Part shown: positions 1 to 64,000 of the stretch, in pieces
How positions within the stretch are numbered: position 1 is the first letter of the stretch
How the letters are laid out: each line of letters opens with the position of its first letter
Virus record (IMG/VR): IMGVR_UViG_3300046007_014300
Span: 5,292-69,291 of that record
DNA from: a virus
DNA: 64,000 bases
Direction: 5' to 3' (one strand)
Program-made: the position numbers and the translations under genes
The notes under the pieces: model-generated
What the model saw: the letters and a program-made list of their open reading frames with translations, nothing else
Told to the model about the DNA's origin: nothing
The model's database searches: none

Positions 1-138
1 CAAGGCAACCACAGCCCTACCAAGTAGCAGCCATTGAGTCCATTGAAAGCGGTGGAAGCGGTGGAAGCAGCTACAACCCCAAGCCCAGCTATCCTCCATC
101 CGATCGCTCGGGCCCGCGCCAGCGCCGGCCCCGGGGCT

Positions 139-1629
139 TCAAAGCATCGTGATCCAGCTGCTGTCCATCGGCCGCGCCGCCGCCCCAGCTTGGCCCGCCA
201 TGGCCAGGGCCATCACGGCATCATCGTGGTGCCCTGGGGCGGCGGCGCGCCCGCCTTTTTCGTCCTGGCGGAAGTTCCGCAGCTGATGGCCGAGGCCCTC
301 GCGCTCTTCACCGTCCGGGAATGGGCCCTTGGGAATGACCAGCTCCTCCTGCTCCAACAACAGCACGATCCGATCGGTCATCAGCAATTTTGAAGGCCCG
401 CCAGTATGAATTTCAGTTATTTCGATTGATGGGCGCAGCAAGCAAAGAGCTTCAGCAACCGCTGCGCCAACACCATTGTTTTCGACTGCCACCAGCACCG
501 GCGCATATTCGTCAATCAGCCGGGCGCAACGCCGCAGGCCGTAGTCCCGGCTTTGGCCGCTCACGTTGAAACCGGCCACCACCCGCCACGGGCTGCGGGT
601 GACATCGAGGACGATGCCGCAGAAGCCGTCGCCGCCGCCGCCATTGGGATCAATACCCAGCACGTAGACGTTCTGCCGATAGGGCGATTCCCAGCCACCG
701 CGAGACTCGGCCAGCTCGATCAGATCGTGGGAGTAAACCTCAGAGTCGCTGGCGGTGAAATCAAGCTCGAATTCACTTTGCCACTGAGCCTTGGTGATTT
801 GTAGCGCGCGTCTATGTTTTTCAGGCCACTCTGGATCCTGGTTGTAGACCGGATGCTGGGAGTAATGAATGCAAATCTTGGCGTACTGGTTGTCCGGGCT
901 GATTCGCAGCCGCGGGATGCCATTGGCCCCCATCGGCGTGGGATCGACAACCACTTCGCCGTGATCTTCGTGCCAGTGATCAGAAAACGCCCCGGATCGG
1001 CCTTTGGGGGTTGTAACCCACACGTGCCGCGCCGCGTCACCCAGCATGCTGGTAGTCGGCAGGGCGCCCTGCTCAATCCCCTTGAGCTTCTCGATGAAGG
1101 CCGCTTCATCGAACAGCAACATCGACGCCGAGGGGATGCCCCGGGCAGCCCGTTCGGTGGGCGGCAGAAAATGCAGGCTGCCGAAGCCGTTGAAAACCAG
1201 CTTCCGCATTGAATCCTTTGCGAACTTGGGGCAGCGTTCCCGCAGGCTGCTGGCCTGGCCCTTGATTCGCGCGGCCAGCTCGCTGGCGTCTTCGCCGGTT
1301 TTTGAAAAAACGACACCTGTCCATGCCGTTTTACGAATGGATTGACAGAGCTTGTACGAAATGATCGTTTCAGATGCGCCTACCTGACGGCTTTTCAGCA
1401 CATAAACATTTTTCACCCTGCGAATTACTTTGATTAAATCACGTTGATATACGTAAGGCACGAATGGCATGTACTTGCCACTTGAAGCGATTAACGTCTG
1501 TTCTGCGAAGTCTGGCCAGGCAGGAGGAAGCGTGTCCCATGGGGCGGCGGCCTTTTCAGACGTGCCCAGCGCTGGAATGGGTGAATACCAATCAACTATT
1601 GAAGGTGGCTTTACAATTATCTGAACCAT
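139..1629 (-). CDS. terL: Terminase large subunit
   Basis: Walker A-like LKSRQVGAS, Walker B LLFDEAAF, coupling motif VTTP, RNase H-like nuclease LGIDPNG ... HDDAVMALA. Confidence 0.92.
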   Translation of the reverse strand: MVQIIVKPPSIVDWYSPIPALGTSEKAAAPWDTLPPAWPDFAEQTLIASSGKYMPFVPYVYQRDLIKVIRRVKNVYVLKSRQVGASETIISYKLCQSIRKTAWTGVVFSKTGEDASELAARIKGQASSLRERCPKFAKDSMRKLVFNGFGSLHFLPPTERAARGIPSASMLLFDEAAFIEKLKGIEQGALPTTSMLGDAARHVWVTTPKGRSGAFSDHWHEDHGEVVVDPTPMGANGIPRLRISPDNQYAKICIHYSQHPVYNQDPEWPEKHRRALQITKAQWQSEFELDFTASDSEVYSHDLIELAESRGGWESPYRQNVYVLGIDPNGGGGDGFCGIVLDVTRSPWRVVAGFNVSGQSRDYGLRRCARLIDEYAPVLVAVENNGVGAAVAEALCLLRPSIEITEIHTGGPSKLLMTDRIVLLLEQEELVIPKGPFPDGEEREGLGHQLRNFRQDEKGGRAAAPGHHDDAVMALAMAGQAGAAARPMDSSWITML

Positions 1630-1632
1630 GCC

Positions 1633-2070
1633 TTACTCAAAATCCTCGCGAGGATCATGGGCCGCAGCTTCCCTGGTTGCCTGGTTGGCCACAATGTCGG
1701 CATCAGGCGCCTTTTCCATGAAATAGCGAGCCATCGAATCGCACGCCTGGATCATTGCGCCAGGATTTTTCAGCGTTCTCGCCAGCTTGTAAGAATTCTC
1801 ATAGCGATGAAAAATAATCAAGGCTATTCGCCTCTTATCGGTTTCTGTCAGCGACTCGACCATACCGCCAATCGCTTCATTGATATAAAGGCGAGCATTT
1901 GGCAAGCTCAGCCCCCATTTCTGGATGCAATGGCCCTCTAGGTCAAGGGCGGAATAGCCGTTAATACAAAGGGTTTGTAACTCCCGCACACGAAATAGTT
2001 TCTCTAATCGCGTTGCTTTTTTCCTGGGCTTTTTGGCTCCGGCAGGTTTTTTTTCTGCTGCTCCTGCCAC
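1633..2070 (-). CDS. Probable terminase small subunit
   Basis: 145 aa helical protein with basic N-terminus directly upstream of terL; assignment is positional. Confidence 0.55.
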   Translation of the reverse strand: MAGAAEKKPAGAKKPRKKATRLEKLFRVRELQTLCINGYSALDLEGHCIQKWGLSLPNARLYINEAIGGMVESLTETDKRRIALIIFHRYENSYKLARTLKNPGAMIQACDSMARYFMEKAPDADIVANQATREAAAHDPREDFE

Positions 2071-2200
2071 TCGTCAAGCAGACATGTTCGTCATGTTACC
2101 CATTTAATAGCAAATCAACTGGAAGAGTGCGCGCTGCCAATGGCTTGGCCCCGGCTCCTTCCACTCATAATGCCAATAACAATGATGGGCAAAGCGGCCA

Positions 2201-3625
2201 ATGCAGCGGGTCTTTGGTGCAATTGAGGCCCAACTGGACCGCATCGATGCTCGCCTAGGTGCCCGCAAGGCACGAGCGCCTGGCCAACTGGATCTGTTCG
2301 GCGGTGGCGCCCAAATTGACATGACGATGCCTGGCCAGGCTCCCAACAGCGGCCGGAACAGCCAGAAGCCCCCGGCGGTGGGCCGGGCGGCCCGCGGCGC
2401 AACCGCACGAGAGGGCAAGCCTTGCGGGGATGGTCACATCTCTGCGGGCCTCACCTGCCACAAATCAGGCAGTGCAGCGACACCAGACGCCCAAACACCA
2501 CCCAAGGGGCCAGCCTCCGCTCCAGCCACGCCAACAGCAGGGGAGGCGGCCCAGGGCAACACCAGCGCCGAGGCCTCTCCAGGCAGCGGTGCTGCCACCA
2601 GCTACGCCAGCCCAGCAGACCTCAGCTACGAGCTTGCCCTGGATGCCCACAGAGGCACTTCCTTTGACCCGGAGAAACGAGCCAGATCACACCAAGAGGA
2701 TTACGCCGCTCATCTAAACAGCCTCTACGCACGACTGCAGGAGTCGGCTGAGTCACCGGAGCAAAGAGCGATCTTGGACGCCGAGATGAAGGCATACAAG
2801 GATGGCTACACCAAGCGCTATACCGCCTGGCTGGGCGCAAAAAGCCGGATTGTGAGCCCAATGATCGCCGGGCCCAGCAATTTCCCGGTGCGGCGCATGG
2901 AGAAGGCAAACCGTGCTGAAGATGTGAGACGGCGCGAGCTGGAGGATTTCACCACCAGGGCCCAAAGCAGCATCTATCGCAAGCTGCAGCGTGGCCGCAC
3001 TCCAGAGGCCGCCCACGCCCAGGAGCTGGCCATGGTCGCCCGCAGCATCGATAGAAGCATCACCTGGACAAGGGAAGCGGAATCGGGGCGCACGTTTTAC
3101 GACCGGTCGTCAGCGGCGGCCTCGATTTCGGGCAAAATAAGCCGCTTGGCCAAAAACGGCCAGGTGGAGCTAGTGCGTGACCTCCTCGACCACCTAAGAG
3201 ACCAACAGGACACGCTGCGCAAGCCATTGTTCACCCCCAGGCATTCGGTCTGGAACCTGGAGGAGACGGCCCGGCAACAACGGCTGGCAACAACCGCCAA
3301 AGCCGCCTCAGCAAAAGCCGGTGCAGCAGCAGCGGACTACAAAAGCGGTGAGATCGAGCGTGATTTCGACAACAACCGGGTCCGGATCCGGTTCCACAAT
3401 GGCAAGCCATCCGATGCCATCCGCAGCCAGCTGAAAAGATCTGGCTGGCGCTGGAGCCCCAGCAACAGCGCGTGGCAGCGCATGAACACCGAAAACAGCG
3501 TCTACGCGGCCAAGCGCATCCTCAAAGCTGCTGATGAAGAGCAAAAATCCCGTGGTGACAGCATTGAAGCAATCGAAAACAGACTGCTACGGCTGAGTGC
3601 AGCTAAATCAAAAGTTGCATGTTAG
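2201..3625 (+). CDS. Leader-module protein with DUF3560-like/polyvalent-protein domain
   Basis: Leader RIDA...PGQLDLF...GKPCGDGHISAGLTCHK; body motifs SPMIAGPSNFPVRR and KPSDAIRSQLKRSGWRWSPSNSAWQR resemble DUF3560-type mobile-element proteins. Confidence 0.7.
   Translation: MQRVFGAIEAQLDRIDARLGARKARAPGQLDLFGGGAQIDMTMPGQAPNSGRNSQKPPAVGRAARGATAREGKPCGDGHISAGLTCHKSGSAATPDAQTPPKGPASAPATPTAGEAAQGNTSAEASPGSGAATSYASPADLSYELALDAHRGTSFDPEKRARSHQEDYAAHLNSLYARLQESAESPEQRAILDAEMKAYKDGYTKRYTAWLGAKSRIVSPMIAGPSNFPVRRMEKANRAEDVRRRELEDFTTRAQSSIYRKLQRGRTPEAAHAQELAMVARSIDRSITWTREAESGRTFYDRSSAAASISGKISRLAKNGQVELVRDLLDHLRDQQDTLRKPLFTPRHSVWNLEETARQQRLATTAKAASAKAGAAAADYKSGEIERDFDNNRVRIRFHNGKPSDAIRSQLKRSGWRWSPSNSAWQRMNTENSVYAAKRILKAADEEQKSRGDSIEAIENRLLRLSAAKSKVAC
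2414..2464 (+). repeat. Dispersed repeat encoding GKPCGDGHISAGLTCHK (copy 1)
   Basis: 49/51 nt identical to 15083-15133; related copies near 15776, 17227 and 60348. Confidence 0.95.
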
Positions 3626-3666
3626 GATTGGGGCGCAATTGACCAGCTTTAGGCCAAAGCAAAAGG

Positions 3667-4047
3667 ATGTCAGACCGACAGACAGGCAGAACCACCGCAC
3701 AAATGAATGCTGCCTTACCCGGCGCGGTTTTTGTGTGGCTAAATAGCAACTTGTTCTACCCAAAGGCCCTAGCGGCAAAGTTGGGGCGTGATGACCTGGA
3801 GGTGCGCCCATTGTCATGGCTTACAGTGCGCAACACGAGGGGACGCAGATTCAATTACTCAGAGGTGGTCGTGGATCATGCTGTCCCGTTTGACAGCGAG
3901 CGCTATGCAGCGCTGAATATCTTGCTCACAACTGGTTGCAAAGTGTATGGAGCAAAAAGAGCCTTTTTGCAGCAAATAAATGATCAGTGTAAATACTCAA
4001 GACCGCTGCCTAGCCAGATACTAAATGAACTTGCCCACCAATTCTAA
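3667..4047 (+). CDS. Hypothetical protein (degenerate P-loop-like, RQTGRTT ... VVVDH)
   Basis: 126 aa ORF in co-directional run. Confidence 0.55.
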   Translation: MSDRQTGRTTAQMNAALPGAVFVWLNSNLFYPKALAAKLGRDDLEVRPLSWLTVRNTRGRRFNYSEVVVDHAVPFDSERYAALNILLTTGCKVYGAKRAFLQQINDQCKYSRPLPSQILNELAHQF

Positions 4048-4371
4048 ATGAACCCCAACTGGCGCCAGTTTGCGGCCATCGCTTTCGATCCCACGGTGGC
4101 TGCAGTGATCAAAGCGTTGGCGCTCGAAGTGCCCCCCGAAGGGCGGCCTGTGGCGTTTGCCGGTGCGGACGCATTCATGGCGGCCCGCACCACAGAAGGG
4201 AAATGGGTGGTGCTCGATCATGGCGGCAGCCGGTTTGTCGATGGCCCCGCCGAGGTGCGCAAGGCGGCCAAGCTGGCCGCCGGCACCCCCCACGGCGACG
4301 CCCTGCGCCAGTGGCTGGGGTGGTGGGGCTGGGTGCCAGCGGCCAAGGCCAAACCTCAATCAGGCGGCTAG
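4048..4371 (+). CDS. Hypothetical protein
   Basis: 107 aa ORF abutting the upstream stop codon. Confidence 0.6.
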   Translation: MNPNWRQFAAIAFDPTVAAVIKALALEVPPEGRPVAFAGADAFMAARTTEGKWVVLDHGGSRFVDGPAEVRKAAKLAAGTPHGDALRQWLGWWGWVPAAKAKPQSGG

Positions 4372-4377
4372 GACGCC

Positions 4378-4674
4378 ATGGCACCAGTGGATTGGAGCAA
4401 ATATCCAGACGACTGGAAAGAGATCGCCCTCAATGTGAAGCGCCAATCGGACTGGGCCTGCGAAGGCTGCAAAACCCAGTGCCGGCGCCCCGGGGAGCCG
4501 TTTGTCACCCACCGGCTGACACTCACGGTCGCTCACATCAACCACATCGAGCACGACTGCCGGCCCGAGAACCTGGTGGCCCTATGCGCACCCTGCCACC
4601 TGCGCTATGACGGTGAGAGGCGCCGGCTGCAAAAGCGAGCGCTGGCACGCATTCAAAACGTAAAACAAACCTAA
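4378..4674 (+). CDS. HNH endonuclease
   Basis: CEGC ... LTVAHINH ... [14 protein letters not shown] zinc-HNH signature. Confidence 0.85.
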
Positions 4675-5567
4675 AATAATGATTCCTGAATGACTTGCTC
4701 ACCATCGTCGATCATGGCCATGCGACGCAGCTTGCCCATTGCCTTGTTGACGATGTTGGAAACCCGATCAGCAGTTGTATCAAGCATCCTGGCGATTTCT
4801 GTTTTAGGCAATTCATTTAGATACAACAGCTCAATTATTTCGGTTTCTTCATCTGATAGAAAAGGGAGCATTGCCGCCAGCCTCTCAAGCTGAAGAGCAT
4901 TTTCCAGCCGATCTTCCTCAATATCGACGCGGCTTTTGGGGCATGGCAAGACCTCTTCTAGGCAGCGCTTCTCATCAGGCAACAGGACTGATGTGCTGCC
5001 GCATTTTTTGGCGCGAGCCCCTATCCGAATGCGTTCCAACTGTTCCATACTTTTTAGCCCTGAAATCTCCAGCAACTCAGCATCCGTAAGCCGATTTGGA
5101 CTGGATGCGATATGGCGCTCGACCCTGAACAGCACCTCCAGCACATTGGTCGGGATGCGAATCGTATCCGCAGTTTCTGCCAGGGCGCGATACATCGCCT
5201 GTCGCACCCACCAATAGGCATAAGTGCCCAGGGTATAACCCTTGGTCGGATCGAACATCTCGACCCCGCGCTGCAAGCCGATTGCCCCCTCCTGGATCAG
5301 ATCCTCAAGGGGGAGGCCCATCCGGCAATACTTTTTGGCGACGGTGACGCACATCCTCATGTTTCCTGTCACCAACCGGTCTCGTGCCCGCATGCCTGCT
5401 CGCCGTATTGCCCCCGGCGCCGCGTCAGGGCCGCCAGGCCAATCCAGCCACTCTCGAACCTGCTGGCCCCTGAGCAGCTGCTCGGTCTTGTTTGGGATCG
5501 GATACCGGCCGAAATCGGCCAGCATGGCGCCGACCATTGATGATCTCTCGCCTGACCTGCTGGCCAT
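4671..5567 (-). CDS. Sigma-70 family RNA polymerase sigma factor (cyanobacterial group-2-like)
   Basis: Region 2 [40 protein letters not shown], region 4 HTH EIARML...[14 protein letters not shown]. Confidence 0.93.
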
Positions 5568-5703
5568 GGCCCCGCATCGCCGATGGTCGCCGCAAGCCTA
5601 CCGTCCATCCCGTCCAGGATTGGCGATGAAGTGCCCAGGCATTCAGGAGAATGGACGGGCGGCCTTAACCTGATCGAGCGCCTTTCGTAAAAGAGCAGGG
5701 ATT

Positions 5704-7710
5704 TTGGCTACCGACGGAATCGCTTTTGAGGAACGGTTTGACGGGGTATTGGTTAACACCCTGACCAGAATGGGCACCAGTCAGGACAAGGAGCGATACA
5801 CCGGTGTTGCAGCGCCGGAAATTCTGCAACCCGCTGACCTGGACGCTTTATACATAAACAACTGGCTCTGCCGGCGCATTGTCGACATCATCCCGCAGGA
5901 GACCACCAGGGCGGGCTGGGCCCTGACCCTGGGCACGGAAACCACCGATGCTGAGAAAAAGCGGTTTGATCGGCTGGTTGCGGTTGGCGAAGACATGGGG
6001 ATCCGCACCCATGTCAAGAAAGCCATGCGGCAGTCTCGCCTTCATGGTGGCGCGGCGATCATCATGATTTTGGACGACAACACTCCCATCGATGAGCCTG
6101 TCAACCTCAAGAAGCTACGGGCCATCAAGGGGCTACATGCCATGGATTGCCAACGGATTTGGCCGGCAGCGGGCTGGAGCGGTGTAGGCGAACCTGACCT
6201 TTATCAAATGCAAATCAATCGAGATGAAGATTTGCGGAAGATTGGGATGAAAGATCAATTACTGCATGTGCCTATCCATCGCTCAAGGCTGCTGCGTTTT
6301 GAAGGGGACGATGCTCCGTACAGCTACAAAAGTCACTTTAAGTGGTGGGGCATATCCGTATTGCAGTCCGTTTGGAATGTATTCAAGCGCTATGAAACAG
6401 GCCAAGCATCAGCCGCCAACATCCTTAACGATTTCAGCCTTTATGTGCAAAAAATCAAGGGTTTAAAAGGCATGGTTGAGCAAGGGAAAGGCGACTTTGT
6501 GGCCAATCGGTTGTCACTGAACGCGCTGATGCGTTCAGTGATCGGCGGGATCGCCCTGGACGCTGATGGCGAGGAGGCCTCGTTTCTGACCCGTTCGGCC
6601 GCCGGGGTCGATTCGATCATCGAAAGACTCAAGGATGAGGTGCAGGGGGCAAGCCGGATCCCCCATACCAAGCTTTGGGGCAGCTCCCCATCGGGGTTAG
6701 GGGCCACTGGGCAGTCCGAGAAGTCGGATTTTGCGCAGGAAGTTCACATGCTCCAGGAGGACCACCTGGATCGGGCGCTGCGGCAGTACTACGAAACCCT
6801 GGCCGCCTGCTCAACCAATCGGGCAGCAATGGAATTGCCGGAGGATTGGCAGATTGATTTTCACAGCACCATCACCCTTTCCGACCTGGAAGAGGCCGAG
6901 CTACGGGGCAAGGTGGCAACGGCCGACAGCCAGAACATCCAGTCAGGTGTGTTGCAGCCCAACGAAGTGGCCTTGGCGCGTTTTGGCGGGGCCAAGTTCT
7001 CGATGGAAACCACCCTGCTGGACCGCGAGAAGAATGGCGCGATCAAACAGGATCCCCAAAACCTGCCACCACCCACTTTTGGTGGTGACCTGGCCACTCT
7101 GCCCGGCGAGGCCATTGGCCAGGGCCAGGGCCAGCAGCAGGCCCCCCGGGGGGACAGCGGGGACGAACGCGACGACGGTTGCTGCCGCCCCTGCGACGCC
7201 GCCACCGCCAGGGGGAAGCCCGCCACCTGCAACGACGGCGCCGTCGACGGCCAGCAGCAGGCCGATGACCAGCTGGAGGGGTCGTTGCAGGTGGAGGGCT
7301 TTCCCCTCCAGCAAGCGGCGGCCGCCGAGGCCCACGCCAAGGCGATCGCCAGGGCAATCGCGCAGGACAAGCGCCGCAAGGGCCGCGGCCGGCGGCCCGG
7401 GGTACGGGCGGACGGCAGCCGGGTGACCGGTCGGAGGGTGGTGGCCGGCGTGCCAGTTGACGTCCGCATCGATGGCAGCGCCACCCTGGTCGGACCCTAC
7501 GGGCAGGCCCTGGCTCTCGAAGCGGCAGTGGGCTTTGACTGCAGCGGGCTATGGGAGGTGCTCAGCCCAGCCGGCCAATGGACCGCCGTGGTGGGAGTGG
7601 AAGACCAGGCCATGGTGGTGGCCGCCGCCGGCCCGGGTGCCCGGGTGCGCCGCCTCGATGGCATCGACTTGCTGGCGATGGGGGTCCGATGCGACAGCTA
7701 TGAGCCATGA
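5704..7710 (+). CDS. Portal protein (DUF1073 family) with ~200 aa C-terminal extension
   Basis: LYINNWLCRRIVDIIPQETTRAGW, IHRSRLLRF, WGISVL, ASRIPHTKLWGSSPSGL motifs; followed by F-like head gene; TTG start uncertain. Confidence 0.87.
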   Translation: MATDGIAFEERFDGVLVNTLTRMGTSQDKERYTGVAAPEILQPADLDALYINNWLCRRIVDIIPQETTRAGWALTLGTETTDAEKKRFDRLVAVGEDMGIRTHVKKAMRQSRLHGGAAIIMILDDNTPIDEPVNLKKLRAIKGLHAMDCQRIWPAAGWSGVGEPDLYQMQINRDEDLRKIGMKDQLLHVPIHRSRLLRFEGDDAPYSYKSHFKWWGISVLQSVWNVFKRYETGQASAANILNDFSLYVQKIKGLKGMVEQGKGDFVANRLSLNALMRSVIGGIALDADGEEASFLTRSAAGVDSIIERLKDEVQGASRIPHTKLWGSSPSGLGATGQSEKSDFAQEVHMLQEDHLDRALRQYYETLAACSTNRAAMELPEDWQIDFHSTITLSDLEEAELRGKVATADSQNIQSGVLQPNEVALARFGGAKFSMETTLLDREKNGAIKQDPQNLPPPTFGGDLATLPGEAIGQGQGQQQAPRGDSGDERDDGCCRPCDAATARGKPATCNDGAVDGQQQADDQLEGSLQVEGFPLQQAAAAEAHAKAIARAIAQDKRRKGRGRRPGVRADGSRVTGRRVVAGVPVDVRIDGSATLVGPYGQALALEAAVGFDCSGLWEVLSPAGQWTAVVGVEDQAMVVAAAGPGARVRRLDGIDLLAMGVRCDSYEP

Positions 7711-9098
7711 GCATTGACCGTCGGCTGGAGCTCCAGCAGCGGCTAAGCGACGAACTGCGGGGCCTGGAGGATGAAGCGATCGGGCGGATCGGTCGCGTCT
7801 TCGAGGGGGCCCTGCGGGAAACGGTCGCACGCATTTTTGCGCAGCTCGATGGCATCGCCGCCCAACCCGCCTATGACCCAAAGACCACCCCAGGGGCGTT
7901 TTTGGGATCCACCCCCGAGGGGCAGGTATCCATCGATCCGGGTTTGAAGAATCAAGCCCAGCTGATCCTGCAGGGGCAGCTGCTCCAAGATCTGCGCCAG
8001 ATCGTCGATTCGATGCAGCTCTCCCCCCGGCGGATAGAGCGGCTGGAGGCAGAACTGAAAGCCCTGTTCGATCGGGCCCAGGGACTGGGCAGCGAATATG
8101 CCCTCCAGATCACCGGGGCAGAACTCGAGCCCTCCCTGGCGGTGCTCTCCCCTGAGGGGCAGATCGAGCGGCTGCCAGGCCAAGGCCAAGGCCAGGGCCC
8201 CGCACCGATCGAGATGCCATCGGCGCCAGATCGGGGGTACCAGGGTGGGCAACGGTTGAGCCGGCTCTTCGATCTCAGCGGTGCGGTGATCGCGGCGGAA
8301 CGCGATTTCAAGAGCCTGTCCGAGAACTACGCCAAAGAACGTGATGCGGCCTCCGATGAGCACGTCAGGGCGTCAAAGGCTTACTACGCCAAGTGGTGGG
8401 CTGAATGGGGGGAATCGGTGTCATTTGAGACGGCGCGCCAGATGGCCCAGGGCCCCGATCCCCGGGCGCTGAAGGCCAAGCTGCGGGAGAGGATCCCAAC
8501 CATCAACGAGGCCTTCAAAAACCGGGCGGAAACGATCGCCCGCACCGAAACCTTGATGGCATCTGGCGAGGCCCAAGAGCGGATCTACCGCCGGCTGCGG
8601 GTTGGCTTTGTGCAATACCTGGCGACGCTTGATGACCGCACCTGCGAGTTCTGTGCGCCCCGATCCGGCTGCATCTACTGGATTGGTGGGGTGAGAACCC
8701 CGATCCATCCGAACTGCCGCTGCGGCGAGAGCCCGATCACCTTGGAATCGCTGGTGATCCAGAACAGCATGGCGAAATCGCCGGAGCAGACCTGGGAGGC
8801 CGAGTTCCAGGCCCATGCGGCGGCCACCATGGCCTATTTCCGGGCGGCCGCCGGCGCCGATGCGGTGCCCCGGCCGGTCGGTGGGCCCGGGGACATGCGG
8901 GGCACGTCTGCTGACTACCCCTTGATGGAGCGCAAGGGCCTGCCGCAAAGCGTGGCAAGGAAAGCCTTGAGCCAAGATGACCCACTGAACCAGGCCGCGC
9001 GCGATTGGCCAGCTGGTGACCCGGTGTGGTGCCCGCGGCGAGGATGGCTGGACCAGCAGGCCAGGGCGGCCTATGAGGCAATTTTGAGATCGGTTTGA
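7707..9098 (+). CDS. Minor head morphogenesis protein (Mu gpF/SPP1 gp7-like)
   Basis: RAETIARTE, ATLDDRTCEFC, PIHPNCRC motifs; ATGA overlap with portal. Confidence 0.9.
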   Translation: MSIDRRLELQQRLSDELRGLEDEAIGRIGRVFEGALRETVARIFAQLDGIAAQPAYDPKTTPGAFLGSTPEGQVSIDPGLKNQAQLILQGQLLQDLRQIVDSMQLSPRRIERLEAELKALFDRAQGLGSEYALQITGAELEPSLAVLSPEGQIERLPGQGQGQGPAPIEMPSAPDRGYQGGQRLSRLFDLSGAVIAAERDFKSLSENYAKERDAASDEHVRASKAYYAKWWAEWGESVSFETARQMAQGPDPRALKAKLRERIPTINEAFKNRAETIARTETLMASGEAQERIYRRLRVGFVQYLATLDDRTCEFCAPRSGCIYWIGGVRTPIHPNCRCGESPITLESLVIQNSMAKSPEQTWEAEFQAHAAATMAYFRAAAGADAVPRPVGGPGDMRGTSADYPLMERKGLPQSVARKALSQDDPLNQAARDWPAGDPVWCPRRGWLDQQARAAYEAILRSV

Positions 9099-9109
9099 TC
9101 AAGTACCCG

Positions 9110-9361
9110 TCAAGTACCTATCGCTTGAAGAGCAGCATTAGCTCGCTCAATCCATTCCAGTGCATGTGGTACGCAACCTGAGCCGTGAATTGGGCACTCT
9201 GGTATAGCCCTGAAAACTTGTTCGCGGTTTTCAAGCAGCCTATCGGTAATGTCCAGTTGTTCACGCAGGTACAGCGCGCAACGGTGCTGGCCACTTGTAC
9301 CCCTTTGCCATTGATAATTGCAAGTGCTGCATTCCATAAACTTGGAGGAATCGGGTGTCAT
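9110..9361 (-). CDS. Small Cys-containing hypothetical protein
   Basis: ORF with CSTC and CPIHGSGC; start chosen at ATG overlapping the upstream ORF. Confidence 0.5.
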   Translation of the reverse strand: MTPDSSKFMECSTCNYQWQRGTSGQHRCALYLREQLDITDRLLENREQVFRAIPECPIHGSGCVPHALEWIERANAALQAIGT

Positions 9362-9549
9362 TGGGCCTCGTTGGGAGATTGAACCAACCCTGCCCACGGG
9401 CATAACGGGCAGCCGTGCTCTCCGTCGTCGCAGCCGTCTTCAATTGGATCGATCCCGCGAACTAACAGGCCATGGGCGATAGCAGCATCAAGGCAGCGCT
9501 CTTCATTGCCTTGCTCGTGGGAGTCAACATTGTCAGCGGGTTCAATCAT
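9358..9549 (-). CDS. Small hypothetical protein
   Basis: 63 aa ORF, CPLC, ATGA overlap with next gene. Confidence 0.45.
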   Translation of the reverse strand: MIEPADNVDSHEQGNEERCLDAAIAHGLLVRGIDPIEDGCDDGEHGCPLCPWAGLVQSPNEAQ

Positions 9550-9585
9550 GGGCCTTTTTTGTTGAGTAATTAGCGGTGGGTACGA

Positions 9586-9840
9586 TCATGAATGGGCTGT
9601 GAGTTGGGCACGGATAGCCAGCATTTCGGAGCCAAGCGGGCACCAGTCTGGAGTTGTCCAAGATGTATCGCCTACCTCGCGTCTAGCCTTTAAAATCCCC
9701 CAACCGTGCGAAGGATGAGTGCAGTAAATATAAAGTCCGCTATCACCTTGGTGGCAGTAGTAATGTTTTGAGCAGTATCGACACCCATTGCAGGATGCAG
9801 ATATGTGAAGACTGGGTCCATCTCGTAAATCTGGTTCCAT
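9586..9840 (-). CDS. Small Cys-rich hypothetical protein
   Basis: SCNGCRYC ... TPDWCPL motif common in small phage proteins. Confidence 0.55.
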   Translation of the reverse strand: MEPDLRDGPSLHISASCNGCRYCSKHYYCHQGDSGLYIYCTHPSHGWGILKARREVGDTSWTTPDWCPLGSEMLAIRAQLTAHS

Positions 9841-9844
9841 GCTG

Positions 9845-10108
9845 TTAGGTACAAGTATGGGTCAGGTCAGTTACAGCTTCTGCTGCACCGTGTTCCGTAA
9901 ATCGCAGCGATCGGTGACCATGGGGTTGCCAGGTCACCCAGCCCTTTTTCTTCAGCTGGGTCAAATGCTGGTAAATGCTACTCACGGTGGCAATTTCAAG
10001 AGCCTGCGCGAGCTCTTTTAGAGTTGGAGACTGGCCGTGGAGATTCTGGTGTTTGAGGATTGCCAGGGCGACATCGTGCTGGCGGCGGGTTGGTTGCTGT
10101 AGTGCCAT
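9845..10108 (-). CDS. LexA-like N-terminal DNA-binding domain protein (no peptidase domain)
   Basis: PTRRQHDV...GQSPTLKELAQALEIATVSSIYQHLTQLKKKGWV...RSL matches the LexA winged helix. Confidence 0.8.
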   Translation of the reverse strand: MALQQPTRRQHDVALAILKHQNLHGQSPTLKELAQALEIATVSSIYQHLTQLKKKGWVTWQPHGHRSLRFTEHGAAEAVTDLTHTCT

Positions 10109-10211
10109 AAACAAAGTTTCAAACCGCCCACATATTGTACAGGAACATGAATGGCAAAAAAAAGAGCCGCAATGCGACTCTTGGACAATTTCATGTTTGT
10201 GCAAAACCTGT

Positions 10212-10505
10212 TCAGCTGGGTGCCCCAGGAACAGCATCCAGAATTGCATTGATGGCGGCATCCTCCTCAGCATCCTCTGCAACCACAGATTGCAGTTCGG
10301 TCACTTTGGCGTTGGCTGCATCGGCAGCTTCTTGCGCGACAGTTGCGGCAGCTTGTGCGACAGCAATCGTTTCGGCATCGGCAGCATCGTTGGCCAGGGC
10401 AGCGGCTAAGGATGCTTTGGTTTCAGCCAATTCGCTTTTCAAAGCGGCTTCACCACTTTGAAGAAACTGAATGACAGCGTTTACGCGATTAACAAGAGCG
10501 GACAT
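10212..10505 (-). CDS. Ala/acidic coiled-coil hypothetical protein
   Basis: Heptad-like Ala/Glu-rich ORF; ATG at 10505. Confidence 0.55.
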   Translation of the reverse strand: MSALVNRVNAVIQFLQSGEAALKSELAETKASLAAALANDAADAETIAVAQAAATVAQEAADAANAKVTELQSVVAEDAEEDAAINAILDAVPGAPS

Positions 10506-10630
10506 GGTTTTAAGCAAACAAAGGGAACGTTGGTTCATTGCAGTAATGAACCGGTAGAAAGCAAAGTCCATTTACTGGGACCCAGAAGCAGCACGGATGC
10601 GCTGCAACACCATGCTAGGCCAAGAAATCG

Positions 10631-11263
10631 CTAGACCGGATTGGAACGCTTTAGTGCCTCCATTAACTGATTGGTTCGCCACTGCAACCACTTGGCCTCA
10701 TCTTGTAATTGTTGTTCTTCTGTGGGGAACATAACAGCCATGGTTTGGCGACCCTCGCCGCTGATAAGCGCTGTGAGATGCTTGGAGAAATAAAAGCCTC
10801 CATTGCTATCTATCAAGCCCACATACTGCCATGGCTGGCTATCCTTCATTCCGCCTATGCCCACTGGATTAACGCTTACCGCGTCTTCGGAACGACGCTT
10901 GACAAACACCCAACGGCAAACAGCATGCAGCTGAGCTGGCTCACCAGGAGCCACTTCAAACTCTGGGGGGGTTGTGACTCGAATGTGCACAGTTTCGTAA
11001 GTTGGCTGCGACAACAACCAGGCCCAGGGCCCAGCCAGTATCTGAGGCCGCAACTGCCCACTGATTTCCATGGCCAGATAACGCAGCCAGCCCGACTGGG
11101 CTTGGGTCAAGCCTCGTCGCTGTGTGGCCAGCTGCAGGGCAAAGTCCCCAACGTTTTGATTGGCGCGATCGGCGTCAATCACGATCTTGCGAGCTTCGGC
11201 GTCAGTAAGATCGCATTCGAACTCAATGATGCAGCCGTTCTTTTTATGCAGTTGGATTAGCAT
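10631..11263 (-). CDS. Hypothetical protein
   Basis: 210 aa ORF with protein-like composition. Confidence 0.6.
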   Translation of the reverse strand: MLIQLHKKNGCIIEFECDLTDAEARKIVIDADRANQNVGDFALQLATQRRGLTQAQSGWLRYLAMEISGQLRPQILAGPWAWLLSQPTYETVHIRVTTPPEFEVAPGEPAQLHAVCRWVFVKRRSEDAVSVNPVGIGGMKDSQPWQYVGLIDSNGGFYFSKHLTALISGEGRQTMAVMFPTEEQQLQDEAKWLQWRTNQLMEALKRSNPV

Positions 11264-11798
11264 TGGTTCTCAAAGATAAGGGCGCCAAGGCTTCCCTTGG
11301 CGCCATGGGAAAGAAGAAAAATCAGCCTGAGACACCAAATAGCTTTCCATAAAACTCAGTCCTGGCGCAGAATCGGGGCGACACCTCTTTGATGCTGCAA
11401 GATCTGTGCGGCGTCCCGCATCTTCAGGACATGTGGGAACAGGATGGCACCACCTATTAGCAAACTCCAAAGCATTAAGTGATTTCTAAGCAACAAGATA
11501 AACGCCACGATAAAGGAATCGATTCCTTCGAATTGGCGCCTTCTGGATTGGCGTCTTGTTGCCGGCTCGCGAAACTTTTCACTTTGGAGTGATTCAGCAT
11601 TTTCGCTGGTTTTGCAACGACGCAGCCGCCGGCTCTCAGCCAACGCGGTGTTGGGCTCTGGCATGGGTCCAATCAGTAATCGGTCTGGGCTTGTCCAGCA
11701 TACAGGATCTTGGATGGCATGGAAGGGCGCGCCCTGCCGCTGGCGGCAGCCGTGCCCTGGCCGATCGCCTTAGCTTGACCAGACACCAACTGATTCGC

Positions 11799-12107
11799 AT
11801 GATCGAAGAACAATTTGCCCTGAACGCACTCGCCACTTGGGTTCACGCAAACGGGATTCATCAGGTCAGAACCGCATTGGCATTTGCCAATCAAGCGGCC
11901 CAGCAAGAAGACATTGATAGCGATGGTCTGGCGGCCATGTTGTTAGAGGAGGGAGAACGCCTTCGCGATGAGCCCACCCCAAGTGGTGTTACAACCGATC
12001 AGCTTGCTCCAGTGCCAAATCCGGAGCAAGATCCTGACGAGGTAAAGCCTCCACAAACCCAGTCACCGCAAGCGAAAGAGGCAAAGCCTGACAAGAAAAA
12101 TCCGTAA
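11799..12107 (+). CDS. Hypothetical protein
   Basis: ATG at 11799 within the long ORF; heads the plus-strand cluster. Confidence 0.5.
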   Translation: MIEEQFALNALATWVHANGIHQVRTALAFANQAAQQEDIDSDGLAAMLLEEGERLRDEPTPSGVTTDQLAPVPNPEQDPDEVKPPQTQSPQAKEAKPDKKNP

Positions 12108-12125
12108 CATGTTAATCAAGGTTCA

Positions 12126-13100
12126 TTGACACCAAGAGGAACACCAGTGGATGTCAGGCAGGAAACAGCGTCGCTCGTCAAGTCAATCATTGACGAGCTG
12201 ATACATGAAAGTGTTCAACTGCTAACCCTTAACCTAGTTAGGTCAACGGGGCAAATTACAGGCCGCTTCCGTGCTGGACGGTTGGTCTACGACTACAAAA
12301 TTGCTGGTGACAATGTTGCCTATACTCCAATCGGTGGCAGTGAGCGAAAAGATTCAGCCGTTTGTTTAAACTTTAGCAGGGAAACAAGTCAGAGACTGGC
12401 TTCTCGTGCTTATATCATGGGTTTGCGTGATTGGAGTAGCACCCGAGCTGATGCTTGGCTGTGCGCAAAAAGAACTGATGGACCCAAAAAATGTGTAAAG
12501 GGAACAGCGTGTGGCAACAGCTGCATCGCCAATGGCAGAACGTGTCGGATTAAAGGCAATTCTCAAAAATTGACGCAACTAAAAGCTTTACTGGCCTTAC
12601 CGGCAGCAGGGCAAAGTAGTGGTAGTGTTACTAACACCAAGCAAGGGTTTACGAAGAGTCAAACTGGCGGGAAAGTCAAGCCGGAGTCCATAGCCAAACT
12701 AAAAAGTCCTGTACTCAGGTATTGGGATGTAAAAAGCGTGCAGGAACTTGCCCGAAACAAGCTTTTCAAAATGGCAACGGCGGGTGATGAGCTTGATTTT
12801 AAGGACCGTGAGACTTGGGCAAGGTTACATCGTCAGTTTATTGGCGTGCCAAAATCAGAACAAAACCAGCCAGATGGACCAACCGTAATTCGCGGCCTTG
12901 ATGTACTTAAGCAATTCCGTCCATGGTACATATTTGACTTAGATCCAAAAACAGCAACGACTACAGATGTAAAGCGAGCTTTTATACGCTTAGCCAAGAC
13001 TCATCATCCCGACCATGGCGGCAACCCAGAAGTTTTCCAGAGACTCAAGGTAATGCGCGACTCAATGTTGGCATTGATGCCATCTAAAAACGCAAAATGA
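12126..13100 (+). CDS. Leader-module protein with C-terminal DnaJ (J) domain
   Basis: Shared beta domain, CVKGTACGNSCIANGRTC knuckle, C-terminal VKRAFIRLAKTHHPDHGGNPEVF with HPD motif. Confidence 0.8.
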   Translation: MTPRGTPVDVRQETASLVKSIIDELIHESVQLLTLNLVRSTGQITGRFRAGRLVYDYKIAGDNVAYTPIGGSERKDSAVCLNFSRETSQRLASRAYIMGLRDWSSTRADAWLCAKRTDGPKKCVKGTACGNSCIANGRTCRIKGNSQKLTQLKALLALPAAGQSSGSVTNTKQGFTKSQTGGKVKPESIAKLKSPVLRYWDVKSVQELARNKLFKMATAGDELDFKDRETWARLHRQFIGVPKSEQNQPDGPTVIRGLDVLKQFRPWYIFDLDPKTATTTDVKRAFIRLAKTHHPDHGGNPEVFQRLKVMRDSMLALMPSKNAK

Positions 13101-15709
13101 CGCCAGAAAATAATAGAACAGTCCATCAGCATCGTTCTGGATTCAGGCGGATCGAAACCCGCATGGCGCGGCTGGACGGTGCGACTGCCGCCATGGCGGC
13201 GATTGATCCGATCACGGCGCCACTGACGGCGGTGCTGGCCGCATCGCTGCCTGGGGCGGCCGTTTTGAGCTGGGACCGGCAGCACGCCCCCCAGGGCCAA
13301 AGCCTCACCGGGCGAGTGGCGGCAGCTGGGCTGGTTTACCAGTTTCGCGTCGATGGCGAAGCCGTGCGGTTCCGCCCAGCCTGGGATGTCGAGACCGATG
13401 CAACCTGGGCGGCGAGGTCTGAAGGATTTCTGGCGGCCCGGGGCCACCGCCTCGATTTCCGTGACACCCGAGCCAAAGGCAAGAGCGCCAGCAAGCGGCG
13501 GTGCACCACCGGCTACGGCTGCGGGGCCACCTGCATCTCAGTCAACAAGGAGTGCGTCATCAGGGCCGCCAGCGCCATCGGCAAGGAGCGGTTGCGGCGG
13601 CTGCAGGAGCTAGTAAGCCAGGGCGACCCAAATGCCGGGAAGGTGCAGGCGGCCGTGCAGGCAGGGCGCAATCAAAAGGCCAAAGGCCTGCAGGAGGGCC
13701 GGCAAGTGGAGCGGTTGCGGGCAATGCTGCGTGATCCGGCGGTTGCCCAGATGGTCCGCAGTGGCAAGGTGCCCGCAGCAACGGCCGCGGCGCCCGGCCC
13801 CGGCCTGGGGGGGGCCGGCCAGGGGGGCCTGGCAGGGACCGTGGCGGTCGTGGCGCCGGACTCCATCGAGGTGGATCCCAAGCGCTTCCAGTTCAAGCTC
13901 CACTCATCTGCCAGCGGAGAGGTTGGCTCCCTTGCCGGCATCAAAAAATGGGACGACAACCTCGCCGGGGTGATATCGGTGTGGCAAGACCCGGCCGATG
14001 GCAAGACCTATGTCGTGAACGGGCACAACCGCCTCGCATTGGCCAAACGGATGGCGGCAGAGTCCGTGACGATCCGGTACCTCAAGGCCGCCAATGCCAA
14101 CGAGGCCCGTGCGATCGGGGCCATGCAGAACATCGCCCAGGGCCAGGGCAGCAGCGTCGATGCGGCGAAATTCTTCCGGGATTCCGGCATCACCGATCAG
14201 GCGGCCGTTGAACGCGCCGGCCTCCCCCTCCAATCCGGCAAGGCCGCCCAGGGCCTGGGGCTGGCCCGGCTGCCCGAGTCGATGTTCCGTGCGGTCATTG
14301 ATGGCGAGCTTTCAATCAGCCGTGGCGCGATCATCGGCAATTCAGGGCTGAGCAAGGCCAAACAGGGCGAAATCGGCAAGCTGTTGCGGCAGCGCAAAAA
14401 CATCTCCGATGGCACCCTGGCGGAGTACGTCGAAAACCTGGCCGTCAGCGAGGCCAGCCAGCAGGGGGCCCTGGACATCTTCGGGGGGCAAGAAACGGTC
14501 GACAACGGCCTGGCCCGGGCGGAGCTCGCCAACAACCTGCGGCGCAAGCTGGCCCGGGAAAAATCGCTCTTTGCCACCGTCAGCAAAAGCCGCGCGGCCG
14601 AGGCCCTCCAGCAGAAGGCCGGCAACAAGATCAACCAACGGGAAAGCGCCGGGGTTGCCGCCGAGGCCGATCAGGTGCTCCGGGTGTTCAAGGAGCTGAA
14701 GGACAAGGCCGGCCCGATCGCCACCGCCCTCAACAGCGCCGCCAACCGCATGATGAAGGGCGACCCGGCCGCCCAAGTGAAGAAGGAGCTGGAGGAGCAG
14801 GTGATCGCCGCCATGCAGCTGGAGCTGGAACGGGCCGGCTTGCGCAAACCGAAGAACCTCGCCAACGAGGCACCCACGGCCAGCATGTTCGACAGCCTCA
14901 TCAGCCGGATCATCCGCCTGGATGCTCGCGCCCGAACCACCCCGGGCCAGCTGCCCTTGATGGCCGGTGGCGCCCAACTCGATCTGGGCATGCAGCGTGG
15001 CACCACCACCAGCCAGGGTGGACGCAAGCCGCCGGCAGTGGGCCGGGCCGCCAAGGCCGCAGCTACCGGCAACAGCAAAGCCGGCAAGCCCTGCGGGGAT
15101 GGTCACATCTCTGCGGCCCTCACCTGCCACAAAGGAGGTGCAGGGGCCGGCAATGGGGCCATGGTCTACGCCGGAGAAAGTGATGACGGCAGCCGGTTTG
15201 TTGATGCCAAGCCGAACGCCGCGCCGTTGTTCAAGATCCCCCCTCGCCAGGAAACACCAGCAAGCCCAACGGCCAGCAAAACCCCGCTGGCCGATGCCAT
15301 GCGCCAGGCAATCCAGCAGATGAAGGCGGCAGACGTTCGGCAGATGTCGATGCTGGCCAACCAGCTGTTCGAATCCGAATGGAGCCTGGAGCGCAAAGGC
15401 AAATGGAAGGGCATGACCAAAGCTGCCGCCCAACAGGCCTACATCCAAGAGTTTGGCCAACAACTGCAGGAGGCGCGAGCCCAGCGCCAGCAGCAGGCTC
15501 AGCAAACTCAACCGGCAGGCAGTGGCGCGCCGATGAAGCTGTCCCAGCGCATGCGACAGCTGACTGAGGCGATGAAAGCGTCTGACGAGCGGATGGCAAA
15601 GCTGGGGGAAAAGATCTTTGAGCTGCGCCGCAGGACGATGGACCTGGATGAACCCTCGCAAGGTGAAATGCCAGGGGCCACTCGACGGGCACTGCCAAAG
15701 GGGAAATAA
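13097..15709 (+). CDS. Two-module leader polyprotein with ParB-like domain
   Basis: Beta domain + CTTGYGCGATCISVNKEC; ParB-like VDPKRFQFK...YVVNGHNRLALA; second leader RLDA...GKPCGDGHISAALTCHK. Confidence 0.8.
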   Translation: MTPENNRTVHQHRSGFRRIETRMARLDGATAAMAAIDPITAPLTAVLAASLPGAAVLSWDRQHAPQGQSLTGRVAAAGLVYQFRVDGEAVRFRPAWDVETDATWAARSEGFLAARGHRLDFRDTRAKGKSASKRRCTTGYGCGATCISVNKECVIRAASAIGKERLRRLQELVSQGDPNAGKVQAAVQAGRNQKAKGLQEGRQVERLRAMLRDPAVAQMVRSGKVPAATAAAPGPGLGGAGQGGLAGTVAVVAPDSIEVDPKRFQFKLHSSASGEVGSLAGIKKWDDNLAGVISVWQDPADGKTYVVNGHNRLALAKRMAAESVTIRYLKAANANEARAIGAMQNIAQGQGSSVDAAKFFRDSGITDQAAVERAGLPLQSGKAAQGLGLARLPESMFRAVIDGELSISRGAIIGNSGLSKAKQGEIGKLLRQRKNISDGTLAEYVENLAVSEASQQGALDIFGGQETVDNGLARAELANNLRRKLAREKSLFATVSKSRAAEALQQKAGNKINQRESAGVAAEADQVLRVFKELKDKAGPIATALNSAANRMMKGDPAAQVKKELEEQVIAAMQLELERAGLRKPKNLANEAPTASMFDSLISRIIRLDARARTTPGQLPLMAGGAQLDLGMQRGTTTSQGGRKPPAVGRAAKAAATGNSKAGKPCGDGHISAALTCHKGGAGAGNGAMVYAGESDDGSRFVDAKPNAAPLFKIPPRQETPASPTASKTPLADAMRQAIQQMKAADVRQMSMLANQLFESEWSLERKGKWKGMTKAAAQQAYIQEFGQQLQEARAQRQQQAQQTQPAGSGAPMKLSQRMRQLTEAMKASDERMAKLGEKIFELRRRTMDLDEPSQGEMPGATRRALPKGK
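15065..15133 (+). repeat. Dispersed leader repeat (copy 2)
   Basis: 15065-15099 identical to 17209-17243 (35 nt); 15083-15133 matches 2414-2464 at 49/51. Confidence 0.95.
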
Positions 15710-15712
15710 GCA

Positions 15713-16873
15713 ATGGCAACCGACGGCCGGCTGGCGCTGCTTGAAACGCGCATGGCCCGCGTAGATGCAGCCCGCGGTAAGCCGTGTGGCAAGAGCTTCA
15801 TCGTTTCGACCTACCGTTGTCACAAGGAAAAAGGTCCAAATCAAAGCACCAAAAGTGCCCCAGTGCTTACCCAGGCGGCCGATGGCGGCATCCTGTTAGA
15901 TGGACGGCCGCCTGAGAAGCAGATCGGCAAAGGATTCTTCGGCGACACATTTCTTTTCCCCCTGGCCGGCGGCGGTAAAGCCGTGGTGAAGGTTGATCGG
16001 ATCAGCAACCGCGACCCCCGCGACGGTCATCCCGACCCATCGCCCGAACATCGGATTAAGGCCCGCAGGCTGATGGTCGAAAACGAAGTGGCAAGCGCCA
16101 AACTGGCTGGCGAACTTGGGGTCTCCCCCAAATTGCTGAGTGAAATGCAAAAGCTGCCCGATGGGAGGTTTGCTTTTGCCTATGAGTTCACCCCCGGCAC
16201 CCCGTTTCAGGAAAACCACCACAGCTATGACCCAACCGCAGATGCGCAACGAATTCTGGGCAAACCGGAGAATATGCGGCGCTATCTCTATGGTGCGGCA
16301 GAAATCAGCAGGAAGCTAGGCGACGCAGGCCTCACCCATGACGATTTCCATGGCGCCAACTTACTGATTCAGGAGGACGGCACCCCAAAACTGCTTGACT
16401 GGGGAATGAGCAGCAGGGGCCCAAAAGGCAACTTCTTTCAGGAGACCACAATGCTTTACATGCTTTCTACCTGGGCCGGAGATCGACGAGGGATGGAAAA
16501 AAACGGCGGCCGGACTGGCAACGCCATCAGCAAAGTTGCTGATGAGGCACAGAAGAGTCTTTACGACGGCGAGAGGGCATCAAAAGATTTCATCACCGAT
16601 CTCAGGGCCGAGCGTTTCCTGGAACTGCCCCAGATTCCAAGCGACCAAATCAGACAGGCAATGATAAAGGCCAATGCCATTCACAGAGCCAACAAAGAGA
16701 AACCAGGTTGGACGTTTAGCGATGCACAAGCGGAAGTTGGTTTGGACGGCAAGATCACTGCCGCCGATCGGAAAGAAGCCGACAAGCGCCGCGATGATAT
16801 TTACGGGCCCCGTGGCCATCGAGCCTTCCGCCGCAAAGTGGATCTGCTGCTCAAACAGTTGGATCAGGTATGA
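15713..16873 (+). CDS. Leader-module protein with protein-kinase-like domain
   Basis: RVDAARGKPCGKSFIVSTYRCHK leader; IGKGFFG glycine loop, AVVK lysine, HDDFHGAN catalytic loop, DWG. Confidence 0.85.
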   Translation: MATDGRLALLETRMARVDAARGKPCGKSFIVSTYRCHKEKGPNQSTKSAPVLTQAADGGILLDGRPPEKQIGKGFFGDTFLFPLAGGGKAVVKVDRISNRDPRDGHPDPSPEHRIKARRLMVENEVASAKLAGELGVSPKLLSEMQKLPDGRFAFAYEFTPGTPFQENHHSYDPTADAQRILGKPENMRRYLYGAAEISRKLGDAGLTHDDFHGANLLIQEDGTPKLLDWGMSSRGPKGNFFQETTMLYMLSTWAGDRRGMEKNGGRTGNAISKVADEAQKSLYDGERASKDFITDLRAERFLELPQIPSDQIRQAMIKANAIHRANKEKPGWTFSDAQAEVGLDGKITAADRKEADKRRDDIYGPRGHRAFRRKVDLLLKQLDQV

Positions 16874-19206
16874 GGTTGGCCATCCCCGAAAGATTGACAT
16901 TTAGCCTGGCCGCCCAGGACGCTAGGGATCAGGGTGACACTGTCACCTACATGAAACTGATGAACCGCCATGCGGCCATCGTGATGGGCCGCCGCAAGCC
17001 ACGATCAGAGATCAGCGGTCGAATTGACAGCACCTGGGATCGCATTGATGCCCTGAAGGCCCGGCTTGATGCCCGGGCGCGATCGGCACCAGGCCAGCTG
17101 GAACTGCTCACCGGTGGCGGAGCGCAAGCAGAACTTCCCCTGGGCGGCACCACCGGCCAGGGGGGCCGCAAGCCAGCAGCGGTAGGCCGGGCCGCCAAGG
17201 CCGCGGCGACCGGCAACAGCAAAGCCGGCAAGCCCTGCGGGGAGTCCCACATCTCGGCGGCCAAGCAGTGCCGCAAAGGGGAGACAGGCGAAAGCCAGGA
17301 AGGCCAGGAAGCTCCAGCTGACAAGCCGGCAGCAGGGCGGAAGGGAGGACGCCCAACAGCACCTGCCGACCCCCGGGAGGGAACCACCGGAGCGGTTGAG
17401 TCTGGTGACTATGAATTCGCCCGAAAATCCGAGGTCCCGAACGCCGGGGAAGACCTGGCCCTATCGGCCCGCCATCGGCGAAACATGTTCTTGGGATTGG
17501 CGGCGGAGGAGGCCGCCGGCACCGCCGAAAAGAACCTCACTCGCGACAACCTGCTCAAGGCCACACCCCATGACCTGATCGCCGGCATGACCCCGGCCAA
17601 CAGCCTGAGCAGCCTTCAGGGTTACCTCACGCTCCAGGCGTTCCCGGCGCGGCCGTACAGCGAAAAGGAACTGGCGGGTTACCAGCGGGCAATGGAACGG
17701 CAGGCGCGGCCAGGGATGCAGTCCACGGCTGTTTCTCCGGAAGGCCTGCGGGAGCAATATCACGATGCGTTTCAGCAGCTCCATGGGCTGGTTCATGCGC
17801 TACAAAAACATGCCGATCCTAATGCCAATCGTTTAGTTATTCTAAAATGGATTAACGATAAGGTTCGAGAGTTACGGCAGCAAACAGGCGACACGTCGTC
17901 TTATGCAATCGGAACAGCAAAAGACCCATACAATCCTGTAGCCAACAGTCTGATTGATTTTTCGCGGCGCATTGGCCGTCGGGGGACTACCTCCGTGCCC
18001 GGGAAGATGGAAGATTTCTCCCGTCGGCTCAAGGCCGCCATGGGCAACGACTTTGGGTCGGCCGAAACCACCTTGGAAAAGGCGAGGGAAATTGCGACCC
18101 GGATCATGGAGGGCAGCAGCTTCAACGAGGCCTTCGGGACCGTCGGCGCCAATGGCAAGCGGCGCTTCAATCCGGCGGATCTCTACGTGGCCCCGGCCAA
18201 TCGCCAAGGGGGCCGCAACGTCGGTGGCTCGACGATTGAGCAGGGCACCGATTTCATTCTCAAGGGATCCGGGTTCCGAGGTCTGCAGTTTGGCAACAGC
18301 GTCAGCGATGACGAGCGCAAGCACCACCTGAAGAAGGCGGCCGAGGCCCTGGCCGACCTGGCCGATGTGACCGGCCTGCCTGATGAAGCCATGGGCTTGA
18401 AGGGTTCTCTGGGCCTGGCCATTGGCGCCAGAGGGCGAGGTGCTGCGCTGGCTCACTTCGAGCCAAAGCTCAAGGTGATCAACCTCACCCGCAAACGGGG
18501 CATCGGCACCCTTTCCCACGAATGGGGCCACGCTCTCGACAACTACCTGGGGCTGAAGGCCGGGGTGGCGGCGAGCAGCGCCCCCAATAGCGACAGGATC
18601 CACCCGGACCACGTTTTCCTCACCAACTCAGGCAAACCGTGGGAGAAGGATCCCAAAAACCCATCCCCGGTGATCGACGCGATGAAGGCCGTGAAAGAGG
18701 CCCATGTCACATCGGGCTTCATGGATCAAGTGGATAAGGAGTCCAGGGGCCTGAAAAGGGCCATGGCCTTCAATGAGGACTACTGGCGTTCGCGGCCAGA
18801 GATGTTCGCTCGATCATTTGAAGCCCACATTGACCGCAAGCTGCAGGCCCTTGGCCGGGCGAACACCTATCTGACGCAGACCCCCGACTCTTTGCTATGG
18901 CCGACTGCTGAGCAGTCCGCAGCAATGGCGCCAGCCTTTGATCGGCTATTGGCCGCCGTGCGCGCAGAGCACTTTGCCGACGCCCCAAAGCGTAATGATG
19001 CAAGGGGTGTCCGCATTGATCGCTTCATGGCCGCCTTGGAACGCAACACGCCTCAGAAGCCGAGAAAGCAGCCAGGGCAAACTGAACCCGAGCAAAAATC
19101 CGAATCTCCCGCCACCGAAGCCCCGATCAACTGGGACAACGTCGCCAGCGAAGTGAAGACCATGCTGGAGCTGGACTCCAAGGATTTAGACGGCGGCACC
19201 GATTAG
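16870..19206 (+). CDS. Leader-module protein with LPD1-like (large polyvalent protein) zincin domain
   Basis: GFRGLQFGN, LGLAIGARG, INLTRKRGIGTLSHEWGHALD (HExxH), YWRSRPEMFARSFE. Confidence 0.8.
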   Translation: MRLAIPERLTFSLAAQDARDQGDTVTYMKLMNRHAAIVMGRRKPRSEISGRIDSTWDRIDALKARLDARARSAPGQLELLTGGGAQAELPLGGTTGQGGRKPAAVGRAAKAAATGNSKAGKPCGESHISAAKQCRKGETGESQEGQEAPADKPAAGRKGGRPTAPADPREGTTGAVESGDYEFARKSEVPNAGEDLALSARHRRNMFLGLAAEEAAGTAEKNLTRDNLLKATPHDLIAGMTPANSLSSLQGYLTLQAFPARPYSEKELAGYQRAMERQARPGMQSTAVSPEGLREQYHDAFQQLHGLVHALQKHADPNANRLVILKWINDKVRELRQQTGDTSSYAIGTAKDPYNPVANSLIDFSRRIGRRGTTSVPGKMEDFSRRLKAAMGNDFGSAETTLEKAREIATRIMEGSSFNEAFGTVGANGKRRFNPADLYVAPANRQGGRNVGGSTIEQGTDFILKGSGFRGLQFGNSVSDDERKHHLKKAAEALADLADVTGLPDEAMGLKGSLGLAIGARGRGAALAHFEPKLKVINLTRKRGIGTLSHEWGHALDNYLGLKAGVAASSAPNSDRIHPDHVFLTNSGKPWEKDPKNPSPVIDAMKAVKEAHVTSGFMDQVDKESRGLKRAMAFNEDYWRSRPEMFARSFEAHIDRKLQALGRANTYLTQTPDSLLWPTAEQSAAMAPAFDRLLAAVRAEHFADAPKRNDARGVRIDRFMAALERNTPQKPRKQPGQTEPEQKSESPATEAPINWDNVASEVKTMLELDSKDLDGGTD
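17209..17243 (+). repeat. Dispersed leader repeat (copy 3)
   Basis: ACCGGCAACAGCAAAGCCGGCAAGCCCTGCGGGGA identical to 15065-15099. Confidence 0.95.
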
Positions 19207-19445
19207 AGGGCCAGCAGGGCATCGGCCGATACCTGCAGCACCTGGCAGATCACCCTGATCTGCGCCGGGGATGCCGAGGCCCTGCCTAGCTCAAGTTTGG
19301 CGATCCAGGGCTGGCCGACACCGGCGCATTCAGCCAGCTGGGCCTGGGTGAGGCCCCGCCGGTGGCGGGCGGTTCGGATGCGGCCGCCCATCTCCCGCCG
19401 GACGTACGGGGCAGGAGGGACCACAAACGGGCGGTCCTCAAACAT
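19203..19445 (-). CDS. XRE-family HTH regulator
   Basis: GGRIRTARHRRGLTQAQLAECAGVGQPWIAKLELG. Confidence 0.88.
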   Translation of the reverse strand: MFEDRPFVVPPAPYVRREMGGRIRTARHRRGLTQAQLAECAGVGQPWIAKLELGRASASPAQIRVICQVLQVSADALLAL

Positions 19446-19516
19446 GCCGATGCGGAATAAAACACGATTCAGGCTAAGGAAACCCGCAGTTTGGTATCTC
19501 ATCCGAACTGGGTGGT

Positions 19517-20839
19517 GTGAGCGAGGAATGGAGGTTTGACCGTGGCGCCATTAGCCCCAACTGGGAGAAAACCCCAGATGGGTTCTTGCGTGTCCGTGGA
19601 ACCTTCAGCCGCGTCGGTTGTCTCTCCTACAAGCGAGCGGACGGCAGCACCCAGGTCGAATATCGCCCGGAAGAAGAGGTTGCTCATCGCGACTCAATTC
19701 TTTCGCTTGGGGGATTGCCCGTCACCCATGAGCATCCCCCAGAGCTGCTGACCCCTGCCAACACTCGGCAGTATCAACGCGGATCGACTGGAACCGAAGT
19801 CAAGTACGACAACGGTTTTGTCAAAGGCGTCGTCATCCTCACAGACGCCGAACTCATCGCCGCCGTTGAACGCGGCGATGCCAGGGAATTGTCGATTGGC
19901 TATCGCGTTCAGATCGATCGCACACCAGGGGTTACGGCCACAGGTGAGCAATACGACGCGATCCAGCGACGCATCGTGGGAAACCATTTGGCGGTGACCA
20001 GGGAAGGCCGATCTGGGTCTGAGGTCCGCTTGCACATGGATTCCGCATTCTCGATCGATCCACCACCCCCCTCTCCGCCATCACCCCCCCCCTTGGAGGC
20101 CCATGAAATGACCACGGCTGTTGCAGCACTGTCCAGCGCCACCGCGACCTTGGCCACCGCCCTGGCGGGCCAAAGCCGCTCGGATGGCAAGCAACGCTCC
20201 ATGCCCATCCAGGAAATGGCGATGGATCCTGAAGATGACCCCGACGGCGACCCCGAGGAAACCTCTGACGAGGAGGGCATGGAACCCGACGAAATGCAAA
20301 AGCCCAAAAAGCCGATGGCCAGGCGTCGCCGTAGTGACAGCGTGGTGTCACGGCAGGAATACGAGCGGGTGGTGACCGCGCTGGCTGACAGCGAGCGGGC
20401 ACACCAGACGGATCTCGGCCGGATGGATGCGATCAGCGAACGGCTCGCCGAACTGGAAGCAGATCTGGACACCAGGCTCGATTCCAGCGAGATCGATCTC
20501 GATGCGCTGGTCACCGAAAAGCTGGAGCTGCTGGAGCGGGCCAATGAATTGGCCGGTGAACGAATCGACCATTCCGGCCTATCGCCGCGACAACTGCAAC
20601 TGGAAGCAATGCAGAAATCGGGTGTGGCGATCGAGCGCTTCGATAGTAAATCCGACGAATACGTGGCCGCGGCATTCGACACCTACTGCGATGCCAACAC
20701 CAGCCCCAACCGCCTGGACCACTCATCCGCTCTGGAGCTCCTGCTTGGCAAAACTTCGGGAGAGACCACTTCGGATCCCCGCGAAGGATATAAACAACGG
20801 CTTGAAAGTGCTTCTCGACAACCGTTGGCCAGCAACTGA
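19517..20839 (+). CDS. DUF2213 protein (putative prohead protease + scaffold)
   Basis: TPDGFL, PVTHEHP, ELSIGY, NHLAVTREGRSG; acidic coiled-coil C-terminal half; upstream of capsid genes. Confidence 0.88.
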   Translation: MSEEWRFDRGAISPNWEKTPDGFLRVRGTFSRVGCLSYKRADGSTQVEYRPEEEVAHRDSILSLGGLPVTHEHPPELLTPANTRQYQRGSTGTEVKYDNGFVKGVVILTDAELIAAVERGDARELSIGYRVQIDRTPGVTATGEQYDAIQRRIVGNHLAVTREGRSGSEVRLHMDSAFSIDPPPPSPPSPPPLEAHEMTTAVAALSSATATLATALAGQSRSDGKQRSMPIQEMAMDPEDDPDGDPEETSDEEGMEPDEMQKPKKPMARRRRSDSVVSRQEYERVVTALADSERAHQTDLGRMDAISERLAELEADLDTRLDSSEIDLDALVTEKLELLERANELAGERIDHSGLSPRQLQLEAMQKSGVAIERFDSKSDEYVAAAFDTYCDANTSPNRLDHSSALELLLGKTSGETTSDPREGYKQRLESASRQPLASN

Positions 20840-20875
20840 CAAATCTTTAGTTATCTGTCCTCTCGCTAACTGACC

Positions 20876-21433
20876 ATGGCCTTGATCGTTACTCCAAATG
20901 CAAGCTCCGTTGATGACGGGGCCCAGATTGCGTACCCTCTGGCTGCCGATCGCGGCCTCCCGGGCCAAATCGCCGACCTAACTGAGGCGGCGATTCGTGC
21001 GGGGCACAATGAAACTGCAGCCCGGATTCCGTTTGGGATTCCGGTGAGGCTGAACGGTTCTGGACTTCTCAACAACAGCTGTACTCCCCTCACGGCCGCC
21101 GGCGCCATATTGGGGCTCACTGCCCGGACTGCAGTCGCCGAACGCGATGGCCCCTCCGGTGCCTACGCCGATGGCATCCCGATTGGTGCCGCCGTCAACA
21201 TCCTCACCCGCGGGCCCATCTACCTGGAGGTGATTGAAGCCGTGGCAGTGACCGACAGCCTGCGCTACTTCAAGTCAGGTCCGAATGCCGGGAAGTGGGG
21301 CAAGACAGCATCCGCTGGCAATTCGCTGCTCCTGACCGCTGGTAACTGGGCGATTCGCAAGGCCGGCGCCGTAGGGACCGTCCTGCTTCTGGAAATCAAC
21401 ACCCCAGCGGCAATGAGTTTCACAGCCGACTGA
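20876..21433 (+). CDS. Capsid decoration/cement protein
   Basis: PGQIAD, IPFGIPV, VNILTRGPIY motifs; between DUF2213 and capsid. Confidence 0.7.
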   Translation: MALIVTPNASSVDDGAQIAYPLAADRGLPGQIADLTEAAIRAGHNETAARIPFGIPVRLNGSGLLNNSCTPLTAAGAILGLTARTAVAERDGPSGAYADGIPIGAAVNILTRGPIYLEVIEAVAVTDSLRYFKSGPNAGKWGKTASAGNSLLLTAGNWAIRKAGAVGTVLLLEINTPAAMSFTAD

Positions 21434-21468
21434 TCACCGTTCAAGCCCAAACCTCGCCAATCATCACC

Positions 21469-22401
21469 ATGGCCATTCGCAACGACGCCCAGGCCGCAGC
21501 TGGAGCTTTTCTGCAACAAGAACTGCGGCACAAACTTGCTAAAGCCTATGAAAAAGAATACCCCGAGATTGTTTATAGCAAAATCTTGCCTGTCAGCTTT
21601 GAGGTTCCGGAAGGAGCGGAAACTTATACTTACGATCTATGGGATCGTGTCGGTGAGATGGATCTCATCAGCGACAGCGGTGATGATCTGCCCACCTCAG
21701 ATGTTAAACGAGGTGAGGTGATTAACCCGATCCGCCAGTATGGCACTTCTTTTAGATACACTACCGAAGAGATCCGGAAGGCTCAATTTGCTGGTATAAG
21801 CTTGGATCAGCGTAAGGCTGATGCCGCTCGATCGGCGTATGAAGAGCGTGCCAATCGAGTTGCCCTTTTTGGACAAGCCGGCACCGGTCTTAAAGGGTTC
21901 TTTAACCATCCAGCCGTAGACAGGCTGGTGATCACCGGCAGTGCCACCGACGGGTGGTTTGATGCCGCAAACATCACCCCTGACCAAATGGTTGCAATCT
22001 TAAATGAACCAGTAACCTATCAAGGTAACGTGTCGAACCAGGTGGAAGCCGCAGACACCTTGTTGTTGCCTTATACCGACCATCGCAAGGTGGCTACCAC
22101 CAAGATGGGGACGTACGATTCCATGACCGTCCTTGACTTTTTCTTGAAATGTAACCCGCAAATCAAGCGGGTTATGGCAATCAACGAGTTGGACCCAAGC
22201 AAATCGTTCGGCAATCTCAGCGCAAAGCGGATGGTGCTATACAAATATTCCGAAGAAAAAGTGAAATTCATGATTTCCATGGCTCTTAAGTTTTTGCCGC
22301 CCCAGCCCGTAAATCTGGCCTTCAAGGTGCCAGCCGAAGCCAAATTTGCCGGCGTTGCTGCTTTCTTCCCCAAATCGATTACCTACGTCGATAAAGGCTG
22401 A
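21469..22401 (+). CDS. Major capsid protein (DUF2184-type, HK97 fold)
   Basis: 310 aa; FLQQEL, AYEKEYPE, DDLP, NRVALFG..GLKGFFNHP, C-terminal PKSITYVD. Confidence 0.88.
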   Translation: MAIRNDAQAAAGAFLQQELRHKLAKAYEKEYPEIVYSKILPVSFEVPEGAETYTYDLWDRVGEMDLISDSGDDLPTSDVKRGEVINPIRQYGTSFRYTTEEIRKAQFAGISLDQRKADAARSAYEERANRVALFGQAGTGLKGFFNHPAVDRLVITGSATDGWFDAANITPDQMVAILNEPVTYQGNVSNQVEAADTLLLPYTDHRKVATTKMGTYDSMTVLDFFLKCNPQIKRVMAINELDPSKSFGNLSAKRMVLYKYSEEKVKFMISMALKFLPPQPVNLAFKVPAEAKFAGVAAFFPKSITYVDKG

Positions 22402-22443
22402 TCAGCTTAATTCAGGCTCACATACCCAATTACCTCCCGTTTT

Positions 22444-22986
22444 ATGGCTGCTACTGCAACTGCTCCCGCTCCAGCTTCTACCAAGCCTGAGGTTGATTCC
22501 GCTACGGCGCCGGACCCTGCCATGACCGCAGCCCCTGCCGCTGCTGTTGAGGCTGGGGCCCCGGCCCACCGCCGTCTGGCCATCGCCTACACCCCTGAGG
22601 TGGTCGAGGCGCAGACGGCTGCGATCCCCGCTGGCGACTTTGTCGTCTGTTGGGTGGGCCAAGAAGAGCGCCTCATCCTCAAACCCGGGCTGAATTTCGA
22701 CATTGATCCTGGGTTGTGGGAAAAAGCCAAGGAGCGCGCCAGCGTCCAAGAACTGTTGGGTCAGCGGGCGATTGAAGAAATTGACCTGGGCGGCCCGACC
22801 GTTAACGACACACCCGCCTTTGGCGTCACGGTGATCAAAACGTGCGACCAGCCCACGGCACTGCGCTTGGTGCATGTGTCGCGTGATGCCAAGCAGCTGG
22901 AAGGCTGGCTGGCCATGGAAGAGCGCACGCCGGTGCGCAACAACATCGCCAACAAGCTCAAGCAGCTCAAGGACGGGAAGAGCTGA
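22444..22986 (+). CDS. Hypothetical head-associated protein
   Basis: 180 aa, LKPGLN motif, directly after capsid. Confidence 0.65.
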   Translation: MAATATAPAPASTKPEVDSATAPDPAMTAAPAAAVEAGAPAHRRLAIAYTPEVVEAQTAAIPAGDFVVCWVGQEERLILKPGLNFDIDPGLWEKAKERASVQELLGQRAIEEIDLGGPTVNDTPAFGVTVIKTCDQPTALRLVHVSRDAKQLEGWLAMEERTPVRNNIANKLKQLKDGKS

Positions 22987-22988
22987 TC

Positions 22989-23297
22989 ATGGCGGTCCCG
23001 ACCCTGGAGGCATTCCTGGAGAGATTCCCGGAGCTGGTCATTCACCCGGTGCCGGTGATTGAAGATGCCCTGCTGGTGTCGGGAAAACTGTGTGCTGCGG
23101 AAATTTGGGGCGACCTGCACGACAGCGGTGTGGGCTACTACGCAGCCCATCTGCTTGATCTGCGCAACCGCGAGATCGGCGCCATGGTCGGCCAGGCCGT
23201 CACGGGCATCTCTGGCACAGGGGTGAACGCCACCTTCTACGGCCAGCAATACGAAGCACTGCGCTCCACGCTGCCCACCGTGGGGATGGTTTTCTGA
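22989..23297 (+). CDS. Head-tail connector (DUF4054-like)
   Basis: FLERFPEL, YYAAHLL, TFYGQQY. Confidence 0.8.
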   Translation: MAVPTLEAFLERFPELVIHPVPVIEDALLVSGKLCAAEIWGDLHDSGVGYYAAHLLDLRNREIGAMVGQAVTGISGTGVNATFYGQQYEALRSTLPTVGMVF

Positions 23298-23695
23298 TGT
23301 CCATTCCGTCGCTGCCGAATTCGAACTACGGCACCCACGCCAATGCTGTCCTGACATTTGCGGTGAGCGGCCTGGCCACGGTGGACGACCCGGAGACGGG
23401 CAATCCGGTGCCCCGGCCGGAAACGCTCACCTACACCGCAGCGCTGCGCATCGCACGGCCCGACTGGAAGGGCCAGCCGGGGATCGACATGACCGACTAC
23501 AACTGCTCGGGCCGGCTGCTGGAGCCCCCCACCCTGGATCCACGGCTCACCAGTGGCTCCCAGGCAGAGGCCACCATCAATGGCTACAGCGGCACCTTTG
23601 AGCTGCGGCCGGACATCGGCATCAATCGGGTGGCCCTACCTGCCATCCGCCAAGCGATCCAGGGCAAATTCACCATCGTCGGAGGCAGCCGCTGA
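23297..23695 (+). CDS. Putative head-closure/neck protein
   Basis: Position and TGATG coupling in neck cluster. Confidence 0.6.
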   Translation: MSIPSLPNSNYGTHANAVLTFAVSGLATVDDPETGNPVPRPETLTYTAALRIARPDWKGQPGIDMTDYNCSGRLLEPPTLDPRLTSGSQAEATINGYSGTFELRPDIGINRVALPAIRQAIQGKFTIVGGSR

Positions 23696-24123
23696 TGCCA
23701 ATGGTCGACCTGCGGATCAATAGTGCGATCGATGAGACCTTCGCCGACTTTGCGGCCTACCTGGCCCGGCGTTTTACGGCCGAAATCCGGGAGGACAAAT
23801 GGAACTGGCCCACCGATCCCTCCCCCCGGGACATCGTGGACACCGGCAACCTCGCCAAATCGCTACGGGTGGTCGGTCCCGAAACTGTTGATAGCCGCAT
23901 AGAGATTCGTTTTGAGTGGGCAGCTCCTTATGCGGCTCCAGTCCATGACGGTGCGGTGTTCAAGCGCACCGGCAGCAACGGGCAGGCCCTGACGATGCCG
24001 GCCCGGCCCTGGACCCGGCCGGTGCTTTATGACCGGATCACCCTCCAGGAGTACTTCGAGCGGCGTTTTGCGTTGGCCATGCAGCGCCAGGGCGATGGGG
24101 AAGAGCCTGAGGAGGTGGCATGA
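23695..24123 (+). CDS. Tail completion protein (HK97 gp10-like)
   Basis: VDTGNLAKS, YAAPVHDG, MPARPW motifs. Confidence 0.75.
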   Translation: MPMVDLRINSAIDETFADFAAYLARRFTAEIREDKWNWPTDPSPRDIVDTGNLAKSLRVVGPETVDSRIEIRFEWAAPYAAPVHDGAVFKRTGSNGQALTMPARPWTRPVLYDRITLQEYFERRFALAMQRQGDGEEPEEVA

Positions 24124-24557
24124 GCGACCAGCTGGTCGAACGTGGCGCCAACCTGCTCCAGATCCGAGAGCAGCTGCTGGATCTCTTCGGCGCCCAGCTG
24201 GGCGTCTACATCCTGCCCTCTGGGGCGACCAAGCCGGCCTTTTGGATCACCGGCGGCGGCAAGGGGCAGCATCGGGTGCCACCGGATTGGCGGATCCGCG
24301 GCATCGAGGCCGTTCTGCAGCGCCGCCCCGTTCGGCAGCCGCTCGGCGGCATCGGCACGATCATCGCCAACCGCATCTGGTCGTTGACATTTGTGTGTTA
24401 CGACTCAACCCAAACCCTGGATGAAATCGACCTGTTGATCCTCCGGGCCTTCCCGGATGCGCTACGGCGCCCCCGTGCTGCCACCGACGACACCTACGAG
24501 CAGCTGAATGTAGAGCTGCCGGATGTCGTTACTATTCAACCAATTCAACTCACTTAG
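24120..24557 (+). CDS. Putative tail terminator
   Basis: Position immediately before the major tail gene; ATGA overlap. Confidence 0.55.
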   Translation: MSDQLVERGANLLQIREQLLDLFGAQLGVYILPSGATKPAFWITGGGKGQHRVPPDWRIRGIEAVLQRRPVRQPLGGIGTIIANRIWSLTFVCYDSTQTLDEIDLLILRAFPDALRRPRAATDDTYEQLNVELPDVVTIQPIQLT

Positions 24558-24571
24558 ATCCCTCCCCCACA

Positions 24572-25582
24572 ATGTCTGAAATTGCAATCGGCGCCAGCAT
24601 CCACAAAGCAACCCGCAGTCTGGTACGGGTGGTTCCCTTAACCCTGCCCAATCGTTTATATGCAACCAGGGATAGCGCAGGCTTGATCACCCTGCCAACC
24701 CTGCCTACAGGACAGGGCTACGTCAATATGCCAGGTGTCACTAAACTTTCCTTCCAAATTGACGACAGAGAAGAAGAGTTCAACCTATTTGGCGATAATG
24801 GCTGGGTAGATTCTGTGACAGTAGGCTCAAGAGTCACCGGTTCAGGTGAGGTATTTTTTATGCGCAACATCGAAGTCTCAGCAGCTTCGGCGCCAGTATT
24901 CCAGGGCGACTACTCCGAAGACTTTGCCATAATTGAACGGTCGCGCTACGACAAAGATTTTGAGGTTTATATTGAATTTCTCAAGGAAATGGGCCGCGCT
25001 CAAGGTACAAGCGGTGATTTTGTTTATGATTATGCTGGATTTAACGGCGTATTTAGGGGATACAACGATCCCAATGCCAGCAACGCCGGCCTTACCAAAA
25101 TTAGTTTTAATCTGATGAGCCGCAGCGAGGCAGTAATTGGCCGTTACATTTCCGGCCCAACCCCTCTGCCAATTGGAGAAATCCAATCCACCCAGCTGGC
25201 GACGGCGCCGAGCTCGGGCACCCGTCGCTGGGCCACATCCCCGGTAGACAACGCATCGGCCGTGGCGGTCTCGGCCGCGATCACCGTCACCTACACCAGC
25301 GATGGCACCGCTGCCCTGACGCAGCTGGCCCTACCCCCGACCGGTGGCGGTGGCTTCCGCCTGGAAAATGCCTCCTCAGGCGTCCAGATCTTGGCGGGGG
25401 TGGCGCTGGCAAACAACGTGGTGACGATCACCCCGGCCGCTTCCCTGCCGGCGGCCACAATCCTGCGGCTGCGGGTGGCCGATGGCGCCATCCAGCAGTC
25501 GGTGGACGCCTCCAACAACGCATCGGCCAACGGTGTGCGCAAGCCCCTGCAGGGCTTTGCCACCACCTTCCGGACTGCATGA
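24572..25582 (+). CDS. Major tail tube protein with C-terminal Ig-like domain
   Basis: Position; C-terminal TSPVDNASAV...VVTITPAASL...FRTA resembles an Ig-like domain. Confidence 0.72.
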   Translation: MSEIAIGASIHKATRSLVRVVPLTLPNRLYATRDSAGLITLPTLPTGQGYVNMPGVTKLSFQIDDREEEFNLFGDNGWVDSVTVGSRVTGSGEVFFMRNIEVSAASAPVFQGDYSEDFAIIERSRYDKDFEVYIEFLKEMGRAQGTSGDFVYDYAGFNGVFRGYNDPNASNAGLTKISFNLMSRSEAVIGRYISGPTPLPIGEIQSTQLATAPSSGTRRWATSPVDNASAVAVSAAITVTYTSDGTAALTQLALPPTGGGGFRLENASSGVQILAGVALANNVVTITPAASLPAATILRLRVADGAIQQSVDASNNASANGVRKPLQGFATTFRTA

Positions 25583-25607
25583 ACCTGATCGCCAGCCGGG
25601 GCCCTCG

Positions 25608-25868
25608 ATGAATGACCCCGGCTTCTACCCCCTACTTGCGGCAGGAGACGGCTCCTGCCATTTGATTCACTGCGAAGTGACCTGCAACCGCATGGAGGTG
25701 GCCGTGATGATCATCGAGCCATCGTTTGGCGATGAATGGGCCCAGGTGACATCGGAGGCGGACTACGGGGGCGATCGTTGCGCCGTAAAGCTGCCATCAG
25801 CCTGCGTGAATGCAAGCGAAAGACTTAAGATCTATAACGCAAGCCTTCCCTACAAAACGCTCGAATGA
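25608..25868 (+). CDS. Hypothetical protein
   Basis: ATG at 25608, ATGA overlap with chaperone gene. Confidence 0.5.
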   Translation: MNDPGFYPLLAAGDGSCHLIHCEVTCNRMEVAVMIIEPSFGDEWAQVTSEADYGGDRCAVKLPSACVNASERLKIYNASLPYKTLE

Positions 25869-26458
25869 CGACCAAGGCAAGGGATGCAGTCTTTGCATCA
25901 TTTGAAGAACAATTTGTTGAATTTGGCCCCATTCGATTGCGGCAATACAGCGATTTGCTAGGTGGAGAGATTGAGGAATATGACCGGCAGCAACGGGAAT
26001 CGGCCCAGTTGATGCTGCAGGTGAGTGAGATTGCTCGAACCATTGGCGAGCACCCGGATTCTGGGATGGATGCCGATCAGGCCTTCGCTCTGCTGAGCAG
26101 CCCTCAAACCGATGCCGCTCTCAAGATCTCCGTGGCCATGAAATGGGGCCCCCCGGGCGGCTTCGGGGGCGTTGCGGCCTTGTTGCCTGCAAAGGAGGAG
26201 CAGCACACCAGGATGATCACCCTGGCGGTGCTCAGCCGCGGCTCCGCCCAGGTGGATGGCGAATGGTTGCCCCTGCGGGAAGGCTGGAGCGACGCAGACT
26301 CCCGGGCGCTGCCGGGCAAACTCCGCACCGCCATCATCAATTTCATGGTGCAGGAAGGCAAGGGCGGGCCCCAGCCGGCAGCAGCGGGGGAGGCGGGGGG
26401 CGCCGGGGGGGGAAAGCCCCAGGGGGCGCCAGAAAGCAAACCATCCACGAACAAATAG
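25865..26458 (+). CDS. Tail assembly chaperone (lambda gpG equivalent)
   Basis: Between tail tube and tape measure; contains in-frame G GGA AAG. Confidence 0.8.
   Translation: MTTKARDAVFASFEEQFVEFGPIRLRQYSDLLGGEIEEYDRQQRESAQLMLQVSEIARTIGEHPDSGMDADQAFALLSSPQTDAALKISVAMKWGPPGGFGGVAALLPAKEEQHTRMITLAVLSRGSAQVDGEWLPLREGWSDADSRALPGKLRTAIINFMVQEGKGGPQPAAAGEAGGAGGGKPQGAPESKPSTNK
26410..26416 (+). promoter_or_regulatory. -1 programmed ribosomal frameshift site GGGAAAG
   Basis: Same heptamer as lambda G/T, read G GGA AAG in the gpG frame; the -1 frame is open to 26880. Confidence 0.85.
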
Positions 26459-26880
26459 CAAACCTACGGGCGTTTCTAGAGCGAAAACCAACCGATTGGA
26501 ATAGCATCTACTTTCGCCTGGCCAGTTCTGATCTGCATGATCCCCGCTTTCATGCAGATCAATTCCATTTGCAACCAGTCGGCCACATTTTTAAGGCGAT
26601 CGAATGGCTCAATGAGCATGACCAGCAGAAGGCCAACATCCTTTCCCACACCACGGCCCGGCTGGCGGCGATCGTTCTGGCGATTGGATCCCAGGGCACG
26701 GCCAAAAGCGACCACACCGAATTCCTGCCTTTCTTGGCGCCACTCCCTGGAGGCAAGCCCAACATCAAGCCAGCCGTGATCGCCACCATCGAGGGGTTGA
26801 TTCGCGCCAGGCGTCTGCCCATGGCCATTGTCGCCCTGCTGGCGGAGGACATTCGCTCGACCATGAAACCGGCAGAATGA
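26414..26880 (+). CDS. Tail assembly chaperone, frameshifted portion (gpT equivalent)
   Basis: -1 frame relative to the 25865 ORF; protein-like sequence begins right after the slippery site. Confidence 0.8.
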
Positions 26881-26899
26881 CCAATAGGCAATTGGTTCT

Positions 26900-29800
26900 T
26901 TGGCAGCAGGAGGGGAGGTCGATCTTGGTGCTGCCGTACTGCGGCTCTATGGCGATCGCAGCGAGCTGGACAAAGAACTGGAGAAGCTGCGTCGATATAC
27001 CGAACAATTAGAAAAGCAGGGCATCAAGGTCAAATTTGACGCCGAAACCGGCAACGCCACCCGCGAGGTGAACACCCTCCAGCAGAAGCTGGTGGGTCTG
27101 CGCAGCACGCTGGAGGCCGTGAGCCGGGGCATGGAGGGAGATGCGTCGGCCTGGGAGAGCCTTGCCGACATGCTCACCAAGGCGGGCAAGAGCGCCGATG
27201 GCGGCTCTGGCGGCATCTCCAAAATGGCCGGGGGCCTGGCAAGCCTCAGCCGGGCGGCCGGGGTGGCGCTGCCAATCCTGGGTCAGATCGGCCTGGCAGG
27301 GATGGGGTTGCAGACGATCTTCAACGCTGTGGCCGCGGCCGTTGGCTCAATCACCGGGCCCCTGCAAGCCCTGTCCCAGCAGACGGGCGAATTCAACAAA
27401 CAGGTTGCTGAGGCCAGCATCTTCACTTCACAGGCCTTTGCCGTGATCGGCCCAGACGGCAAAGCCATTGAGGGGACCTCAAACCAGATGCGGGCCCTGC
27501 GCGGCCGGATCACAGGCGAATTCAAGGAAATCCAAAAGGAAGTGGCGATGATTTCGGGCGCCACATCCAGCCAGGTGTACGACGCATTTAATATCATCAG
27601 CCAGAACAACTCTGGCCTGGGGAAGCAGGGAGAAAACCTTAGCAATGTCACCAAGCTTTCGACCCGCATCGCTGCGGCAATGGCGACGCTCAACATCCCT
27701 GGTTATCAGTTGCGGGGAGAGGCCAGCAGCCTGCTGAGCGGCAATGTTCAACCTGGTGATGAGCTGGCGATGAAGCTTTATGGCCAGGGTGCCGGCGAGC
27801 GGATCCGCACCTTGCAAGCAGAAGGCAAATACTATGACGACTTGATGGATAAGCTAAATAAGCTATATGACGGTCAGAAAGTATTAGCGGCATCGCTGGA
27901 GAACACGCTAAGCAATTTTCAAGATGTGATGCAGTCAATAAATACCAGTGGAGGCCAGGGGTTTGAGCGTGGGTCAGCCCGTGCATTACAGGCAATTTTG
28001 ACGCCGCTGACGGAATTAAAAGACAGCTTTGGCGACATGATGCGATCCATAGGCGAAGGCCTGGAGCCAGTCATCGTGTTGGCGGGGCAGCTTGCAGGCG
28101 CATTGGTGCCGGTGTTATCAGTTGGCGCCTCAATTATTCAAATTATTAGCGACATCACAGCTCTGGTTGGGAACTTTGCCGGTGCCATACTTACGCCAAT
28201 TATTCAGTTTGTAACGGCAGGACTTACCACAATTGCCAAGACGTTTCAGCTATTGGCGTCGCTGGTATCGACAATGCTGCGGCCAATCACGCTGTTTTTC
28301 CGGTTGATTGGCCAGCAGGGGGGAGACTATAGCGATAACGCCTTCGACAAAATCAACGACACCTTGGATAGCCTGATAGCGAAAAGCGACAGGCTGGGTG
28401 CAGTTATCTCGAAACCCTTTATTGAAGCCGCTAAGGCTGCCGCCTGGCTGGAGGGCAAGGCCCGAGGGCTAAGCGACAAGGAAATCATGGCGCGGCAAGC
28501 CGATATTGCCGCCGAATTTGCCGACAAAATCGGCACCAACGACAAGATCAGCCTGCGCAGCATCAATGTCTCGCCGCTGGCCAAGCAGATGCAGCAGGAG
28601 GCGGAGAAGCGCTACGCCGGGGCGATTCCAGAAGAGAAGCAGCTGGCCAAGACCAGAGAGCTGGCCGACATCAAGGAGAAGATCTACAACAACGAGATCA
28701 CCGCCCTCAACCAGGGGCTGGCCCTGCTGCAGGCCCAGCGGGCCGTGCAGGAAAAGCTGTTTGGCTTGGCCGATGCTCGGCGCGGGCTGGAAACGCAACG
28801 GGCTCAGTTTCAGGTGTCGGTGGCGGCATCCCCCGAAGCCCGAGCCCAGGCCGAAGACCGCCGCAATCAACTGGCCAACACCCAGGAGCAGCAACGGATT
28901 CGTGAGCGGGTCACCGCCTTGCAGTCGGAGAAGGCAATCCAGCAGCAGCAGCTGGAGATCAGCATCCGCCAGGCGGCCATCCAGCAGCAACAGCTGACCA
29001 TCCAGCGGGCCGAAATCGACGTGCAGCGGCTCAAAACCCGGCTGGCGATGGAGGAGTTCTATCAAAAAGCCCAAAACGCTGCTCCCAACTCTGCTGAGCA
29101 GAAGTCTTTGCTTGCCAACTACCAAGTACAGAAGGACATTCTCAACATCTATCGCCAGCAGCTGGAAGCGGCCGATCGCGCCGTGGCCCTATCCGCCGAA
29201 GGCGCCACCAACCTGCGCCGCACCGGCGCCCTGCAGCAGCAAAGCCTCGACATCCAGCAGCGGGCCCTGGGCGTCCAGGTCGAAGCGGCCAACCTCTCGT
29301 TGGCCCAGCAGCGGGTGTTGACCCGGCTGAACGAACAGGAGCAGGCGATCAAAAACAATCTTGCCGAACGCACCCAGGTGGAAACACGGTTGCAAAACGG
29401 CCGCCAGCAGGAGATCGCCATTCTCGAGCGCCAGCGCAATGCCCAGGAGAAGCTGCAGGCGATCGAAAAAAGCCGTACCGACCTGACCAAGGCCCGCCTC
29501 GATGCCAATGCGCAGGATGCCGAGCGCATGCTGTCGCTGGCCCGGGCCCAGGCCGATGCCCGCAACAACCCCACATCGGTGTCGGCGGTGATCGGCGCCC
29601 AGATCGAGGCCCTGGCACTCGGCCGCACCGGGCTGGTGAGCGAAGCCGATGCTGTCCGGGAGCTCTACAACGCCAAGGCCCGGCAGTTGAACCTGGAGCA
29701 ATCGGTTGCCCGCCAGCAGCTGGAGTTTCAGCAGAAGCGGGAGGCCTCCGAGCAGCGGATCGCCCTGCTGCGCCTCCAGGTGGAGCGCACCAGCCAGAAC

Positions 29801-31501
29801 ATCGCCATTTTGAACCTGGAAGCAGCCAAGGAACAGCTGAAAAACCAGGCCCAACGCGACACCCTTAGTGGCGCCACCGGGGCCGCGGCGCCTCCAGTGG
29901 TCGCGACGGGGGGGCGCATGATTTCAGGGGCCAGGACCAATCGCACCCGCGATCCTGATGCGGAAGCAACCGGCTGGGACATCGTGGTGCCTGGTGGCCG
30001 CGGCGGTGCTGTCACCAATCCATTCGGGAAACTCACGATCACCGGCACCGGCTTTCAGGGCCGCGGTGCGGGATCAACTGGCAAAGGGTACGGCAGCTGG
30101 GTCAGCGGAGAGTTCAATATCGGCGGCAAAAAATACGAAATGCTCCTCGGTCACTTCGACAGCATTGACGTTGCCAAAGGGATGACCCTGGGGCCCGGCG
30201 ACCGCATTGGGAGCCAGGGCATTACGGGCCGGACCTTTGGGACCCATGTCACCACCCACGTCAACCCCAAAGGCGGGGCATCAACGGCTGACGCTTGGCA
30301 AGCGCTGGAAGCACTTACTCGTGCGTGGGAAACGGGACGCATGGTCCCTGGGTCAGGTTCAGCCGCGCTCCCCGCCATGGCGTCAAGACCCCGCAGTGGG
30401 CCCGACATCTTCGCCGGTATCGACATGAATGGCCCCATCCCAGATGCAACACCAGCACCGCTACGGCGGCTGCCAGGTGGCTCGGCACCGATGCTGGCCG
30501 CCCAACCCCTCGAAAAGCCGCTGAACAGCCTGGGCAACAGCCTCCAGGCCAACACCGACAGCATGGAGCAGACGCGCCAGTTGCTGGCCAACATCGACAC
30601 CGCGATCAAAGACCTGCAGGAGGAATTGGGAGGGACCAGAACCCGCAATGAATTCGACACCGAAGCCCTAAGAATCAACCAGGCGGAGCAGAGCAGAGCC
30701 ATGGAGGTGGAGCGGATGGGCGCCCAGCTCAAGGCTGAAATCCTCAACTCCCCCCGCGGCCGACTGGCTGCCGGCCTGACGGAGGACACCGTGGGCGGTT
30801 TGGGCGGCGGCGTTCGCCAGGCGCTTTCTACGGCGATGCAGGGCGGCGACATTCGGGGGGCGATTGCCCAGGCCCTGGCCGGCACCGCCGATCGCCTGGC
30901 CCAGACAACCCTCAATTCCATCCTCGCCCCCCTCGAACAGCTGCTCACCGGGAACCTGTTCCAGGCCCTCAGCGGCTTCAGCGGGGCGGCCGGGCAGCAG
31001 ATGACCGCAGCCCAGCTGATGCTGCGAGCGGGTCAGCTGATGGCCCAAAGCGGCGTGGGCAGTGGCTTTACACCAGGTGGCGGTGGCGGGCTGGGGTTGA
31101 TCGGCGACCTCTTCGGCGGCCTGGGCCCGGGTGCGGGGCTGGTGGGCGCCGGCATCAAGGGCCTAGGCAGCGCCTTCAATGTCACCGACTTCCCGATGGC
31201 CCAGTTTGCCGCCGGTGGGGTCTCCCATGGCCCCAAAAGCGGGTACGCGGCCATGTTGCATGGCACCGAGGCCATTGTTCCCCTGCCGAACGGCCGTAGC
31301 CTGCCGGTGCAGCTGCAGGGAGGAGCGGCCGGCGGCGGCTGGGGCGGCGGATCAATCACCATCCCGATCAGCGTCGACGCCACGGGCACGGCCGTCGCCG
31401 GCAACAACGAGAAGGGTTCGAGGTTGGGCGAAATGGTCGGCCAGGCGGTGAAAGAGGTGCTAATCCGCGAGAAACGCCCCGGCGGCATTCTCTACAACTG
31501 A
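26900..31501 (+). CDS. Tape measure protein with embedded M23-like domain
   Basis: 1533 aa helical Ala/Gln-rich; C-terminal FAAGG...HGTEAIVPL and REKRPGGILY lambda-H-like end. Confidence 0.9.
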   Translation: MAAGGEVDLGAAVLRLYGDRSELDKELEKLRRYTEQLEKQGIKVKFDAETGNATREVNTLQQKLVGLRSTLEAVSRGMEGDASAWESLADMLTKAGKSADGGSGGISKMAGGLASLSRAAGVALPILGQIGLAGMGLQTIFNAVAAAVGSITGPLQALSQQTGEFNKQVAEASIFTSQAFAVIGPDGKAIEGTSNQMRALRGRITGEFKEIQKEVAMISGATSSQVYDAFNIISQNNSGLGKQGENLSNVTKLSTRIAAAMATLNIPGYQLRGEASSLLSGNVQPGDELAMKLYGQGAGERIRTLQAEGKYYDDLMDKLNKLYDGQKVLAASLENTLSNFQDVMQSINTSGGQGFERGSARALQAILTPLTELKDSFGDMMRSIGEGLEPVIVLAGQLAGALVPVLSVGASIIQIISDITALVGNFAGAILTPIIQFVTAGLTTIAKTFQLLASLVSTMLRPITLFFRLIGQQGGDYSDNAFDKINDTLDSLIAKSDRLGAVISKPFIEAAKAAAWLEGKARGLSDKEIMARQADIAAEFADKIGTNDKISLRSINVSPLAKQMQQEAEKRYAGAIPEEKQLAKTRELADIKEKIYNNEITALNQGLALLQAQRAVQEKLFGLADARRGLETQRAQFQVSVAASPEARAQAEDRRNQLANTQEQQRIRERVTALQSEKAIQQQQLEISIRQAAIQQQQLTIQRAEIDVQRLKTRLAMEEFYQKAQNAAPNSAEQKSLLANYQVQKDILNIYRQQLEAADRAVALSAEGATNLRRTGALQQQSLDIQQRALGVQVEAANLSLAQQRVLTRLNEQEQAIKNNLAERTQVETRLQNGRQQEIAILERQRNAQEKLQAIEKSRTDLTKARLDANAQDAERMLSLARAQADARNNPTSVSAVIGAQIEALALGRTGLVSEADAVRELYNAKARQLNLEQSVARQQLEFQQKREASEQRIALLRLQVERTSQNIAILNLEAAKEQLKNQAQRDTLSGATGAAAPPVVATGGRMISGARTNRTRDPDAEATGWDIVVPGGRGGAVTNPFGKLTITGTGFQGRGAGSTGKGYGSWVSGEFNIGGKKYEMLLGHFDSIDVAKGMTLGPGDRIGSQGITGRTFGTHVTTHVNPKGGASTADAWQALEALTRAWETGRMVPGSGSAALPAMASRPRSGPDIFAGIDMNGPIPDATPAPLRRLPGGSAPMLAAQPLEKPLNSLGNSLQANTDSMEQTRQLLANIDTAIKDLQEELGGTRTRNEFDTEALRINQAEQSRAMEVERMGAQLKAEILNSPRGRLAAGLTEDTVGGLGGGVRQALSTAMQGGDIRGAIAQALAGTADRLAQTTLNSILAPLEQLLTGNLFQALSGFSGAAGQQMTAAQLMLRAGQLMAQSGVGSGFTPGGGGGLGLIGDLFGGLGPGAGLVGAGIKGLGSAFNVTDFPMAQFAAGGVSHGPKSGYAAMLHGTEAIVPLPNGRSLPVQLQGGAAGGGWGGGSITIPISVDATGTAVAGNNEKGSRLGEMVGQAVKEVLIREKRPGGILYN

Positions 31502-31851
31502 TGCCCTTCACCCTGCCAGCCAGCCCCCGGCCGATCTACCCGGCAACCGAAACCACCAAGCCGGAGCTGCGGGGCAGCCAATTTGACGATGGGCCCGAAC
31601 GCTTCCAGGCCCTGGGCCTCAACCAGTTCCCCGTCACCCTGCCGCTGCAATGGGCGCCGCTGCCAATGGACAAGGCCAAGATCCTCACCACCTTTTTTGA
31701 GGCGCGCCTGCGCAACAACCAGGCCTTTCTCTGGACGCCACCGGACCGCCCCCAAGCGCGTTGGCGCTGCCCGCAATGGTCGCTGACTGGGGCTGGCCGC
31801 AACTTGTATGTGCTCAGGGCCGTTTTTGAGCAGTCCTTCGGGATCCGATGA
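31501..31851 (+). CDS. Distal tail protein (lambda gpM-like), copy 1
   Basis: QFDDG, GLN, FLWTPP, AVFEQ motifs. Confidence 0.8.
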   Translation: MPFTLPASPRPIYPATETTKPELRGSQFDDGPERFQALGLNQFPVTLPLQWAPLPMDKAKILTTFFEARLRNNQAFLWTPPDRPQARWRCPQWSLTGAGRNLYVLRAVFEQSFGIR

Positions 31852-32750
31852 CCTACTCCACCTTCCCGGCGGTGCCGTTGAAAAGCGAGCTGAGCAAAGA
31901 GGTGCGCAGCCTCGCCACCAAACAGCCCTTGGGGGACGGCTACAGCTACATCACCCAGTTCGGCCTGCATCCGCTGGAGGAGACCTGGCGGGTGCGGATG
32001 CTGATCAAGCTCAGTGAAGCGGCCACGGTTCGGTCTTTCCTGGAGGCCCGGGCAACCGATGGGAAACCATTCCTCTGGACGCCACCAGACTATGCGGAGG
32101 GCAGCACGCCCATGTGGAAAGTCGAAGAATGGCCAATCGCCAGAGAATTTCAGTCCATGGTGAAGATTGATCTGCTGCTGCGTCGGATTTGGGGGAAACT
32201 GGCACCACCTGGGTTCAGGATTGGTGGCGTGCCGCATTATTGCCGGGCGCAGCCTGATTTTGCTTTGCACCCTTCAGCCGCATACGTTCGGTGGGTTGGT
32301 GTTCAGTGGTCGGAGCGGGGATATGGCGGCCTCGGCGGTAGCTCGGCGCCTCCAGTGACAAATAACATCACAACGAGTTGGCGACCGTTGCGCACAACAA
32401 CAGGCCAGCTTATTACATATGGGATTGGGGGCATAGTATTGGAAGGAAACTATAGCGCCGCAGGCTACTTAGGCCCTTGGTACTCAAATATAGATATTTA
32501 CGTTGCTTATTATTCAGGGCCAGGCAATTCCATGGGCGGATCCATGAGTGTATTCTACATTTACACAGCAAACCCAACGCTGCCGCTCCAGGGTGCAGAA
32601 ACCAACACTGGGTACGGTTTCAGCCGATCCGCCTACGATTACTCCAACTTTGCCACCGCCAGGGGGCTCTGGGAATTCGCCAACGCCGCTTATGAAGTGA
32701 TTTTTACCTGGGATGGATATTCCCGGCTGCGTCCAGGTGCCGTAATCTAA
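31848..32750 (+). CDS. gpM-like protein, copy 2, with ~180 aa C-terminal extension
   Basis: LGDGYS, GLHP, FLEAR, PFLWTPPD; aromatic/Gly-rich extension. Confidence 0.75.
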   Translation: MTYSTFPAVPLKSELSKEVRSLATKQPLGDGYSYITQFGLHPLEETWRVRMLIKLSEAATVRSFLEARATDGKPFLWTPPDYAEGSTPMWKVEEWPIAREFQSMVKIDLLLRRIWGKLAPPGFRIGGVPHYCRAQPDFALHPSAAYVRWVGVQWSERGYGGLGGSSAPPVTNNITTSWRPLRTTTGQLITYGIGGIVLEGNYSAAGYLGPWYSNIDIYVAYYSGPGNSMGGSMSVFYIYTANPTLPLQGAETNTGYGFSRSAYDYSNFATARGLWEFANAAYEVIFTWDGYSRLRPGAVI

Positions 32751-32756
32751 ATCATA

Positions 32757-33497
32757 ATGGATGCAACACTTAGGGCTGAACTCGCGTCGATGGAACCTGG
32801 TTCCATCATCGAATTGTTTGAAATCGAAACCAACTGCCGAATCCACGGCGTTGATCAAACCTTTAGGTTTTCAAACACCTATAGCGCTTCCAGCACAGTG
32901 ATACCAGTGATTTGGGCTGGTAATTCCTATTGGCCAATCACAATTGAAGCCGACGGCTTTGCTTATGACGGCAAAGGGGTGCTGCCTACACCCACATTGC
33001 GGCTGGGCAATGTCAATGGTGAAATTTCCGCAATCCTCAATGAGGTCAATGCCTTCACCCCAGGCAACGACCTTGGCATGGCCAAGTTCACCAGAATCAG
33101 AACCCTAGCCAGGTTCCTTGATGCCGCGAATTTTGATGATGGGGTGAATCCTTACGGCACACCCAACCCGGCTGCGACATTTCCGCCAGAGATTTACTAC
33201 GTTGACAAGAAGGAGCTTGAATGCCGCGATGTAGTCGAATTCAAGATGGAATCAGCGTTTAGCTTGGTGGGTGAACGGGGCCCTCGGCGCCAATGCCTCA
33301 AGCAATGCACCTTTGTGTTGGGAGGCGATGGCTGCGGCTACAACGGCCCCAACTTTTTTGACGAAAACAACAATCCAGTCGCATCAGCCGAATTGAGCGT
33401 CTGCAGCCAGACGCTTACTGGTTGTCGATTACGCCATGGCGAAGGCGCTGAACTTCCATACGGTGGTTATCCAGGTATTGGCAATTACAATGCCTGA
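32757..33497 (+). CDS. Minor tail protein L (lambda gpL-like)
   Basis: IELFEI, PITIEADGF, RIRTLARFLD, four-Cys pattern C..CGYNG..C..GC, LPYGGYPG. Confidence 0.9.
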   Translation: MDATLRAELASMEPGSIIELFEIETNCRIHGVDQTFRFSNTYSASSTVIPVIWAGNSYWPITIEADGFAYDGKGVLPTPTLRLGNVNGEISAILNEVNAFTPGNDLGMAKFTRIRTLARFLDAANFDDGVNPYGTPNPAATFPPEIYYVDKKELECRDVVEFKMESAFSLVGERGPRRQCLKQCTFVLGGDGCGYNGPNFFDENNNPVASAELSVCSQTLTGCRLRHGEGAELPYGGYPGIGNYNA

Positions 33498-33506
33498 TCG
33501 CCAGCA

Positions 33507-34244
33507 ATGAACAGCCAGACCCGTGCTGCAGCGCTGCTTGCCGCAGTGGCCGAGGCCCCCCGCGAAAGCTGCGGCCTGGTGGTGGTGGTGGGCGGCAAGG
33601 AGCGCTACTGGCCCTGCCGCAACATCAACCCGATTCAGACCGATTTCAGCATTGATCCAGCCGACTACCTGGCCGCCGCCCGGGCCGGAACAATCGTGGC
33701 GGTGATCCATTCCCATCCCGACGGCTTCCCACATCCATCTGATGCCGATCGCACCGGCTGCGAGAAGTGGGGGATCCCCTGGCACATCGTTTCCCCGCAC
33801 CTGGGTGACGGCCAGGGCCAGTGGTTCAGCTTTGAGCCCAGTGGCTGGAAGCCGCCGTTGATCGGCAGGCAATGGTCATGGGGGGTTCACGACTGCTGGG
33901 CGCTAGTACGGGACTGGTACGCCGAGCAAAACCTGCACTTGCCGGACTTCGAGCGGCCCGCTGACCCAGAAGAGTTCCTGCTCCAGCCCCTGTTCGAGAG
34001 CCTGTACGCCGAGGCCGGCTTCTTTGTGGTGCCCCGGGAGCAGATCCGGGCTGGCGATGCCGTTCTGCAAAGCCGTTTCGTGCCCGGGCTCAACCATGTG
34101 GGCGTCATCCTGCCCGATGGCCGCCTGCTCCATCACGTCGAGGGCCGCCTGTCGAGCTCCGACATCTACGGCGACGGCCACCAGCGCAGCACCGGCCGGG
34201 TGCTGCGACCGCTTGCCTGGAAGGACAAGAGCCCCTGGACTTAG
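33507..34244 (+). CDS. Tail tip assembly protein K (JAB + NlpC/P60)
   Basis: ESCG, HSHP...PSDAD (JAB); DCWALVRDWY, NHVGV, LLHH (NlpC/P60). Confidence 0.92.
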   Translation: MNSQTRAAALLAAVAEAPRESCGLVVVVGGKERYWPCRNINPIQTDFSIDPADYLAAARAGTIVAVIHSHPDGFPHPSDADRTGCEKWGIPWHIVSPHLGDGQGQWFSFEPSGWKPPLIGRQWSWGVHDCWALVRDWYAEQNLHLPDFERPADPEEFLLQPLFESLYAEAGFFVVPREQIRAGDAVLQSRFVPGLNHVGVILPDGRLLHHVEGRLSSSDIYGDGHQRSTGRVLRPLAWKDKSPWT

Positions 34245-34331
34245 GGGCCCTTGGGCGCTCGCCGCCGCCCCCCGAGCGTTTGCCGTTCCCCGGGCGTTAT
34301 CAAATCGAACTATCCGGTATTTCCGGACAGT

Positions 34332-35423
34332 TCAGAGGCGCTCGAACAGCCAGCTGGGCCGCCCTGGGGGGAGGGTGCTGCCGAGATCACCGCAGCCGAT
34401 TTTGCCCTGGCCGATCAGCTGCCAGCCATCGCGGCTGGCGCCGATGCCGTGGTGGCGCGACCAATCGTTGATGCGGTGGGTGGTGATTCCCAGGATCCGG
34501 GCCAGCTCCGGGCCCGCAATCTGCTCACCTCGCCGGAAGCGCCGAACCTGATCAGGCTCAATCGGCAGCAGGTGCCGGCAGACCATTGTTTCGGGTGGCT
34601 GGGCCGCCTGCCAGGGATCGGGCCCCGGCAACGGCGCCGATGAACGGCGAAGGCGCCGGACCGGCAAATCCGCTGGGGTTGGGGTGGCCGGGGTTGCCGG
34701 CAGGGCAGCCACCGAACCAGCCGCCGAGAAATCTTCGGCAACTGGTAAGGCGGGCTTACAGGTTGGGGGGAGCACCAGCTGGGCATAGCGCTGCACCAAC
34801 CAGCCCATGAAATGTGTGGCCAGGGGCCGGGCATAGCGCAGCGAGCGCGGCACCTCATGCGCCGCTCGGCCCTCGATGGCAGCATCCACCTCCTTGGCAT
34901 AGGCCGCAACGATCTCGTTCCAGTCCGCAGGGGCGGTCACCGCCGAAAACCCAAAAGCCGTGGCGGCTCCCCCCAGGGGGGTGGCTCCCGTGCCGGCCGC
35001 GGCGGCCCTGGCCCCTTGGGTCTGAGCCCCCTGGGCACCGGCATGCTGGGCCGCGGCGCCCTGGGCCTGGGCCTGCACCACCTCCAGAAACCAGCCATCC
35101 ATCCAGACGGCAAAGGCGGGACTGATCCACCGGGCCAAATCCACGGCCAACCTGGGGTGGATCCAGGTGCCCTGAAGCTCAGGCCGGCCGCCTTGGATCG
35201 ACCGAATCAAGCCCCCAATTCCCGTGGCCGGAAATCCGGTAACGGCTGCAAGCGCAGCGATATACGACTGTGTTCGGTCGTTTGCCTGATAGTGATTCCA
35301 ACGGCGTTGCCCGGCTTGGCACATGGCCGTGGCGTTCACGTACCCGTCAGCTGCACTGCGATGGATCTCCACACCGTTCCAGATGCGGCAATCCATCCCC
35401 AGGGGGAAAGCCAAGCTATTCAT
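34332..35423 (-). CDS. KilA-N domain protein
   Basis: DGYVNATAMC, QGTWIHPRLAVDLARWISPAFAVW. Confidence 0.9.
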   Translation of the reverse strand: MNSLAFPLGMDCRIWNGVEIHRSAADGYVNATAMCQAGQRRWNHYQANDRTQSYIAALAAVTGFPATGIGGLIRSIQGGRPELQGTWIHPRLAVDLARWISPAFAVWMDGWFLEVVQAQAQGAAAQHAGAQGAQTQGARAAAAGTGATPLGGAATAFGFSAVTAPADWNEIVAAYAKEVDAAIEGRAAHEVPRSLRYARPLATHFMGWLVQRYAQLVLPPTCKPALPVAEDFSAAGSVAALPATPATPTPADLPVRRLRRSSAPLPGPDPWQAAQPPETMVCRHLLPIEPDQVRRFRRGEQIAGPELARILGITTHRINDWSRHHGIGASRDGWQLIGQGKIGCGDLGSTLPPGRPSWLFERL

Positions 35424-35755
35424 GCGTGCTCCCGCTCGAAACGGGGCTATCGGTAAGCCTCGATGTCGCCATCGAGAAACCAGACATTACTGCATCCGGC
35501 TTGTAAAGGAATTAGGTGGAGGCGGGCCTCCGATACCGGTGCCCAGGCCTGATGCCCAAGCTGAGCAGCGACCGACGACACTGCCCCCGGCGCCCTCGTT
35601 GCCGTTTGGGCCGACCCACCCCCAAGTCGAGCGTACACGGTTCAGGATGAAAGGCCGGGCAAGAAAGGGGGGGGGCTGGAGGCGGTTTCAGAGGCATGGC
35701 TCTGGAGGGGCTCCAGAGGCACGGGGCTGGGTGGGCCCCAGGGCCACGGGGTTGG

Positions 35756-36124
35756 CTAGTTGATGCCCAAAGCCTTTGCTCTCAGCTTTGTGGCCTCTTC
35801 ATCCGAAATCAAAAGGTCGTCCTTCATCTTTTGAATTCTTTGCAGCTCAACTTGAAGCGTATCCAATGAAGGACCCGCAGGCAGTCTGTTGGGAGCGTCT
35901 TCAGATGCAGCTTTTTTCTGCTGCTCAAGTTGTTCCTTGCTGGCAACGGGAATAGAGATTCCCATCACGATGTAGATGATGATTCCAACGAACCAGAAAA
36001 TAGAGCCAATGGCGAACAACATACGGTAGGCCACAGCAGAGCCTCTGCCACTGACCTCTAACCCTTGGCATACCCCCGCAAGAATCGCCCCTTCTTTAAC
36101 GCGATACAGCTTTGATTCAGACAT
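35756..36124 (-). CDS. PspC-domain membrane protein with SHOCT-like C-terminus
   Basis: KLYR...ILAGVCQGL, TM helix ending IIYIVMGISIP; ELQRIQKMKDDLLISDEE. Confidence 0.85.
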   Translation of the reverse strand: MSESKLYRVKEGAILAGVCQGLEVSGRGSAVAYRMLFAIGSIFWFVGIIIYIVMGISIPVASKEQLEQQKKAASEDAPNRLPAGPSLDTLQVELQRIQKMKDDLLISDEEATKLRAKALGIN

Positions 36125-36320
36125 GAAAACAAGACGACTTCTTCGACATTAGCGGCGCATGACTACCCTGGCAACATAAAGTACATGGTTCCAGCAAGGC
36201 CGCGGCGGCAACTTGGACCATTTGCGTGCGGCCACGAAAATGGTGCTGACCAGACCGCTCGCGCCAACCCCTGCCGTGCCACTGGAGTGGCCTCCGTAGC
36301 CTGGGGCTATTCAGTGGTCG

Positions 36321-36956
36321 GTGGCATTGGAGCGAACGCTGCGTCTGTACGGGCCCCTGGCCGAGCGGACCGGATACACGGTTTTGAGCGCCAATATCGC
36401 CTCGATTGGCGAAGCCGTGCGGTTCCTGGTCGCCAATTGGCCCGATCTGGAGGCCCTCATCGCCGGATACGACTGGCTGCTGTCCGAGGGCAGCTACAAC
36501 CTTGGCGCCGATGAGATTCACTACCCCCTCGGCAGCGAGGACATCCACCTGGTGCCGATCGTGAGCGGTTCAGGATCGGCCGGCGCCAAGATTGTGGGTG
36601 GCATTCTGCTGGTGGCCGCATCGTTTGCGGTGCCGGGCATTGGCCTGGCGGCCTTGGGGCCCACCCTGTTTGGCGCCGGCATGAGCCTGGCCCTGGGCGG
36701 TGCCGCCCAGCTGCTGACACCTTCAACGCCCACTCCAGAGCGCAACCGTGATCCCAAAGAGACCAACTCCTATTCGGTTTCAGGGGTGCAGTTGACCTCA
36801 AGGGAGGGCACGCCTGTCAACATCCCGCGGGGCCGCATCGTCATGGGCGCCATCGTCATCTCAGCCGGCATCAGCACAAGTGAGTTGCCTGGGGCGGGCG
36901 CCAACAAGCGATCCATCACCTTGGTGGAAGCGATCCAGGCCACAGGCAAGCGATGA
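36321..36956 (+). CDS. Tail assembly protein I (lambda gpI-like)
   Basis: RLYGPL, EAVRFL, IHLVPIVSG, Gly-rich hydrophobic stretch, GTPVNIPRG...VISAG. Confidence 0.88.
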   Translation: MALERTLRLYGPLAERTGYTVLSANIASIGEAVRFLVANWPDLEALIAGYDWLLSEGSYNLGADEIHYPLGSEDIHLVPIVSGSGSAGAKIVGGILLVAASFAVPGIGLAALGPTLFGAGMSLALGGAAQLLTPSTPTPERNRDPKETNSYSVSGVQLTSREGTPVNIPRGRIVMGAIVISAGISTSELPGAGANKRSITLVEAIQATGKR

Positions 36957-39139
36957 GGCAGATCCCCGTAGACAGCCTGGTCAAGTTGCCGCCATGGCCA
37001 GTGATCCGGGGGGCTGGCATCGGTGGCCAAAAGCAGGCCAAGGCCAGCCGGGGGGCCGCCACCGCTCCGGACACCCTCAACTCCACCCAGTACGCCCGGC
37101 TGCTGCTGCTGCTTGGCGAGGGAGAACAAGAGGGCTGGCCGTCGGCCAGGGGCTATACGCGGGGCAGCAAGGCCTATGAAACCGCTCTGCTGAAAGATAT
37201 TTATATCAACAGAACGCCAATTCTTAAGGCATCGGCAAATCCAAATAATCCGAAAACCACTGATTTTAACTTTCTAGGCGTTGTTGTTGAGCATCGCTAT
37301 GGGACTGTTGACCAGTCTGCGATCAAAGGTTTCAATGCAACCGAATCCCAGCGAGGGGTTGGGCTGCCGGTAACAGCAGCGACGCCGCTGACACGCACGA
37401 TTACAGATTCTGCTGTCAATGCACTCAGAATCACACTTAGCTGGCAAGCCCTACAGCAGTATTACGATCCCAAGAATAAGGTATCAAAATCGCTGACTTC
37501 CAGCATCTTGAAAGGTGGCGTCAAGTCACCGCAGGAGGGCGATGTCATTGCAGTGGAGGTCAAGTATCAGATCCAAGTGGCAACCGCCGGTGGCAGTTTC
37601 AAAACCGTGGTTGACACATCTGTGAAAGGCCGTTCTGGCGACCTGTTTCAACGCAGCCATGAAGTCGAAATCTATGGCCCCTTCCCCGTAAGCGTGCGAG
37701 TGGTGCGAATCACCCCAGATTCAAACAACTCCAAAGTCAATGACACAATGGTTTGGAGTGACTATACAGAATTAATCTATGCAAAGCTTAGATACCCATA
37801 TTCAGGGTTGTTGGCGTTGCAACTTGACGCCAAGTATTTCAGTTCCTGGCCGCAAGTATCTGTAGACCGGTTAGGTGTCAAAATCCCAATTCCTGACAAT
37901 GCAACCGTAGAGCAATCCACCGGCCGCTTGATTTACTCCGGCATTTGGACGGGCAATTTTGCCGAAGCTCAATGGACGACCGATCCTGCCTGGCATTTTT
38001 TTGACCAGGTCACCCACCTACGCTATGGATTCGGCCATCGCTGCCCACCTGAAACCGTTGACAAGTTTGCTCTGTATTCAATATCTAAATATTGTGCAGA
38101 ATTAGTCTCTGATGGCAGGGGCGGATTTGAGCCGCGTTTTTCCTTTTCACACAACATCCAGAGCAGCGACGACGCTTACAAACTGATCAATCAAATGGCC
38201 AGTGTCTTTCGAGGCATGCCCCATTGGGGCAATGGCTCGGTAACTGTCACGCAAGATGCTCCTGGCGATGCAATCGTCACCGTATCTAATGCAGACATAT
38301 CGCCAGAAGGCTTTCGCTATGTCGGCTCCAGCCTGCGGGAGCGCCATACCGTGGCCGTTGTGCGGTATTTCGACAACGCGAAACAGGACTATGATTTTGT
38401 AACGGTTCAGGACAAAAAAGCGATTCAACTATACGGGGTAAAGGTTGCAAATATCGACGCTTTTGCCTGCACATCACCTGGGCAAGCCCATCGCGCCGGC
38501 CAATGGCTGCTCTACACCGAACAATACGAATCTGAAGTTGTGATGTTTGAGGGCACCGTGGCTCTGGGGGTGGAGCTTCGGCCGGGCCTGCGGTTCAGAG
38601 CAGCTGATCGTCTCAAAAGCGGCGTAAGGCGAGCTGGCAAAACCATTGCAGGCACAACAACCAGCCTCACTGTTGATGATGCAACCCAGACCGATCTGCC
38701 AACCGGGGCAGATGCAACGATCACCGCCAAGCTGGTTGATGGAAATCTGGAGACACGATTCATTGGTTCTATCAGCGGTGTGGTTGTTACACCAGCCCTG
38801 CCATTCTCGGCAGCGCCATTGATTGGTGGCACTTGGTCAATTGACAACAACGCCATGCGCACAAGCCTGTGGACGGCTATTGGCATCACCGAAAGCAGTC
38901 GGACGAAATATATGGTTTCTGCATTGCGCCATAATCCAAGCAAATATGACTACATCGAGCGTGATATTCCATTAGATCTGCAAGTGTTTGCACCCCTTGA
39001 AATCAAGCCACCGGCGGCACCCTCCAGCGCAACAGCCATCGCCGTGGTGAATCCAGCCACACGGCAAACCGATATGCACCTCTCCTGGGAGGCCATCCCT
39101 GGGGCAGTCGAGTATGAGGTGGCGGTGCGCACCGTATGA
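36953..39139 (+). CDS. Tail tip host-specificity protein J, N-terminal part
   Basis: LGEGE, YPYSGL, WTTDPAW, GGFEPRF, CTSPGQAHRAGQWLL, LRPG. Confidence 0.9.
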   Translation: MRQIPVDSLVKLPPWPVIRGAGIGGQKQAKASRGAATAPDTLNSTQYARLLLLLGEGEQEGWPSARGYTRGSKAYETALLKDIYINRTPILKASANPNNPKTTDFNFLGVVVEHRYGTVDQSAIKGFNATESQRGVGLPVTAATPLTRTITDSAVNALRITLSWQALQQYYDPKNKVSKSLTSSILKGGVKSPQEGDVIAVEVKYQIQVATAGGSFKTVVDTSVKGRSGDLFQRSHEVEIYGPFPVSVRVVRITPDSNNSKVNDTMVWSDYTELIYAKLRYPYSGLLALQLDAKYFSSWPQVSVDRLGVKIPIPDNATVEQSTGRLIYSGIWTGNFAEAQWTTDPAWHFFDQVTHLRYGFGHRCPPETVDKFALYSISKYCAELVSDGRGGFEPRFSFSHNIQSSDDAYKLINQMASVFRGMPHWGNGSVTVTQDAPGDAIVTVSNADISPEGFRYVGSSLRERHTVAVVRYFDNAKQDYDFVTVQDKKAIQLYGVKVANIDAFACTSPGQAHRAGQWLLYTEQYESEVVMFEGTVALGVELRPGLRFRAADRLKSGVRRAGKTIAGTTTSLTVDDATQTDLPTGADATITAKLVDGNLETRFIGSISGVVVTPALPFSAAPLIGGTWSIDNNAMRTSLWTAIGITESSRTKYMVSALRHNPSKYDYIERDIPLDLQVFAPLEIKPPAAPSSATAIAVVNPATRQTDMHLSWEAIPGAVEYEVAVRTV

Positions 39140-40641
39140 GCAGCAACTGGCAGACCTACACAACCTCCACGCCATCGATCGTGCTGCCAGGGGTGGCCGA
39201 TGGGAGATACGAGATCCAGGTGGTGGCGATCGATGCCTTTGGCAACCGCTCGGATCCCTTTGTGCCCCCCACCCAAGAGGTAGATCGATCGGCTACCGGC
39301 GTCATCGGCATTGATGGCAGCGTCGAGCGGGTGATGGATGCGGCCGTGGTGGCGCTGGGCGAATGGGTGGTGCAGGCCAGCTGGGCCCAGGTCGACAACG
39401 ATTCGCTGAGCGTGGCGATCCGGCATTCGCCGGACCTATCAGGCGCCACCTGGTCAACCAGCAACCCCTTGGTCAAAGGGGAGGCCCCCAACGCCGAGGG
39501 CCAGATGTTGCTACCGGCTTTGACGGGGACCTACCTATTTCGCCACCAAAATGGCAGCGGGGCTGTTTCTGCAACAACATCAGTGGTATTTCATGCGCCA
39601 AAAACGGCGATGGAAGTCGTTGCCACCATTGATGAAGCCGCAACAGGATTCACTGGTGTCAAACGAAATTGTGCCTTCGATGCCTCGATTCAGGCCCTGC
39701 GATTAAACGATGAATACTGGGACGATCTTGCGTTGGATGGTGACTTTGATGCGTTGCCAGGGCCAATTGATGACTATGGTGCACCAAGGGTTGATACAAG
39801 AACATGGGATGAATTAGCAGAAGACGGCAATTTTGATGGATTGCCTGGCCCAATTGACGATTACGGATTTGACAGCAGGCAGGCAATTTATTACTTTGCC
39901 AATGATTTCGACGCTGGGGCTGTCAAAGATTTACAGCTAAGGCGAATAATCCGATCCCGATCCAGGTTGGTTGCATCGACATGGGATGCACTGCTGGGCC
40001 CAGTTGATGAAATTTTGAGCATTGATAATGAAACAGCGGAAAGCGGCATTGTTCGATTGGAATATCAAGATTCACACGATGCCCTGAGTTCTGGCTTGGC
40101 AGGCAGTTGGTCGGCCTGGAAGCCGTTGACGCGCAGCATCGTCCGGGCGCGATCGGTTCGGTGTCGAGCTCTGCTTTCGGTCGCTGACATAAACCAAGAC
40201 GTTGTGGTTTTTTCACTTGCTGTTGAAGTGGCTTTGGCAGCAACATCTGCAGGAGGCTTCAATACATTGGGGCCAGGCCTAAGCATTACAGATGGGCAAT
40301 TGAATGCAGCGTTCCTGCCCGTAATTGATGTACCAACAACCCTTTCTTATGCTGCCACCGTGAATTTGGATATGACTGTTTTGGCTGGCAAAATGGTTAC
40401 CCTAAACCTTGCTGGCCCAGTTACATTTACCACAAGCAACCGAAGCGCAGGCAAAGAAGTTTCGATACGAATCATCTGCGATGGTACGACTCGCGCCTTC
40501 ACATTTCCTGGCTGGATTTTTACTCAATCTCCAGCCACGGGGCCATCAAGTATTGCAGCTGGCAAGACAGGGATTCTAAGCATCCGTTGTTGGGGGCCAG
40601 CCGACGCCGACGCCACAGCCGTCTACGCGGTGCAGGGATGA
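39136..40641 (+). CDS. Protein J C-terminal part / tail fibre
   Basis: Starts with the second half of an FN3-like domain (GRYEIQVVAIDAFGNRS); ATGA overlap. Confidence 0.75.
   Translation: MSSNWQTYTTSTPSIVLPGVADGRYEIQVVAIDAFGNRSDPFVPPTQEVDRSATGVIGIDGSVERVMDAAVVALGEWVVQASWAQVDNDSLSVAIRHSPDLSGATWSTSNPLVKGEAPNAEGQMLLPALTGTYLFRHQNGSGAVSATTSVVFHAPKTAMEVVATIDEAATGFTGVKRNCAFDASIQALRLNDEYWDDLALDGDFDALPGPIDDYGAPRVDTRTWDELAEDGNFDGLPGPIDDYGFDSRQAIYYFANDFDAGAVKDLQLRRIIRSRSRLVASTWDALLGPVDEILSIDNETAESGIVRLEYQDSHDALSSGLAGSWSAWKPLTRSIVRARSVRCRALLSVADINQDVVVFSLAVEVALAATSAGGFNTLGPGLSITDGQLNAAFLPVIDVPTTLSYAATVNLDMTVLAGKMVTLNLAGPVTFTTSNRSAGKEVSIRIICDGTTRAFTFPGWIFTQSPATGPSSIAAGKTGILSIRCWGPADADATAVYAVQG
39718..39867 (+). 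repeat. Intragenic duplication W-D-[DE]-LA-x-DG-x-FD-x-LPGPIDDYG x2
   Basis: 63-nt units at 39718-39780 and 39805-39867. Confidence 0.85.
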
Positions 40642-41321
40642 GGGGATTTGGCTTTCGCGATCAAGCTTTGCTGGGCAGCCGTGGTGTGCGGCCCGAACCA
40701 TCAGTACTGACGTTTGCAACGTCTTCCATTGTTTATGTACCAATTCCCAACATAACTAGCAACACCAGGCCGTTACAGTTTAATCCGTCTGGCGGAGCTA
40801 TGAATACAGGGGCAACGCCAAACCAGAGAAATTTTATATACAAAGACTTGACGTGTAACGACGCTTCTGTTATTTGGGTGCCTTCAGGCCAATCTCTGTC
40901 TGCGGCTGTGAACTATGGCAGCAACAGTAGCGCAGGGCTTTCCAATACTAGCCAAAGGGCGCAGCGATTTGATTACTATTTTAACACCTCAACTTCGTCA
41001 GATGCCGGACCACCAGTCGTTTACACATGGACAAACAGGTTTGACCTGTACTTTGGCGCTTTCTACCTTGACGGTCCGTTCAGTTTTTGCGGGGCCACAA
41101 ACATCGTCAGCTTAATAAGTGCCACGGCAACCGGAATAGCACAATTCACCGGAACCCATCCAGGCTGGCTAAATAAAAACGCATTGACCAGCAGCGTTTA
41201 TAACATTGTCTTTGGTGCGTCTGGCAGGACTGGCACACTGCAATACACTGCGGCTACCGATGTGCAGGCCACAGGCAATCAGATAAGCGGCGGGACAATT
41301 ACCATTAACATAAATCCTTAG
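40638..41321 (+). CDS. Putative tail fibre/receptor-binding component
   Basis: Thr/Ser/Asn-rich, ATGA overlap, after J. Confidence 0.55.
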   Translation: MRGFGFRDQALLGSRGVRPEPSVLTFATSSIVYVPIPNITSNTRPLQFNPSGGAMNTGATPNQRNFIYKDLTCNDASVIWVPSGQSLSAAVNYGSNSSAGLSNTSQRAQRFDYYFNTSTSSDAGPPVVYTWTNRFDLYFGAFYLDGPFSFCGATNIVSLISATATGIAQFTGTHPGWLNKNALTSSVYNIVFGASGRTGTLQYTAATDVQATGNQISGGTITININP

Positions 41322-41353
41322 ACTGGAAAGCCTAACTCATTGTTCTTGCAAAC

Positions 41354-42067
41354 ATGGCCCAGCACGATTTAACAATTGATAGCGCCAGCGGATTGTCACT
41401 GCGGCTAGATGTACAAAATGCCCTACAGGCATTAGCTACGCAAAATTCTGGTTCCACAGAGCCGTCGGTTACCTACCCTTTTATGCGGTGGCCAGACATG
41501 GGATCGGGCCTAATGAAAGAGCGGAATAGCAACGATACAGATTGGAATGTTGTGGGACTGCTTAACAGCAGCGGCTACGATTACAGGTATAGGCTAAATG
41601 CTACCCTTGCTGGGGCAAACGTCAATACTGCTCAGAATCTGCTGGGAGTAGGTGTCACATTAGCCGCCGGCACATACGAATTCGAGATTCTGTTCAGCTT
41701 GCTGAAGACAGCGGGCACCACGGCACATACCCTGGCGATCGGGTTTGGTGGCACGGCCGTGCTGAGCAGCATCGCTTACCAGCTGGTATATCGATCGCTG
41801 GACGGCGGCAGCTTCCCACCGGCAGCGCTTAGCCCGGCATTCACGACCTGGCTGCAGACTGCCACTCCTGCGGTGATCTCCGGATCCCTCACCAGCGCCA
41901 GCGCCAGCCACCACGGCTCGATCCGAGGGACTGTCGCCATCAGCACTCCCGGCACTTTTACCCCCCAATACCTGCTCTCGGCGGCCCCAGGTGGCGCTTA
42001 CACCACAGGTGACGGGTCCTTCATGCGAATTGCCCCAATTCAAACCAGGGCCGCCGACTGGTCGTGA
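41354..42067 (+). CDS. Tail fibre-like protein
   Basis: N-terminus MAQHDLTI..SG..RLDVQNALQALAT.NSG..EP typical of phage fibre genes. Confidence 0.7.
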   Translation: MAQHDLTIDSASGLSLRLDVQNALQALATQNSGSTEPSVTYPFMRWPDMGSGLMKERNSNDTDWNVVGLLNSSGYDYRYRLNATLAGANVNTAQNLLGVGVTLAAGTYEFEILFSLLKTAGTTAHTLAIGFGGTAVLSSIAYQLVYRSLDGGSFPPAALSPAFTTWLQTATPAVISGSLTSASASHHGSIRGTVAISTPGTFTPQYLLSAAPGGAYTTGDGSFMRIAPIQTRAADWS

Positions 42068-42110
42068 CGATTGCCAGATTTGCTTAATCTGAACAAACAC
42101 AAGTCATGCA

Positions 42111-42326
42111 ATGGGCGTCGGCGAAACAATTGCCCTGGTTGCCGTAGGACTTACGGGCGTAGGAATGCTTGGGGCAGGGGTGAAATCAGCGATTGAGGCG
42201 TTGTGGAGCATCTCCAGAGGGTTGGGGGCCTTTGAAGGAAAAATTCTAGAAATTTTGAACCGCCACGATAAAGAATTGGCGAGTCTAGACGAACGATTTC
42301 GACATGTAGAAGATAAGGTTAGATGA
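42111..42326 (+). CDS. Small membrane protein (possible holin)
   Basis: N-terminal hydrophobic helix, charged coiled-coil C-terminus. Confidence 0.5.
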   Translation: MGVGETIALVAVGLTGVGMLGAGVKSAIEALWSISRGLGAFEGKILEILNRHDKELASLDERFRHVEDKVR

Positions 42327-42520
42327 AACGCTATCAGATTGTGTGTTTGACATTTGTGGGGTTATTCCTGGCGGTTGGCGCAACCCACGCCTCTGTGGGC
42401 TGGTTACGTTGTACACAAAGTCATGGCGGACTAGCTTGCAGATCCTTTCAGTCGGATGCCGTAGCTGGTTGGAGTATGGTCGCAAACGTCATTCAAGGAA
42501 TTGCGTTTAAGGGGGATTAA
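42323..42520 (+). CDS. Small membrane/secreted protein
   Basis: Signal-like N-terminus, ATGA overlap. Confidence 0.45.
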   Translation: MKRYQIVCLTFVGLFLAVGATHASVGWLRCTQSHGGLACRSFQSDAVAGWSMVANVIQGIAFKGD

Positions 42521-42525
42521 AATAT

Positions 42526-42846
42526 TCATTGGATCTTCTTCGATACTTTGATTAGAATAAACTCATCGTTTGGAAAGGTTTCAGTTCTGCCATCGGCATA
42601 GGTCACATCAAACTCGGCCTCATAAACCCCGCTTGAGTTCCCTGTTTGCCATGAATACTCCACCGTGGGCGTATCCTTTGCGATCACGACCACGGCAGAA
42701 TCGTTAATCAACGTAGCCCCACCAAGCGAGGGTAAGTTGCGCATTTGAAACATCACTGTTGCCCCCGTCAGATCCACCGTGGGCGGGTATAGCTCATATC
42801 GGATGGCGGGCGATGTGTTGCCCTCCTTCATGTAAAACGTATCCAT
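42526..42846 (-). CDS. BppU-like Ig-fold tail protein
   Basis: VDLTGATVMFQM, YSW..G...G.YEAEF.VTYADG..ETFPN. Confidence 0.75.
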   Translation of the reverse strand: MDTFYMKEGNTSPAIRYELYPPTVDLTGATVMFQMRNLPSLGGATLINDSAVVVIAKDTPTVEYSWQTGNSSGVYEAEFDVTYADGRTETFPNDEFILIKVSKKIQ

Positions 42847-42853
42847 CGGAACC

Positions 42854-43873
42854 TCAGATTACAATACGCCCGCCACGGCGTGATATAGCTAGCTTACCGC
42901 CATTTGCTGGATCGCCAGGGAACGCAAAGCGGGTGGAAATCATGGACGGTCCGTACCCAATCACCGTAGCCACCCCTGCAGCTGTGCCCGCAGCGCTGGT
43001 GGTCGACGCGCCCTGCCCCGATGCTGTGGCCACTCCAAAAGAAGCGCCGGCAACGGACAGAATCAGCGCCACCTGGGCCTGCACCGTGGCCGCGCCTGCC
43101 GCCGATCCAGCAGCAGCTGCAATGGCCGCGCCCTGCCCTGCTGCCGTGGCCAGGCCAGAGGCAGCCCCGGCAAAAGCCAGAATCAGCGCGCCCTGGGCCT
43201 GCGCTGTGGCCAAACCGGCGGCCGATCCTGCACCCGCAACAATTCCACCGCCCGACGGACTTTGGCCTGCCGCCGTGGCCGCGCCTGCCGCCGATCCAGT
43301 GGCGGCAGCGATGGCCGCGCCTAGCCCACTTGTTGTTGCCGTACCTGCCGAAAGCCCGGCAGCGGATGCGCTGGACTGGCCTTGCCCAGACACGGCAGCC
43401 GCACCGGTTGAAGCCCCGGCCCCGGCTGCCACCGAGCCTGCAACAGAGCCATCGCCGAGCACCGTTGCCGTGCTGGATGCCGTTCCAGTCGCAGCGGCAA
43501 CGGCCTGGCCTTGCCCGGATGTTGTTGCGACACCTGCCGACAACCCTGAGGCGGATGCCACCGATCCGCCAATACCACTTGTCTCTGCAAAACCCGCGGC
43601 CGATCCAGTGGCGGCGGCGATGGCCTGGCCTTGCCCGAATGCTGTGGCACTACCTGCTGACGATCCGGTCGCAGATGCGAAAGACTCGCTCTGTGCCAGA
43701 GCGGTGGCAGTGCCCGCTGAAGAACCAGCAGCACTGATGATCCCGCCACCGCCCGAAACCACAGGCGACCAGATCGCAACCCTTCCGCCAAACCCCTTCT
43801 GGGCTGTCAGCGTGCCGGTCAGGGTTGAAACAAAAACCCGCCCGCCGTAGCCTTTCTGGGCTGCCAGCGTCAT
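42854..43873 (-). CDS. Gly/Ala-rich repeat virion protein
   Basis: ~19-aa repeats like AIAAATGSAAGxATxxGQG. Confidence 0.7.
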   Translation of the reverse strand: MTLAAQKGYGGRVFVSTLTGTLTAQKGFGGRVAIWSPVVSGGGGIISAAGSSAGTATALAQSESFASATGSSAGSATAFGQGQAIAAATGSAAGFAETSGIGGSVASASGLSAGVATTSGQGQAVAAATGTASSTATVLGDGSVAGSVAAGAGASTGAAAVSGQGQSSASAAGLSAGTATTSGLGAAIAAATGSAAGAATAAGQSPSGGGIVAGAGSAAGLATAQAQGALILAFAGAASGLATAAGQGAAIAAAAGSAAGAATVQAQVALILSVAGASFGVATASGQGASTTSAAGTAAGVATVIGYGPSMISTRFAFPGDPANGGKLAISRRGGRIVI

Positions 43874-45852
43874 CAGGTCACCGTGATGGCTTCGAGGTAT
43901 CCGTTGAAGGTGGTGCCGCCCCAGGCGACTACATCAAGGGAAATGATCTGCGTCCCGCTGCCCGTGGGGGACAGCGAAAGGCTCACCGTCTCCCATGTGT
44001 TTGCCGCCGCCGCCATCAACGCCCGCCGTTCGGTCATGATCCCCGGCAAGCCTTCGGTTGGCATGTAGGACAGGCCCATCGAAAGACCGGCGTTGTCGCG
44101 CCGCATCCGCATGGCAATCGTTGTCGTCACCCCGCACGTAATCTCGAACTTCCCCAGGGGCAGGCGCACCGGACCACGGGCCACGGCGTTAGTGCTTGTG
44201 ACCTGCACCCGCCAGGACGAGGCTTGCGTGTCCTTCACTGCGGTCTGCCGGGTCATCCGGCCATACGAGTGCCGCAGCGTGTCATTGCCCGCGATCTTGC
44301 CCAGACTTTCGACCGACAGCAGCCCGTCATTGCCGTTTGAGACGAAGAACACGTCGCTCGCCTCTCTCAGGTCCGCGTTCCGGAGGAGCGCATTGACACC
44401 TTGCGCAACGAAAATCCCGCCCGACTGGTTGTTGAGCGTCACCACATCATCCGCACAGATGTACTCGTTTCCGGGGTTGCCGTTGAAGTTAAGGCCGTAC
44501 CCACCGTTGTTCCGGATGGTGAGGCCCCGCACAAAATTGCGGCCCCCGTTATAGCTCACCGCATTCAAGTATGAGTAGATGTTTTCCAGAACGCTGCCGT
44601 TCGGCTGGTTCGTTCCGCCGAGCGAAGGGCCACCGCCCGCCGAATAACAAACATCGGCAGCACTCAGCCCGCTTTGGGCAAAGCCGTTGGCTGCAAAGCC
44701 GCAGGAGGTAAGGAGACTGTTTTCCACCCGGCACCCGTCACTGCCGGGCAAAGTGTTCCCGCCGAGCGACGTGTTCATGACGAAGTTCCGGAACGTGTGG
44801 AACCCAAATCCCCCCGCCGAATAGTTACGGGACGACAGCATGTACCTGGTCATGCCCGTCCGCGTGGCCATGTCCGATGCAGACCAGCCCCCCGTCCAGA
44901 CGGTTTGATCTGCGGCGGTCCCGGCCACGTTGGGCGACCAGATGCGGGGTTCGGTAAACGGGACACACTGGTGGGCATAGGTGGCCACCGTCCCCGCCGC
45001 ACCGTCATATCCCCGGCCAGTGTTCTCAGCACTGGTGTCTTGGTTGCCGGTGCGGCTCAGGACAACAACTGTGTCCGACGTGACACCCATCACACCGAAC
45101 ATCGGTTCATCGCCGGTGCCGGTGCCGCGCAGCGGCGGGGATGTGGTGTAGGCGGTCTTGCTGACCATCGTTGCCAGCGTGATTTCATCGGCACTGCCGG
45201 GGGCCTTGGATGCCCACAGGCAGTTGATCGAAATGGTCGGGGTGCCGGGGTCTGCCGTGGCGCGCAGAGCAATGGAATTGATGGTGCCGATGCTGCCGGT
45301 GTGCCCGTTCAGGCCCGCAAACCATGCTCCTGCGGTGCCGTCCGTATACGGTATCGAGACAATCGGCACGTCGCCGCCCGCGTCCGAACACAGGTCCAGA
45401 AACACAGTCCCCGCAGTCAGCGCAACCGATGTGCGTAACCAGACGTTGACCTGCTGAAACGCGCTCAGGTCCATCGTCAGCGGCTTATGCGCAAGTTTGC
45501 CGGTGGTGAAGGCCGCGCCAACGGCAAAGGTGATTGCCCCCGCGCCGATGATCCGGGTGCCGGACGCATTAACCGTGACGTGAGCAGCCGCGACCCAGCC
45601 CGTGTTCACGGCCAGCGCGTCGACCAGCTTGACGGTGCCTGCCGGAACCGTGATCGACCGCGCACTTGCCCCGGTGGTCCAGGTGCAGTTACCGATCAGG
45701 GTCGGGGCGGGGCTTTCGATGAAACGGATTTCATCGCCCGGTGCCACCCGCGCCGCCGTCGGCCCGCCGTTGATGGTCTTCCATCGGTCGGGAAACGACT
45801 CACCGTTGTTGGCATCGTTACCGCCGACCGGATCAAGATAGAAGATTGTCAT
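43873..45852 (-). CDS. Putative tail spike / beta-helix receptor-binding protein
   Basis: FYLDPVGGNDANNG...WKTI...PGD start typical of beta-helix proteins; Asn/Gly-rich repeats. Confidence 0.65.
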   Translation of the reverse strand: MTIFYLDPVGGNDANNGESFPDRWKTINGGPTAARVAPGDEIRFIESPAPTLIGNCTWTTGASARSITVPAGTVKLVDALAVNTGWVAAAHVTVNASGTRIIGAGAITFAVGAAFTTGKLAHKPLTMDLSAFQQVNVWLRTSVALTAGTVFLDLCSDAGGDVPIVSIPYTDGTAGAWFAGLNGHTGSIGTINSIALRATADPGTPTISINCLWASKAPGSADEITLATMVSKTAYTTSPPLRGTGTGDEPMFGVMGVTSDTVVVLSRTGNQDTSAENTGRGYDGAAGTVATYAHQCVPFTEPRIWSPNVAGTAADQTVWTGGWSASDMATRTGMTRYMLSSRNYSAGGFGFHTFRNFVMNTSLGGNTLPGSDGCRVENSLLTSCGFAANGFAQSGLSAADVCYSAGGGPSLGGTNQPNGSVLENIYSYLNAVSYNGGRNFVRGLTIRNNGGYGLNFNGNPGNEYICADDVVTLNNQSGGIFVAQGVNALLRNADLREASDVFFVSNGNDGLLSVESLGKIAGNDTLRHSYGRMTRQTAVKDTQASSWRVQVTSTNAVARGPVRLPLGKFEITCGVTTTIAMRMRRDNAGLSMGLSYMPTEGLPGIMTERRALMAAAANTWETVSLSLSPTGSGTQIISLDVVAWGGTTFNGYLEAITVT

Positions 45853-46507
45853 TATTGCTCAACCATTGGTTCAGGGCAGCGGTGCGCAGAGCGGCATTGT
45901 TTGCCATCGGCAGCTTGAAGATCACGCCAAGCTCAGTCCCATCGGTGAAGCGCAGGTTTGCTTGTTCTTCCACACCGCCCCCCGCCGCAGGGCCGTTGTT
46001 TTGCCATCCCAGCAGCATCACCGCCTGCGCCCCCGCCCGCGCGGCGGCAACGGCAAACACGTCCACCGTCACGCCGTTTGCCTCTGCCCAGGACGGAGAT
46101 CGGAAGGTCTGGGAAAGGATTGCCGTTTTCGTTGCTGGTGAAAGCAGTCCCATCGCTTCGACGTTATCAATCATCGCTGCAACCTGGCCTTCATCCATCT
46201 CTGGGGAAACCTTCTGGCTTCTATCTACGGCGTCAAGCATTGTCAATATGACGGCAATTGCTTGCGTTGATAATGAAATAGCCGTGTTGTTCGGTGTTAG
46301 GTCTGCCGGTATCTCCCCTCGCGCCGCCACGATTCGCAGTGTGGCAAGCTCGCCGGATAGCGCCGCCGGTACCGCAATCTCTGGACACGAGAAGGGCACA
46401 CGAACAGCGGGCAGGGACGGGTCCGGGGCGTTTAACGCGGCCACAACCTGCGCAGCATCCAGCCCGGTCATGTCTGATTGTTGCAGGCGTTCACTCAACG
46501 TCGCCAT
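45833..46507 (-). CDS. Hypothetical protein of the fibre cassette
   Basis: 224 aa ORF overlapping the downstream gene. Confidence 0.6.
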   Translation of the reverse strand: MATLSERLQQSDMTGLDAAQVVAALNAPDPSLPAVRVPFSCPEIAVPAALSGELATLRIVAARGEIPADLTPNNTAISLSTQAIAVILTMLDAVDRSQKVSPEMDEGQVAAMIDNVEAMGLLSPATKTAILSQTFRSPSWAEANGVTVDVFAVAAARAGAQAVMLLGWQNNGPAAGGGVEEQANLRFTDGTELGVIFKLPMANNAALRTAALNQWLSNNDNLLS

Positions 46508-46570
46508 TTCTCACCCCGATAGGCACATTTCGCACTCGGCTAGGCATGTGCTGCGAGATAGAAATAATCA

Positions 46571-47008
46571 TCATTCCTCAGTGACTGTGCTGGTCGAAAG
46601 TATGCGAGGAGTAACGCCAGGAGCTATGGCAATGGGCGGGGTGAGCGCTCCTTTGTAGAGCACCAAGGCCGCGCCTGAAGATGCAACCCCAATCGCAAAA
46701 TGCGTGGCATTCCCAGTGCCCACCGTACAGTTTGGAAAATCGACATGTGCTGCAGGTGACACCGAGTTGTCCGTCACCGTGAACCCGGCGCTGGATCGCG
46801 CACCGCCGACGCGGGCATAGCCGGTGTAGGACACCTCATTGGTGGCCTGCGTGCCTACCTCACCGGGATCTGCCGTGTGCAATGAAAAGAACAGCTGCCC
46901 CGCCGTTACTGCCCCCCGCAATCCGGTCGCGTCACCGATATTGGCGATGGGTTCATTTAGGAACACTAGCCGCATCCAGGCGTTTTCAAAGGCATTCGAT
47001 TTAGACAT
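46571..47008 (-). CDS. Phage tail-fibre-associated protein
   Basis: MSKSNAFEN, SLHTADPGE, NEVSYTGYARV, THFAI conserved virion-protein motifs. Confidence 0.75.
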   Translation of the reverse strand: MSKSNAFENAWMRLVFLNEPIANIGDATGLRGAVTAGQLFFSLHTADPGEVGTQATNEVSYTGYARVGGARSSAGFTVTDNSVSPAAHVDFPNCTVGTGNATHFAIGVASSGAALVLYKGALTPPIAIAPGVTPRILSTSTVTEE

Positions 47009-47285
47009 TTCAATCTCCTGTGTTTGGCGGCTGGATGAAGGCGGACCTAGCGGCGTTACTGGTGGTGACGCCGGTTTTAACGGCGGCCAGGTCTACAGCA
47101 TTTTACCGACTCCGACCCAACTGAGCCGGGAATCTTCCTGCCAGGGACGCAACGGCAGCCCATTCATTTAGAAAACCAAGACCCCGATGGGCCAGCTGAT
47201 TGAGGTTGAGGCTCAAGCGGACCGAGCAAGTCACGAACTAGGCACCGGCCAGACCAAACCCGTTGCCAGGCCTAGCAGTTGCTCA

Positions 47286-47329
47286 AACTCATAATTCGCC
47301 TTAGCCGAGTTCGATCCTCGGGACCCCCA
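47286..47329 (+). other. attP core: 3' half of a tRNA with CAT anticodon (Ile2/Met type)
   Basis: Anticodon loop CTCATAA, 3' stem TTCGC, perfect T-arm CCGAG-TTCGATC-CTCGG, acceptor strand GACCCCC-A; no D-arm or 5' acceptor strand; 130 bp upstream of integrase. Confidence 0.85.
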
Positions 47330-47458
47330 TCCCAAAAACCATAGTCAGGACAAGGGATCTTATCCTGCTGTGGCCATTCAGCCGGGCATTCAGAAGGCAC
47401 AAAAAGGCCCGTAAAGGCCCGCAAGGGGCCAAAGTAGGCACGCTTTTAGGCACGGTCG

Positions 47459-48565
47459 ATGCCTCCCAAGGACCCGTATCTCGCCCGAGTCAACCGGGCC
47501 CTCCGTGCACTCGGAGCCAGCGTGTCGATGGAGGTCACGCCGTCCGGCGGCCGGCTGCGGTTGCGGGGCACCCTGCCAATGGCAGATGGCACCTGGAAGC
47601 AACGCCGGATCGCCACCGCCTTTCCCTATCCAGCCGGGATTGACCAAGCCCGGGAGCTGGCCGAGCAGCTGGGCCAGGACATCGAGCTGCATCGCCGCGG
47701 CCTTCAGCCGTTCCCTTTTGACCGCTGGGCCCAGGCTGGTGCCGGATCGAGCAACTGTGCTGCCCGGGAAAGCATCAGCGGGCATGAAGCGATTCGGCGG
47801 ACCGAGATCTGGTGGCACGAGCGGCGCCAGCGTGGTCCGAAATCGGCGGTGAGCTGGGCGACGGCCTACGGGGGGCCGCTGCGGCCACTGCTGCAGCAGC
47901 AGGATGTGACGCTCAACATTCTGCGAGCCTTGGTGGCAAGCAAGCCTGTTGGTGGGTGCGCAAGGCGCAAGGCGGCATTGGCAGCGACGGCTGTGGCGCA
48001 GGCCCTGGCAATGGGGATGGAGGCTGTGCAAGAGCTGCGGGATCTCGGGAAGGGCTACAGCCCCTCGAAAGCGCGGCCGCGCAGCTTGCCCGATGACCAG
48101 GTGATCATCGATGCGATCGATGGAATGCCCGCCAATTGGCAGTGGGTCGCCGGCATCTGCGCCACCTATGGCACCCGCCCCCACGAGGCCCTGCTGATGG
48201 CCTGTGTCGAACGCAATGGTCTGGCGGTGATCCGGGCGGGAAAAACTGGTGCTCGAAAGAGCCTGCCGCTGCCGAAGGCCTGGATCGAGCGATGGAACCT
48301 CCAGGAGCAACGGCTGCCGGCAATCAATTTCGAACGGGACAGCCGAACCGTGGGGGCGCAGCTGGCGGTGGCCTTTCGCCGGTTCCAAGTGCCGTTTCAG
48401 CCGTACGACCTTCGCCATGCCTGGGCCGTGCGGGCCATCTCCAACCCGCAGATCAGCCCATCTCTGGCAGCCAAGAGCCTGGGCCATTCCTTGATGGTCC
48501 ACACCACGCTGTACCAGCGTTATTTCGACAATGACTCAATGGCATCACTTGTGGCGCAGATGTGA
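47459..48565 (+). CDS. int: Tyrosine integrase
   Basis: YGTRPHE (R), KTG (K), LRHAW, LGHS...Y catalytic residues. Confidence 0.92.
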   Translation: MPPKDPYLARVNRALRALGASVSMEVTPSGGRLRLRGTLPMADGTWKQRRIATAFPYPAGIDQARELAEQLGQDIELHRRGLQPFPFDRWAQAGAGSSNCAARESISGHEAIRRTEIWWHERRQRGPKSAVSWATAYGGPLRPLLQQQDVTLNILRALVASKPVGGCARRKAALAATAVAQALAMGMEAVQELRDLGKGYSPSKARPRSLPDDQVIIDAIDGMPANWQWVAGICATYGTRPHEALLMACVERNGLAVIRAGKTGARKSLPLPKAWIERWNLQEQRLPAINFERDSRTVGAQLAVAFRRFQVPFQPYDLRHAWAVRAISNPQISPSLAAKSLGHSLMVHTTLYQRYFDNDSMASLVAQM

Positions 48566-48871
48566 GGCATAGCCCTCAACATCCACCAGCAGCCGTCGCC
48601 GCTTGCTGCTGTCCTCATTTGTGTCCCTGACGAACTTGGGAGGGATTGTGCCCCGGTCAATAGCCCCCCGCAGCGCTTTGGCACTGGAGAAATGCAAAAT
48701 TCCGGCGGCAGCGGGCAGGGGCAGCCAAAGGCTTTTTGGGTTGGACGGCCTGGCATGCAGCTGGAAGCTGGCCAAAAGCCTGTCCAGCTGCTCTGCAATC
48801 TCGTCGAGGCGCTTGTTAATCGCCTCGGCTGCAGCATCGCCCATGGCTTCAGTTGGTGAGCTGGACGCCAC
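48545..48871 (-). CDS. Putative excisionase
   Basis: Small basic wHTH-like (WLPLPAAAGILH..SAKALR) convergent with int. Confidence 0.6.
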   Translation of the reverse strand: MASSSPTEAMGDAAAEAINKRLDEIAEQLDRLLASFQLHARPSNPKSLWLPLPAAAGILHFSSAKALRGAIDRGTIPPKFVRDTNEDSSKRRRLLVDVEGYASHLRHK

Positions 48872-49271
48872 TGGCCTCTTTCAACTCGTGGATCGTGCGC
48901 CGCGCCGGCAGGGACTGCAACGGCAAATCAGGCTGGAAAGGATCGTTGCGGCTCAGTGACCCGGATTCTTCATCGAAGAAGAAGAACGATGGATCCACTT
49001 CAGCCGTGGGCTTGCGAAGAACCACCTTGTCTTCGACCAGCATCTGAATGCCGCGGCCAGCCTTTTTGACCTTGATGGTGAGGGTGAGGCTGCCGGCCTT
49101 GTCGGTGGCCATCACCGCCTGGGTGAGCTCGGCCAGGGCCACGGTGAGCTCGCCGTGCAAGGCGCCCTGGCGCTGGAGAAACAGCCAGGCCGAAAAGGCT
49201 TGCAAGTTTGCGGTCTCGCCGTTGGCCGCGGCGTCATCGGTGGCTTGTAAACCTGAGGGTTCGTAAGTCAT
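48849..49271 (-). CDS. Conserved phage protein (usual partner of DUF2303)
   Basis: KAGSLTLTIKV, FFF...LSRNDP.Q motifs. Confidence 0.7.
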   Translation of the reverse strand: MTYEPSGLQATDDAAANGETANLQAFSAWLFLQRQGALHGELTVALAELTQAVMATDKAGSLTLTIKVKKAGRGIQMLVEDKVVLRKPTAEVDPSFFFFDEESGSLSRNDPFQPDLPLQSLPARRTIHELKEASGVQLTN

Positions 49272-49356
49272 TTTGAGCTTTTATGAAAGAGGAAGAAAAA
49301 GCTGATGTACTGAAGCAAAATGGCAAAAAGAGCAATGCAAATGAGGCCTTGATCTG

Positions 49357-50262
49357 TCACAGCGGACCAGCCGGAATGCCGTGGTAGACAACTAGGTCGG
49401 TTTGTTCTTCAATCACCTTGATGGCATCGTTAATTGAGGATCGCAAGATTTGATCCGGCCTATCCAGCAGCAGCCGCAGGGTTAATCTTTGGTCGCGCAA
49501 TGAATACCTAAATCGTGCTGGGACTTTGAAGGGATCCGATCCTTCGAAAGGCGCCAAGGCCAAGGTGATGCTTTTGGGAATTTTCAGCTGGTTCTGCCTG
49601 CCGGCACTGGCGTTGTGCTCTTCGGTATATTGAAAACTTACTTCACCGGAAGCCAGCCTTAATGCCTGCTGGAATTTTACTCCAGAAGCAACAGAAAGAC
49701 TGGAGGCAATCTCCAACAAGTCTGCCGCGTCTGGTTCCACAATGTCAGCCAGGTGGTCTTCCAAGAAATCGGCGAATTCATCTTGAGGATGGTTTTTCTT
49801 GCAGAATTCAAACCATTCGGACCACGCTGCAGTGAGCTGGAATTCCAAGATTGCTCGATGAGCGCCCCAGCCAGGTTCTTGCTCTTTAAGATCCGAAGGG
49901 CTGTGGCGGCAATGGCCATCCAATACGGCCGTGATTGTGTGCTTGTTGCAATCAGCCCATAGCTCAGCCCGTGGGCCAGGATGGATGTGACTGTTGATAT
50001 AGTCAATAAATCCATTTAATTGATGAAACCTGAAAGTGCCTGATGGCCTTAATGGTGGCAAACCGATATCAAAACGGCTACGATCTCCAGTCAGATCAAG
50101 GAGATCCATAGAGCCGTTGCCGGTATGGGCCCAGTAAATCTTTCCAGGCTCAACCTCAAGCGGCCTGCAAGCTAATTGGGCAATTTCAGCGACTGCATCG
50201 GCTTCAGTCCTATTACCATTGCTTGGAGAAGCAGCACGAACAATTTGATCAGAGCTGGCCAT
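49357..50262 (-). CDS. DUF2303 (YfdQ-like) protein
   Basis: AVLDGH, WGAHRA, QDEFADFLED, PFEG, ARFRY. Confidence 0.85.
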   Translation of the reverse strand: MASSDQIVRAASPSNGNRTEADAVAEIAQLACRPLEVEPGKIYWAHTGNGSMDLLDLTGDRSRFDIGLPPLRPSGTFRFHQLNGFIDYINSHIHPGPRAELWADCNKHTITAVLDGHCRHSPSDLKEQEPGWGAHRAILEFQLTAAWSEWFEFCKKNHPQDEFADFLEDHLADIVEPDAADLLEIASSLSVASGVKFQQALRLASGEVSFQYTEEHNASAGRQNQLKIPKSITLALAPFEGSDPFKVPARFRYSLRDQRLTLRLLLDRPDQILRSSINDAIKVIEEQTDLVVYHGIPAGPL

Positions 50263-50326
50263 AATGGGAAAAGTCGAATGTGGGAAAAAAGTTGCGGGTT
50301 GTCAGGCGTGGATGATGGAAGCGGAG

Positions 50327-50725
50327 CTAACCAAAACCTTCACCGACTGCCGGGGGAAGATCGGGTGTCGCAATCTCATCGCGGAGCTTTGCTCGCAGCA
50401 GCGCTTCCCATTGCTCGGGGTGCGCTGCAATCCACTCGCGGGCGGAATTGCAATGCTCGATTGGGGGCAGCCCTTGGCGCGATCGCCAGGCATTGGCTGC
50501 ACAACGCGAGCATTGGGCTCCGGTGCCGGGTTGATGGCATAGATCAAGCTGCTCCAGGGTCCAGTACCCATCCAAAACACCCATAGCCGCTCGCTGGCCC
50601 CAGTTCGTTAGGCCCCTCTCAAGCCGAGAGCGGGTAACCACTCCTTCTCCAACGGAGACTGCGAAGATGTCAATCGTGGCCGCTGAAGCGACCAGATCAT
50701 CCATGGTCGTGGGTGATTCCATCAC
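50327..50725 (-). CDS. Hypothetical protein
   Basis: 132 aa ORF, coupled to neighbours. Confidence 0.55.
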   Translation of the reverse strand: MMESPTTMDDLVASAATIDIFAVSVGEGVVTRSRLERGLTNWGQRAAMGVLDGYWTLEQLDLCHQPGTGAQCSRCAANAWRSRQGLPPIEHCNSAREWIAAHPEQWEALLRAKLRDEIATPDLPPAVGEGFG

Positions 50726-51228
50726 GCCTCAGCCAGCTGGGGTTCGGCGGCCGCGGCCATTGCAGGCTCAAGCGGATTGACCACGCCAGTAGCCGCGGCC
50801 AGGGCCAACAGGGACTCGATGCGCTCGGCCCGGGTCTTCGGTGGCGGCTGGATCGCCTGGGCAGGAGGCAGGGCAAAAGCCCGGTGCTCCGCAGGCACCG
50901 GCTGTAGAGGGGTGAAAGTCCCCGCAGCGGCCAGCCGCTGGGGCAGATCACTCCGCAGCCCGCGACCCACACACGGGGAAATGCCCTGGCAGGGATAGAG
51001 ATACCGAAGCAAGGCCATGTGCAAAGCCATGTCTGGCACGGGCTCAGGATCCAGCAACAGCTGTTGTGCCGCAAAAATCAAATGAGCCTTGTTCAGCTCT
51101 TGCCGTGCCTGCTGCGGAAAGGTCAAAAACGCAAACGTGTGATCATCGCCAGTGAGCTTCTTGGCAAAGCGCTGGAGGGACGAAAGGCTCTCCAGCACGT
51201 CAAACAGGTCATCGGAACTGATCGTCAT
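50722..51228 (-). CDS. Hypothetical protein
   Basis: 168 aa ORF downstream of replication gene. Confidence 0.55.
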   Translation of the reverse strand: MTISSDDLFDVLESLSSLQRFAKKLTGDDHTFAFLTFPQQARQELNKAHLIFAAQQLLLDPEPVPDMALHMALLRYLYPCQGISPCVGRGLRSDLPQRLAAAGTFTPLQPVPAEHRAFALPPAQAIQPPPKTRAERIESLLALAAATGVVNPLEPAMAAAAEPQLAEA

Positions 51229-52408
51229 GGGCCCTCCGTACCTCGTGGTTGATCCCCCGATTCATCGCATCCCGCTTCTGCTGGCGCAGGTCGGAAGGGT
51301 CAAAATTCGGTTTGCCGGATCGTAGCATCCTGGATTCTGTATGGGCGAGGGCAAGCGTAAAATCGCTTGTTGTCGCTGCCTCCGCCAAGCCTGCAATCAC
51401 CCGGCGGTGTCCCTCGTGGCCCAGGGACTGCCAGCCGGCTTCGGCTGCCTGTTCGAGGTAGCCCTCCAGCACGCCGTGCTCAACCGCCAGGCGAATCGCG
51501 TTCAAGGTCCGGGTTCCCAACTGCAGCCGATCGGCCCGGGGATGGACGCGGCAGCGGCGCTGCCACCAGGTCGCCAGCAGATCCAGCAGATCTGGCTCCA
51601 ACTCCGGGGCATCGCCCGGCAAGGGGCAAGCCTGCGCCGAGCGGCTTTTGGCGGTGGCCGCGGCCTTCGGTTGGGCTTTGGGTTTGCTTGCCGCTGCAGC
51701 TGCGACAACGGGTTCAGCGGTGATTGGGCTGGTGGCCGCGGCCACCGGTGCCGGGTCACCGGGAGTGTCCGGCGAGGTCGGTTCAACCGGATCGAGGCTG
51801 ATCACCTCCGTCACCTCGATCACGCTGGCGGGTTCGTCCCCCGGTGCGCGCAGCGCAGTGGGGGATACAGGGGGTTCTAAAGGCTGTTCTTCTTTCTTCT
51901 TGTTAAGTACTTCTTGTTTGTATCCCCCATTTGGGGGAGGGGTCCCCTCCCCCGGTTGGGGTAGGGGTACCTCACCCCTTTTGGGGTATCCCCCATTTGG
52001 GGGAACCCCCCGTCCGGGGGATACCCCTTTCGGGGGAGTTCCCCTGCCAGGGGATGGGCCACTGTTTTGACGAGGCTCTTCCCCAGTGTTCATTAAGGTT
52101 TTGCCAGATAATGCCGGCTCCGAGCGCACATGGAAAACGGTCGTGAAACCAGGCCGTTGGACACTTGTGACCCAACCCCCGGCCTCAAGCCATCGATGGG
52201 CTTGACGCACGTCATCAGCCTTCATGCCGCATTCCACGCTCTGGGTTTCAATCGACGGGTAGGCCTTGTCGTCGGTGCCGGCATGATCCCAAAGCCATGC
52301 GTAGACGAACAAATGGTTCTTCCGGTCTCTGCAATCCCGCAGCAACTGCTTAGGGATAATGACAAAATCAGTACGCTTAAGGGTTGACTGATCTGGCTGT
52401 GATGGCAT
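51209..52408 (-). CDS. Replication initiator (N-terminal wHTH, internal iterons)
   Basis: FVIIP, LFVYAWL, AYPSIET...LEAGGWV wHTH; Pro/Gly linker coinciding with repeat array; start placed at ATG 52408. Confidence 0.75.
   Translation of the reverse strand: MPSQPDQSTLKRTDFVIIPKQLLRDCRDRKNHLFVYAWLWDHAGTDDKAYPSIETQSVECGMKADDVRQAHRWLEAGGWVTSVQRPGFTTVFHVRSEPALSGKTLMNTGEEPRQNSGPSPGRGTPPKGVSPGRGVPPNGGYPKRGEVPLPQPGEGTPPPNGGYKQEVLNKKKEEQPLEPPVSPTALRAPGDEPASVIEVTEVISLDPVEPTSPDTPGDPAPVAAATSPITAEPVVAAAAASKPKAQPKAAATAKSRSAQACPLPGDAPELEPDLLDLLATWWQRRCRVHPRADRLQLGTRTLNAIRLAVEHGVLEGYLEQAAEAGWQSLGHEGHRRVIAGLAEAATTSDFTLALAHTESRMLRSGKPNFDPSDLRQQKRDAMNRGINHEVRRAHDDQFR
51920..52053. repeat. Iteron-like array, probable replication origin
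   Basis: Seven C4-6/N4-5/G4-5 units; exact 19-mer GTATCCCCCATTTGGGGGA at 51920 and 51986; adjacent T-rich tract. Confidence 0.75.
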
Positions 52409-52619
52409 AGAATTCAGATGTTGAATGTGATGGTAGAGGGCCTGGCCTGACTGGGCTCGACGCCTTGCGGATCGCTGGGGAGCGGCTGTAAGCACACGTT
52501 CTGCAAAGAACCCCGGTTCGGCCCCGGGGTTTCTTTGTGGATGCAGATATAGGCCATCCACGAAACAGGATAGGGGCTTGCTGGCGTCTCGAACAACTGA
52601 TGGGCGGGAATCGGGCAGA

Positions 52620-53558
52620 ATGCAAGAGCCACCCTTCTCCATGCGGACACGGTCATTGCCCAAAGCCACCCCGCCAGAACTGCAGCGCTTTGCGCGCGGG
52701 CAAGAGACCTTCGCCGCTTTGACTCGCAGCTGGATGGCGCGCTCGGGCTGGAGCTATGCCGCCATGGCCGACCTGGCCGAAGCCGCCGTTGTCGCCCTGG
52801 AGGCGAACGGCATCCCCGGCATGGGGCAGGGCCCTTATGCCACGGATGATCTTGCTATCGCAAATGGCCACGTCTGGCGCGCTAAGAGGGACGGCATTGG
52901 CAACAACACCACCATCCCCAAGCTGAATCAGGAATCAGAGGACTGGGAACGGGTCGCCACCGTGCGCAGGATTTTTGCCTCCCAGATCAACAACCTGCAA
53001 CGCCAACTGCTCAAGCAGGTATCGCCGGTGATTTTTGACAGCTACGGGCTGCTCAACAAATACATTGAGGCCGTCCAGACCGGCAAACTGCCAGCACCCA
53101 AATCAGAGGTCCTGGCTCGGCATATCAGCAGCGCTGTAACGATCACCGACGAACAGGGCCTCTACGGCGCCGAAGAATTTTTCAGCGTTTATTTGGGCAA
53201 CTTGTCCCCGGAAATCGTTGAACCGGTGGTGAACGATCAGGAAGCTCGATCCATTAGCGCAGCCGTAGCCAAGAAAATTCGCGAAGGCATTCAGGCCTGC
53301 AAACTTGATCTGATCGACGACTGGAGCCAGTTCCTCTCCTGTTACCCCACATCAAACCCTGAGCGACTGGCCCGCATCCGCGAGGTGGCCCTGGGCCTTG
53401 GTGCCTGGTCAGCGGATCAGGTGCGCGACGAGGAGGCCGCCGTCGCCATCGCCCTGGTCCGCCTGGCCAGCCGCAATCGGCCGCAGCTCAGCGATGCCTC
53501 AGCAACCGCTGCACCCGCAATTGAGGGATCCCAGGTATCAACCCAGGGGCAGGGCTGA
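52620..53558 (+). CDS. Hypothetical protein, possible regulator, divergent from rep
   Basis: Long ORF; WMARSGWSYAAMADLAE is HTH-like; start uncertain (52620 or 52641). Confidence 0.65.
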   Translation: MQEPPFSMRTRSLPKATPPELQRFARGQETFAALTRSWMARSGWSYAAMADLAEAAVVALEANGIPGMGQGPYATDDLAIANGHVWRAKRDGIGNNTTIPKLNQESEDWERVATVRRIFASQINNLQRQLLKQVSPVIFDSYGLLNKYIEAVQTGKLPAPKSEVLARHISSAVTITDEQGLYGAEEFFSVYLGNLSPEIVEPVVNDQEARSISAAVAKKIREGIQACKLDLIDDWSQFLSCYPTSNPERLARIREVALGLGAWSADQVRDEEAAVAIALVRLASRNRPQLSDASATAAPAIEGSQVSTQGQG

Positions 53559-53852
53559 CGGGGCCGCGGCGGTCCCACTGCTCCCACGTTCGTACGCCAG
53601 CTCCACCTGCTCATTGCTCTCCGGGCACCGCCAGCGCAACACCAGCCTGTCCACAGGCCAGAGCAGCAACCATTGCGACCGAGCCCGCCAAATCTTGTCG
53701 GCAGCCTCTGCCGAGCTGGTCTCACATGTCAGATCCGAACCTGTAACCGCAAAAATCAGCGCTGGAACCGTCACGGGCAAAGCAATGGGCGTTGGCATAC
53801 AGGATCTTGGATGGGTGCTATCCTTTGGCTGTCCAGCCCACCATACTGATTT

Positions 53853-54761
53853 GTGGATGTTCCCCAACAGGGCACCGAGCCCACGCTCACGGATGAAAAA
53901 CCGGCTCAACAGCTGGAAAACCCTGGTCGCCTACAAGCCCTTGAAAAAAGGCTCGCAAAATTAAGCGAGTGGGCCTTGTCTGCCCAGGAAGGGTTCATAG
54001 GATTACAAGAAAAGCAAGACTTGCTTGCTGCTGACCTCGCTTCTCATCAGGCAGCACTACAAACTCAACAGCAGGCCGCGGCTGTTGACGTGGTGATGGG
54101 TTACAGGCCTTCAGTTGAGCAGCTAATCCTGCTGTTTGAGGCCTTGGCGCAGTGGCAGCAGGGCGCCCCTGAGGTTGAGAAATCAGCCCGGGCCAGTTTC
54201 AGAACCAAAGACAATAACGAAGGAGGAGGAGGAGGAGGGAAAGAGGTGAATTATTCGTATGCCACACCAGGTGAAATTTCTTCCTTGGCACGAACATCAG
54301 GAGTATTTGGGCTAGCGCATTTTCACCGAGAAGTTGTTCTTTCAGATTATAGTGTCATTAGAACTTATTTGTTACATAAGGGCGGTGGTTTTATTTACTC
54401 AGACGTGCCACTTTTGACGAGGGAAAATAAATTACTTAGTCCTATGCAAGTGTGGTCAGTGGCTAACACTTCGGCAAGGCGACTAGGACTCCTTTCGGTC
54501 TTAGGCATCATGCCAAGCGACACCGATGATGATGGCAATCCGCGCCAGCCAGAGGGCCAGGCAAATGGCCGCGGCCGATCAATACGAACTGTGGGTGCAA
54601 CTTCGGGCTCCGCCACCGGACTGGGAGAAAAACCACCGCCATTGCCTGAAGCGAACATAAAGCGCATCCCAACTTCCAAACCTGCTGCTGTGGGGGCAGG
54701 ACCTGGGCAAGCGGCAGCACCGATCCCAACCACAGCAACGGCCGGCTATGCGCCCGCATGA
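53853..54761 (+). CDS. ERF-family single-strand annealing protein
   Basis: YSYAT, TYLLH..G..I.S, SARRLGLLSVLGI...DDDG. Confidence 0.78.
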   Translation: MDVPQQGTEPTLTDEKPAQQLENPGRLQALEKRLAKLSEWALSAQEGFIGLQEKQDLLAADLASHQAALQTQQQAAAVDVVMGYRPSVEQLILLFEALAQWQQGAPEVEKSARASFRTKDNNEGGGGGGKEVNYSYATPGEISSLARTSGVFGLAHFHREVVLSDYSVIRTYLLHKGGGFIYSDVPLLTRENKLLSPMQVWSVANTSARRLGLLSVLGIMPSDTDDDGNPRQPEGQANGRGRSIRTVGATSGSATGLGEKPPPLPEANIKRIPTSKPAAVGAGPGQAAAPIPTTATAGYAPA

Positions 54762-54935
54762 TGACCCTTGCCATCAAGCCATCCTTTTTGCTATTGCGCT
54801 GGCGAGTCAATTCTCAATGGTCTTGTTTGAGTTTCTCAACCCATGATCCTCAATGGCGCGAGACATTTCAAACGATGGTGCGCAACCAATTGCAAGTCCA
54901 TTTGATTTATCCTCCAACCAAAGCATCTAAAGACT

Positions 54936-55421
54936 ATGTCACGAATTGTTCGAACAGCTGAGCCTGATGTCTTCTTTCATGAGGACGCCGGTTACCTCAT
55001 CCCTCCTAAACAGAGCAATCTAGCGCCCCTGCTTTTGATTGCCCGATGTGGCACCCTAGGCCTGCGTGCCAATGGCACCCTGGTTCGCTTGCACCGGCCT
55101 GAGGAATGGTCAGCCGGCATGCACGGCATGTACGGCGAATGGAGCGAGATTGAGATGAATTGCCGAGGGCTTACCTGGGATGAAGATAGAACAAAAACAC
55201 TTTTGGAACAAACAGAATCCATGCTTTTGTTGCCCGAAAAAAGCTTGAGCCAAGAGACCCTTGCAATAGCTTGCCTTGTTTGGGCCCAGGCCCACATCGT
55301 AAGCCTTATGCCGTACAAGAAAGCGCAGCTTCGCATAGAAGAACTTCAAGAAGCCATTGAAAATGTCAAGAAGGAGAACAGTAAGTTAAAGGCAGCTTTG
55401 ACTAAATCTAAAAATTCCTGA
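54936..55421 (+). CDS. Hypothetical protein
   Basis: 161 aa ORF with coiled-coil end. Confidence 0.55.
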   Translation: MSRIVRTAEPDVFFHEDAGYLIPPKQSNLAPLLLIARCGTLGLRANGTLVRLHRPEEWSAGMHGMYGEWSEIEMNCRGLTWDEDRTKTLLEQTESMLLLPEKSLSQETLAIACLVWAQAHIVSLMPYKKAQLRIEELQEAIENVKKENSKLKAALTKSKNS

Positions 55422-55452
55422 AGCGAACTAACTACTAATTTTATTGCCTCCC

Positions 55453-55866
55453 ATGAACACAATTCAAATCATTGGCAAGATCACTCGCGAACCGGAAATG
55501 GACGGAGATATTACGAGAATGGAGCTTGCTTCCTTCGACAATCAAGATCCAAGGCCAATCTGGTTCAAGGTTTCCGTCAAGGGGCACAAAAAACTGATGG
55601 CAAACATCAAAAAGGAATCGTTGGTGGCCATTACAGGCTCTATGAAATCTATGCACTGGCCCAACCCAGCCACAAAAGTAACCTATAGGACACTGGTCCT
55701 ATGCGCAACATCTGTGCATTTGCTAGAAGATTTTAGAAATCGCCTGTCAATTGTCCATCAAGATGAGGCAAAGCCCAGCTTGGAATGCCGCATCCGAGAT
55801 CTGGACCGTGGGGCAATTGAACAACATATCACTAGCGCTAAGCGATCTGGAGGGTCACTCGCATGA
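55453..55866 (+). CDS. SSB-like OB-fold protein
   Basis: MNTIQIIGKITREPE, WFKVSV, KESLVAITGSM; lacks acidic DIPF tail. Confidence 0.7.
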   Translation: MNTIQIIGKITREPEMDGDITRMELASFDNQDPRPIWFKVSVKGHKKLMANIKKESLVAITGSMKSMHWPNPATKVTYRTLVLCATSVHLLEDFRNRLSIVHQDEAKPSLECRIRDLDRGAIEQHITSAKRSGGSLA

Positions 55867-56471
55867 ATCATGCAACACAAGGCCATGCCACAGAGGAACA
55901 AGTGTTCCCCTTGTTGTGCAAAAAAGTAAATCAAGACAATCAAGTCAGATGGATCAAAACCAAGATTGGTGAGATCCTGCTTAGACACTTTGTCATTACT
56001 GAAGCGCAGCTCAGGACAGAGTTGGCTCCCTGTGCGGAGCGATTAATAGACGGCGATGGTAAAGATATGTTGGGCCTTGTTTTAGAACAGATGCTATTGC
56101 GAAAGCAACTCCAGCGATGGCAGCCCTATCCAGGCATGCCACCCTCTTTTGGAAATGATGATTTTGTCTATTTGATGCCATCACAGGGGGAGCTTTATGT
56201 TTTTGATCTAATTGAACCGCTTGAACCACAAATAACCGAGCAAACAACTCGTGAGTTGCCGCAAGCGCCACTCTCTTTAGCCAACCGATTGGCGGCCGCT
56301 GCGTGTAAGGGCAGTGGCATTTGTGAAGCCATAGCCTTAAAGACTGATGGGTATTGTGCTGTCTGCAGACAAATGAGCGCTGCAGTTGCTGCAGAGCTGG
56401 CCAAGGAACTACGCGAACACCACGGTGGCAGCTCCCAGGTCGCGGACATGCTCGATGGGTTGTTGGGATGA
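55863..56471 (+). CDS. Hypothetical protein
   Basis: 202 aa ORF, ATGA-coupled on both sides. Confidence 0.55.
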   Translation: MNHATQGHATEEQVFPLLCKKVNQDNQVRWIKTKIGEILLRHFVITEAQLRTELAPCAERLIDGDGKDMLGLVLEQMLLRKQLQRWQPYPGMPPSFGNDDFVYLMPSQGELYVFDLIEPLEPQITEQTTRELPQAPLSLANRLAAAACKGSGICEAIALKTDGYCAVCRQMSAAVAAELAKELREHHGGSSQVADMLDGLLG

Positions 56472-56968
56472 GCACAGGCAAAAGGCCCAAAACAAACTTA
56501 TCAGCAAATGTATCAACCAAGAAACGAAGTCGCTTGGAGAATATTTTTAGCGCTAAATGGCTGCGCGATTACCCTCATTTGCATTTTGAACGTGAATATG
56601 TGATTCCTGGCTGGCGGGCATGGGCCGAAGAAAAAAAACAACTGGGCCTTGTTACCAGACGGGTTCCGTTCAAGGCTGATTTTGCTTGGCCTCAAGCGTG
56701 TGTAGTTGTGGAGGTTCAAGGCGGCACCTTTGTCGTTGGCGGCCATTCGACTGGGCCAGGCATTGAGCGCGACGCCATCAAAAGCCTTACCGCTCAAGTC
56801 AGCGGTTGGGCGCTGATCTGCCTAACTGACAAGATGTTGACTCGCAATGGCGAGAAGATATGGCTGCCGAAACTGGCATCATTTATTGTCGCTCGAACCG
56901 CATCAAAAGCAGCAATACGTGAGATCGCCATAAAGCAATCTGTTGAAAACCTGATGATGCAAGGCTGA
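56468..56968 (+). CDS. PD-(D/E)XK nuclease (Vsr/DUF559-like)
   Basis: REY, FKADFAWP, VVVEVQGG...GH, RD..K...GW. Confidence 0.8.
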   Translation: MSTGKRPKTNLSANVSTKKRSRLENIFSAKWLRDYPHLHFEREYVIPGWRAWAEEKKQLGLVTRRVPFKADFAWPQACVVVEVQGGTFVVGGHSTGPGIERDAIKSLTAQVSGWALICLTDKMLTRNGEKIWLPKLASFIVARTASKAAIREIAIKQSVENLMMQG

Positions 56969-57579
56969 TGGCTATTGAAACGCAAGGCTTTTGGCTCTCT
57001 CTGTGGGGCAGAACCCTGGATTCCAGTGCGATTGTGGAGCTGCAGACTGGTCAGCCACGCAAATTTCTGCCGCCCGGGACATTCTGTAAGCCAGCAAAAG
57101 CCAGTGTTAAAGATGTGTTGGCAGAAGAAGCCTATAACATTCGCTCTGTTGCCGTCGAATTACCAGGAGAATGTTTGCCTTTTATACTCTATACAGTTAA
57201 ATTGTCTGATAACCCCAATGCAACAGGATCAAATCACAGAATGTTAACTTTACCAACAGGGGGCTTCATCATCAACCCAAACCGAGAAACCCCTGCAAAA
57301 TCTGTCACGCTGCGATTCCCAGTGGGAACCTTGTTGCTGCGCTTGGAAAGACCTTGCACCGAAAATCAATGGTGCCGTGATAAAGCCCTGATTGCTACAG
57401 CTGTCCCCCGTTTCACGGCTGATGGTTGGTGCCGCCGCACCTTCCATTACGACGACCCTGCCAGGGTGTTCCAACCAACTGCGATTGTTTACCGAGACAG
57501 CCTCGATGCCATCGTTTTTGTTGAAGAGTTCAACCGACAAGGCGACACCATTGTGACTGAACGATTCTCGCTGCAGTAA
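56968..57579 (+). CDS. Hypothetical protein
   Basis: 203 aa ORF, TGATG coupling. Confidence 0.55.
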   Translation: MAIETQGFWLSLWGRTLDSSAIVELQTGQPRKFLPPGTFCKPAKASVKDVLAEEAYNIRSVAVELPGECLPFILYTVKLSDNPNATGSNHRMLTLPTGGFIINPNRETPAKSVTLRFPVGTLLLRLERPCTENQWCRDKALIATAVPRFTADGWCRRTFHYDDPARVFQPTAIVYRDSLDAIVFVEEFNRQGDTIVTERFSLQ

Positions 57580-57613
57580 TCGGCAGAATGGATGGACAAC
57601 GTATGCCATCACG

Positions 57614-58339
57614 ATGACTGGACGGATTGCCGACAAGAAGCCTGAAGCGGTCAAAACCATCCTCACCATCACTGCTCAACAGGATTCCTGGCTCAAGCAG
57701 AAGCCAATCCCAGCGAGTGACCTCAGCCCAGACCAAAGGAAGCCAGTGAAGGCAGGAGCCATTCACGGTTTGGTGGCCGTACGGGAAATCCCCCGCACGG
57801 CCCATGTTGAGGTCGACCTTGCCGAAGGCGGCGGCACCTGGGTGATCTGGCAGCCCCACTGGAGAGGTTTCTCAGAGCCTCCCACCAGCTCCATCGTGAG
57901 CGGCTTGATTGATTGGCGCGACATGGGCGCAGCGGTATCGACTCATCTCAGCGTTGGTGAGGTGCTGCAGTTCGATCCCCGTCGGCGGCCATCACCCTCC
58001 AGCGGGGACATCCCCCGCATCATCCACACTGCACGCAAAGGCTTTGAGCCCCTCAGGCTTGCCTGGGGGACACCGCTGGGCGTGACGAGCTTCTACCGAC
58101 CTGAGCCGATCAACGGTGAAGTTGGAGGGGTGCGGAACAGTCACCACATCCCCGGCAACGCATTTGACATCTACCCCATCGGCCGCAGCTTGGAGGAGTT
58201 ATACCAATGGGCTCGCGTTCGCTGGACGGGCGGCCTGGGCGATGGCCGAGATCGGGGCTTTCTCCACTTCGACACCCGCAATGGTGGGGGATTTGCACCC
58301 GGCGGTGGCCGGCGGCCGGCGGCTGAATGGATCTACTGA
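57614..58339 (+). CDS. Endolysin, peptidase M15 family
   Basis: TSFYRP..N..VGG..NSHH..GNAFDI, GFLHFDTR. Confidence 0.88.
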   Translation: MTGRIADKKPEAVKTILTITAQQDSWLKQKPIPASDLSPDQRKPVKAGAIHGLVAVREIPRTAHVEVDLAEGGGTWVIWQPHWRGFSEPPTSSIVSGLIDWRDMGAAVSTHLSVGEVLQFDPRRRPSPSSGDIPRIIHTARKGFEPLRLAWGTPLGVTSFYRPEPINGEVGGVRNSHHIPGNAFDIYPIGRSLEELYQWARVRWTGGLGDGRDRGFLHFDTRNGGGFAPGGGRRPAAEWIY

Positions 58340-58437
58340 ATTGGATGCCCTACAAACGGCCCGAACCCATCATCCCACCGATTCTGACGGCAGGGCAGGC
58401 ACTGTTCCTGGCATCCCAGCAGCAGCTGCACCGCCAA

Positions 58438-59304
58438 TCAATCGAGGAGCCCGATGCTGACGCGGAACCCTTCGCCCACATAATGGATTTCGACGGAGAA
58501 TTCCAGCAGAATCTTGCGTAGGGCATCGTCGCTGCAAGCTTCCAAGGTGGCCGGATCCCGAAGCAGGCAGTCGTAAACCGTCGACGCATCGCTGGAGGCA
58601 CTGGGCGTCAAGGCAACAATCTGATCACGCAGTTGGCAGATCGCCACCCCCAGGGCAACAACCCCCTCGGTTTGCAGGGCCTGTAGCCGGGCCAGCTGAT
58701 CTCGGCACACCTGCAGCTCGTAGCAGTCGCTCTCGGATTGCTGCACAGCCCATTCCTTGGCTAGCTGTGCCATGCGAGGGGCCGCTCGCCGGGTCAGCGC
58801 TGCGATCGTTGCCTTGCGCAACGCCTCCTCTTCCAGCTGGGCCCCGTGGCACGGGCAGCCGACGCGGCTGCATTTGTAGTTGCGCGCCCGGCTGTCCCAG
58901 CGGAACTGGCTTGAGCAGCCGCTGCACACAATGAGCCGAGAAAAAAGGCGGCATTCATCCCGGCGGGGCTGATGGCCGCGGATGTAAAGCAGCCGTTTGA
59001 GGATTCGCCATTCTGACCGTGAGATCAAGCACGGGCCATGGCCCCATTCAACCGTGGCCCATTGAAGGGAACGATGCACTCGATGCCCGTTGCCACCCCG
59101 AAGGGTTGGGTTCGTAATCCATCTGCTGAACCCTTTTCGTGTCGGTATCCAAGGAAATGCAATCGGCAAAGCCCTTGTAATTGCTGAATACGTGAGTTCG
59201 GACTGAATTGCCAATTCAACCAACAGCCTTGCATGGCGCCAGTTGGATTCGCAGCGCTGTATCCGTCCGTTGCTGTAGCTAAAACCAAACGGTACTCGTC
59301 GCAT
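58438..59304 (-). CDS. Large serine recombinase C-terminal part (recombinase + Zn-ribbon + coiled coil), no catalytic domain
   Basis: Begins at VPFGF; NPTLRG, H..LIS..W, CSGC...YKC....C. Confidence 0.7.
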   Translation of the reverse strand: MRRVPFGFSYSNGRIQRCESNWRHARLLVELAIQSELTYSAITRALPIAFPWIPTRKGFSRWITNPTLRGGNGHRVHRSLQWATVEWGHGPCLISRSEWRILKRLLYIRGHQPRRDECRLFSRLIVCSGCSSQFRWDSRARNYKCSRVGCPCHGAQLEEEALRKATIAALTRRAAPRMAQLAKEWAVQQSESDCYELQVCRDQLARLQALQTEGVVALGVAICQLRDQIVALTPSASSDASTVYDCLLRDPATLEACSDDALRKILLEFSVEIHYVGEGFRVSIGLLD

Positions 59305-59405
59305 CGGCCAATAAGGATCCTTCCTTGTACGGCGTCAAACACCAGTCTGCGCCTGGACCCAACTGGGTAAACTGGTTAACAGATTACACAGATAAGCTTT
59401 TCAAA

Positions 59406-60107
59406 ATGGCCGCCAAACGCCCTGCCGCCGCTGGTCAGCTGGCTCCCATTGCTAGGCCGGTGGAGGACGCAGAAACCAGTCCCAGAGCGCGAGTTGTCAC
59501 CCTGGCCGAGCTGACGCCAGACCCAAAGAACGCCCGGCGGCGCACGGAGCGCTCCCACGGGATGCTGTCCCGGTCAATCTCCGACTTCGGTGCGGCCCGC
59601 TCGATCGTGGTCGATGAGAACGGGGTGGTGCTTTGTGGCAACGGCACGGTGGAGGCCGCGGCGATCCACGGCATCAACCGGGTGCTTGTGATTCCGACTG
59701 ACGGCAACACCCTGGTGGCGGTGCAGCGGACCGATCTGAGCCCAACTGCAAAAACAGGCCTTGCCCTGGCGGACAACCGCAGCAGCGACACTTCGGAGTT
59801 TTCCGGGCGGATGCTGGCCGAGCTGATGGAGTCCGACCAGATGCTCGACATCAGCCCCTGGTTCACCGAAGACGAGTTCTCGGCCCTGCTGAAGGCTGAT
59901 GAGGTGGAGCCCCCCCTGCCTCCCGAGGAGCCGGCGGCAAAGTCAGGCCTGCAGATCACGATCGCTTTCGACGATCAGGAGGCCTTTGACCGCTTTGGGT
60001 CGCTGCTGGTCCAGCTGGCCGCCAGCCTGCCGGAGCTGGACGAGCTATCGGAGCGGCTGGCTCTGGTGATCGAGGAGCACCTCAACCGGCGAGACCGGCG
60101 AGGCTGA
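59406..60107 (+). CDS. ParB-like N-terminal domain protein
   Basis: LTPDPKNAR, SISDFGAARSIVVDENGVVLCGNG, LALADNR. Confidence 0.8.
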   Translation: MAAKRPAAAGQLAPIARPVEDAETSPRARVVTLAELTPDPKNARRRTERSHGMLSRSISDFGAARSIVVDENGVVLCGNGTVEAAAIHGINRVLVIPTDGNTLVAVQRTDLSPTAKTGLALADNRSSDTSEFSGRMLAELMESDQMLDISPWFTEDEFSALLKADEVEPPLPPEEPAAKSGLQITIAFDDQEAFDRFGSLLVQLAASLPELDELSERLALVIEEHLNRRDRRG

Positions 60108-60209
60108 GGTCCGCCTGCAGGCCCTGCAGATTTGAGCACCACCTGCAGGCCCTCCGAGTGGTGTGGCGTCAGCCCCAACCCGGCAGAATGAGCAACTGGC
60201 AATAACGCT

Positions 60210-62408
60210 GTGCCGCAGGGCCTTTTGGAACTTGAGGCCCGGCTGGCCCGGCTGGATGCCAAGGCCAAGCAAGCGGCCCCCGGGCAAATCGGTCTCGACT
60301 TTGGGTCCACGCCCGCACCACCGGCCGCCGCCGGTGCGGGGCGCCCGGGCAAGCCCTGCGGTGATGGCCACATCAGCGCGGGCTATTCCTGCCACAAGAA
60401 TGGCGGCGACGCCCCCCAGGGGCCAGCGGCTGGCGACACCTTCACATCGGATGAAGCCATTGCCCTGACGGTGTTGGCCAACAAGAAGCTGCGCAGCGAC
60501 AAGGCCAGAAACAAGGCCATGATCGATCTGGGTGTCAGGCCAGATACGGATTTCGTCGCCCTGGTCTTGGCGGCACGGGAAAAGCTGGGCGGGCCCGGCT
60601 GGTGGCAGGACGAAAGCGGGTGGAAGGACAAACTGCAGCGCTTTGCAGCTGCTGCAGGGATAACGCCCAAAGCCCCCGCCAAGAAGAAGCAGGAGCCAGA
60701 GCTGATCAGCTCGGCCGAGGTGAAAACCTCCGCCGACCAGCTGGCATTTGCCAAACAGCAGCGGGCTGCGGCCCGCAGCGCTGGCGACACCACGGGGGAA
60801 CAGGCCTGGGCTGATTTGCAGCGGGACCTCCAACGCCGCCGCCTGGGGGCGGCCATGGCCGGCAAGCGCCAAAGCCAAACGGGACTCTTCGGGGCCACCG
60901 ATTACGACCAGTCGCTGCCCCTCTTTGGTCGCAAGGATGGTGCCGATCCGGTTCGAGCTGAAATCGCTTCGATCGTCACGGCAGAACTCGAGCGCCAATT
61001 CCGCCAACCAATACAGCTGCTCTCCCTCAACAGCTCCAGGGCCACCGGTGCGGTCACCGGTCGCTTTCGCAGTGGCCAAATGGTCTTCGGCTATCAGATC
61101 AAGGGGGAGCGGGTCAGCTATCAGCCCATCGGCGCCGAGCTGGCGGGGCCCCGGGGTTCGGCGCCGGAGCGGCAGGACGCCATCAGGGGTTGGAGCCCAG
61201 CGCGGTTGCAGGCGTTTCTAGTTACAGCTGCGCGGATGGACAGCCCCAGGCCCGGGCAGCGCCGCTGCGCCACCGGCTATCGCTGCGGCAGCACCTGCAT
61301 CTCCCGCAGCAAACGGTGCGAACTCACCGGCAATGCCCAAGCCCTGGGCCGCCTGGGGGCCCTCGTCACCGGCGGCCAGGGCCAGGCCGTCACCAGGTTG
61401 GGCCGCAAGCTCCATGGGCCCAATGATCGCCCGGCCCAGCTGCTGCAGCGGCGTGATGCCCTCCTGGCCGAAGGCCGTGACCTGCTCTCCCGCCGCCGCG
61501 ACGACGGCAACGGCACCCTCATGGAATTCCCCACCCCAGAGGCGATGCGAGCAATCAGCACCCTGGGGCGCCGCATCCGAGAAGTGGACCGTGAATTGCA
61601 CGAGGCCTCAGGCGAAAACCCCAACCACCGCCGCTGGCAGAAGGGCACCCCGGGCCTCGAAGACGGCCGCACCGGTTTCCCTGCGATGCCCGACAGCCCC
61701 GGGCGCAAGCTCTACCGCGAGCAGCTGATCCAGGAGGCCCTCGCCAAGGGCACAACCGCCGGCAAGGGGGCCGGCGGTCGCAAGGTGGCCATCGTCATGA
61801 TGGGAGGGCCCGCTTCGGGCAAATCAAGCCTCCTGGCCAAGGTGATGGCTGACACCACCGGCTATGTAAAGGTCGATCCTGATGAAGTGAAGGATCGGCT
61901 GCCCGAGTTCGCCTTGGCAGTCGCCAATTCCGACAAGCTGGCCGCGGCGAGAGCCCACGAGGAATCCAGCACCGCCATCGACGAGAAGATCAAGGAGCGG
62001 GCAATTGAGGGCGGCTACAACGTCATGCTCGATGGAACGGGCAAAAACGGCAAGAAGTATCTGGCGATGGTGCAACGCCTCAAGGAACGGGGCTATGAGG
62101 TCCGGGTGATCATGCCCCACATCTCCGTTGCGGAGGGCGTGATGGCCGCTGAAAAGCGCGCCCATCGGTCGGGGCGCTTTGTTCCTTTGGATTTCATCCG
62201 CCAGGCCTATGAGGTGATCCCGCACAACTTCGAGCAGGTGGCCCGCTTAGCGGATTCGGCGGTGCTGGCCGATGCCGAGCCCGATCGTCTGGGGGCCCGA
62301 TCAATGAGCACCATCCAACGGTGGGAGAACGGGCGTATCGTTGAAGAGGACCAATCAAAATCACGCGCCTACAAACAGCAGTTTTTTGGAGGCAAAGCGC
62401 CGCGATGA
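60210..62408 (+). CDS. Two-module leader polyprotein with C-terminal zeta-toxin-like P-loop kinase
   Basis: RLDA...GKPCGDGHISAGYSCHK; beta domain; CATGYRCGSTCISRSKRC; GGPASGKSS, VDPDEVK, HEESS, LDGT, GRFVP. Confidence 0.85.
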   Translation: MPQGLLELEARLARLDAKAKQAAPGQIGLDFGSTPAPPAAAGAGRPGKPCGDGHISAGYSCHKNGGDAPQGPAAGDTFTSDEAIALTVLANKKLRSDKARNKAMIDLGVRPDTDFVALVLAAREKLGGPGWWQDESGWKDKLQRFAAAAGITPKAPAKKKQEPELISSAEVKTSADQLAFAKQQRAAARSAGDTTGEQAWADLQRDLQRRRLGAAMAGKRQSQTGLFGATDYDQSLPLFGRKDGADPVRAEIASIVTAELERQFRQPIQLLSLNSSRATGAVTGRFRSGQMVFGYQIKGERVSYQPIGAELAGPRGSAPERQDAIRGWSPARLQAFLVTAARMDSPRPGQRRCATGYRCGSTCISRSKRCELTGNAQALGRLGALVTGGQGQAVTRLGRKLHGPNDRPAQLLQRRDALLAEGRDLLSRRRDDGNGTLMEFPTPEAMRAISTLGRRIREVDRELHEASGENPNHRRWQKGTPGLEDGRTGFPAMPDSPGRKLYREQLIQEALAKGTTAGKGAGGRKVAIVMMGGPASGKSSLLAKVMADTTGYVKVDPDEVKDRLPEFALAVANSDKLAAARAHEESSTAIDEKIKERAIEGGYNVMLDGTGKNGKKYLAMVQRLKERGYEVRVIMPHISVAEGVMAAEKRAHRSGRFVPLDFIRQAYEVIPHNFEQVARLADSAVLADAEPDRLGARSMSTIQRWENGRIVEEDQSKSRAYKQQFFGGKAPR

Positions 62409-62572
62409 CCAGCAGCACCAGACAGGATCCCAGCGCATCAATTGGAGGCGACACCGCCGCAGACGAGCAACTTGATGCAACGCTGCCAGCGCTGACGGCA
62501 GAAGAGCAGGCCAAATACGAACTGGAGTCGGAAGGGATGCCCGAATGGGACCCTGATTCCCACCTCGGCTGA
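62405..62572 (+). CDS. Small acidic protein coupled to the zeta-like gene
   Basis: 55 aa ORF read manually (MTSSTRQDP...EWDPDSHLG), ATGA overlap; absent from the ORF track. Confidence 0.55.
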   Translation: MTSSTRQDPSASIGGDTAADEQLDATLPALTAEEQAKYELESEGMPEWDPDSHLG

Positions 62573-62687
62573 CCGTTAAAGGCCCAAACAAGGTCACAAA
62601 GGGCGGATTGCCGTACAGGATTCTGTATTTGCTTGCATAGGGCTATAGCACCAAGTGATACTTAAATGGTCATTGCACTACATCCAG

Positions 62688-63071
62688 ATGCTTGTCGGTT
62701 CTGATTTGATGGCCAAGGTCAAGGAGATGGGGGATGTCAGCAAGTCCGATCTTGTTCGGGCTTGTGGCTACGTCTCCACCAAGGCCGATGGTTCCGAGCG
62801 CCTCAATTTCACGGCGTTCTACGAGGCCCTCCTCAATGCCAAGGGTGTGGACTTTGGTGGCGGTGGTGGCAAGGCCGGTGGCGGCAAATCCCCAGGCCGC
62901 AAGCTCAGCTTCGAGACCAAGGTTCAGTTCAATGGCAACCTGATGATCGGCAAGGCCTACACAGCCTTGCTCGATCTGAAGCCCGGCGACGAGTTCGAAA
63001 TCAAGCTCGGGCGAAAATCGATTCGCCTCTTGCCGAAGGGTGACAGCGAGGCAGCAGAAGATCAGGATTGA
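62688..63071 (+). CDS. Cyanobacterial AbrB-like regulator (cyAbrB)
   Basis: LVRACGY, FYEALLNAKG, GRKLSF...VQFNGNLMIGKAYT..LDLKPGDEFEIKLGRK. Confidence 0.92.
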   Translation: MLVGSDLMAKVKEMGDVSKSDLVRACGYVSTKADGSERLNFTAFYEALLNAKGVDFGGGGGKAGGGKSPGRKLSFETKVQFNGNLMIGKAYTALLDLKPGDEFEIKLGRKSIRLLPKGDSEAAEDQD

Positions 63072-63112
63072 TGGTTGCGGCCGGCCCCTGGTCGGCAAGC
63101 GCAGCGAAGGGG

Positions 63113-63138
63113 GCCCTGGTTTGCGCCAGGGCTTTTTT
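63113..63138 (+). terminator. Intrinsic terminator
   Basis: GCCCTGGT-TTGC-GCCAGGGC hairpin followed by T6. Confidence 0.8.
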
Positions 63139-63232
63139 GTGTGCTGGAGGGCCGATTGGGTCGCCGCACCGTTACGGACGTGTTACGCTATGAAGGTAGG
63201 GGAGGGATCCCCTGTACCCGCTGGAAACAACA

Positions 63233-63415
63233 ATGGCCAACACCGCCACCGCCACCGATACCGCCACACTTTTGGACGCAATTGACTCGGCGATGGCTGC
63301 CTACAGCGCCTCGATTGATCGGGGGCTCGCGCTGGCCGGCGAGATGCGGCGCCTGGCCGACACGGTCGATGGCGGGATGGCCGACGCACGGGCCGAGTTC
63401 GACGAGTGGTGGTGA
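63233..63415 (+). CDS. Small hypothetical protein
   Basis: 60 aa helical ORF. Confidence 0.5.
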   Translation: MANTATATDTATLLDAIDSAMAAYSASIDRGLALAGEMRRLADTVDGGMADARAEFDEWW

Positions 63416-63479
63416 CGCCACCCCCCCCCCAGCCCGCCGGGGCCGTCCGGCAACACATCCATCCTCTCACCAGCCAGTT

Positions 63480-63659
63480 ATGCCTGAAAAACGCTTCTTC
63501 CCCATCTCCTGCCGCTCTCTCTACTGCGGTGAAACGACCTGTCCTGCCACCTGCTCCAACCTGCCCGACTTGACCGCCTTCAACGCCTGGAAGCAGCGCA
63601 CTAAGGCAACCCAGCCAGATCCGATCTGGAGCCCCACCTGTTGGCAAGCCGCCGCTTGA
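63480..63659 (+). CDS. Small Cys-rich hypothetical protein
   Basis: ATG at 63480; C-x4-C-x4-C-x3-C. Confidence 0.45.
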   Translation: MPEKRFFPISCRSLYCGETTCPATCSNLPDLTAFNAWKQRTKATQPDPIWSPTCWQAAA

Positions 63660-64000
63660 CCCCTGCCCGCTGGCCCTGACCCTCGGCCAGCCTGCAGCGC
63701 TCAGCTGCTATCCACCATCATTCAGCCATGACCACTACCACCATGCAAGTGACTACCCTTGACAAAATCGTTCAAGCTGCCAACGCTGCCGTAGCTCTTC
63801 GGGGCAGTGGCCAGCTAGCCACAAAGAAATACGCAAAAATGATCGACACCCATTGGGCGGCATATATGTTTGCCAGCGGCAACTATGATTCTGTCGATCT
63901 TTATTTAGGGTTGAGAGCAATTACATCAGCGCGACCATTAGAACATTTTTCGCAGCTTGGGAGCTGCGACTGGCCGGTGCTGGCCGCTTTCATAGGCGGT

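Follow-up and report, generated by a model that had tools for sequence, protein, structure and literature searches.

A repeated pre-effector module in a six-gene phage family with interchangeable effector domains

Six open reading frames in the DNA of an uncultured cyanobacterial phage carry a module which is a repeated punctuation element in front of effector domains, and comparison with related phages places the exchange of these domains at the module. The DNA is a stretch of 64,000 nucleotides (positions 5,292 to 69,291 of IMG/VR record IMGVR_UViG_3300046007_014300), which as a whole is called the window. An earlier note on it had proposed a head-packaged system of swappable effectors. The swappable design of tag and effector stood up to analysis, while packaging in the head is suggested indirectly by genomic context, by the distribution of an R-Φ-D motif, and by the fold of the protease. 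An explanation to which we give an even chance is that the six frames encode polyvalent effectors unbundled into separate genes, with the module before each domain, and that the products are packaged, cut by a protease and injected, those with an A-type linker docking on the sliding clamp of the host. The effectors are probably cargo that the phage brings into its host.

The module and the six reading frames

All six frames were present as described (Table 1), including the order module B, effector, module A, effector in o13097, which has an additional N-terminal helix ending in RLDG, and the order A, effector, B, effector in o60210. The tandem arrangement of four of the genes (12126-19206) between the MuF-like gene and the DUF2213 protease gene was likewise confirmed. 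Start and stop overlap by 4 nucleotides at two junctions (13097/13100 and 16870/16873), and a three-base gap without overlap is found at 15709/15713. The remaining two of the six genes, o2201 and o60210, are situated outside the interval from portal to protease.

Table 1. Coordinates in the window of the six reading frames, their modules and the head genes
Feature	Position	Strand	Description
o2201, 474 aa	2201..3625	+	module A, then effector similar to PHROG 19458/6744
Module A copy 1 (o2201)	2201..2485	+	helix end RIDA 2240-2251; PGQLDLF 2279-2299; KPPAVGRAA; knuckle 2414-2458
Portal protein (Phage_portal_3)	5704..7710	+	C-terminal extension with three R-[AIL]-D-G sites
MuF-like minor head protein	7707..9098	+	separate gene, no effector fusion
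o12126, 324 aa	12126..13100	+	module B including beta domain, then J domain
Module B copy 1 (o12126)	12153..12575	+	helix, four-strand sheet, helices, RADA, CCCC knuckle 12492-12545
o13097, 870 aa	13097..15709	+	N-terminal helix ending RLDG, module B, ParB-like region, module A, helical C-terminal region
Module B copy 2 (o13097)	13199..13576	+	knuckle 13502-13555
Module A copy 2 (o13097)	14864..15151	+	RLDA 14915-14926; PGQLPLM; KPPAVGRAA; knuckle 15083-15127
o15713, 386 aa	15713..16873	+	minimal module A, then APH/protein-kinase-like domain
Minimal module A (o15713)		+	helix, RVDA, knuckle 15776-15820
o16870, 778 aa	16870..19206	+	module A, then zincin with HEWGH and LPD1 domain
Module A (o16870)	17002-17289	+	RLDA 17062-17073; knuckle 17227-17271
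DUF2213 prohead protease	19517..20839	+	N-terminal T4 gp21-like fold; C-terminal scaffold-like part with conserved R-x-D-[AST] sites
Cement protein (Phage_cement)	20876..21433	+
Major capsid protein (PF09950)	21469..22401	+	N-terminus M-A-I-R-N-D-A
o60210, 732 aa	60210..62408	+	module A, unassigned effector, module B, zeta-toxin-like kinase
Module A (o60210)	60210-60419	+	knuckle 60348-60392
Module B (o60210)	60942-61349	+	knuckle 61266-61319

A six-frame scan of the window for CG..[CHF]I.{5}C yielded exactly eight matches, all within the six frames; 200 mononucleotide shuffles averaged 0.02 matches and never gave more than 1. Together with profile searches this agreed with the five A and three B copies counted before. 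A-type knuckles (GKPCGxx[HF]Ix5C) are located at amino acids 72 (o2201), 663 (o13097), 22 (o15713), 120 (o16870), and 47 (o60210), every one with R-[LIV]-D-A/G upstream, and B-type knuckles (Cx5CGxxCIx5C) at 123 (o12126), 136 (o13097), and 353 (o60210), every one with R-x-D upstream (RADA, RLDF, RMDS). Profile searches of the whole 69,291-bp record returned the same five A copies, as six matched stretches with o15713 matched in two parts, and the same three B copies, and no further copy in the 5,291 bases outside the window.

Modules A and B both exist, but not as the two unrelated modules of the earlier description, as their helices and knuckles align. In an alignment of 24 sequences, picked from 74 unique segments for having the helix close upstream, R, D, A, G, C, G, I, and C were invariant. 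Judged by this alignment A and B are flavours of a common core, an amphipathic helix ending in R-[ILVM]-D-A and then the knuckle. In the A flavour helix and knuckle are joined by a flexible linker bearing a PGQ[LM]xL[FL] peptide; in the B flavour their spacing is fixed at 14 residues, a helix follows, and in some cases there is a beta domain specific to cyanophages. The CHCH or CCCC knuckle may bind a metal, and where F or Y replaces H an A-type knuckle offers three possible ligands only. The same knuckle is also present by itself in small proteins secreted by bacteria, in which disulfides are no less likely than metal. A search for a Pfam or NCBIfam family of the knuckle found none.

The effector labels given before could be retained in part. 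Pfam matches were obtained for Zeta_toxin in o60210 (E 5.4e-26), LPD1 in o16870 (E 1.9e-11, with the HEWGH motif present in the sequence), and APH/kinase in o15713 (E 6.7e-6, which passes the Pfam cut-off). The DnaJ match of o12126 is weak and fails the cut-off (E 2.3e-4), with HPD present. The regions called DUF3560-like in o2201 and ParB-like in o13097 had no Pfam match at E <= 0.1 and are matched by PHROG families only, the former by phrog_19458 (2.8e-20) and the latter by the C-terminal part of phrog_21 (6.5e-48). A protein of Stx phages shares 35% identity with the zincin region of o16870. No likeness to P1 DarA/DdrB was detected.

Exchange of effectors among relatives

The module was matched by 503 representative clusters when the limit was E <= 1e-3, and by 88 when it was E <= 1e-10. 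The core precedes each effector, in up to seven copies per protein (seven by regex matches, six by profile stretches) and in proteins of up to 3,641 amino acids. The knuckles number up to 5 in the homologues P0027 and P0030, and between 5 and 7 in P0068 and P0081. These multi-module homologues carry classic polyvalent-protein domains; in P0068 the knuckles separate LPD1 with 2H, DUF2293, ART, InPase with NUDIX, and ADP-ribosyltransferase domains. The conserved leader of the earlier note is therefore a tag in front of effectors, but with its internal repeats not a solely N-terminal one.

In close relatives (94-98% identity in o13097) the J domain has been lost through fusion of one B module to another, and the kinase is missing or replaced by a 34%-identical one; one of these relatives has a three-module protein of 1,543 amino acids. 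Effector deletion, insertion, and replacement in near-identical relatives occur at the modules, and in more distant relatives the same zincin or kinase is located behind the opposite flavour. Swapping at modules, together with the presence of the same zincin or kinase behind A or B, demonstrates that effectors are interchangeable, and the idea of a conserved tag with interchangeable effectors in the manner of polymorphic toxins was borne out by these comparisons. Many different domains had been expected behind the modules, and among 82 module-bearing homologues scanned the minority with a Pfam match represented 12 families (DnaJ, APH/Pkinase/ABC1/RIO1, LPD1, Zeta_toxin, AAA_33, Peptidase_M90, ATLF, and two ADP-ribosyltransferase families), the commonest being found in 6 of the 82.

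An architecture in which the N-terminal part is conserved and the C-terminal enzymes vary, and zeta toxin, ADP-ribosyltransferases, and ATLF-like zincins among the homologues, would also be expected of a phage-borne polymorphic toxin system for bacterial competition resembling MuF toxins, with the module as trafficking domain and immunity genes nearby. This is considered highly improbable: none of the six proteins or 82 homologues is fused to MuF, no small gene consistently follows each effector, the genes being tightly packed or overlapping, and the module was found in only 2 of 301 genomes of the host order (the centre genome and a genome already known as carrier), a rarity which argues against a resident prophage weapon.

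Head genes, the R-Φ-D motif and the clamp-like peptide

Head genes had been proposed before as companions to look for, and the module is accompanied by portal, MuF, DUF2213, and capsid genes in all but one of 27 viral contigs and all but one of 6 genome loci. As all contigs are relatives with one common head module this position is largely inherited, and since every context belongs to one broad phage lineage it is not independent evidence. Modules are also present within the structural clusters of the cultured cyanophages PaV-LD and CL131, in genes between the head genes and the tape measure gene, and two module-bearing ORFs of PaV-LD were labelled 'virion structural protein' and 'minor virion protein' by the depositors. 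In S-CBS4, the nearest cultured phage, the interval from portal to protease is occupied by non-virion genes, namely glycosyltransferases, a methyltransferase, and an HNH gene, and modules are absent from it.

We infer head packaging, cleavage, and injection of the module proteins. The effectors would be made alongside head proteins and taken into proheads, where the DUF2213 protease with its gp21 fold would cut after the Asp of R-Φ-D, freeing effectors from one another and stripping the helix, much as the capsid-targeting propeptides of T4 internal proteins are taken off by T4 gp21; the matured effectors would enter the next host together with the DNA, and those with an A linker would dock on the host sliding clamp. 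According to the available part of PMC9026906, proteases of the T4 type cut after an acidic residue and propeptides direct cargo into the head. A 2,811-aa LPD1/LPD5 polyvalent protein of the Stx phage phi24B was found in virions by proteomics, as stated in the available part of a preprint.

In the 72 ORFs there are 18 sites that fit R[LIVMF]D[AGS], versus 4.96 expected, and 16 of the 18 lie in the six-ORF family, the portal tail, and the protease-scaffold. Two R-x-D-[AST] sites of the scaffold part are conserved across 10 relatives, and M-x-x-R-Φ-D at the capsid N-terminus in 8 of 9; R-Φ-D near this terminus is also found in S-CBS4, PaV-LD, and CL131 and is absent in Pam3. A cut at the capsid site would take off just six residues. 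Likeness of the scaffold is limited to the tetrapeptide, as the scaffold was not among the best 25 window matches of a helix-only profile. R and D might be invariant for structural reasons. The distance to the knuckle in B modules is a fixed 14 residues, and R-F-D occurs also within a predicted beta strand at the protease's own N-terminus. A model of the protease domain (pLDDT 80) had a match to T4 gp21 (5jbl, E 4.6e-5, prob 1.00, TMq 0.56) and weaker ones to proteases of herpesviruses; the PHROG label of the DUF2213 protein is head maturation protease (E 7.9e-76). The zincin of o16870, and not the prohead protease, could be the processing enzyme.

The module proteins might instead be ejection (internal core) proteins of mainly structural role, which exit before the DNA and aid envelope crossing, the enzymes assisting entry and the modules serving as assembly joints. 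Such a role is proposed for the virion-detected LPD polyvalent protein gp47 in the available part of the phi24B preprint, a zincin homologue is present in most related arrays, and module genes adjoin the tape measure gene in CL131 and PaV-LD. It is nevertheless quite unlikely, as the phage has a long lambda-J-type tail and a putative tape measure protein, which normally fill this role (the latter a 1,533-aa ORF, 26900-31501, so named solely because phmmer matched it, with E 5e-15, to the part of CL131 annotated as tape measure), the J domain, protein kinase, zeta kinase, and ParB-like domains are cytoplasm-acting, and gene content differs among near-identical phages, as would not be expected of an essential structural part.

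The PGQLxL peptide resembles a motif for binding to the sliding clamp of the host. Known classes of such motifs are QL[SD]LF and QLxLxL, into which PGQLDLF, QMDLF, QMGLF, QLGLDL, and QLELGL of the A linkers fit, with the difference that they stand in phage effector linkers adjoining a putative processing site and that binding is modelled with a stand-in clamp. Among 76 A-type linkers 47 have the motif, versus 0 of 118 B-type. Modelled docking of PGQLDLF in the canonical pocket of the stand-in, a cyanobacterial clamp from Synechococcus elongatus, scored 0.68 versus 0.01 for the best of three controls. That mark was attained by 58 out of 80 solved complexes and by 2 out of 110 mismatched pairs. 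Residues 27-33 (PGQLDLF) faced clamp residues 173-178, 247, 252, 327, 351, 353, and 367-373 in the pocket that lies between domains II and III of the clamp and its C-terminal tail, with a contact agreement of at least 21% and a partner pLDDT of at least 35 in the docking runs. The pair is of a textbook type, the score may reflect likeness to solved complexes, and the fold of the partner itself is uncertain. Resemblance to a clamp-binding motif points to action in the host and not to loading.

A cytoplasmic site of action implied by this look-alike, and the finding of no polymerase or clamp of the phage's own among the ORFs scanned, would equally suit effectors which are not packaged at all. 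The interval would then be a hotspot of accessory genes, as its content in S-CBS4 and the outlying o2201 and o60210 suggest, the module a joint for folding, oligomerisation, or nucleic acid binding, in keeping with a knuckle found in secreted bacterial proteins unconnected with phage heads, and the clamp motif would recruit the enzymes to replication forks in the same infection. We regard this as unlikely, because the effector types are those of polyvalent proteins, which the available parts of that literature place with packaging genes, the genes are co-oriented with head genes and some overlap each other, R-Φ-D is common to capsid, scaffold, and portal, and the module genes of PaV-LD and CL131 lie between head and tape measure genes.

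Relation to known effector systems

Pre-toxin demarcation motifs (VENN, PT-TG, PT-HINT) are conserved short elements at the boundary where toxin domains recombine. The module likewise marks a boundary for the exchange of variable domains, but differs from them in sequence, belongs to a phage, and is proposed to be cut by the protease of the capsid.

Polyvalent proteins, in the available text of Iyer et al. 2017 (PMC5512222), string many effector domains together and are encoded with packaging genes; for them, too, it is proposed that they are delivered along with the DNA and processed by proteolysis. Domains common to them and the present homologues are LPD1, zincin, zeta-like kinase, ADP-ribosyltransferase, NUDIX, InPase, and 2H. 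Here, in contrast, the string is partly split into separate genes, each opening with a module. The main text of that paper does not mention a punctuation by helix, R-Φ-D-A, and knuckle (0 occurrences of knuckle, cysteine, or zinc ribbon), and the pre-effector module is regarded as an undescribed element within phage polyvalent or injected effectors. MuF polymorphic toxins, as far as covered by the available part of Jamet et al. 2017 (PMC5576092), share a conserved N-terminal part, variable C-terminal toxic or enzymatic domains, and location in the head region; their N-terminal part, however, is the MuF head protein, which here is encoded separately.

T4 internal proteins and Alt, in the available part of PMC9026906, have a short N-terminal targeting propeptide ending at an acidic-residue protease site, and their capsid and scaffold proteins share this type of site; a gp21 fold is also that of the present protease. 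Sequence similarity is absent and the motif is R-Φ-D where T4 has a Glu site, and the element described here is internal and repeated, combined with a knuckle and a look-alike of a clamp motif, its cleavage and packaging being putative.

A module core in two flavours

The six ORFs of the family, named by their start positions (o2201, o12126, o13097, o15713, o16870, and o60210), translate as described in an earlier note, and the five A-type and three B-type module copies counted there gave good alignments. The module consists of an amphipathic helix ending in R-Φ-D-A and a Cys/His knuckle and is placed before effector domains. The knuckle pattern matched eight times in the six frames of the window, always within the six family ORFs, while shuffled sequences (n=200) yielded a mean of 0.02 matches and a maximum of one. 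DNA identity between copies was 68-93% over 56 nt, which suggests conservation at the protein level with some recent exchange; the modules of o13097 and o16870 are 81% identical over 146 nt. The view of A and B as two separate modules had to be given up. The CHCH-type knuckle of A (GKPCGxx[HF]Ix5C) and the CCCC knuckle of B (Cx5CGxxCIx5C) belong to one core, as both flavours share invariant R, D, A, G, C, G, I, and C in an alignment of 24 sequences, selected from 74 unique segments by the nearness of the helix. Some copies in related viral contigs have an A-like helix (…LQHRLDAL…) directly before a B-type CCCC knuckle. From R-Φ-D-A to the knuckle pattern the B type has a fixed 14 residues, and a conserved helix follows its knuckle; A-type linkers vary in length.

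The beta domain formerly included in module B is an optional N-terminal addition. In its model (pLDDT 75) one helix lies on a sheet of four strands, and two more helices come after. A known fold for module B was sought and dropped, as searches of PDB chains gave no convincing solved relative: Foldseek against the PDB returned none at E <= 0.001 (best 0.23), and VIA-align against 48,161 chains reached a Z of at most 5.2, too low to be meaningful, with the helix-on-sheet folds of VirB8 and cystatin type. Structure relatives of the beta domain in BFVD were PaV-LD, CL131, and Nodularia phage proteins only. Three related loci (L027:10001-10411, L028:10001-10438, and L029:10001-10410) have an in-frame stop after the beta domain (…YKPITNR*), beyond which another ORF takes up the helix and knuckle; the gene may truly be split here, or the stop may be read through.

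Isolated modules and knuckle-only proteins matched no relevant family in Pfam (E <= 1) or NCBIfam (E <= 0.1), and no known zinc-knuckle or ribbon family among them gave a significant match. In the protein atlas a knuckle-only protein retrieved unnamed Pseudomonadota clusters alone, at values of at most 0.80, and the N-terminus of o13097 had no usable match. A search with the core profile found 503 representative protein clusters among 1.84 billion at E <= 1e-3, 88 of them at E <= 1e-10. Long multi-copy homologues are common among these, with up to 6 profile stretches and up to 7 matches to the knuckle expression per protein. The homologue P0068 (3,278 aa) is a classic polyvalent protein, in which knuckles at residues 100, 1077, 1396, 1663, and 2231 separate LPD1 with 2H, DUF2293, ART, InPase with NUDIX, and a C-terminal ADP-ribosyltransferase. 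Such giant homologues are located on contigs of 31 to 125 kb and were absent from IMG/VR. The proposal that the module is a leader thus stood insofar as N-terminal copies exist, but the module is also found internally and repeated before effectors.

The stored proteins contain 391 nonredundant knuckles, 235 of B type and 156 of A type; 118 and 76 of these, respectively, have R[LIVMF]D[AGS] no more than 70 residues upstream. Some of the others belong to small proteins whose N-termini resemble signal peptides and which carry two or three bare knuckles. This suggests that the knuckle alone is a more general mini-domain. Bare-knuckle bacterial proteins (P0113, P0115, P0130, P0135, and P0140-P0186; …KNCxKGKPCGNSCISKxDVCHK…) had no Pfam or NCBIfam family, and from their sequence they seem to represent a secreted Cys-rich repeat without a name that is akin to the phage knuckle.

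Effector exchange and the head-gene neighbourhood

From the effectors named in the earlier note, Pfam recovered Zeta_toxin (o60210, E 5.4e-26), LPD1 (o16870, E 1.9e-11, with HEWGH), and the APH/kinase, and DnaJ weakly; DUF3560 and ParB appeared as PHROG similarities only. Two module-effector units are present in each of o13097 and o60210 and one in each of the other four ORFs, and homologues have up to 7. The expected variety of downstream domains was also found, a minority of 82 scanned homologues matching any of 12 Pfam families (DnaJ 6, APH 5, LPD1 4, Pkinase 4, Zeta_toxin 3, AAA_33 3, Peptidase_M90 3, ABC1 2, ATLF 2, ADPrib_exo_Tox 2, ART 1, and RIO1 1). Polyvalent proteins and MuF toxins are known ways by which phages carry enzymes into cells. 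An interbacterial toxin system of the MuF type is nevertheless highly improbable here: MuF polymorphic toxins have an N-terminal MuF fusion, which neither the six proteins nor the 82 homologues have, the MuF-like protein of the window being encoded by its own gene. No MuF or portal family was matched in Pfam among the 82 homologues.

Both the module and the swapping of effectors are taken as established, as close and distant relatives differ in the effector content at their modules. In four contigs with an o13097 homologue of 94-98% identity, the N-terminal 69-96 residues of o12126 run directly into o13097 from its residue 6 or 7 on, with loss of the first knuckle and the J domain. Two of these four lack the kinase gene, one has a kinase of just 34% identity, and one encodes a 1,543-aa protein whose duplicated A modules are separated by additional sequence and a third module. 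More distant contigs have an o16870-type zincin (43-47% identical) or a kinase behind a B-type module, or a J domain fused after the zincin as a second unit. The C-termini of o2201 (…IEAIENRLLRLSAAK…) and o16870 (residues ~713-727, …GVRIDRFMAALE…) resemble the leader helix and may be remnants of recombination at modules.

Features of the window outside the module copies
Feature	Position	Strand	Remarks
Large terminase	139-1629	minus	
Leader-helix-like C-terminus of o2201	3547-3625		
Sigma-70 family gene	4671-5567	minus	between terminase and portal
Portal	5704-7710		
Portal C-terminal extension	6930-7710		residues about 410-668
MuF-like protein	7707-9098		own gene
Leader-helix-like C-terminus of o16870	19006-19050		
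DUF2213 protein	19517-20839		
Conserved R-F-D of the protease	19517-19546		N-terminus
Direct repeats	42962-43689		~91 to 120 nt, 70-75% identity
Overlapping long ORF	42759-43850	plus	
Overlapping long ORF	42854-43873	minus	no PHROG match
Free-standing ParB-like gene	59325-60107		directly upstream of o60210; phrog_620, E 3.4e-22

The window covers bases 5292-69291 of an IMG/VR record of 69,291 bp, which is rated 98% complete. Further products of the window are a cement protein, the major capsid protein (PF09950), a tail tip resembling lambda J, an Erf-like protein, and a replication initiator; the window ORFs scanned included neither a polymerase nor a clamp. The sigma-70-family gene keeps its position in most related contigs, and the direct repeats sit where two long ORFs on opposite strands overlap. 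Among cultured phages Synechococcus phage S-CBS4 comes closest, its capsid protein being 44% identical. Cyanobium MAGs contain related contigs, which makes a picocyanobacterium of the Cyanobium type the probable host. One MAG titled Sphingobacterium thalpophilum (G003, loci L061 and L062) was returned in the same order as a Cyanobium MAG (G001) and carries cyanophage-type head genes, so that its record title is probably wrong or the bin mixed. A prophage reservoir in host genomes was considered and rejected: the module is rare there, the A3 profile having found it in just 2 of the 301 genomes sampled from the host order, both already known carriers, and the strict B pattern gave 6 loci in 3 MAGs in a genome collection search.

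Co-occurrence with head genes was borne out. Of the 27 related viral contigs 26 have their module genes within the flanks retrieved for the same head genes, as have 5 of the 6 MAG loci; the genes occupy the gap between portal and MuF or that between MuF and protease. At least six ORFs of the cultured cyanophage PaV-LD bear modules, as do four of the cultured cyanophage CL131 (gp044, gp045, gp047, and gp048), among them an 1,811-aa protein with five knuckles. In both phages most of these ORFs are flanked by the head genes on one side and the tape measure gene on the other, and ORF065R of PaV-LD is upstream of the protease and capsid genes. These positions are not independent of each other because the phages share one head-gene family. 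In S-CBS4 the interval from portal to protease is occupied by unrelated accessory genes. That the six genes are accessory effectors in such a hotspot which never enter the virion is unlikely; should packaging fail, the finding would be a new linker domain in accessory genes. Two of the PaV-LD ORFs were labelled 'virion structural protein' and 'minor virion protein' by the depositors. A preprint proposes an ejection role for the virion-detected LPD protein of phi24B; that the family is likewise a set of mainly structural ejection proteins is rather improbable.

R-Φ-D sites and a possible clamp-binding linker

In 72 ORFs picked greedily, R[LIVMF]D[AGS] has 18 matches where 4.96 are expected. Ten of these sites are in the family, three in the DUF2213 protein, and three in the portal C-terminal extension, which comprises 260 residues past the Pfam portal domain. 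It is possible that this extension is processed or that it contacts cargo. Ten relatives share two conserved sites in the C-terminal, scaffold-like half of the DUF2213 protein, G-R-x-D-[AS]-[IL]-x-E-x-L-x-E-L-E and a further R-x-D-[STG]. The capsid protein starts with M-x-x-R-Φ-D in 8 of 9 relatives, and those of S-CBS4, PaV-LD, and CL131 have R-M-D or R-L-D close to the N-terminus, unlike that of Pam3.

The DUF2213 protein matches phrog_530 (E 7.9e-76), labelled head maturation protease in PHROG. No solved relative was found by sequence; the model of its N-terminal domain (pLDDT 80) matches T4 gp21 (5jbl) with E 4.6e-5 and prob 1.00, and herpesvirus proteases more weakly. Its N-terminus has a conserved R-F-D, with R6 and D8 invariant and F7 nearly so (alignment A7), and at this place the proteases of PaV-LD and CL131 have R-L-D-A and R-F-D-S. 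This R-F-D may be structural and not a self-cleavage site, since the model puts it in a beta strand. In the model of module B the R-M-D lies at the helix end, ahead of a low-confidence linker. T4-type proteases are described in PMC9026906 as cutting after a glutamyl residue and stripping capsid-targeting propeptides off internal proteins and Alt. Taken together, the enrichment and conservation of R-Φ-D, the gp21-like fold of the modelled protease, the T4 propeptide precedent, and the helix-end position make cleavage after the Asp a reasonable inference and R-Φ-D a candidate code; the residues could instead be structural. Mimicry of the scaffold by the module helix was dropped beyond the shared tetrapeptide, because a helix-only profile found five of the six family proteins (scores 16.8 to 2.6) and missed the DUF2213 protein in the top 25 window matches.

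Sliding-clamp-binding motifs are peptides of the consensus QL[SD]LF or QLxLxL that lie in a flexible region and bind the hydrophobic pocket of DnaN. This consensus fits 47 of 76 A-type linkers, which often contain PGQLxL, and 0 of 118 B-type linkers; the strict form Q[LM]xLF is present in 12 of the A type. With DnaN of Synechococcus elongatus as a stand-in for the host clamp, complex prediction for module A of o2201 gave 0.68 versus 0.01 for the best of three controls, which shows likeness rather than binding because peptide-clamp complexes are well represented among solved structures. Among solved complexes 58 of 80 attain the mark applied, among mismatched pairs 2 of 110. The runs of the clamp model have at least 21% of contacts in common, with a partner pLDDT of 35 or more. 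Confident contacts join o2201 residues 27-33 (PGQLDLF) to clamp residues 173-178, 247, 252, 327, 351, 353, and 367-373, which we take to be the canonical peptide pocket.

A compact three-part address label for virion cargo might combine these elements. The helix with R-Φ-D-A would load the protein into the prohead and the gp21-fold protease would remove it after the Asp; the exposed PGQLxLF would then park the injected enzyme on the host sliding clamp, and the metal knuckle would hold the junction folded or ride on DNA. By recombination between labels cyanophages would reshuffle clamp-docked takeover or anti-defence enzymes, and the same grammar would punctuate the giant polyvalent proteins of other large phages. 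As a whole, including loading, cutting, clamp parking, and reshuffling, this scheme is doubtful.

Novelty and known systems

Phage-delivered multi-domain effectors, polymorphic architecture, and protease-processed capsid cargo are already known. The module, its grammar, the tie to the DUF2213 head module, and the linker with a clamp motif appear to be undescribed in the curated families, main text, titles, and abstract starts searched. Titles and abstract starts contained nothing relevant on DUF2213 and did not name the module for cyanophage polyvalent proteins. How cargo not fused to a head protein is loaded, processed, and directed is known mainly from T4 and its giant relatives. The module offers a testable sequence grammar for this, with candidates for the cleavage code of the widespread DUF2213 head proteases, for a loading helix, and for a peptide that docks on the host clamp. 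If true, it would make virion cargo predictable from sequence, explain the exchange of effector sets, and provide a tag for packaging foreign proteins into cyanophage capsids.

The P1 domains DarA-N and DdrB did not appear among the Pfam and PHROG matches listed for the six ORFs. T4-type internal proteins have a gp21-type prohead protease in the same head module, as does this phage according to the DUF2213 domain model. Their propeptide ends at the protease site; here, as far as sequence can tell, R-Φ-D is common to capsid and scaffold, while the helix-only profile misses the scaffold. The main text of the polyvalent-protein paper (PMC5512222) contains no mention of a knuckle, cysteine, or zinc ribbon. 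The polyvalent proteins (Iyer et al. 2017) have at least two effector-type domains per polypeptide, as have o13097 and o60210. They lie beside packaging or head genes, as does the family, and their signature domains recur in the LPD1 zincin of o16870, the zeta-like kinase of o60210, and InPase, 2H, NUDIX, and ART of P0068. The best account of the family is a polyvalent-effector set that has been unbundled into separate genes and uses a pre-effector module not described before; taken as a whole chain including packaging, it has about an even chance.

What the first reader, a model, noticed from the sequence alone, without database searches (positions are those of the whole stretch)
5704..22401. 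R-x-D-[AGS] motif concentrated in head proteins and cargo boundaries: candidate prohead-protease cleavage code
Counted by eye: portal has 7 (RFDG, RGDS, RDDG, RADG, RIDG, RLDG, RCDS; six in the C-terminal extension). DUF2213 has 7 (RADG, RGDA, RSDG, RSDS, RMDA, RLDS, RFDS) plus RFDR, RIDH, RLDH. The capsid starts MAIRNDA. In the leader family the motif marks module edges and some C-termini (RGDS in 2201, RNDA in 16870). I saw only one (RLDA) in the 1533-aa tape measure. Inference: the DUF2213 protease cuts at RxD, removing scaffold, trimming capsid and portal, and releasing effectors from polyproteins.
Basis: partly seen in the sequence, partly recalled or inferred. Interest (0 to 1): 0.88.

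Follow-up and report, generated by a model that had tools for sequence, protein, structure and literature searches.

The report
Arg-x-Asp head-protease cleavage code
A short mark (Arg, any residue, Asp, then usually Ala/Gly/Ser) is packed far above chance into this cyanophage's scaffold, portal tail, capsid N-terminus and candidate packaged enzymes, and is most likely where the phage's own head-maturation protease cuts.

Summary
Observation confirmed. R-x-D-[AGS] occurs 7 times in the portal (6 in its C-terminal extension) and 7 times in the DUF2213 protease-scaffold protein. About 1 is expected in each, and 0 of 20,000 shuffles reached 7. The 1533-aa tape measure has one.

Genome-wide:
- portal + protease + capsid: 15 observed vs 2.0 expected
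- six leader-family proteins: 19 vs 5.3
- the other 51 called genes: 4 vs 11.6

The signal replicates in all 120 homologues of the protease-scaffold protein, down to 32% identity (1064 vs 103). It also replicates in coliphages T1 and TLS as K-x-D-[AGS].

There is an experimental anchor. The Edman N-terminus of TLS virion capsid protein starts directly after K-N-D. The T1 cryo-EM model starts directly after K-Q-D. This phage's MAIRND|A aligns to that site.

The DUF2213 domain folds like T4 gp21 protease.

Cutting of scaffold and capsid is well supported by inference. Trimming of the portal and release of cargo remain plausible but untested. The [AGS] position is a preference, not a rule.

The scan reached the same reading earlier on other genomes. 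I class it as a new variant of motif-directed head maturation.

The parts
19517..20839 (+). Protease-scaffold fusion protein (440 aa). The N-terminal DUF2213 protease domain spans about aa 1-161. A disordered acidic/Pro-rich linker follows, then a helical scaffold part (aa ~279-434).
   Evidence: Pfam PF09979, 141.5 bits against a cut-off of 22. PHROG 530 'head maturation protease', E 7.9e-76. AF2 model: pLDDT above 90 for aa 1-160, with helices 279-322, 328-346 and further. Best Foldseek PDB match is T4 gp21 protease 5jbl (E 1.9e-5, prob 1.00). H73, S126 and H157 are invariant in 70 homologues.
20177..20722 (+). Seven R-x-D sites in the linker and scaffold part: RSDG 20177-20188, RSDS 20330-20341, RMDA 20420-20431, RLDS 20474-20485, RIDH 20561-20572, RFDS 20636-20647, RLDH 20711-20722. 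Proposed cuts after Asp would chop the scaffold into small pieces.
   Evidence: Coordinates. R-x-D-[AGS] is 5 vs 0.50 expected in aa 181-440, with 7 of 50,000 shuffles reaching it. The sites occupy conserved alignment columns with some turnover. In the model they lie in disordered linker (221, 272), at a helix end or in a loop (320, 349, 399), in a short helix (374), and once mid-helix (302).
19532..19882 (+). Three R-x-D sites inside the folded protease domain: RFDR 19532-19543, RADG 19634-19645, RGDA 19871-19882. Their role is unclear. They could be structural or self-processing sites.
   Evidence: R6, D8, D42, G43, R119 and D121 are at least 90% conserved in 70 homologues. They sit in high-confidence strand, turn or helix-end regions. 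T1 and TLS also begin ..QRFDS. T4 gp21 likewise carries its own motif near its N-terminus (PMC9026906).
21469..22401 (+). Major capsid protein (310 aa, HK97 fold family PF09950). The proposed six-residue propeptide MAIRND is removed by a cut after Asp6 (RNDA at 21478-21489).
   Evidence: Pfam PF09950, E 6.7e-52. 21469 is the first start codon of the open frame. The N-terminus aligns with T1 gp47 residues 23 onward (V-K-Q-D-A...). The T1 model starts at residue 27. TLS Edman sequence ASDMGIW follows K-N-D. R-x-D is kept before the N-arm in 61 of 61 distinct relatives' N-termini, by my reading.
5704..7710 (+). Portal protein (668 aa; Phage_portal_3 core about aa 46-409). It has a conserved N-terminal RFDG (5734-5745) and a C-terminal extension of about 200 aa.
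   Evidence: Pfam PF06381, E 1.4e-64. An N-terminal R-x-D-G (once R-x-D-S) stands at aa ~11-12 in the 16 of 26 cyanophage-group portal stretches printed whose match reaches the query's aa 9-17; the other 10 are truncated or aligned later. T1 and TLS have K-x-D-G near their N-termini.
7114..7710 (+). Portal C-terminal extension (aa 471-668) with six sites: RGDS 7147-7158, RDDG 7168-7179, RADG 7405-7416, RIDG 7465-7476, RLDG 7651-7662, RCDS 7687-7698. It contains a Cys-rich knuckle directly after RDDG. Proposed to be trimmed or fragmented inside the prohead.
   Evidence: 6 vs 0.58 expected, with 0 of 50,000 local shuffles reaching it. All six are kept in relative L006 (83% identical over this part), with x changed at one site. 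Other lineages have 0-3 sites in unrelated extensions. There is only a weak DUF6894 hit, below cut-off.
13097..15709 (+). Leader-family protein g13097 (870 aa). It has an N-terminal helix ending in RLDG (13169-13180), then RVDG (13346-13357) and RLDF (13448-13459) before a Cys knuckle. A second full leader starts at RLDA (14915-14926) in mid-protein.
   Evidence: PHROG 21 domain at aa 245-564. The internal leader at aa 607 sits on a module boundary.
15713..16873 (+). Leader-family protein g15713 (386 aa): a kinase-like protein with a minimal leader, helix-RVDA (15758-15769) followed 2 residues later by a GKPCG knuckle.
   Evidence: Pfam APH E 6.7e-6, above cut-off. Pkinase and ABC1 hits are below cut-off. 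Sequence.
16870..19206 (+). Leader-family protein g16870 (778 aa). It has a triple heptad-spaced RIDS/RIDA/RLDA (17020-17073), a knuckle, an HEWGH zincin-like motif, LPD1, and a C-terminal RNDA (18991-19002).
   Evidence: LPD1 PF18796, E 1.9e-11. Motif 4 vs 1.15, p 0.027. In relative L010 the protein continues past the RNDA-equivalent site into a further leader, knuckle and module, in a 1567-aa open frame with three knuckles.
12126..13100 (+). Leader-family protein g12126 (324 aa) with RKDS (12345-12356), RADA (12444-12455) and RTDG (12471-12482). RTDG lies 5 residues before a Cys knuckle. The C-terminus has a J-domain-like region.
   Evidence: Motif 3 vs 0.35, p 0.0046. The DnaJ hit is below cut-off. 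Sequence.
2201..3625 (+). Leader-family protein g2201 (474 aa). N-terminal helix ending in RIDA (2240-2251), and RGDS (3551-3562) 24 residues from the C-terminus.
   Evidence: Not enriched on its own (2 vs 0.88). It lies outside the coordinates of the finding.
60210..62408 (+). Leader-family protein g60210 (732 aa), far from the head cluster. It has an N-terminal helix-RLDA (60249-60260), then RKDG, RQDA, RMDS (7 residues before a Cys knuckle), RRDA and RDDG. A C-terminal Zeta_toxin-type P-loop kinase domain (aa 522-681) follows.
   Evidence: Motif 6 vs 1.24 expected. Pfam PF06414, E 5.4e-26. Coordinates. It lies outside the coordinates of the finding.
26900..31501 (+). Tape measure protein (1533 aa), used as the within-genome control: one RLDA.
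   Evidence: 1 vs 1.17 expected, p 0.70.

Best explanation
The window is the 64-kb bulk of a 69.3-kb cyanosiphovirus-like phage genome. Its nearest named relative is Synechococcus phage S-CBS4.

Gene 19517-20839 encodes a serine-type prohead protease of the T4 gp21 / herpesvirus assemblin fold (Pfam DUF2213), fused to its own helical scaffold. I propose that the protease recognises Arg at P3 and Asp at P1, prefers a small residue (Ala/Ser/Gly) at P1', and cuts after the Asp inside the assembled prohead.

Consequences, in order of support:
1. It removes the six-residue MAIRND propeptide from the capsid protein.
2. It cuts the linker and scaffold half of its own polypeptide at about seven places, so the pieces can leave the shell.
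3. It trims or fragments the ~200-residue C-terminal extension of the portal, which would project into the prohead.
4. It clips the N-terminal leader helices and the inter-module junctions of six leader-family proteins (kinase-like, Zeta-toxin-like, ParB-type, J-domain-like, zincin/LPD1). Each junction carries R-x-D just upstream of a small Cys/His knuckle. This would free pre-packaged enzymes, in the way T4 removes capsid-targeting sequences from its internal proteins.

Shown here: the enrichment, its replication across the family, its position at the capsid N-arm, and the protease fold.

Shown by others for homologues: the cut after K-x-D in the TLS capsid protein.

Inferred: every cut in this phage, packaging of the cargo, and the P3/P1/P1' assignment.
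For: Enrichment in this genome:
- Portal 7 vs 1.03 and DUF2213 7 vs 0.80, with 0 of 20,000 shuffles reaching either.
- It survives local shuffling: portal aa 471-668, 0 of 50,000; scaffold half, 7 of 50,000.
- R.D ranks 1st of 400 gapped pairs in portal + protease.
- Genome-wide: portal + protease + capsid 15 vs 2.02 (Poisson 4.6e-9); six leader-family genes 19 vs 5.27 (2.9e-6); 51 other called genes 4 vs 11.55.

Replication in relatives:
- S-CBS4 protease-scaffold (42% identical): 5 vs 0.52, p 0.0004.
- All 120 homologues found (98-32% identity) exceed expectation; the sum is 1064 vs 103.2.
- 68 distinct protease-scaffold proteins from viral contigs: 421 vs 48.2.
- In the scaffold halves of 70 homologues, Arg is 4.1-fold enriched two residues before Asp. 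426 of 552 R.D sites are followed by A, S or G.
- T1 and TLS protease-scaffold proteins carry 11 and 12 [RK]xD[AGS] against 1.1 expected (0 of 4000 shuffles each).

Experimental anchor:
- The TLS paper (PMC11447400, passages read) reports the Edman N-terminus of the virion capsid protein as ASDMGIW. In the TLS record that string follows K-N-D at residues 25-27.
- The T1 cryo-EM paper (PMC11945409, passages read) built gp47 from residue 27, the residue after K24-Q25-D26.
- The window's MAIRND|AQAAAG aligns to T1 VKQD|AAATMG.
- All 61 distinct capsid N-termini recovered from 91 loci have R-x-D (K-x-D in T1 and TLS) just before the N-arm. The propeptides range from 3 to about 33 residues.

Enzyme:
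- PF09979 hit.
- The AF2 model's best PDB match is T4 gp21 protease, with herpesvirus proteases lower in the list.
- H73, S126 and H157 are invariant.
- T4 gp21 cuts after a similarly short motif, L/I-x-E. It fragments its scaffold and removes 10-19-residue targeting propeptides from internal proteins (PMC9026906, passages read).

Cargo:
- In distant lineages, 11 of 12 distinct GKPCG knuckles have R-x-D within 15 residues upstream, against 4.5% at control positions in the same frames.
- In the window's lineage, 8 of 8 have it within 70 residues, against 15.7% at control positions.
Against: - No cleavage has been measured in this phage or in any cyanophage relative.
- The T1 model starting at residue 27 could reflect disorder rather than cleavage.
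- The TLS authors themselves surmise that 45 residues are removed. Their Edman string maps to residue 28 in the deposited protein. That discrepancy is unresolved.
- A six-residue capsid propeptide is very short.
- At the capsid site the residue after Asp is A, N, D, S, T or E across relatives, so the four-letter motif is not strict.
- Six more distant DUF2213 phages show no [RK]xD[AGS] enrichment in the scaffold: Pam3, RCIP0093, Brigit, Silvergun, Vibrio K168 and RHEph04.
- Mature capsid proteins are not clearly depleted of the motif. R-x-D is 66 vs 65.8 and R-x-D-[AGS] is 9 vs 13.8 in 65 sequences. Sequence alone therefore cannot decide cutting; accessibility must matter.
- Three sites in the protease domain lie in well-folded, conserved positions and may be structural.
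- Portal extensions of other lineages have few or no sites.
- The homologues are related, so summed counts overstate independence.
- There is no evidence that the leader-family proteins are in the virion.
Confidence: 0.68

Rival explanations
1. R-x-D-[AGS] is an assembly or binding motif, not a scissile site. The scaffold uses heptad-spaced R-x-D-A helices to oligomerise or to grip the capsid protein. The cargo leaders copy that helix to co-assemble. The capsid N-terminal R-x-D is the matching contact. Cleavage, if any, happens elsewhere.
For: The tandem, seven-residue-spaced pair R-x-D-A-x-x-x-R-x-D-[AS] occurs in the scaffolds of homologues. It also occurs in cargo leaders of the window and its relatives. 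One scaffold site (RMDA, aa 302) is mid-helix in the model.
Against: In TLS the K-x-D of the capsid protein is absent from the virion protein, whose Edman sequence starts at the next residue. Sites also lie in disordered linkers (aa 221, 272) and in the non-helical portal extension. The distance from the motif to the Cys knuckle varies from 1 to about 55 residues. The strong preference for a small residue after Asp (426 of 552) is typical of a protease subsite. Binding and cutting are not exclusive: T4 targeting sequences do both.
Confidence: 0.14
2. Capsid and scaffold are cut by the DUF2213 protease as proposed. The leader-family (polyvalent-type) proteins are instead processed by the zincin-like metallopeptidase carried in g16870 (HEWGH), or are not processed at all. 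The R-x-D next to each Cys/His knuckle is then simply part of that conserved module.
For: g16870 contains HEWGH and an LPD1 domain. PMC5512222 (abstract and passages read) proposes that polyvalent proteins are processed by zincin-like metallopeptidases, their most common domain. R-x-D and the knuckle travel together in all 20 distinct contexts examined, which common descent of a module would also give. g2201 and g15713 are not enriched on their own.
Against: The same three-residue code marks the capsid and scaffold of phages that have no polyvalent proteins (T1, TLS). Leader-family proteins as a group are enriched beyond the knuckle-adjacent sites (19 vs 5.27). Four of the six proteins carry the motif at aa 14-25, at the end of an N-terminal helix; this is the geometry of a T4-type targeting propeptide. 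No Pfam peptidase family matched g16870.
Confidence: 0.15
3. The pattern is a by-product of composition, or of choosing the motif after looking at the data.
For: The motif was defined by eye after reading the proteins. R, D, A, G and S are all common in this 59% G+C genome.
Against: No shuffle in 20,000 (whole proteins) or 50,000 (portal extension alone) reached the observed counts. R.D is the top-ranked of 400 gapped pairs in portal + protease. The enrichment recurs in S-CBS4, in all 120 homologues, and in AT-richer T1 and TLS with Lys in place of Arg. The rest of the genome is below expectation.
Confidence: 0.01

Closest known systems
Head maturation of T1-like coliphages (Drexlerviridae): T1 protease-scaffold (record positions 12620-13732) with capsid protein gp47; TLS gp33 with capsid protein gp36
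   Same: The gene order is the same: portal, MuF-like, protease-scaffold, cement/decoration, capsid. Both have the DUF2213 protease fused to a helical scaffold and the PF09950 capsid protein. Their scaffolds carry 11-12 [RK]xD[AGS] against 1.1 expected. The capsid maturation site is homologous, and is measured by Edman in TLS.
   Different: They use Lys rather than Arg at P3. The capsid propeptide is 26-27 residues rather than 6. There is no long portal extension and no leader-family or polyvalent cargo genes in the head cluster. I found no paper that states a cleavage rule for this family. The T1 genome paper (PubMed 14972552) is not held, so it may say more.
Phage T4 gp21 protease with scaffold gp22 and the capsid-targeting sequences of internal proteins IPI-III and Alt (also phiKZ gp175 and SPN3US gp245)
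   Same: The protease fold is the same (Foldseek best match 5jbl). The recognition motif is very short with an acidic P1, L/I-x-E (PMC9026906). The scaffold is cut into several pieces. N-terminal propeptides of 10-19 residues target internal proteins to the core and are then removed. The protease carries its own motif near its N-terminus.
   Different: Here P1 is Asp, not Glu, and P3 is basic, not hydrophobic or small. Protease and scaffold are one polypeptide. The proposed leaders look like a piece of the scaffold helix and are coupled to a Cys/His knuckle. Some cargo is arranged as multi-module polyproteins. Sequence identity to gp21 is about 10%.
Polyvalent proteins of phages and conjugative elements (Iyer et al. 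2017, PMC5512222), including P1 DarA/DdrB
   Same: Multi-domain candidate early effectors are encoded next to MuF-like and other head genes. There is an LPD1 domain and an HExxH motif in g16870. Proteolytic processing before or during packaging is expected.
   Different: That paper proposes processing by the proteins' own zincin-like metallopeptidases. Here the junctions carry the motif of the prohead protease. The effectors are split over six genes, each with a shared leader, rather than forming one giant protein. A relative does have a 1567-aa fused form.

Membership tests
DUF2213 (PF09979) prohead protease-scaffold fusion | Match to the family profile above its curated cut-off | tested here: met
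   141.5 bits against a cut-off of 22, aa 17-172. PHROG 530 'head maturation protease', E 7.9e-76.
DUF2213 (PF09979) prohead protease-scaffold fusion | Fold of the gp21 / assemblin procapsid proteases | tested here: met
   AF2 model with pLDDT above 90 over aa 1-160. The three best Foldseek PDB matches are chains of T4 gp21 (5jbl; E 1.9e-5 to 5.9e-5, prob 1.00, TM to target 0.60-0.63). Pseudorabies and EBV proteases appear further down.
DUF2213 (PF09979) prohead protease-scaffold fusion | Conserved catalytic His / Ser (/ His) residues | tested here: inconclusive
   H73, S126 and H157 are invariant in 70 homologues. I did not superpose them on the gp21 catalytic residues, so assigning them as the triad is an inference.
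DUF2213 (PF09979) prohead protease-scaffold fusion | C-terminal helical scaffold part, and a gene position directly upstream of cement and capsid genes | tested here: met
   Helices 279-322, 328-346, 357-367, 380-395, 402-414 and 421-434. The gene is followed by Phage_cement (20876-21433) and PF09950 capsid (21469-22401). The Drexlerviridae homologue is described in the same way in bioRxiv 10.1101/2023.05.21.541620.
DUF2213 (PF09979) prohead protease-scaffold fusion | Proteolytic activity on capsid and scaffold | not testable with these tools
   Only indirect evidence: the TLS Edman N-terminus and the start of the T1 model at the homologous site.
Motif-directed head maturation with targeting propeptides (T4 type) | Many copies of one short motif in the scaffold or core proteins and few in tail proteins | tested here: met
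   Scaffold half 5 vs 0.50. Protease-scaffold homologues 421 vs 48.2. Tape measure 1 vs 1.17, and 14 tail proteins have R.D at 8 vs 15.6.
Motif-directed head maturation with targeting propeptides (T4 type) | Motif at the boundary between the capsid propeptide and the mature N-terminus | tested here: met
   MAIRND|A aligns to the T1 and TLS maturation site. The motif is conserved in 61 of 61 distinct N-termini. The cut itself has not been measured in this phage.
Motif-directed head maturation with targeting propeptides (T4 type) | Short N-terminal propeptides ending in the motif on proteins that are packaged in the head | tested here: inconclusive
   Four of six leader-family proteins have helix + R-x-D-[AG] at aa 14-25: g2201, g13097, g15713, g60210. 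Whether they are packaged is unknown.
Polyvalent proteins (Iyer et al. 2017) | A domain catalogued for the class, and a head-gene neighbourhood | tested here: met
   LPD1 PF18796, E 1.9e-11, in g16870. The genes lie between the MuF-like gene and the protease gene.
Polyvalent proteins (Iyer et al. 2017) | Zincin-like metallopeptidase domain as the processing enzyme | tested here: inconclusive
   An HEWGH string is present in g16870. No peptidase family matched in Pfam at E up to 0.1.

The most novel reading that the evidence does not exclude
The R-x-D cut site, a scaffold-mimicking leader helix and a small Cys/His knuckle together form a portable address-and-release tag. Any enzyme module that carries the tag co-assembles with the scaffold inside the prohead. 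The head protease then clips it free, and it is injected with the DNA. The tested enzyme types include kinase, Zeta-toxin-type kinase, ParB-type, J-domain and zincin modules. The portal's own C-terminal extension would be one more such tagged cargo. Cyanosiphoviruses would then swap effector modules at these junctions, so the protease code sets the grammar of a modular, head-delivered effector arsenal. The wider DUF2213 family would be Asp-specific in the way the gp21 family is Glu-specific.
Probability: 0.35. Interest if true: 0.8.

Novelty: new variant of a known kind. Interest (0 to 1): 0.62.

Why it matters
Prohead proteases with very short recognition motifs are known in detail only for T4 and the giant phiKZ-like phages. 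The DUF2213 family serves well over a thousand sequenced phages, including T1-like coliphages, many Klebsiella and Vibrio phages, and cyanophages (1391 records matched). In the papers I could search, no cleavage rule has been stated for it.

A rule of the form basic-x-Asp|small has three uses.
- It lets mature capsid, portal and scaffold fragments be predicted from sequence.
- It gives a way to recognise head-packaged cargo in uncultured phages.
- It suggests a tag for loading foreign proteins into T1-type or cyanophage capsids.

It is directly testable in T1 or TLS with existing virion preparations.

Tried and rejected
- DNA-level explanation: rejected, because the codons at the sites vary.
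- Composition or post hoc selection: rejected.
- Motif avoidance in mature capsid proteins as a supporting test: not found. R-x-D is 66 vs 65.8 and R-x-D-[AGS] is 9 vs 13.8 in 65 sequences. Cement proteins are low (R-x-D 4 vs 16.2 in 62 sequences), but those sequences are related.
- Complex prediction on the protease domain (aa 1-165, with alignment) and capsid residues 1-45: no verdict, score 0.01 against a mark of 0.32. It counts neither way.
- Papers on Pam3 (PMC9942802) and Pa193 (PMC11456595), passages read: they give no capsid N-terminus or protease information usable here. Pa193 notes that its portal's first 93 residues are unseen and may be cleaved.
- Rogue1 paper (PMC3496638), passages read: it says only that N-terminal tryptic peptides of the capsid protein were not seen.
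- A search for S-CBS4 virion proteomics listed no paper containing 'S-CBS4' among the 12 it showed.
- PDB sequence search with the protease-scaffold protein: no hit at E up to 1.
The supplements of the T1 cryo-EM, Rogue1 and Pa193 papers may hold peptide-level data that bear on the cut sites.

Full report
WHAT IS THERE

The window is positions 5292-69291 of a single 69,291-bp contig. It carries a complete tailed-phage structural module. Reading from the left:
- large terminase (139-1629, minus strand)
- a sigma-70-type gene (4671-5567, minus strand)
- portal (5704-7710; Phage_portal_3, E 1.4e-64)
- a MuF-like protein (7707-9098)
- a run of large unnamed proteins (12126-19206)
- a DUF2213 protein (19517-20839; 141.5 bits)
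- a cement protein (20876-21433)
- the major capsid protein (21469-22401; PF09950)
- tail genes, including a 1533-aa tape measure (26900-31501)

The closest named phage is Synechococcus siphovirus S-CBS4. Its protease-scaffold protein is 42% identical and its capsid protein 44% identical.

Against 20,000 shuffles of each protein:
- The portal (7 vs 1.03) and the DUF2213 protein (7 vs 0.80) were never matched.
- g12126 (3 vs 0.35, p 0.0046) and g16870 (4 vs 1.15, p 0.027) are moderately enriched.
- g13097 (3 vs 1.02, p 0.08), g2201, g15713 and the capsid protein are not significant singly.
- MuF-like, cement, 13 of the 14 tail-region proteins tested and the large terminase have none. The tape measure has 1 vs 1.17.

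The portal extension is rich in R, D and G, so I shuffled it alone. It gives 6 vs 0.58, with 0 of 50,000 shuffles reaching 6. The scaffold half of DUF2213 gives 5 vs 0.50, with 7 of 50,000.

To allow for the motif having been chosen by eye, I scored all 400 residue pairs separated by one position. R.D is first in portal + protease (18 vs 7.0, z 4.6), sixth in the nine head-region proteins and 395th in the tail proteins.

With a rough gene call for the whole genome (58 genes, plus two I added by hand):
- portal + protease + capsid: 15 vs 2.02
- six leader-family genes: 19 vs 5.27
- the remaining 51 genes (13,575 aa): 4 vs 11.55

Codons at the sites differ, so this is a protein signal.

IT REPLICATES

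- S-CBS4's protease-scaffold protein has 5 vs 0.52 (p 0.0004). Its portal does not stand out (2 vs 0.71).
- A search of 5.8 billion proteins listed 120 homologues, 98% to 32% identical. Every one exceeds expectation, and together they give 1064 vs 103.2.
- In an alignment of 24 of them, the sites sit in conserved columns in the linker and scaffold, with some gain and loss.
- In the scaffold halves of 70 homologues, Arg is the most enriched common residue two positions before Asp (4.1-fold). 426 of 552 R.D sites are followed by A, S or G. The middle position favours L, F, I and S.

These sequences share ancestry, so the sums are not independent trials. The signal does persist at 32% identity.

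THE EXPERIMENTAL ANCHOR

The capsid protein's solved relatives include T1 gp47. HMMER aligns the window's residues 3-12 (IRNDAQAAAG) to T1 residues 23-32 (VKQDAAATMG).
- The T1 cryo-EM paper says the gp47 model runs from residue 27 to 319 (PMC11945409, passages read). Residue 27 is the Ala after K24-Q25-D26.
- The TLS paper reports Edman degradation of the virion capsid protein as ASDMGIW (PMC11447400, passages read). In the deposited TLS protein, that string begins at residue 28, directly after K25-N26-D27.
- The same paper then surmises that 45 residues are removed. That does not fit its own Edman string as I map it. I report the discrepancy and rely on the string.
- T1 and TLS protease-scaffold proteins carry 11 and 12 [RK]xD[AGS] against 1.1 expected (0 of 4000 shuffles each).

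From 91 loci I recovered 61 distinct capsid N-termini. Each has R-x-D (K-x-D in T1 and TLS) immediately before the N-arm helix. It is preceded by as few as 3 and as many as about 33 residues. The residue after Asp there is A, N, D, S, T or E.

A tripeptide that is conserved, precedes a variable-length leader, and is absent from the mature protein in the one case measured behaves like a recognition site.

THE ENZYME

An AlphaFold2 model built on 70 sequences is confident for aa 1-160 (pLDDT above 90). It is disordered across aa 164-198 and 220-274, and helical from 279 onward. Its best PDB matches are the three chains of T4 gp21 protease (E 1.9e-5 to 5.9e-5, probability 1.00). Two herpesvirus proteases appear lower in the list. 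H73, S126 and H157 are invariant. I infer that they are catalytic, but I did not superpose them.

A preprint on T1-like phages describes the homologue as an N-terminal protease fused to a C-terminal helical scaffold, without giving a motif ('cleav' occurs 0 times in it).

T4 gp21 cuts after L/I-x-E. It reduces scaffold gp22 to fragments and removes 10-19-residue capsid-targeting sequences from internal proteins. It also has its own motif near its N-terminus (PMC9026906, passages read). The parallel with basic-x-Asp is close, down to the near-invariant R-F-D at residues 6-8 of the DUF2213 protein.

HOW FAR THE CODE REACHES

Among more distant DUF2213 phages:
- CL131 (5 vs 0.88) and Listeria B054 (4 vs 1.01) share the basic-x-Asp enrichment.
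- Pam3, Klebsiella RCIP0093, FP_Brigit, Silvergun, Vibrio K168 and RHEph04 do not.
- In five of those six (Pam3, RCIP0093, Brigit, Silvergun, RHEph04) the capsid protein still shows Asp-Ala just before the N-arm. In Vibrio K168 it is Asp-Gly.
- D[AGS] is enriched in several of their scaffolds: K168 16 vs 7.07, Silvergun 15 vs 5.82, B054 14 vs 5.28.

Asp at P1 may therefore be family-wide, with basic P3 a feature of a subgroup. This is an inference from 11 phages.

PORTAL

The six C-terminal sites are kept in a relative 83% identical over that part, with the middle residue changed at one of them. The extension also contains a Cys-rich knuckle right after RDDG. Other lineages carry unrelated extensions with 0-3 sites. 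Trimming of this portal is therefore plausible, because the C-terminus of a portal faces the capsid interior (established knowledge). It rests on enrichment alone.

An N-terminal R-x-D-G (once R-x-D-S) at about residue 11-12 is seen in every portal stretch whose match starts at the N-terminus, 16 of 26. It appears as K-x-D-G in T1 and TLS. Whether it is cut is unknown.

CARGO

Six proteins share a leader: g2201, g12126, g13097, g15713, g16870 and g60210. In four of them, an N-terminal helix ends in R-x-D-[AG] at aa 14-25. g13097 has a second complete leader at aa 607. g60210 has five further sites at junctions before a Zeta_toxin-type domain.

Every Cys/His knuckle in the window is preceded by R-x-D.
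- In distant lineages, 11 of 12 distinct GKPCG knuckles have R-x-D within 15 residues upstream (control positions 4.5%).
- In the window's own lineage, 8 of 8 have it within 70 residues (control 15.7%).
- One relative (L010) fuses three such units in a 1567-aa frame.

The heptad-spaced pair R-x-D-A-x-x-x-R-x-D-[AS] is shared by scaffolds and leaders. This fits leaders that co-assemble with the scaffold and are then clipped.

Against this reading, there is no evidence that these proteins are packaged. g16870 also carries an HEWGH motif and LPD1. The published proposal for such polyvalent proteins is self-processing by zincin-like peptidases (PMC5512222, passages read).

COMPARISON AND NOVELTY

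The enzyme is a member of the DUF2213 protease-scaffold family. The system works like T4 head maturation with a different code.

My searches found no paper stating a cleavage rule for this family:
- 'DUF2213', 7 papers, none shown to concern cleavage specificity by its listing
- prohead protease and cleavage-motif terms
- T1-like capsid N-terminal sequence terms, 5 papers

The T1 genome paper is not held.

The scan's earlier notes show that the same reading was reached on other cyanophage and prophage genomes. I saw those notes after my own searches had led to it.

I class this as a new variant of a known kind. Interest is moderate to high. The statistics are unusually clean and the rule is directly testable. 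But motif-directed prohead proteolysis is an established idea, and nothing has been measured in this phage.

Noticed in passing
window 60210-62408 (+): A sixth leader-family gene lies about 38 kb from the head cluster. It encodes a Zeta_toxin-type P-loop kinase domain (PF06414, E 5.4e-26, aa 522-681) behind an N-terminal leader, two Cys knuckles and six R-x-D-[AGS] sites (6 vs 1.24 expected).
   Followed up: partly
window 16870-19206 (+), about aa 560: g16870 contains an HEWGH string (zincin-like metal site) upstream of its LPD1 domain. No Pfam peptidase family matched. It is a candidate second protease for cargo processing.
   Followed up: partly
L010 (IMG/VR contig, 96% relative), open frame of 1567 aa: In this close relative, the homologue of g16870 continues past the RNDA-equivalent site into further leader + knuckle + module units, with three GKPCG knuckles in one frame. 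The modules are therefore fused and split at R-x-D junctions between strains.
   Followed up: partly
whole genome outside head and leader-family genes: The other 51 called genes are below expectation. R-x-D-[AGS] is 4 vs 11.55, and R-x-D is 29 vs 43.9 (Poisson P for so few = 0.011). Tail proteins alone have R.D at 8 vs 15.6. This may be avoidance of the protease motif, or a general property of proteins. I ran no outside control proteome.
   Followed up: no
L012 (phage TLS) 15087-16061, and PMC11447400: The TLS paper's Edman string ASDMGIW maps to residue 28 of the deposited capsid protein, which means 27 residues are removed. The paper's text surmises that 45 residues are removed.
   Followed up: yes
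window 5734-5745, and portal N-termini of L001, L012, L013 and 15 viral contigs: A basic-x-Asp-Gly motif (once basic-x-Asp-Ser) about 5-22 residues from the portal N-terminus is seen from T1 and TLS to the cyanophage group, in every stretch that reaches the N-terminus. It may be a further cut site or a structural element.
   Followed up: partly
window 20420-20485 and 17020-17073; scaffolds and leaders of relatives: A pair of R-x-D-[AS] motifs exactly seven residues apart recurs both in the central scaffold helix of homologues and in cargo leader helices. The leader therefore looks like a copy of a scaffold segment.
   Followed up: partly
cement-protein homologues in 62 loci: Cement proteins are strongly poor in R-x-D (4 vs 16.2 expected) and have no R-x-D-[AGS] (0 vs 5.4). 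The sequences are related, so the weight of this is unclear.
   Followed up: no
window 4671-5567 (-): A sigma-70-family gene sits between the terminase and portal genes, on the opposite strand.
   Followed up: no
window about 9100-12100: A stretch of lower G+C (0.53 at 10001-12000) between the MuF-like gene and g12126 has only weakly scoring open frames on both strands. Its gene content is unclear.
   Followed up: no
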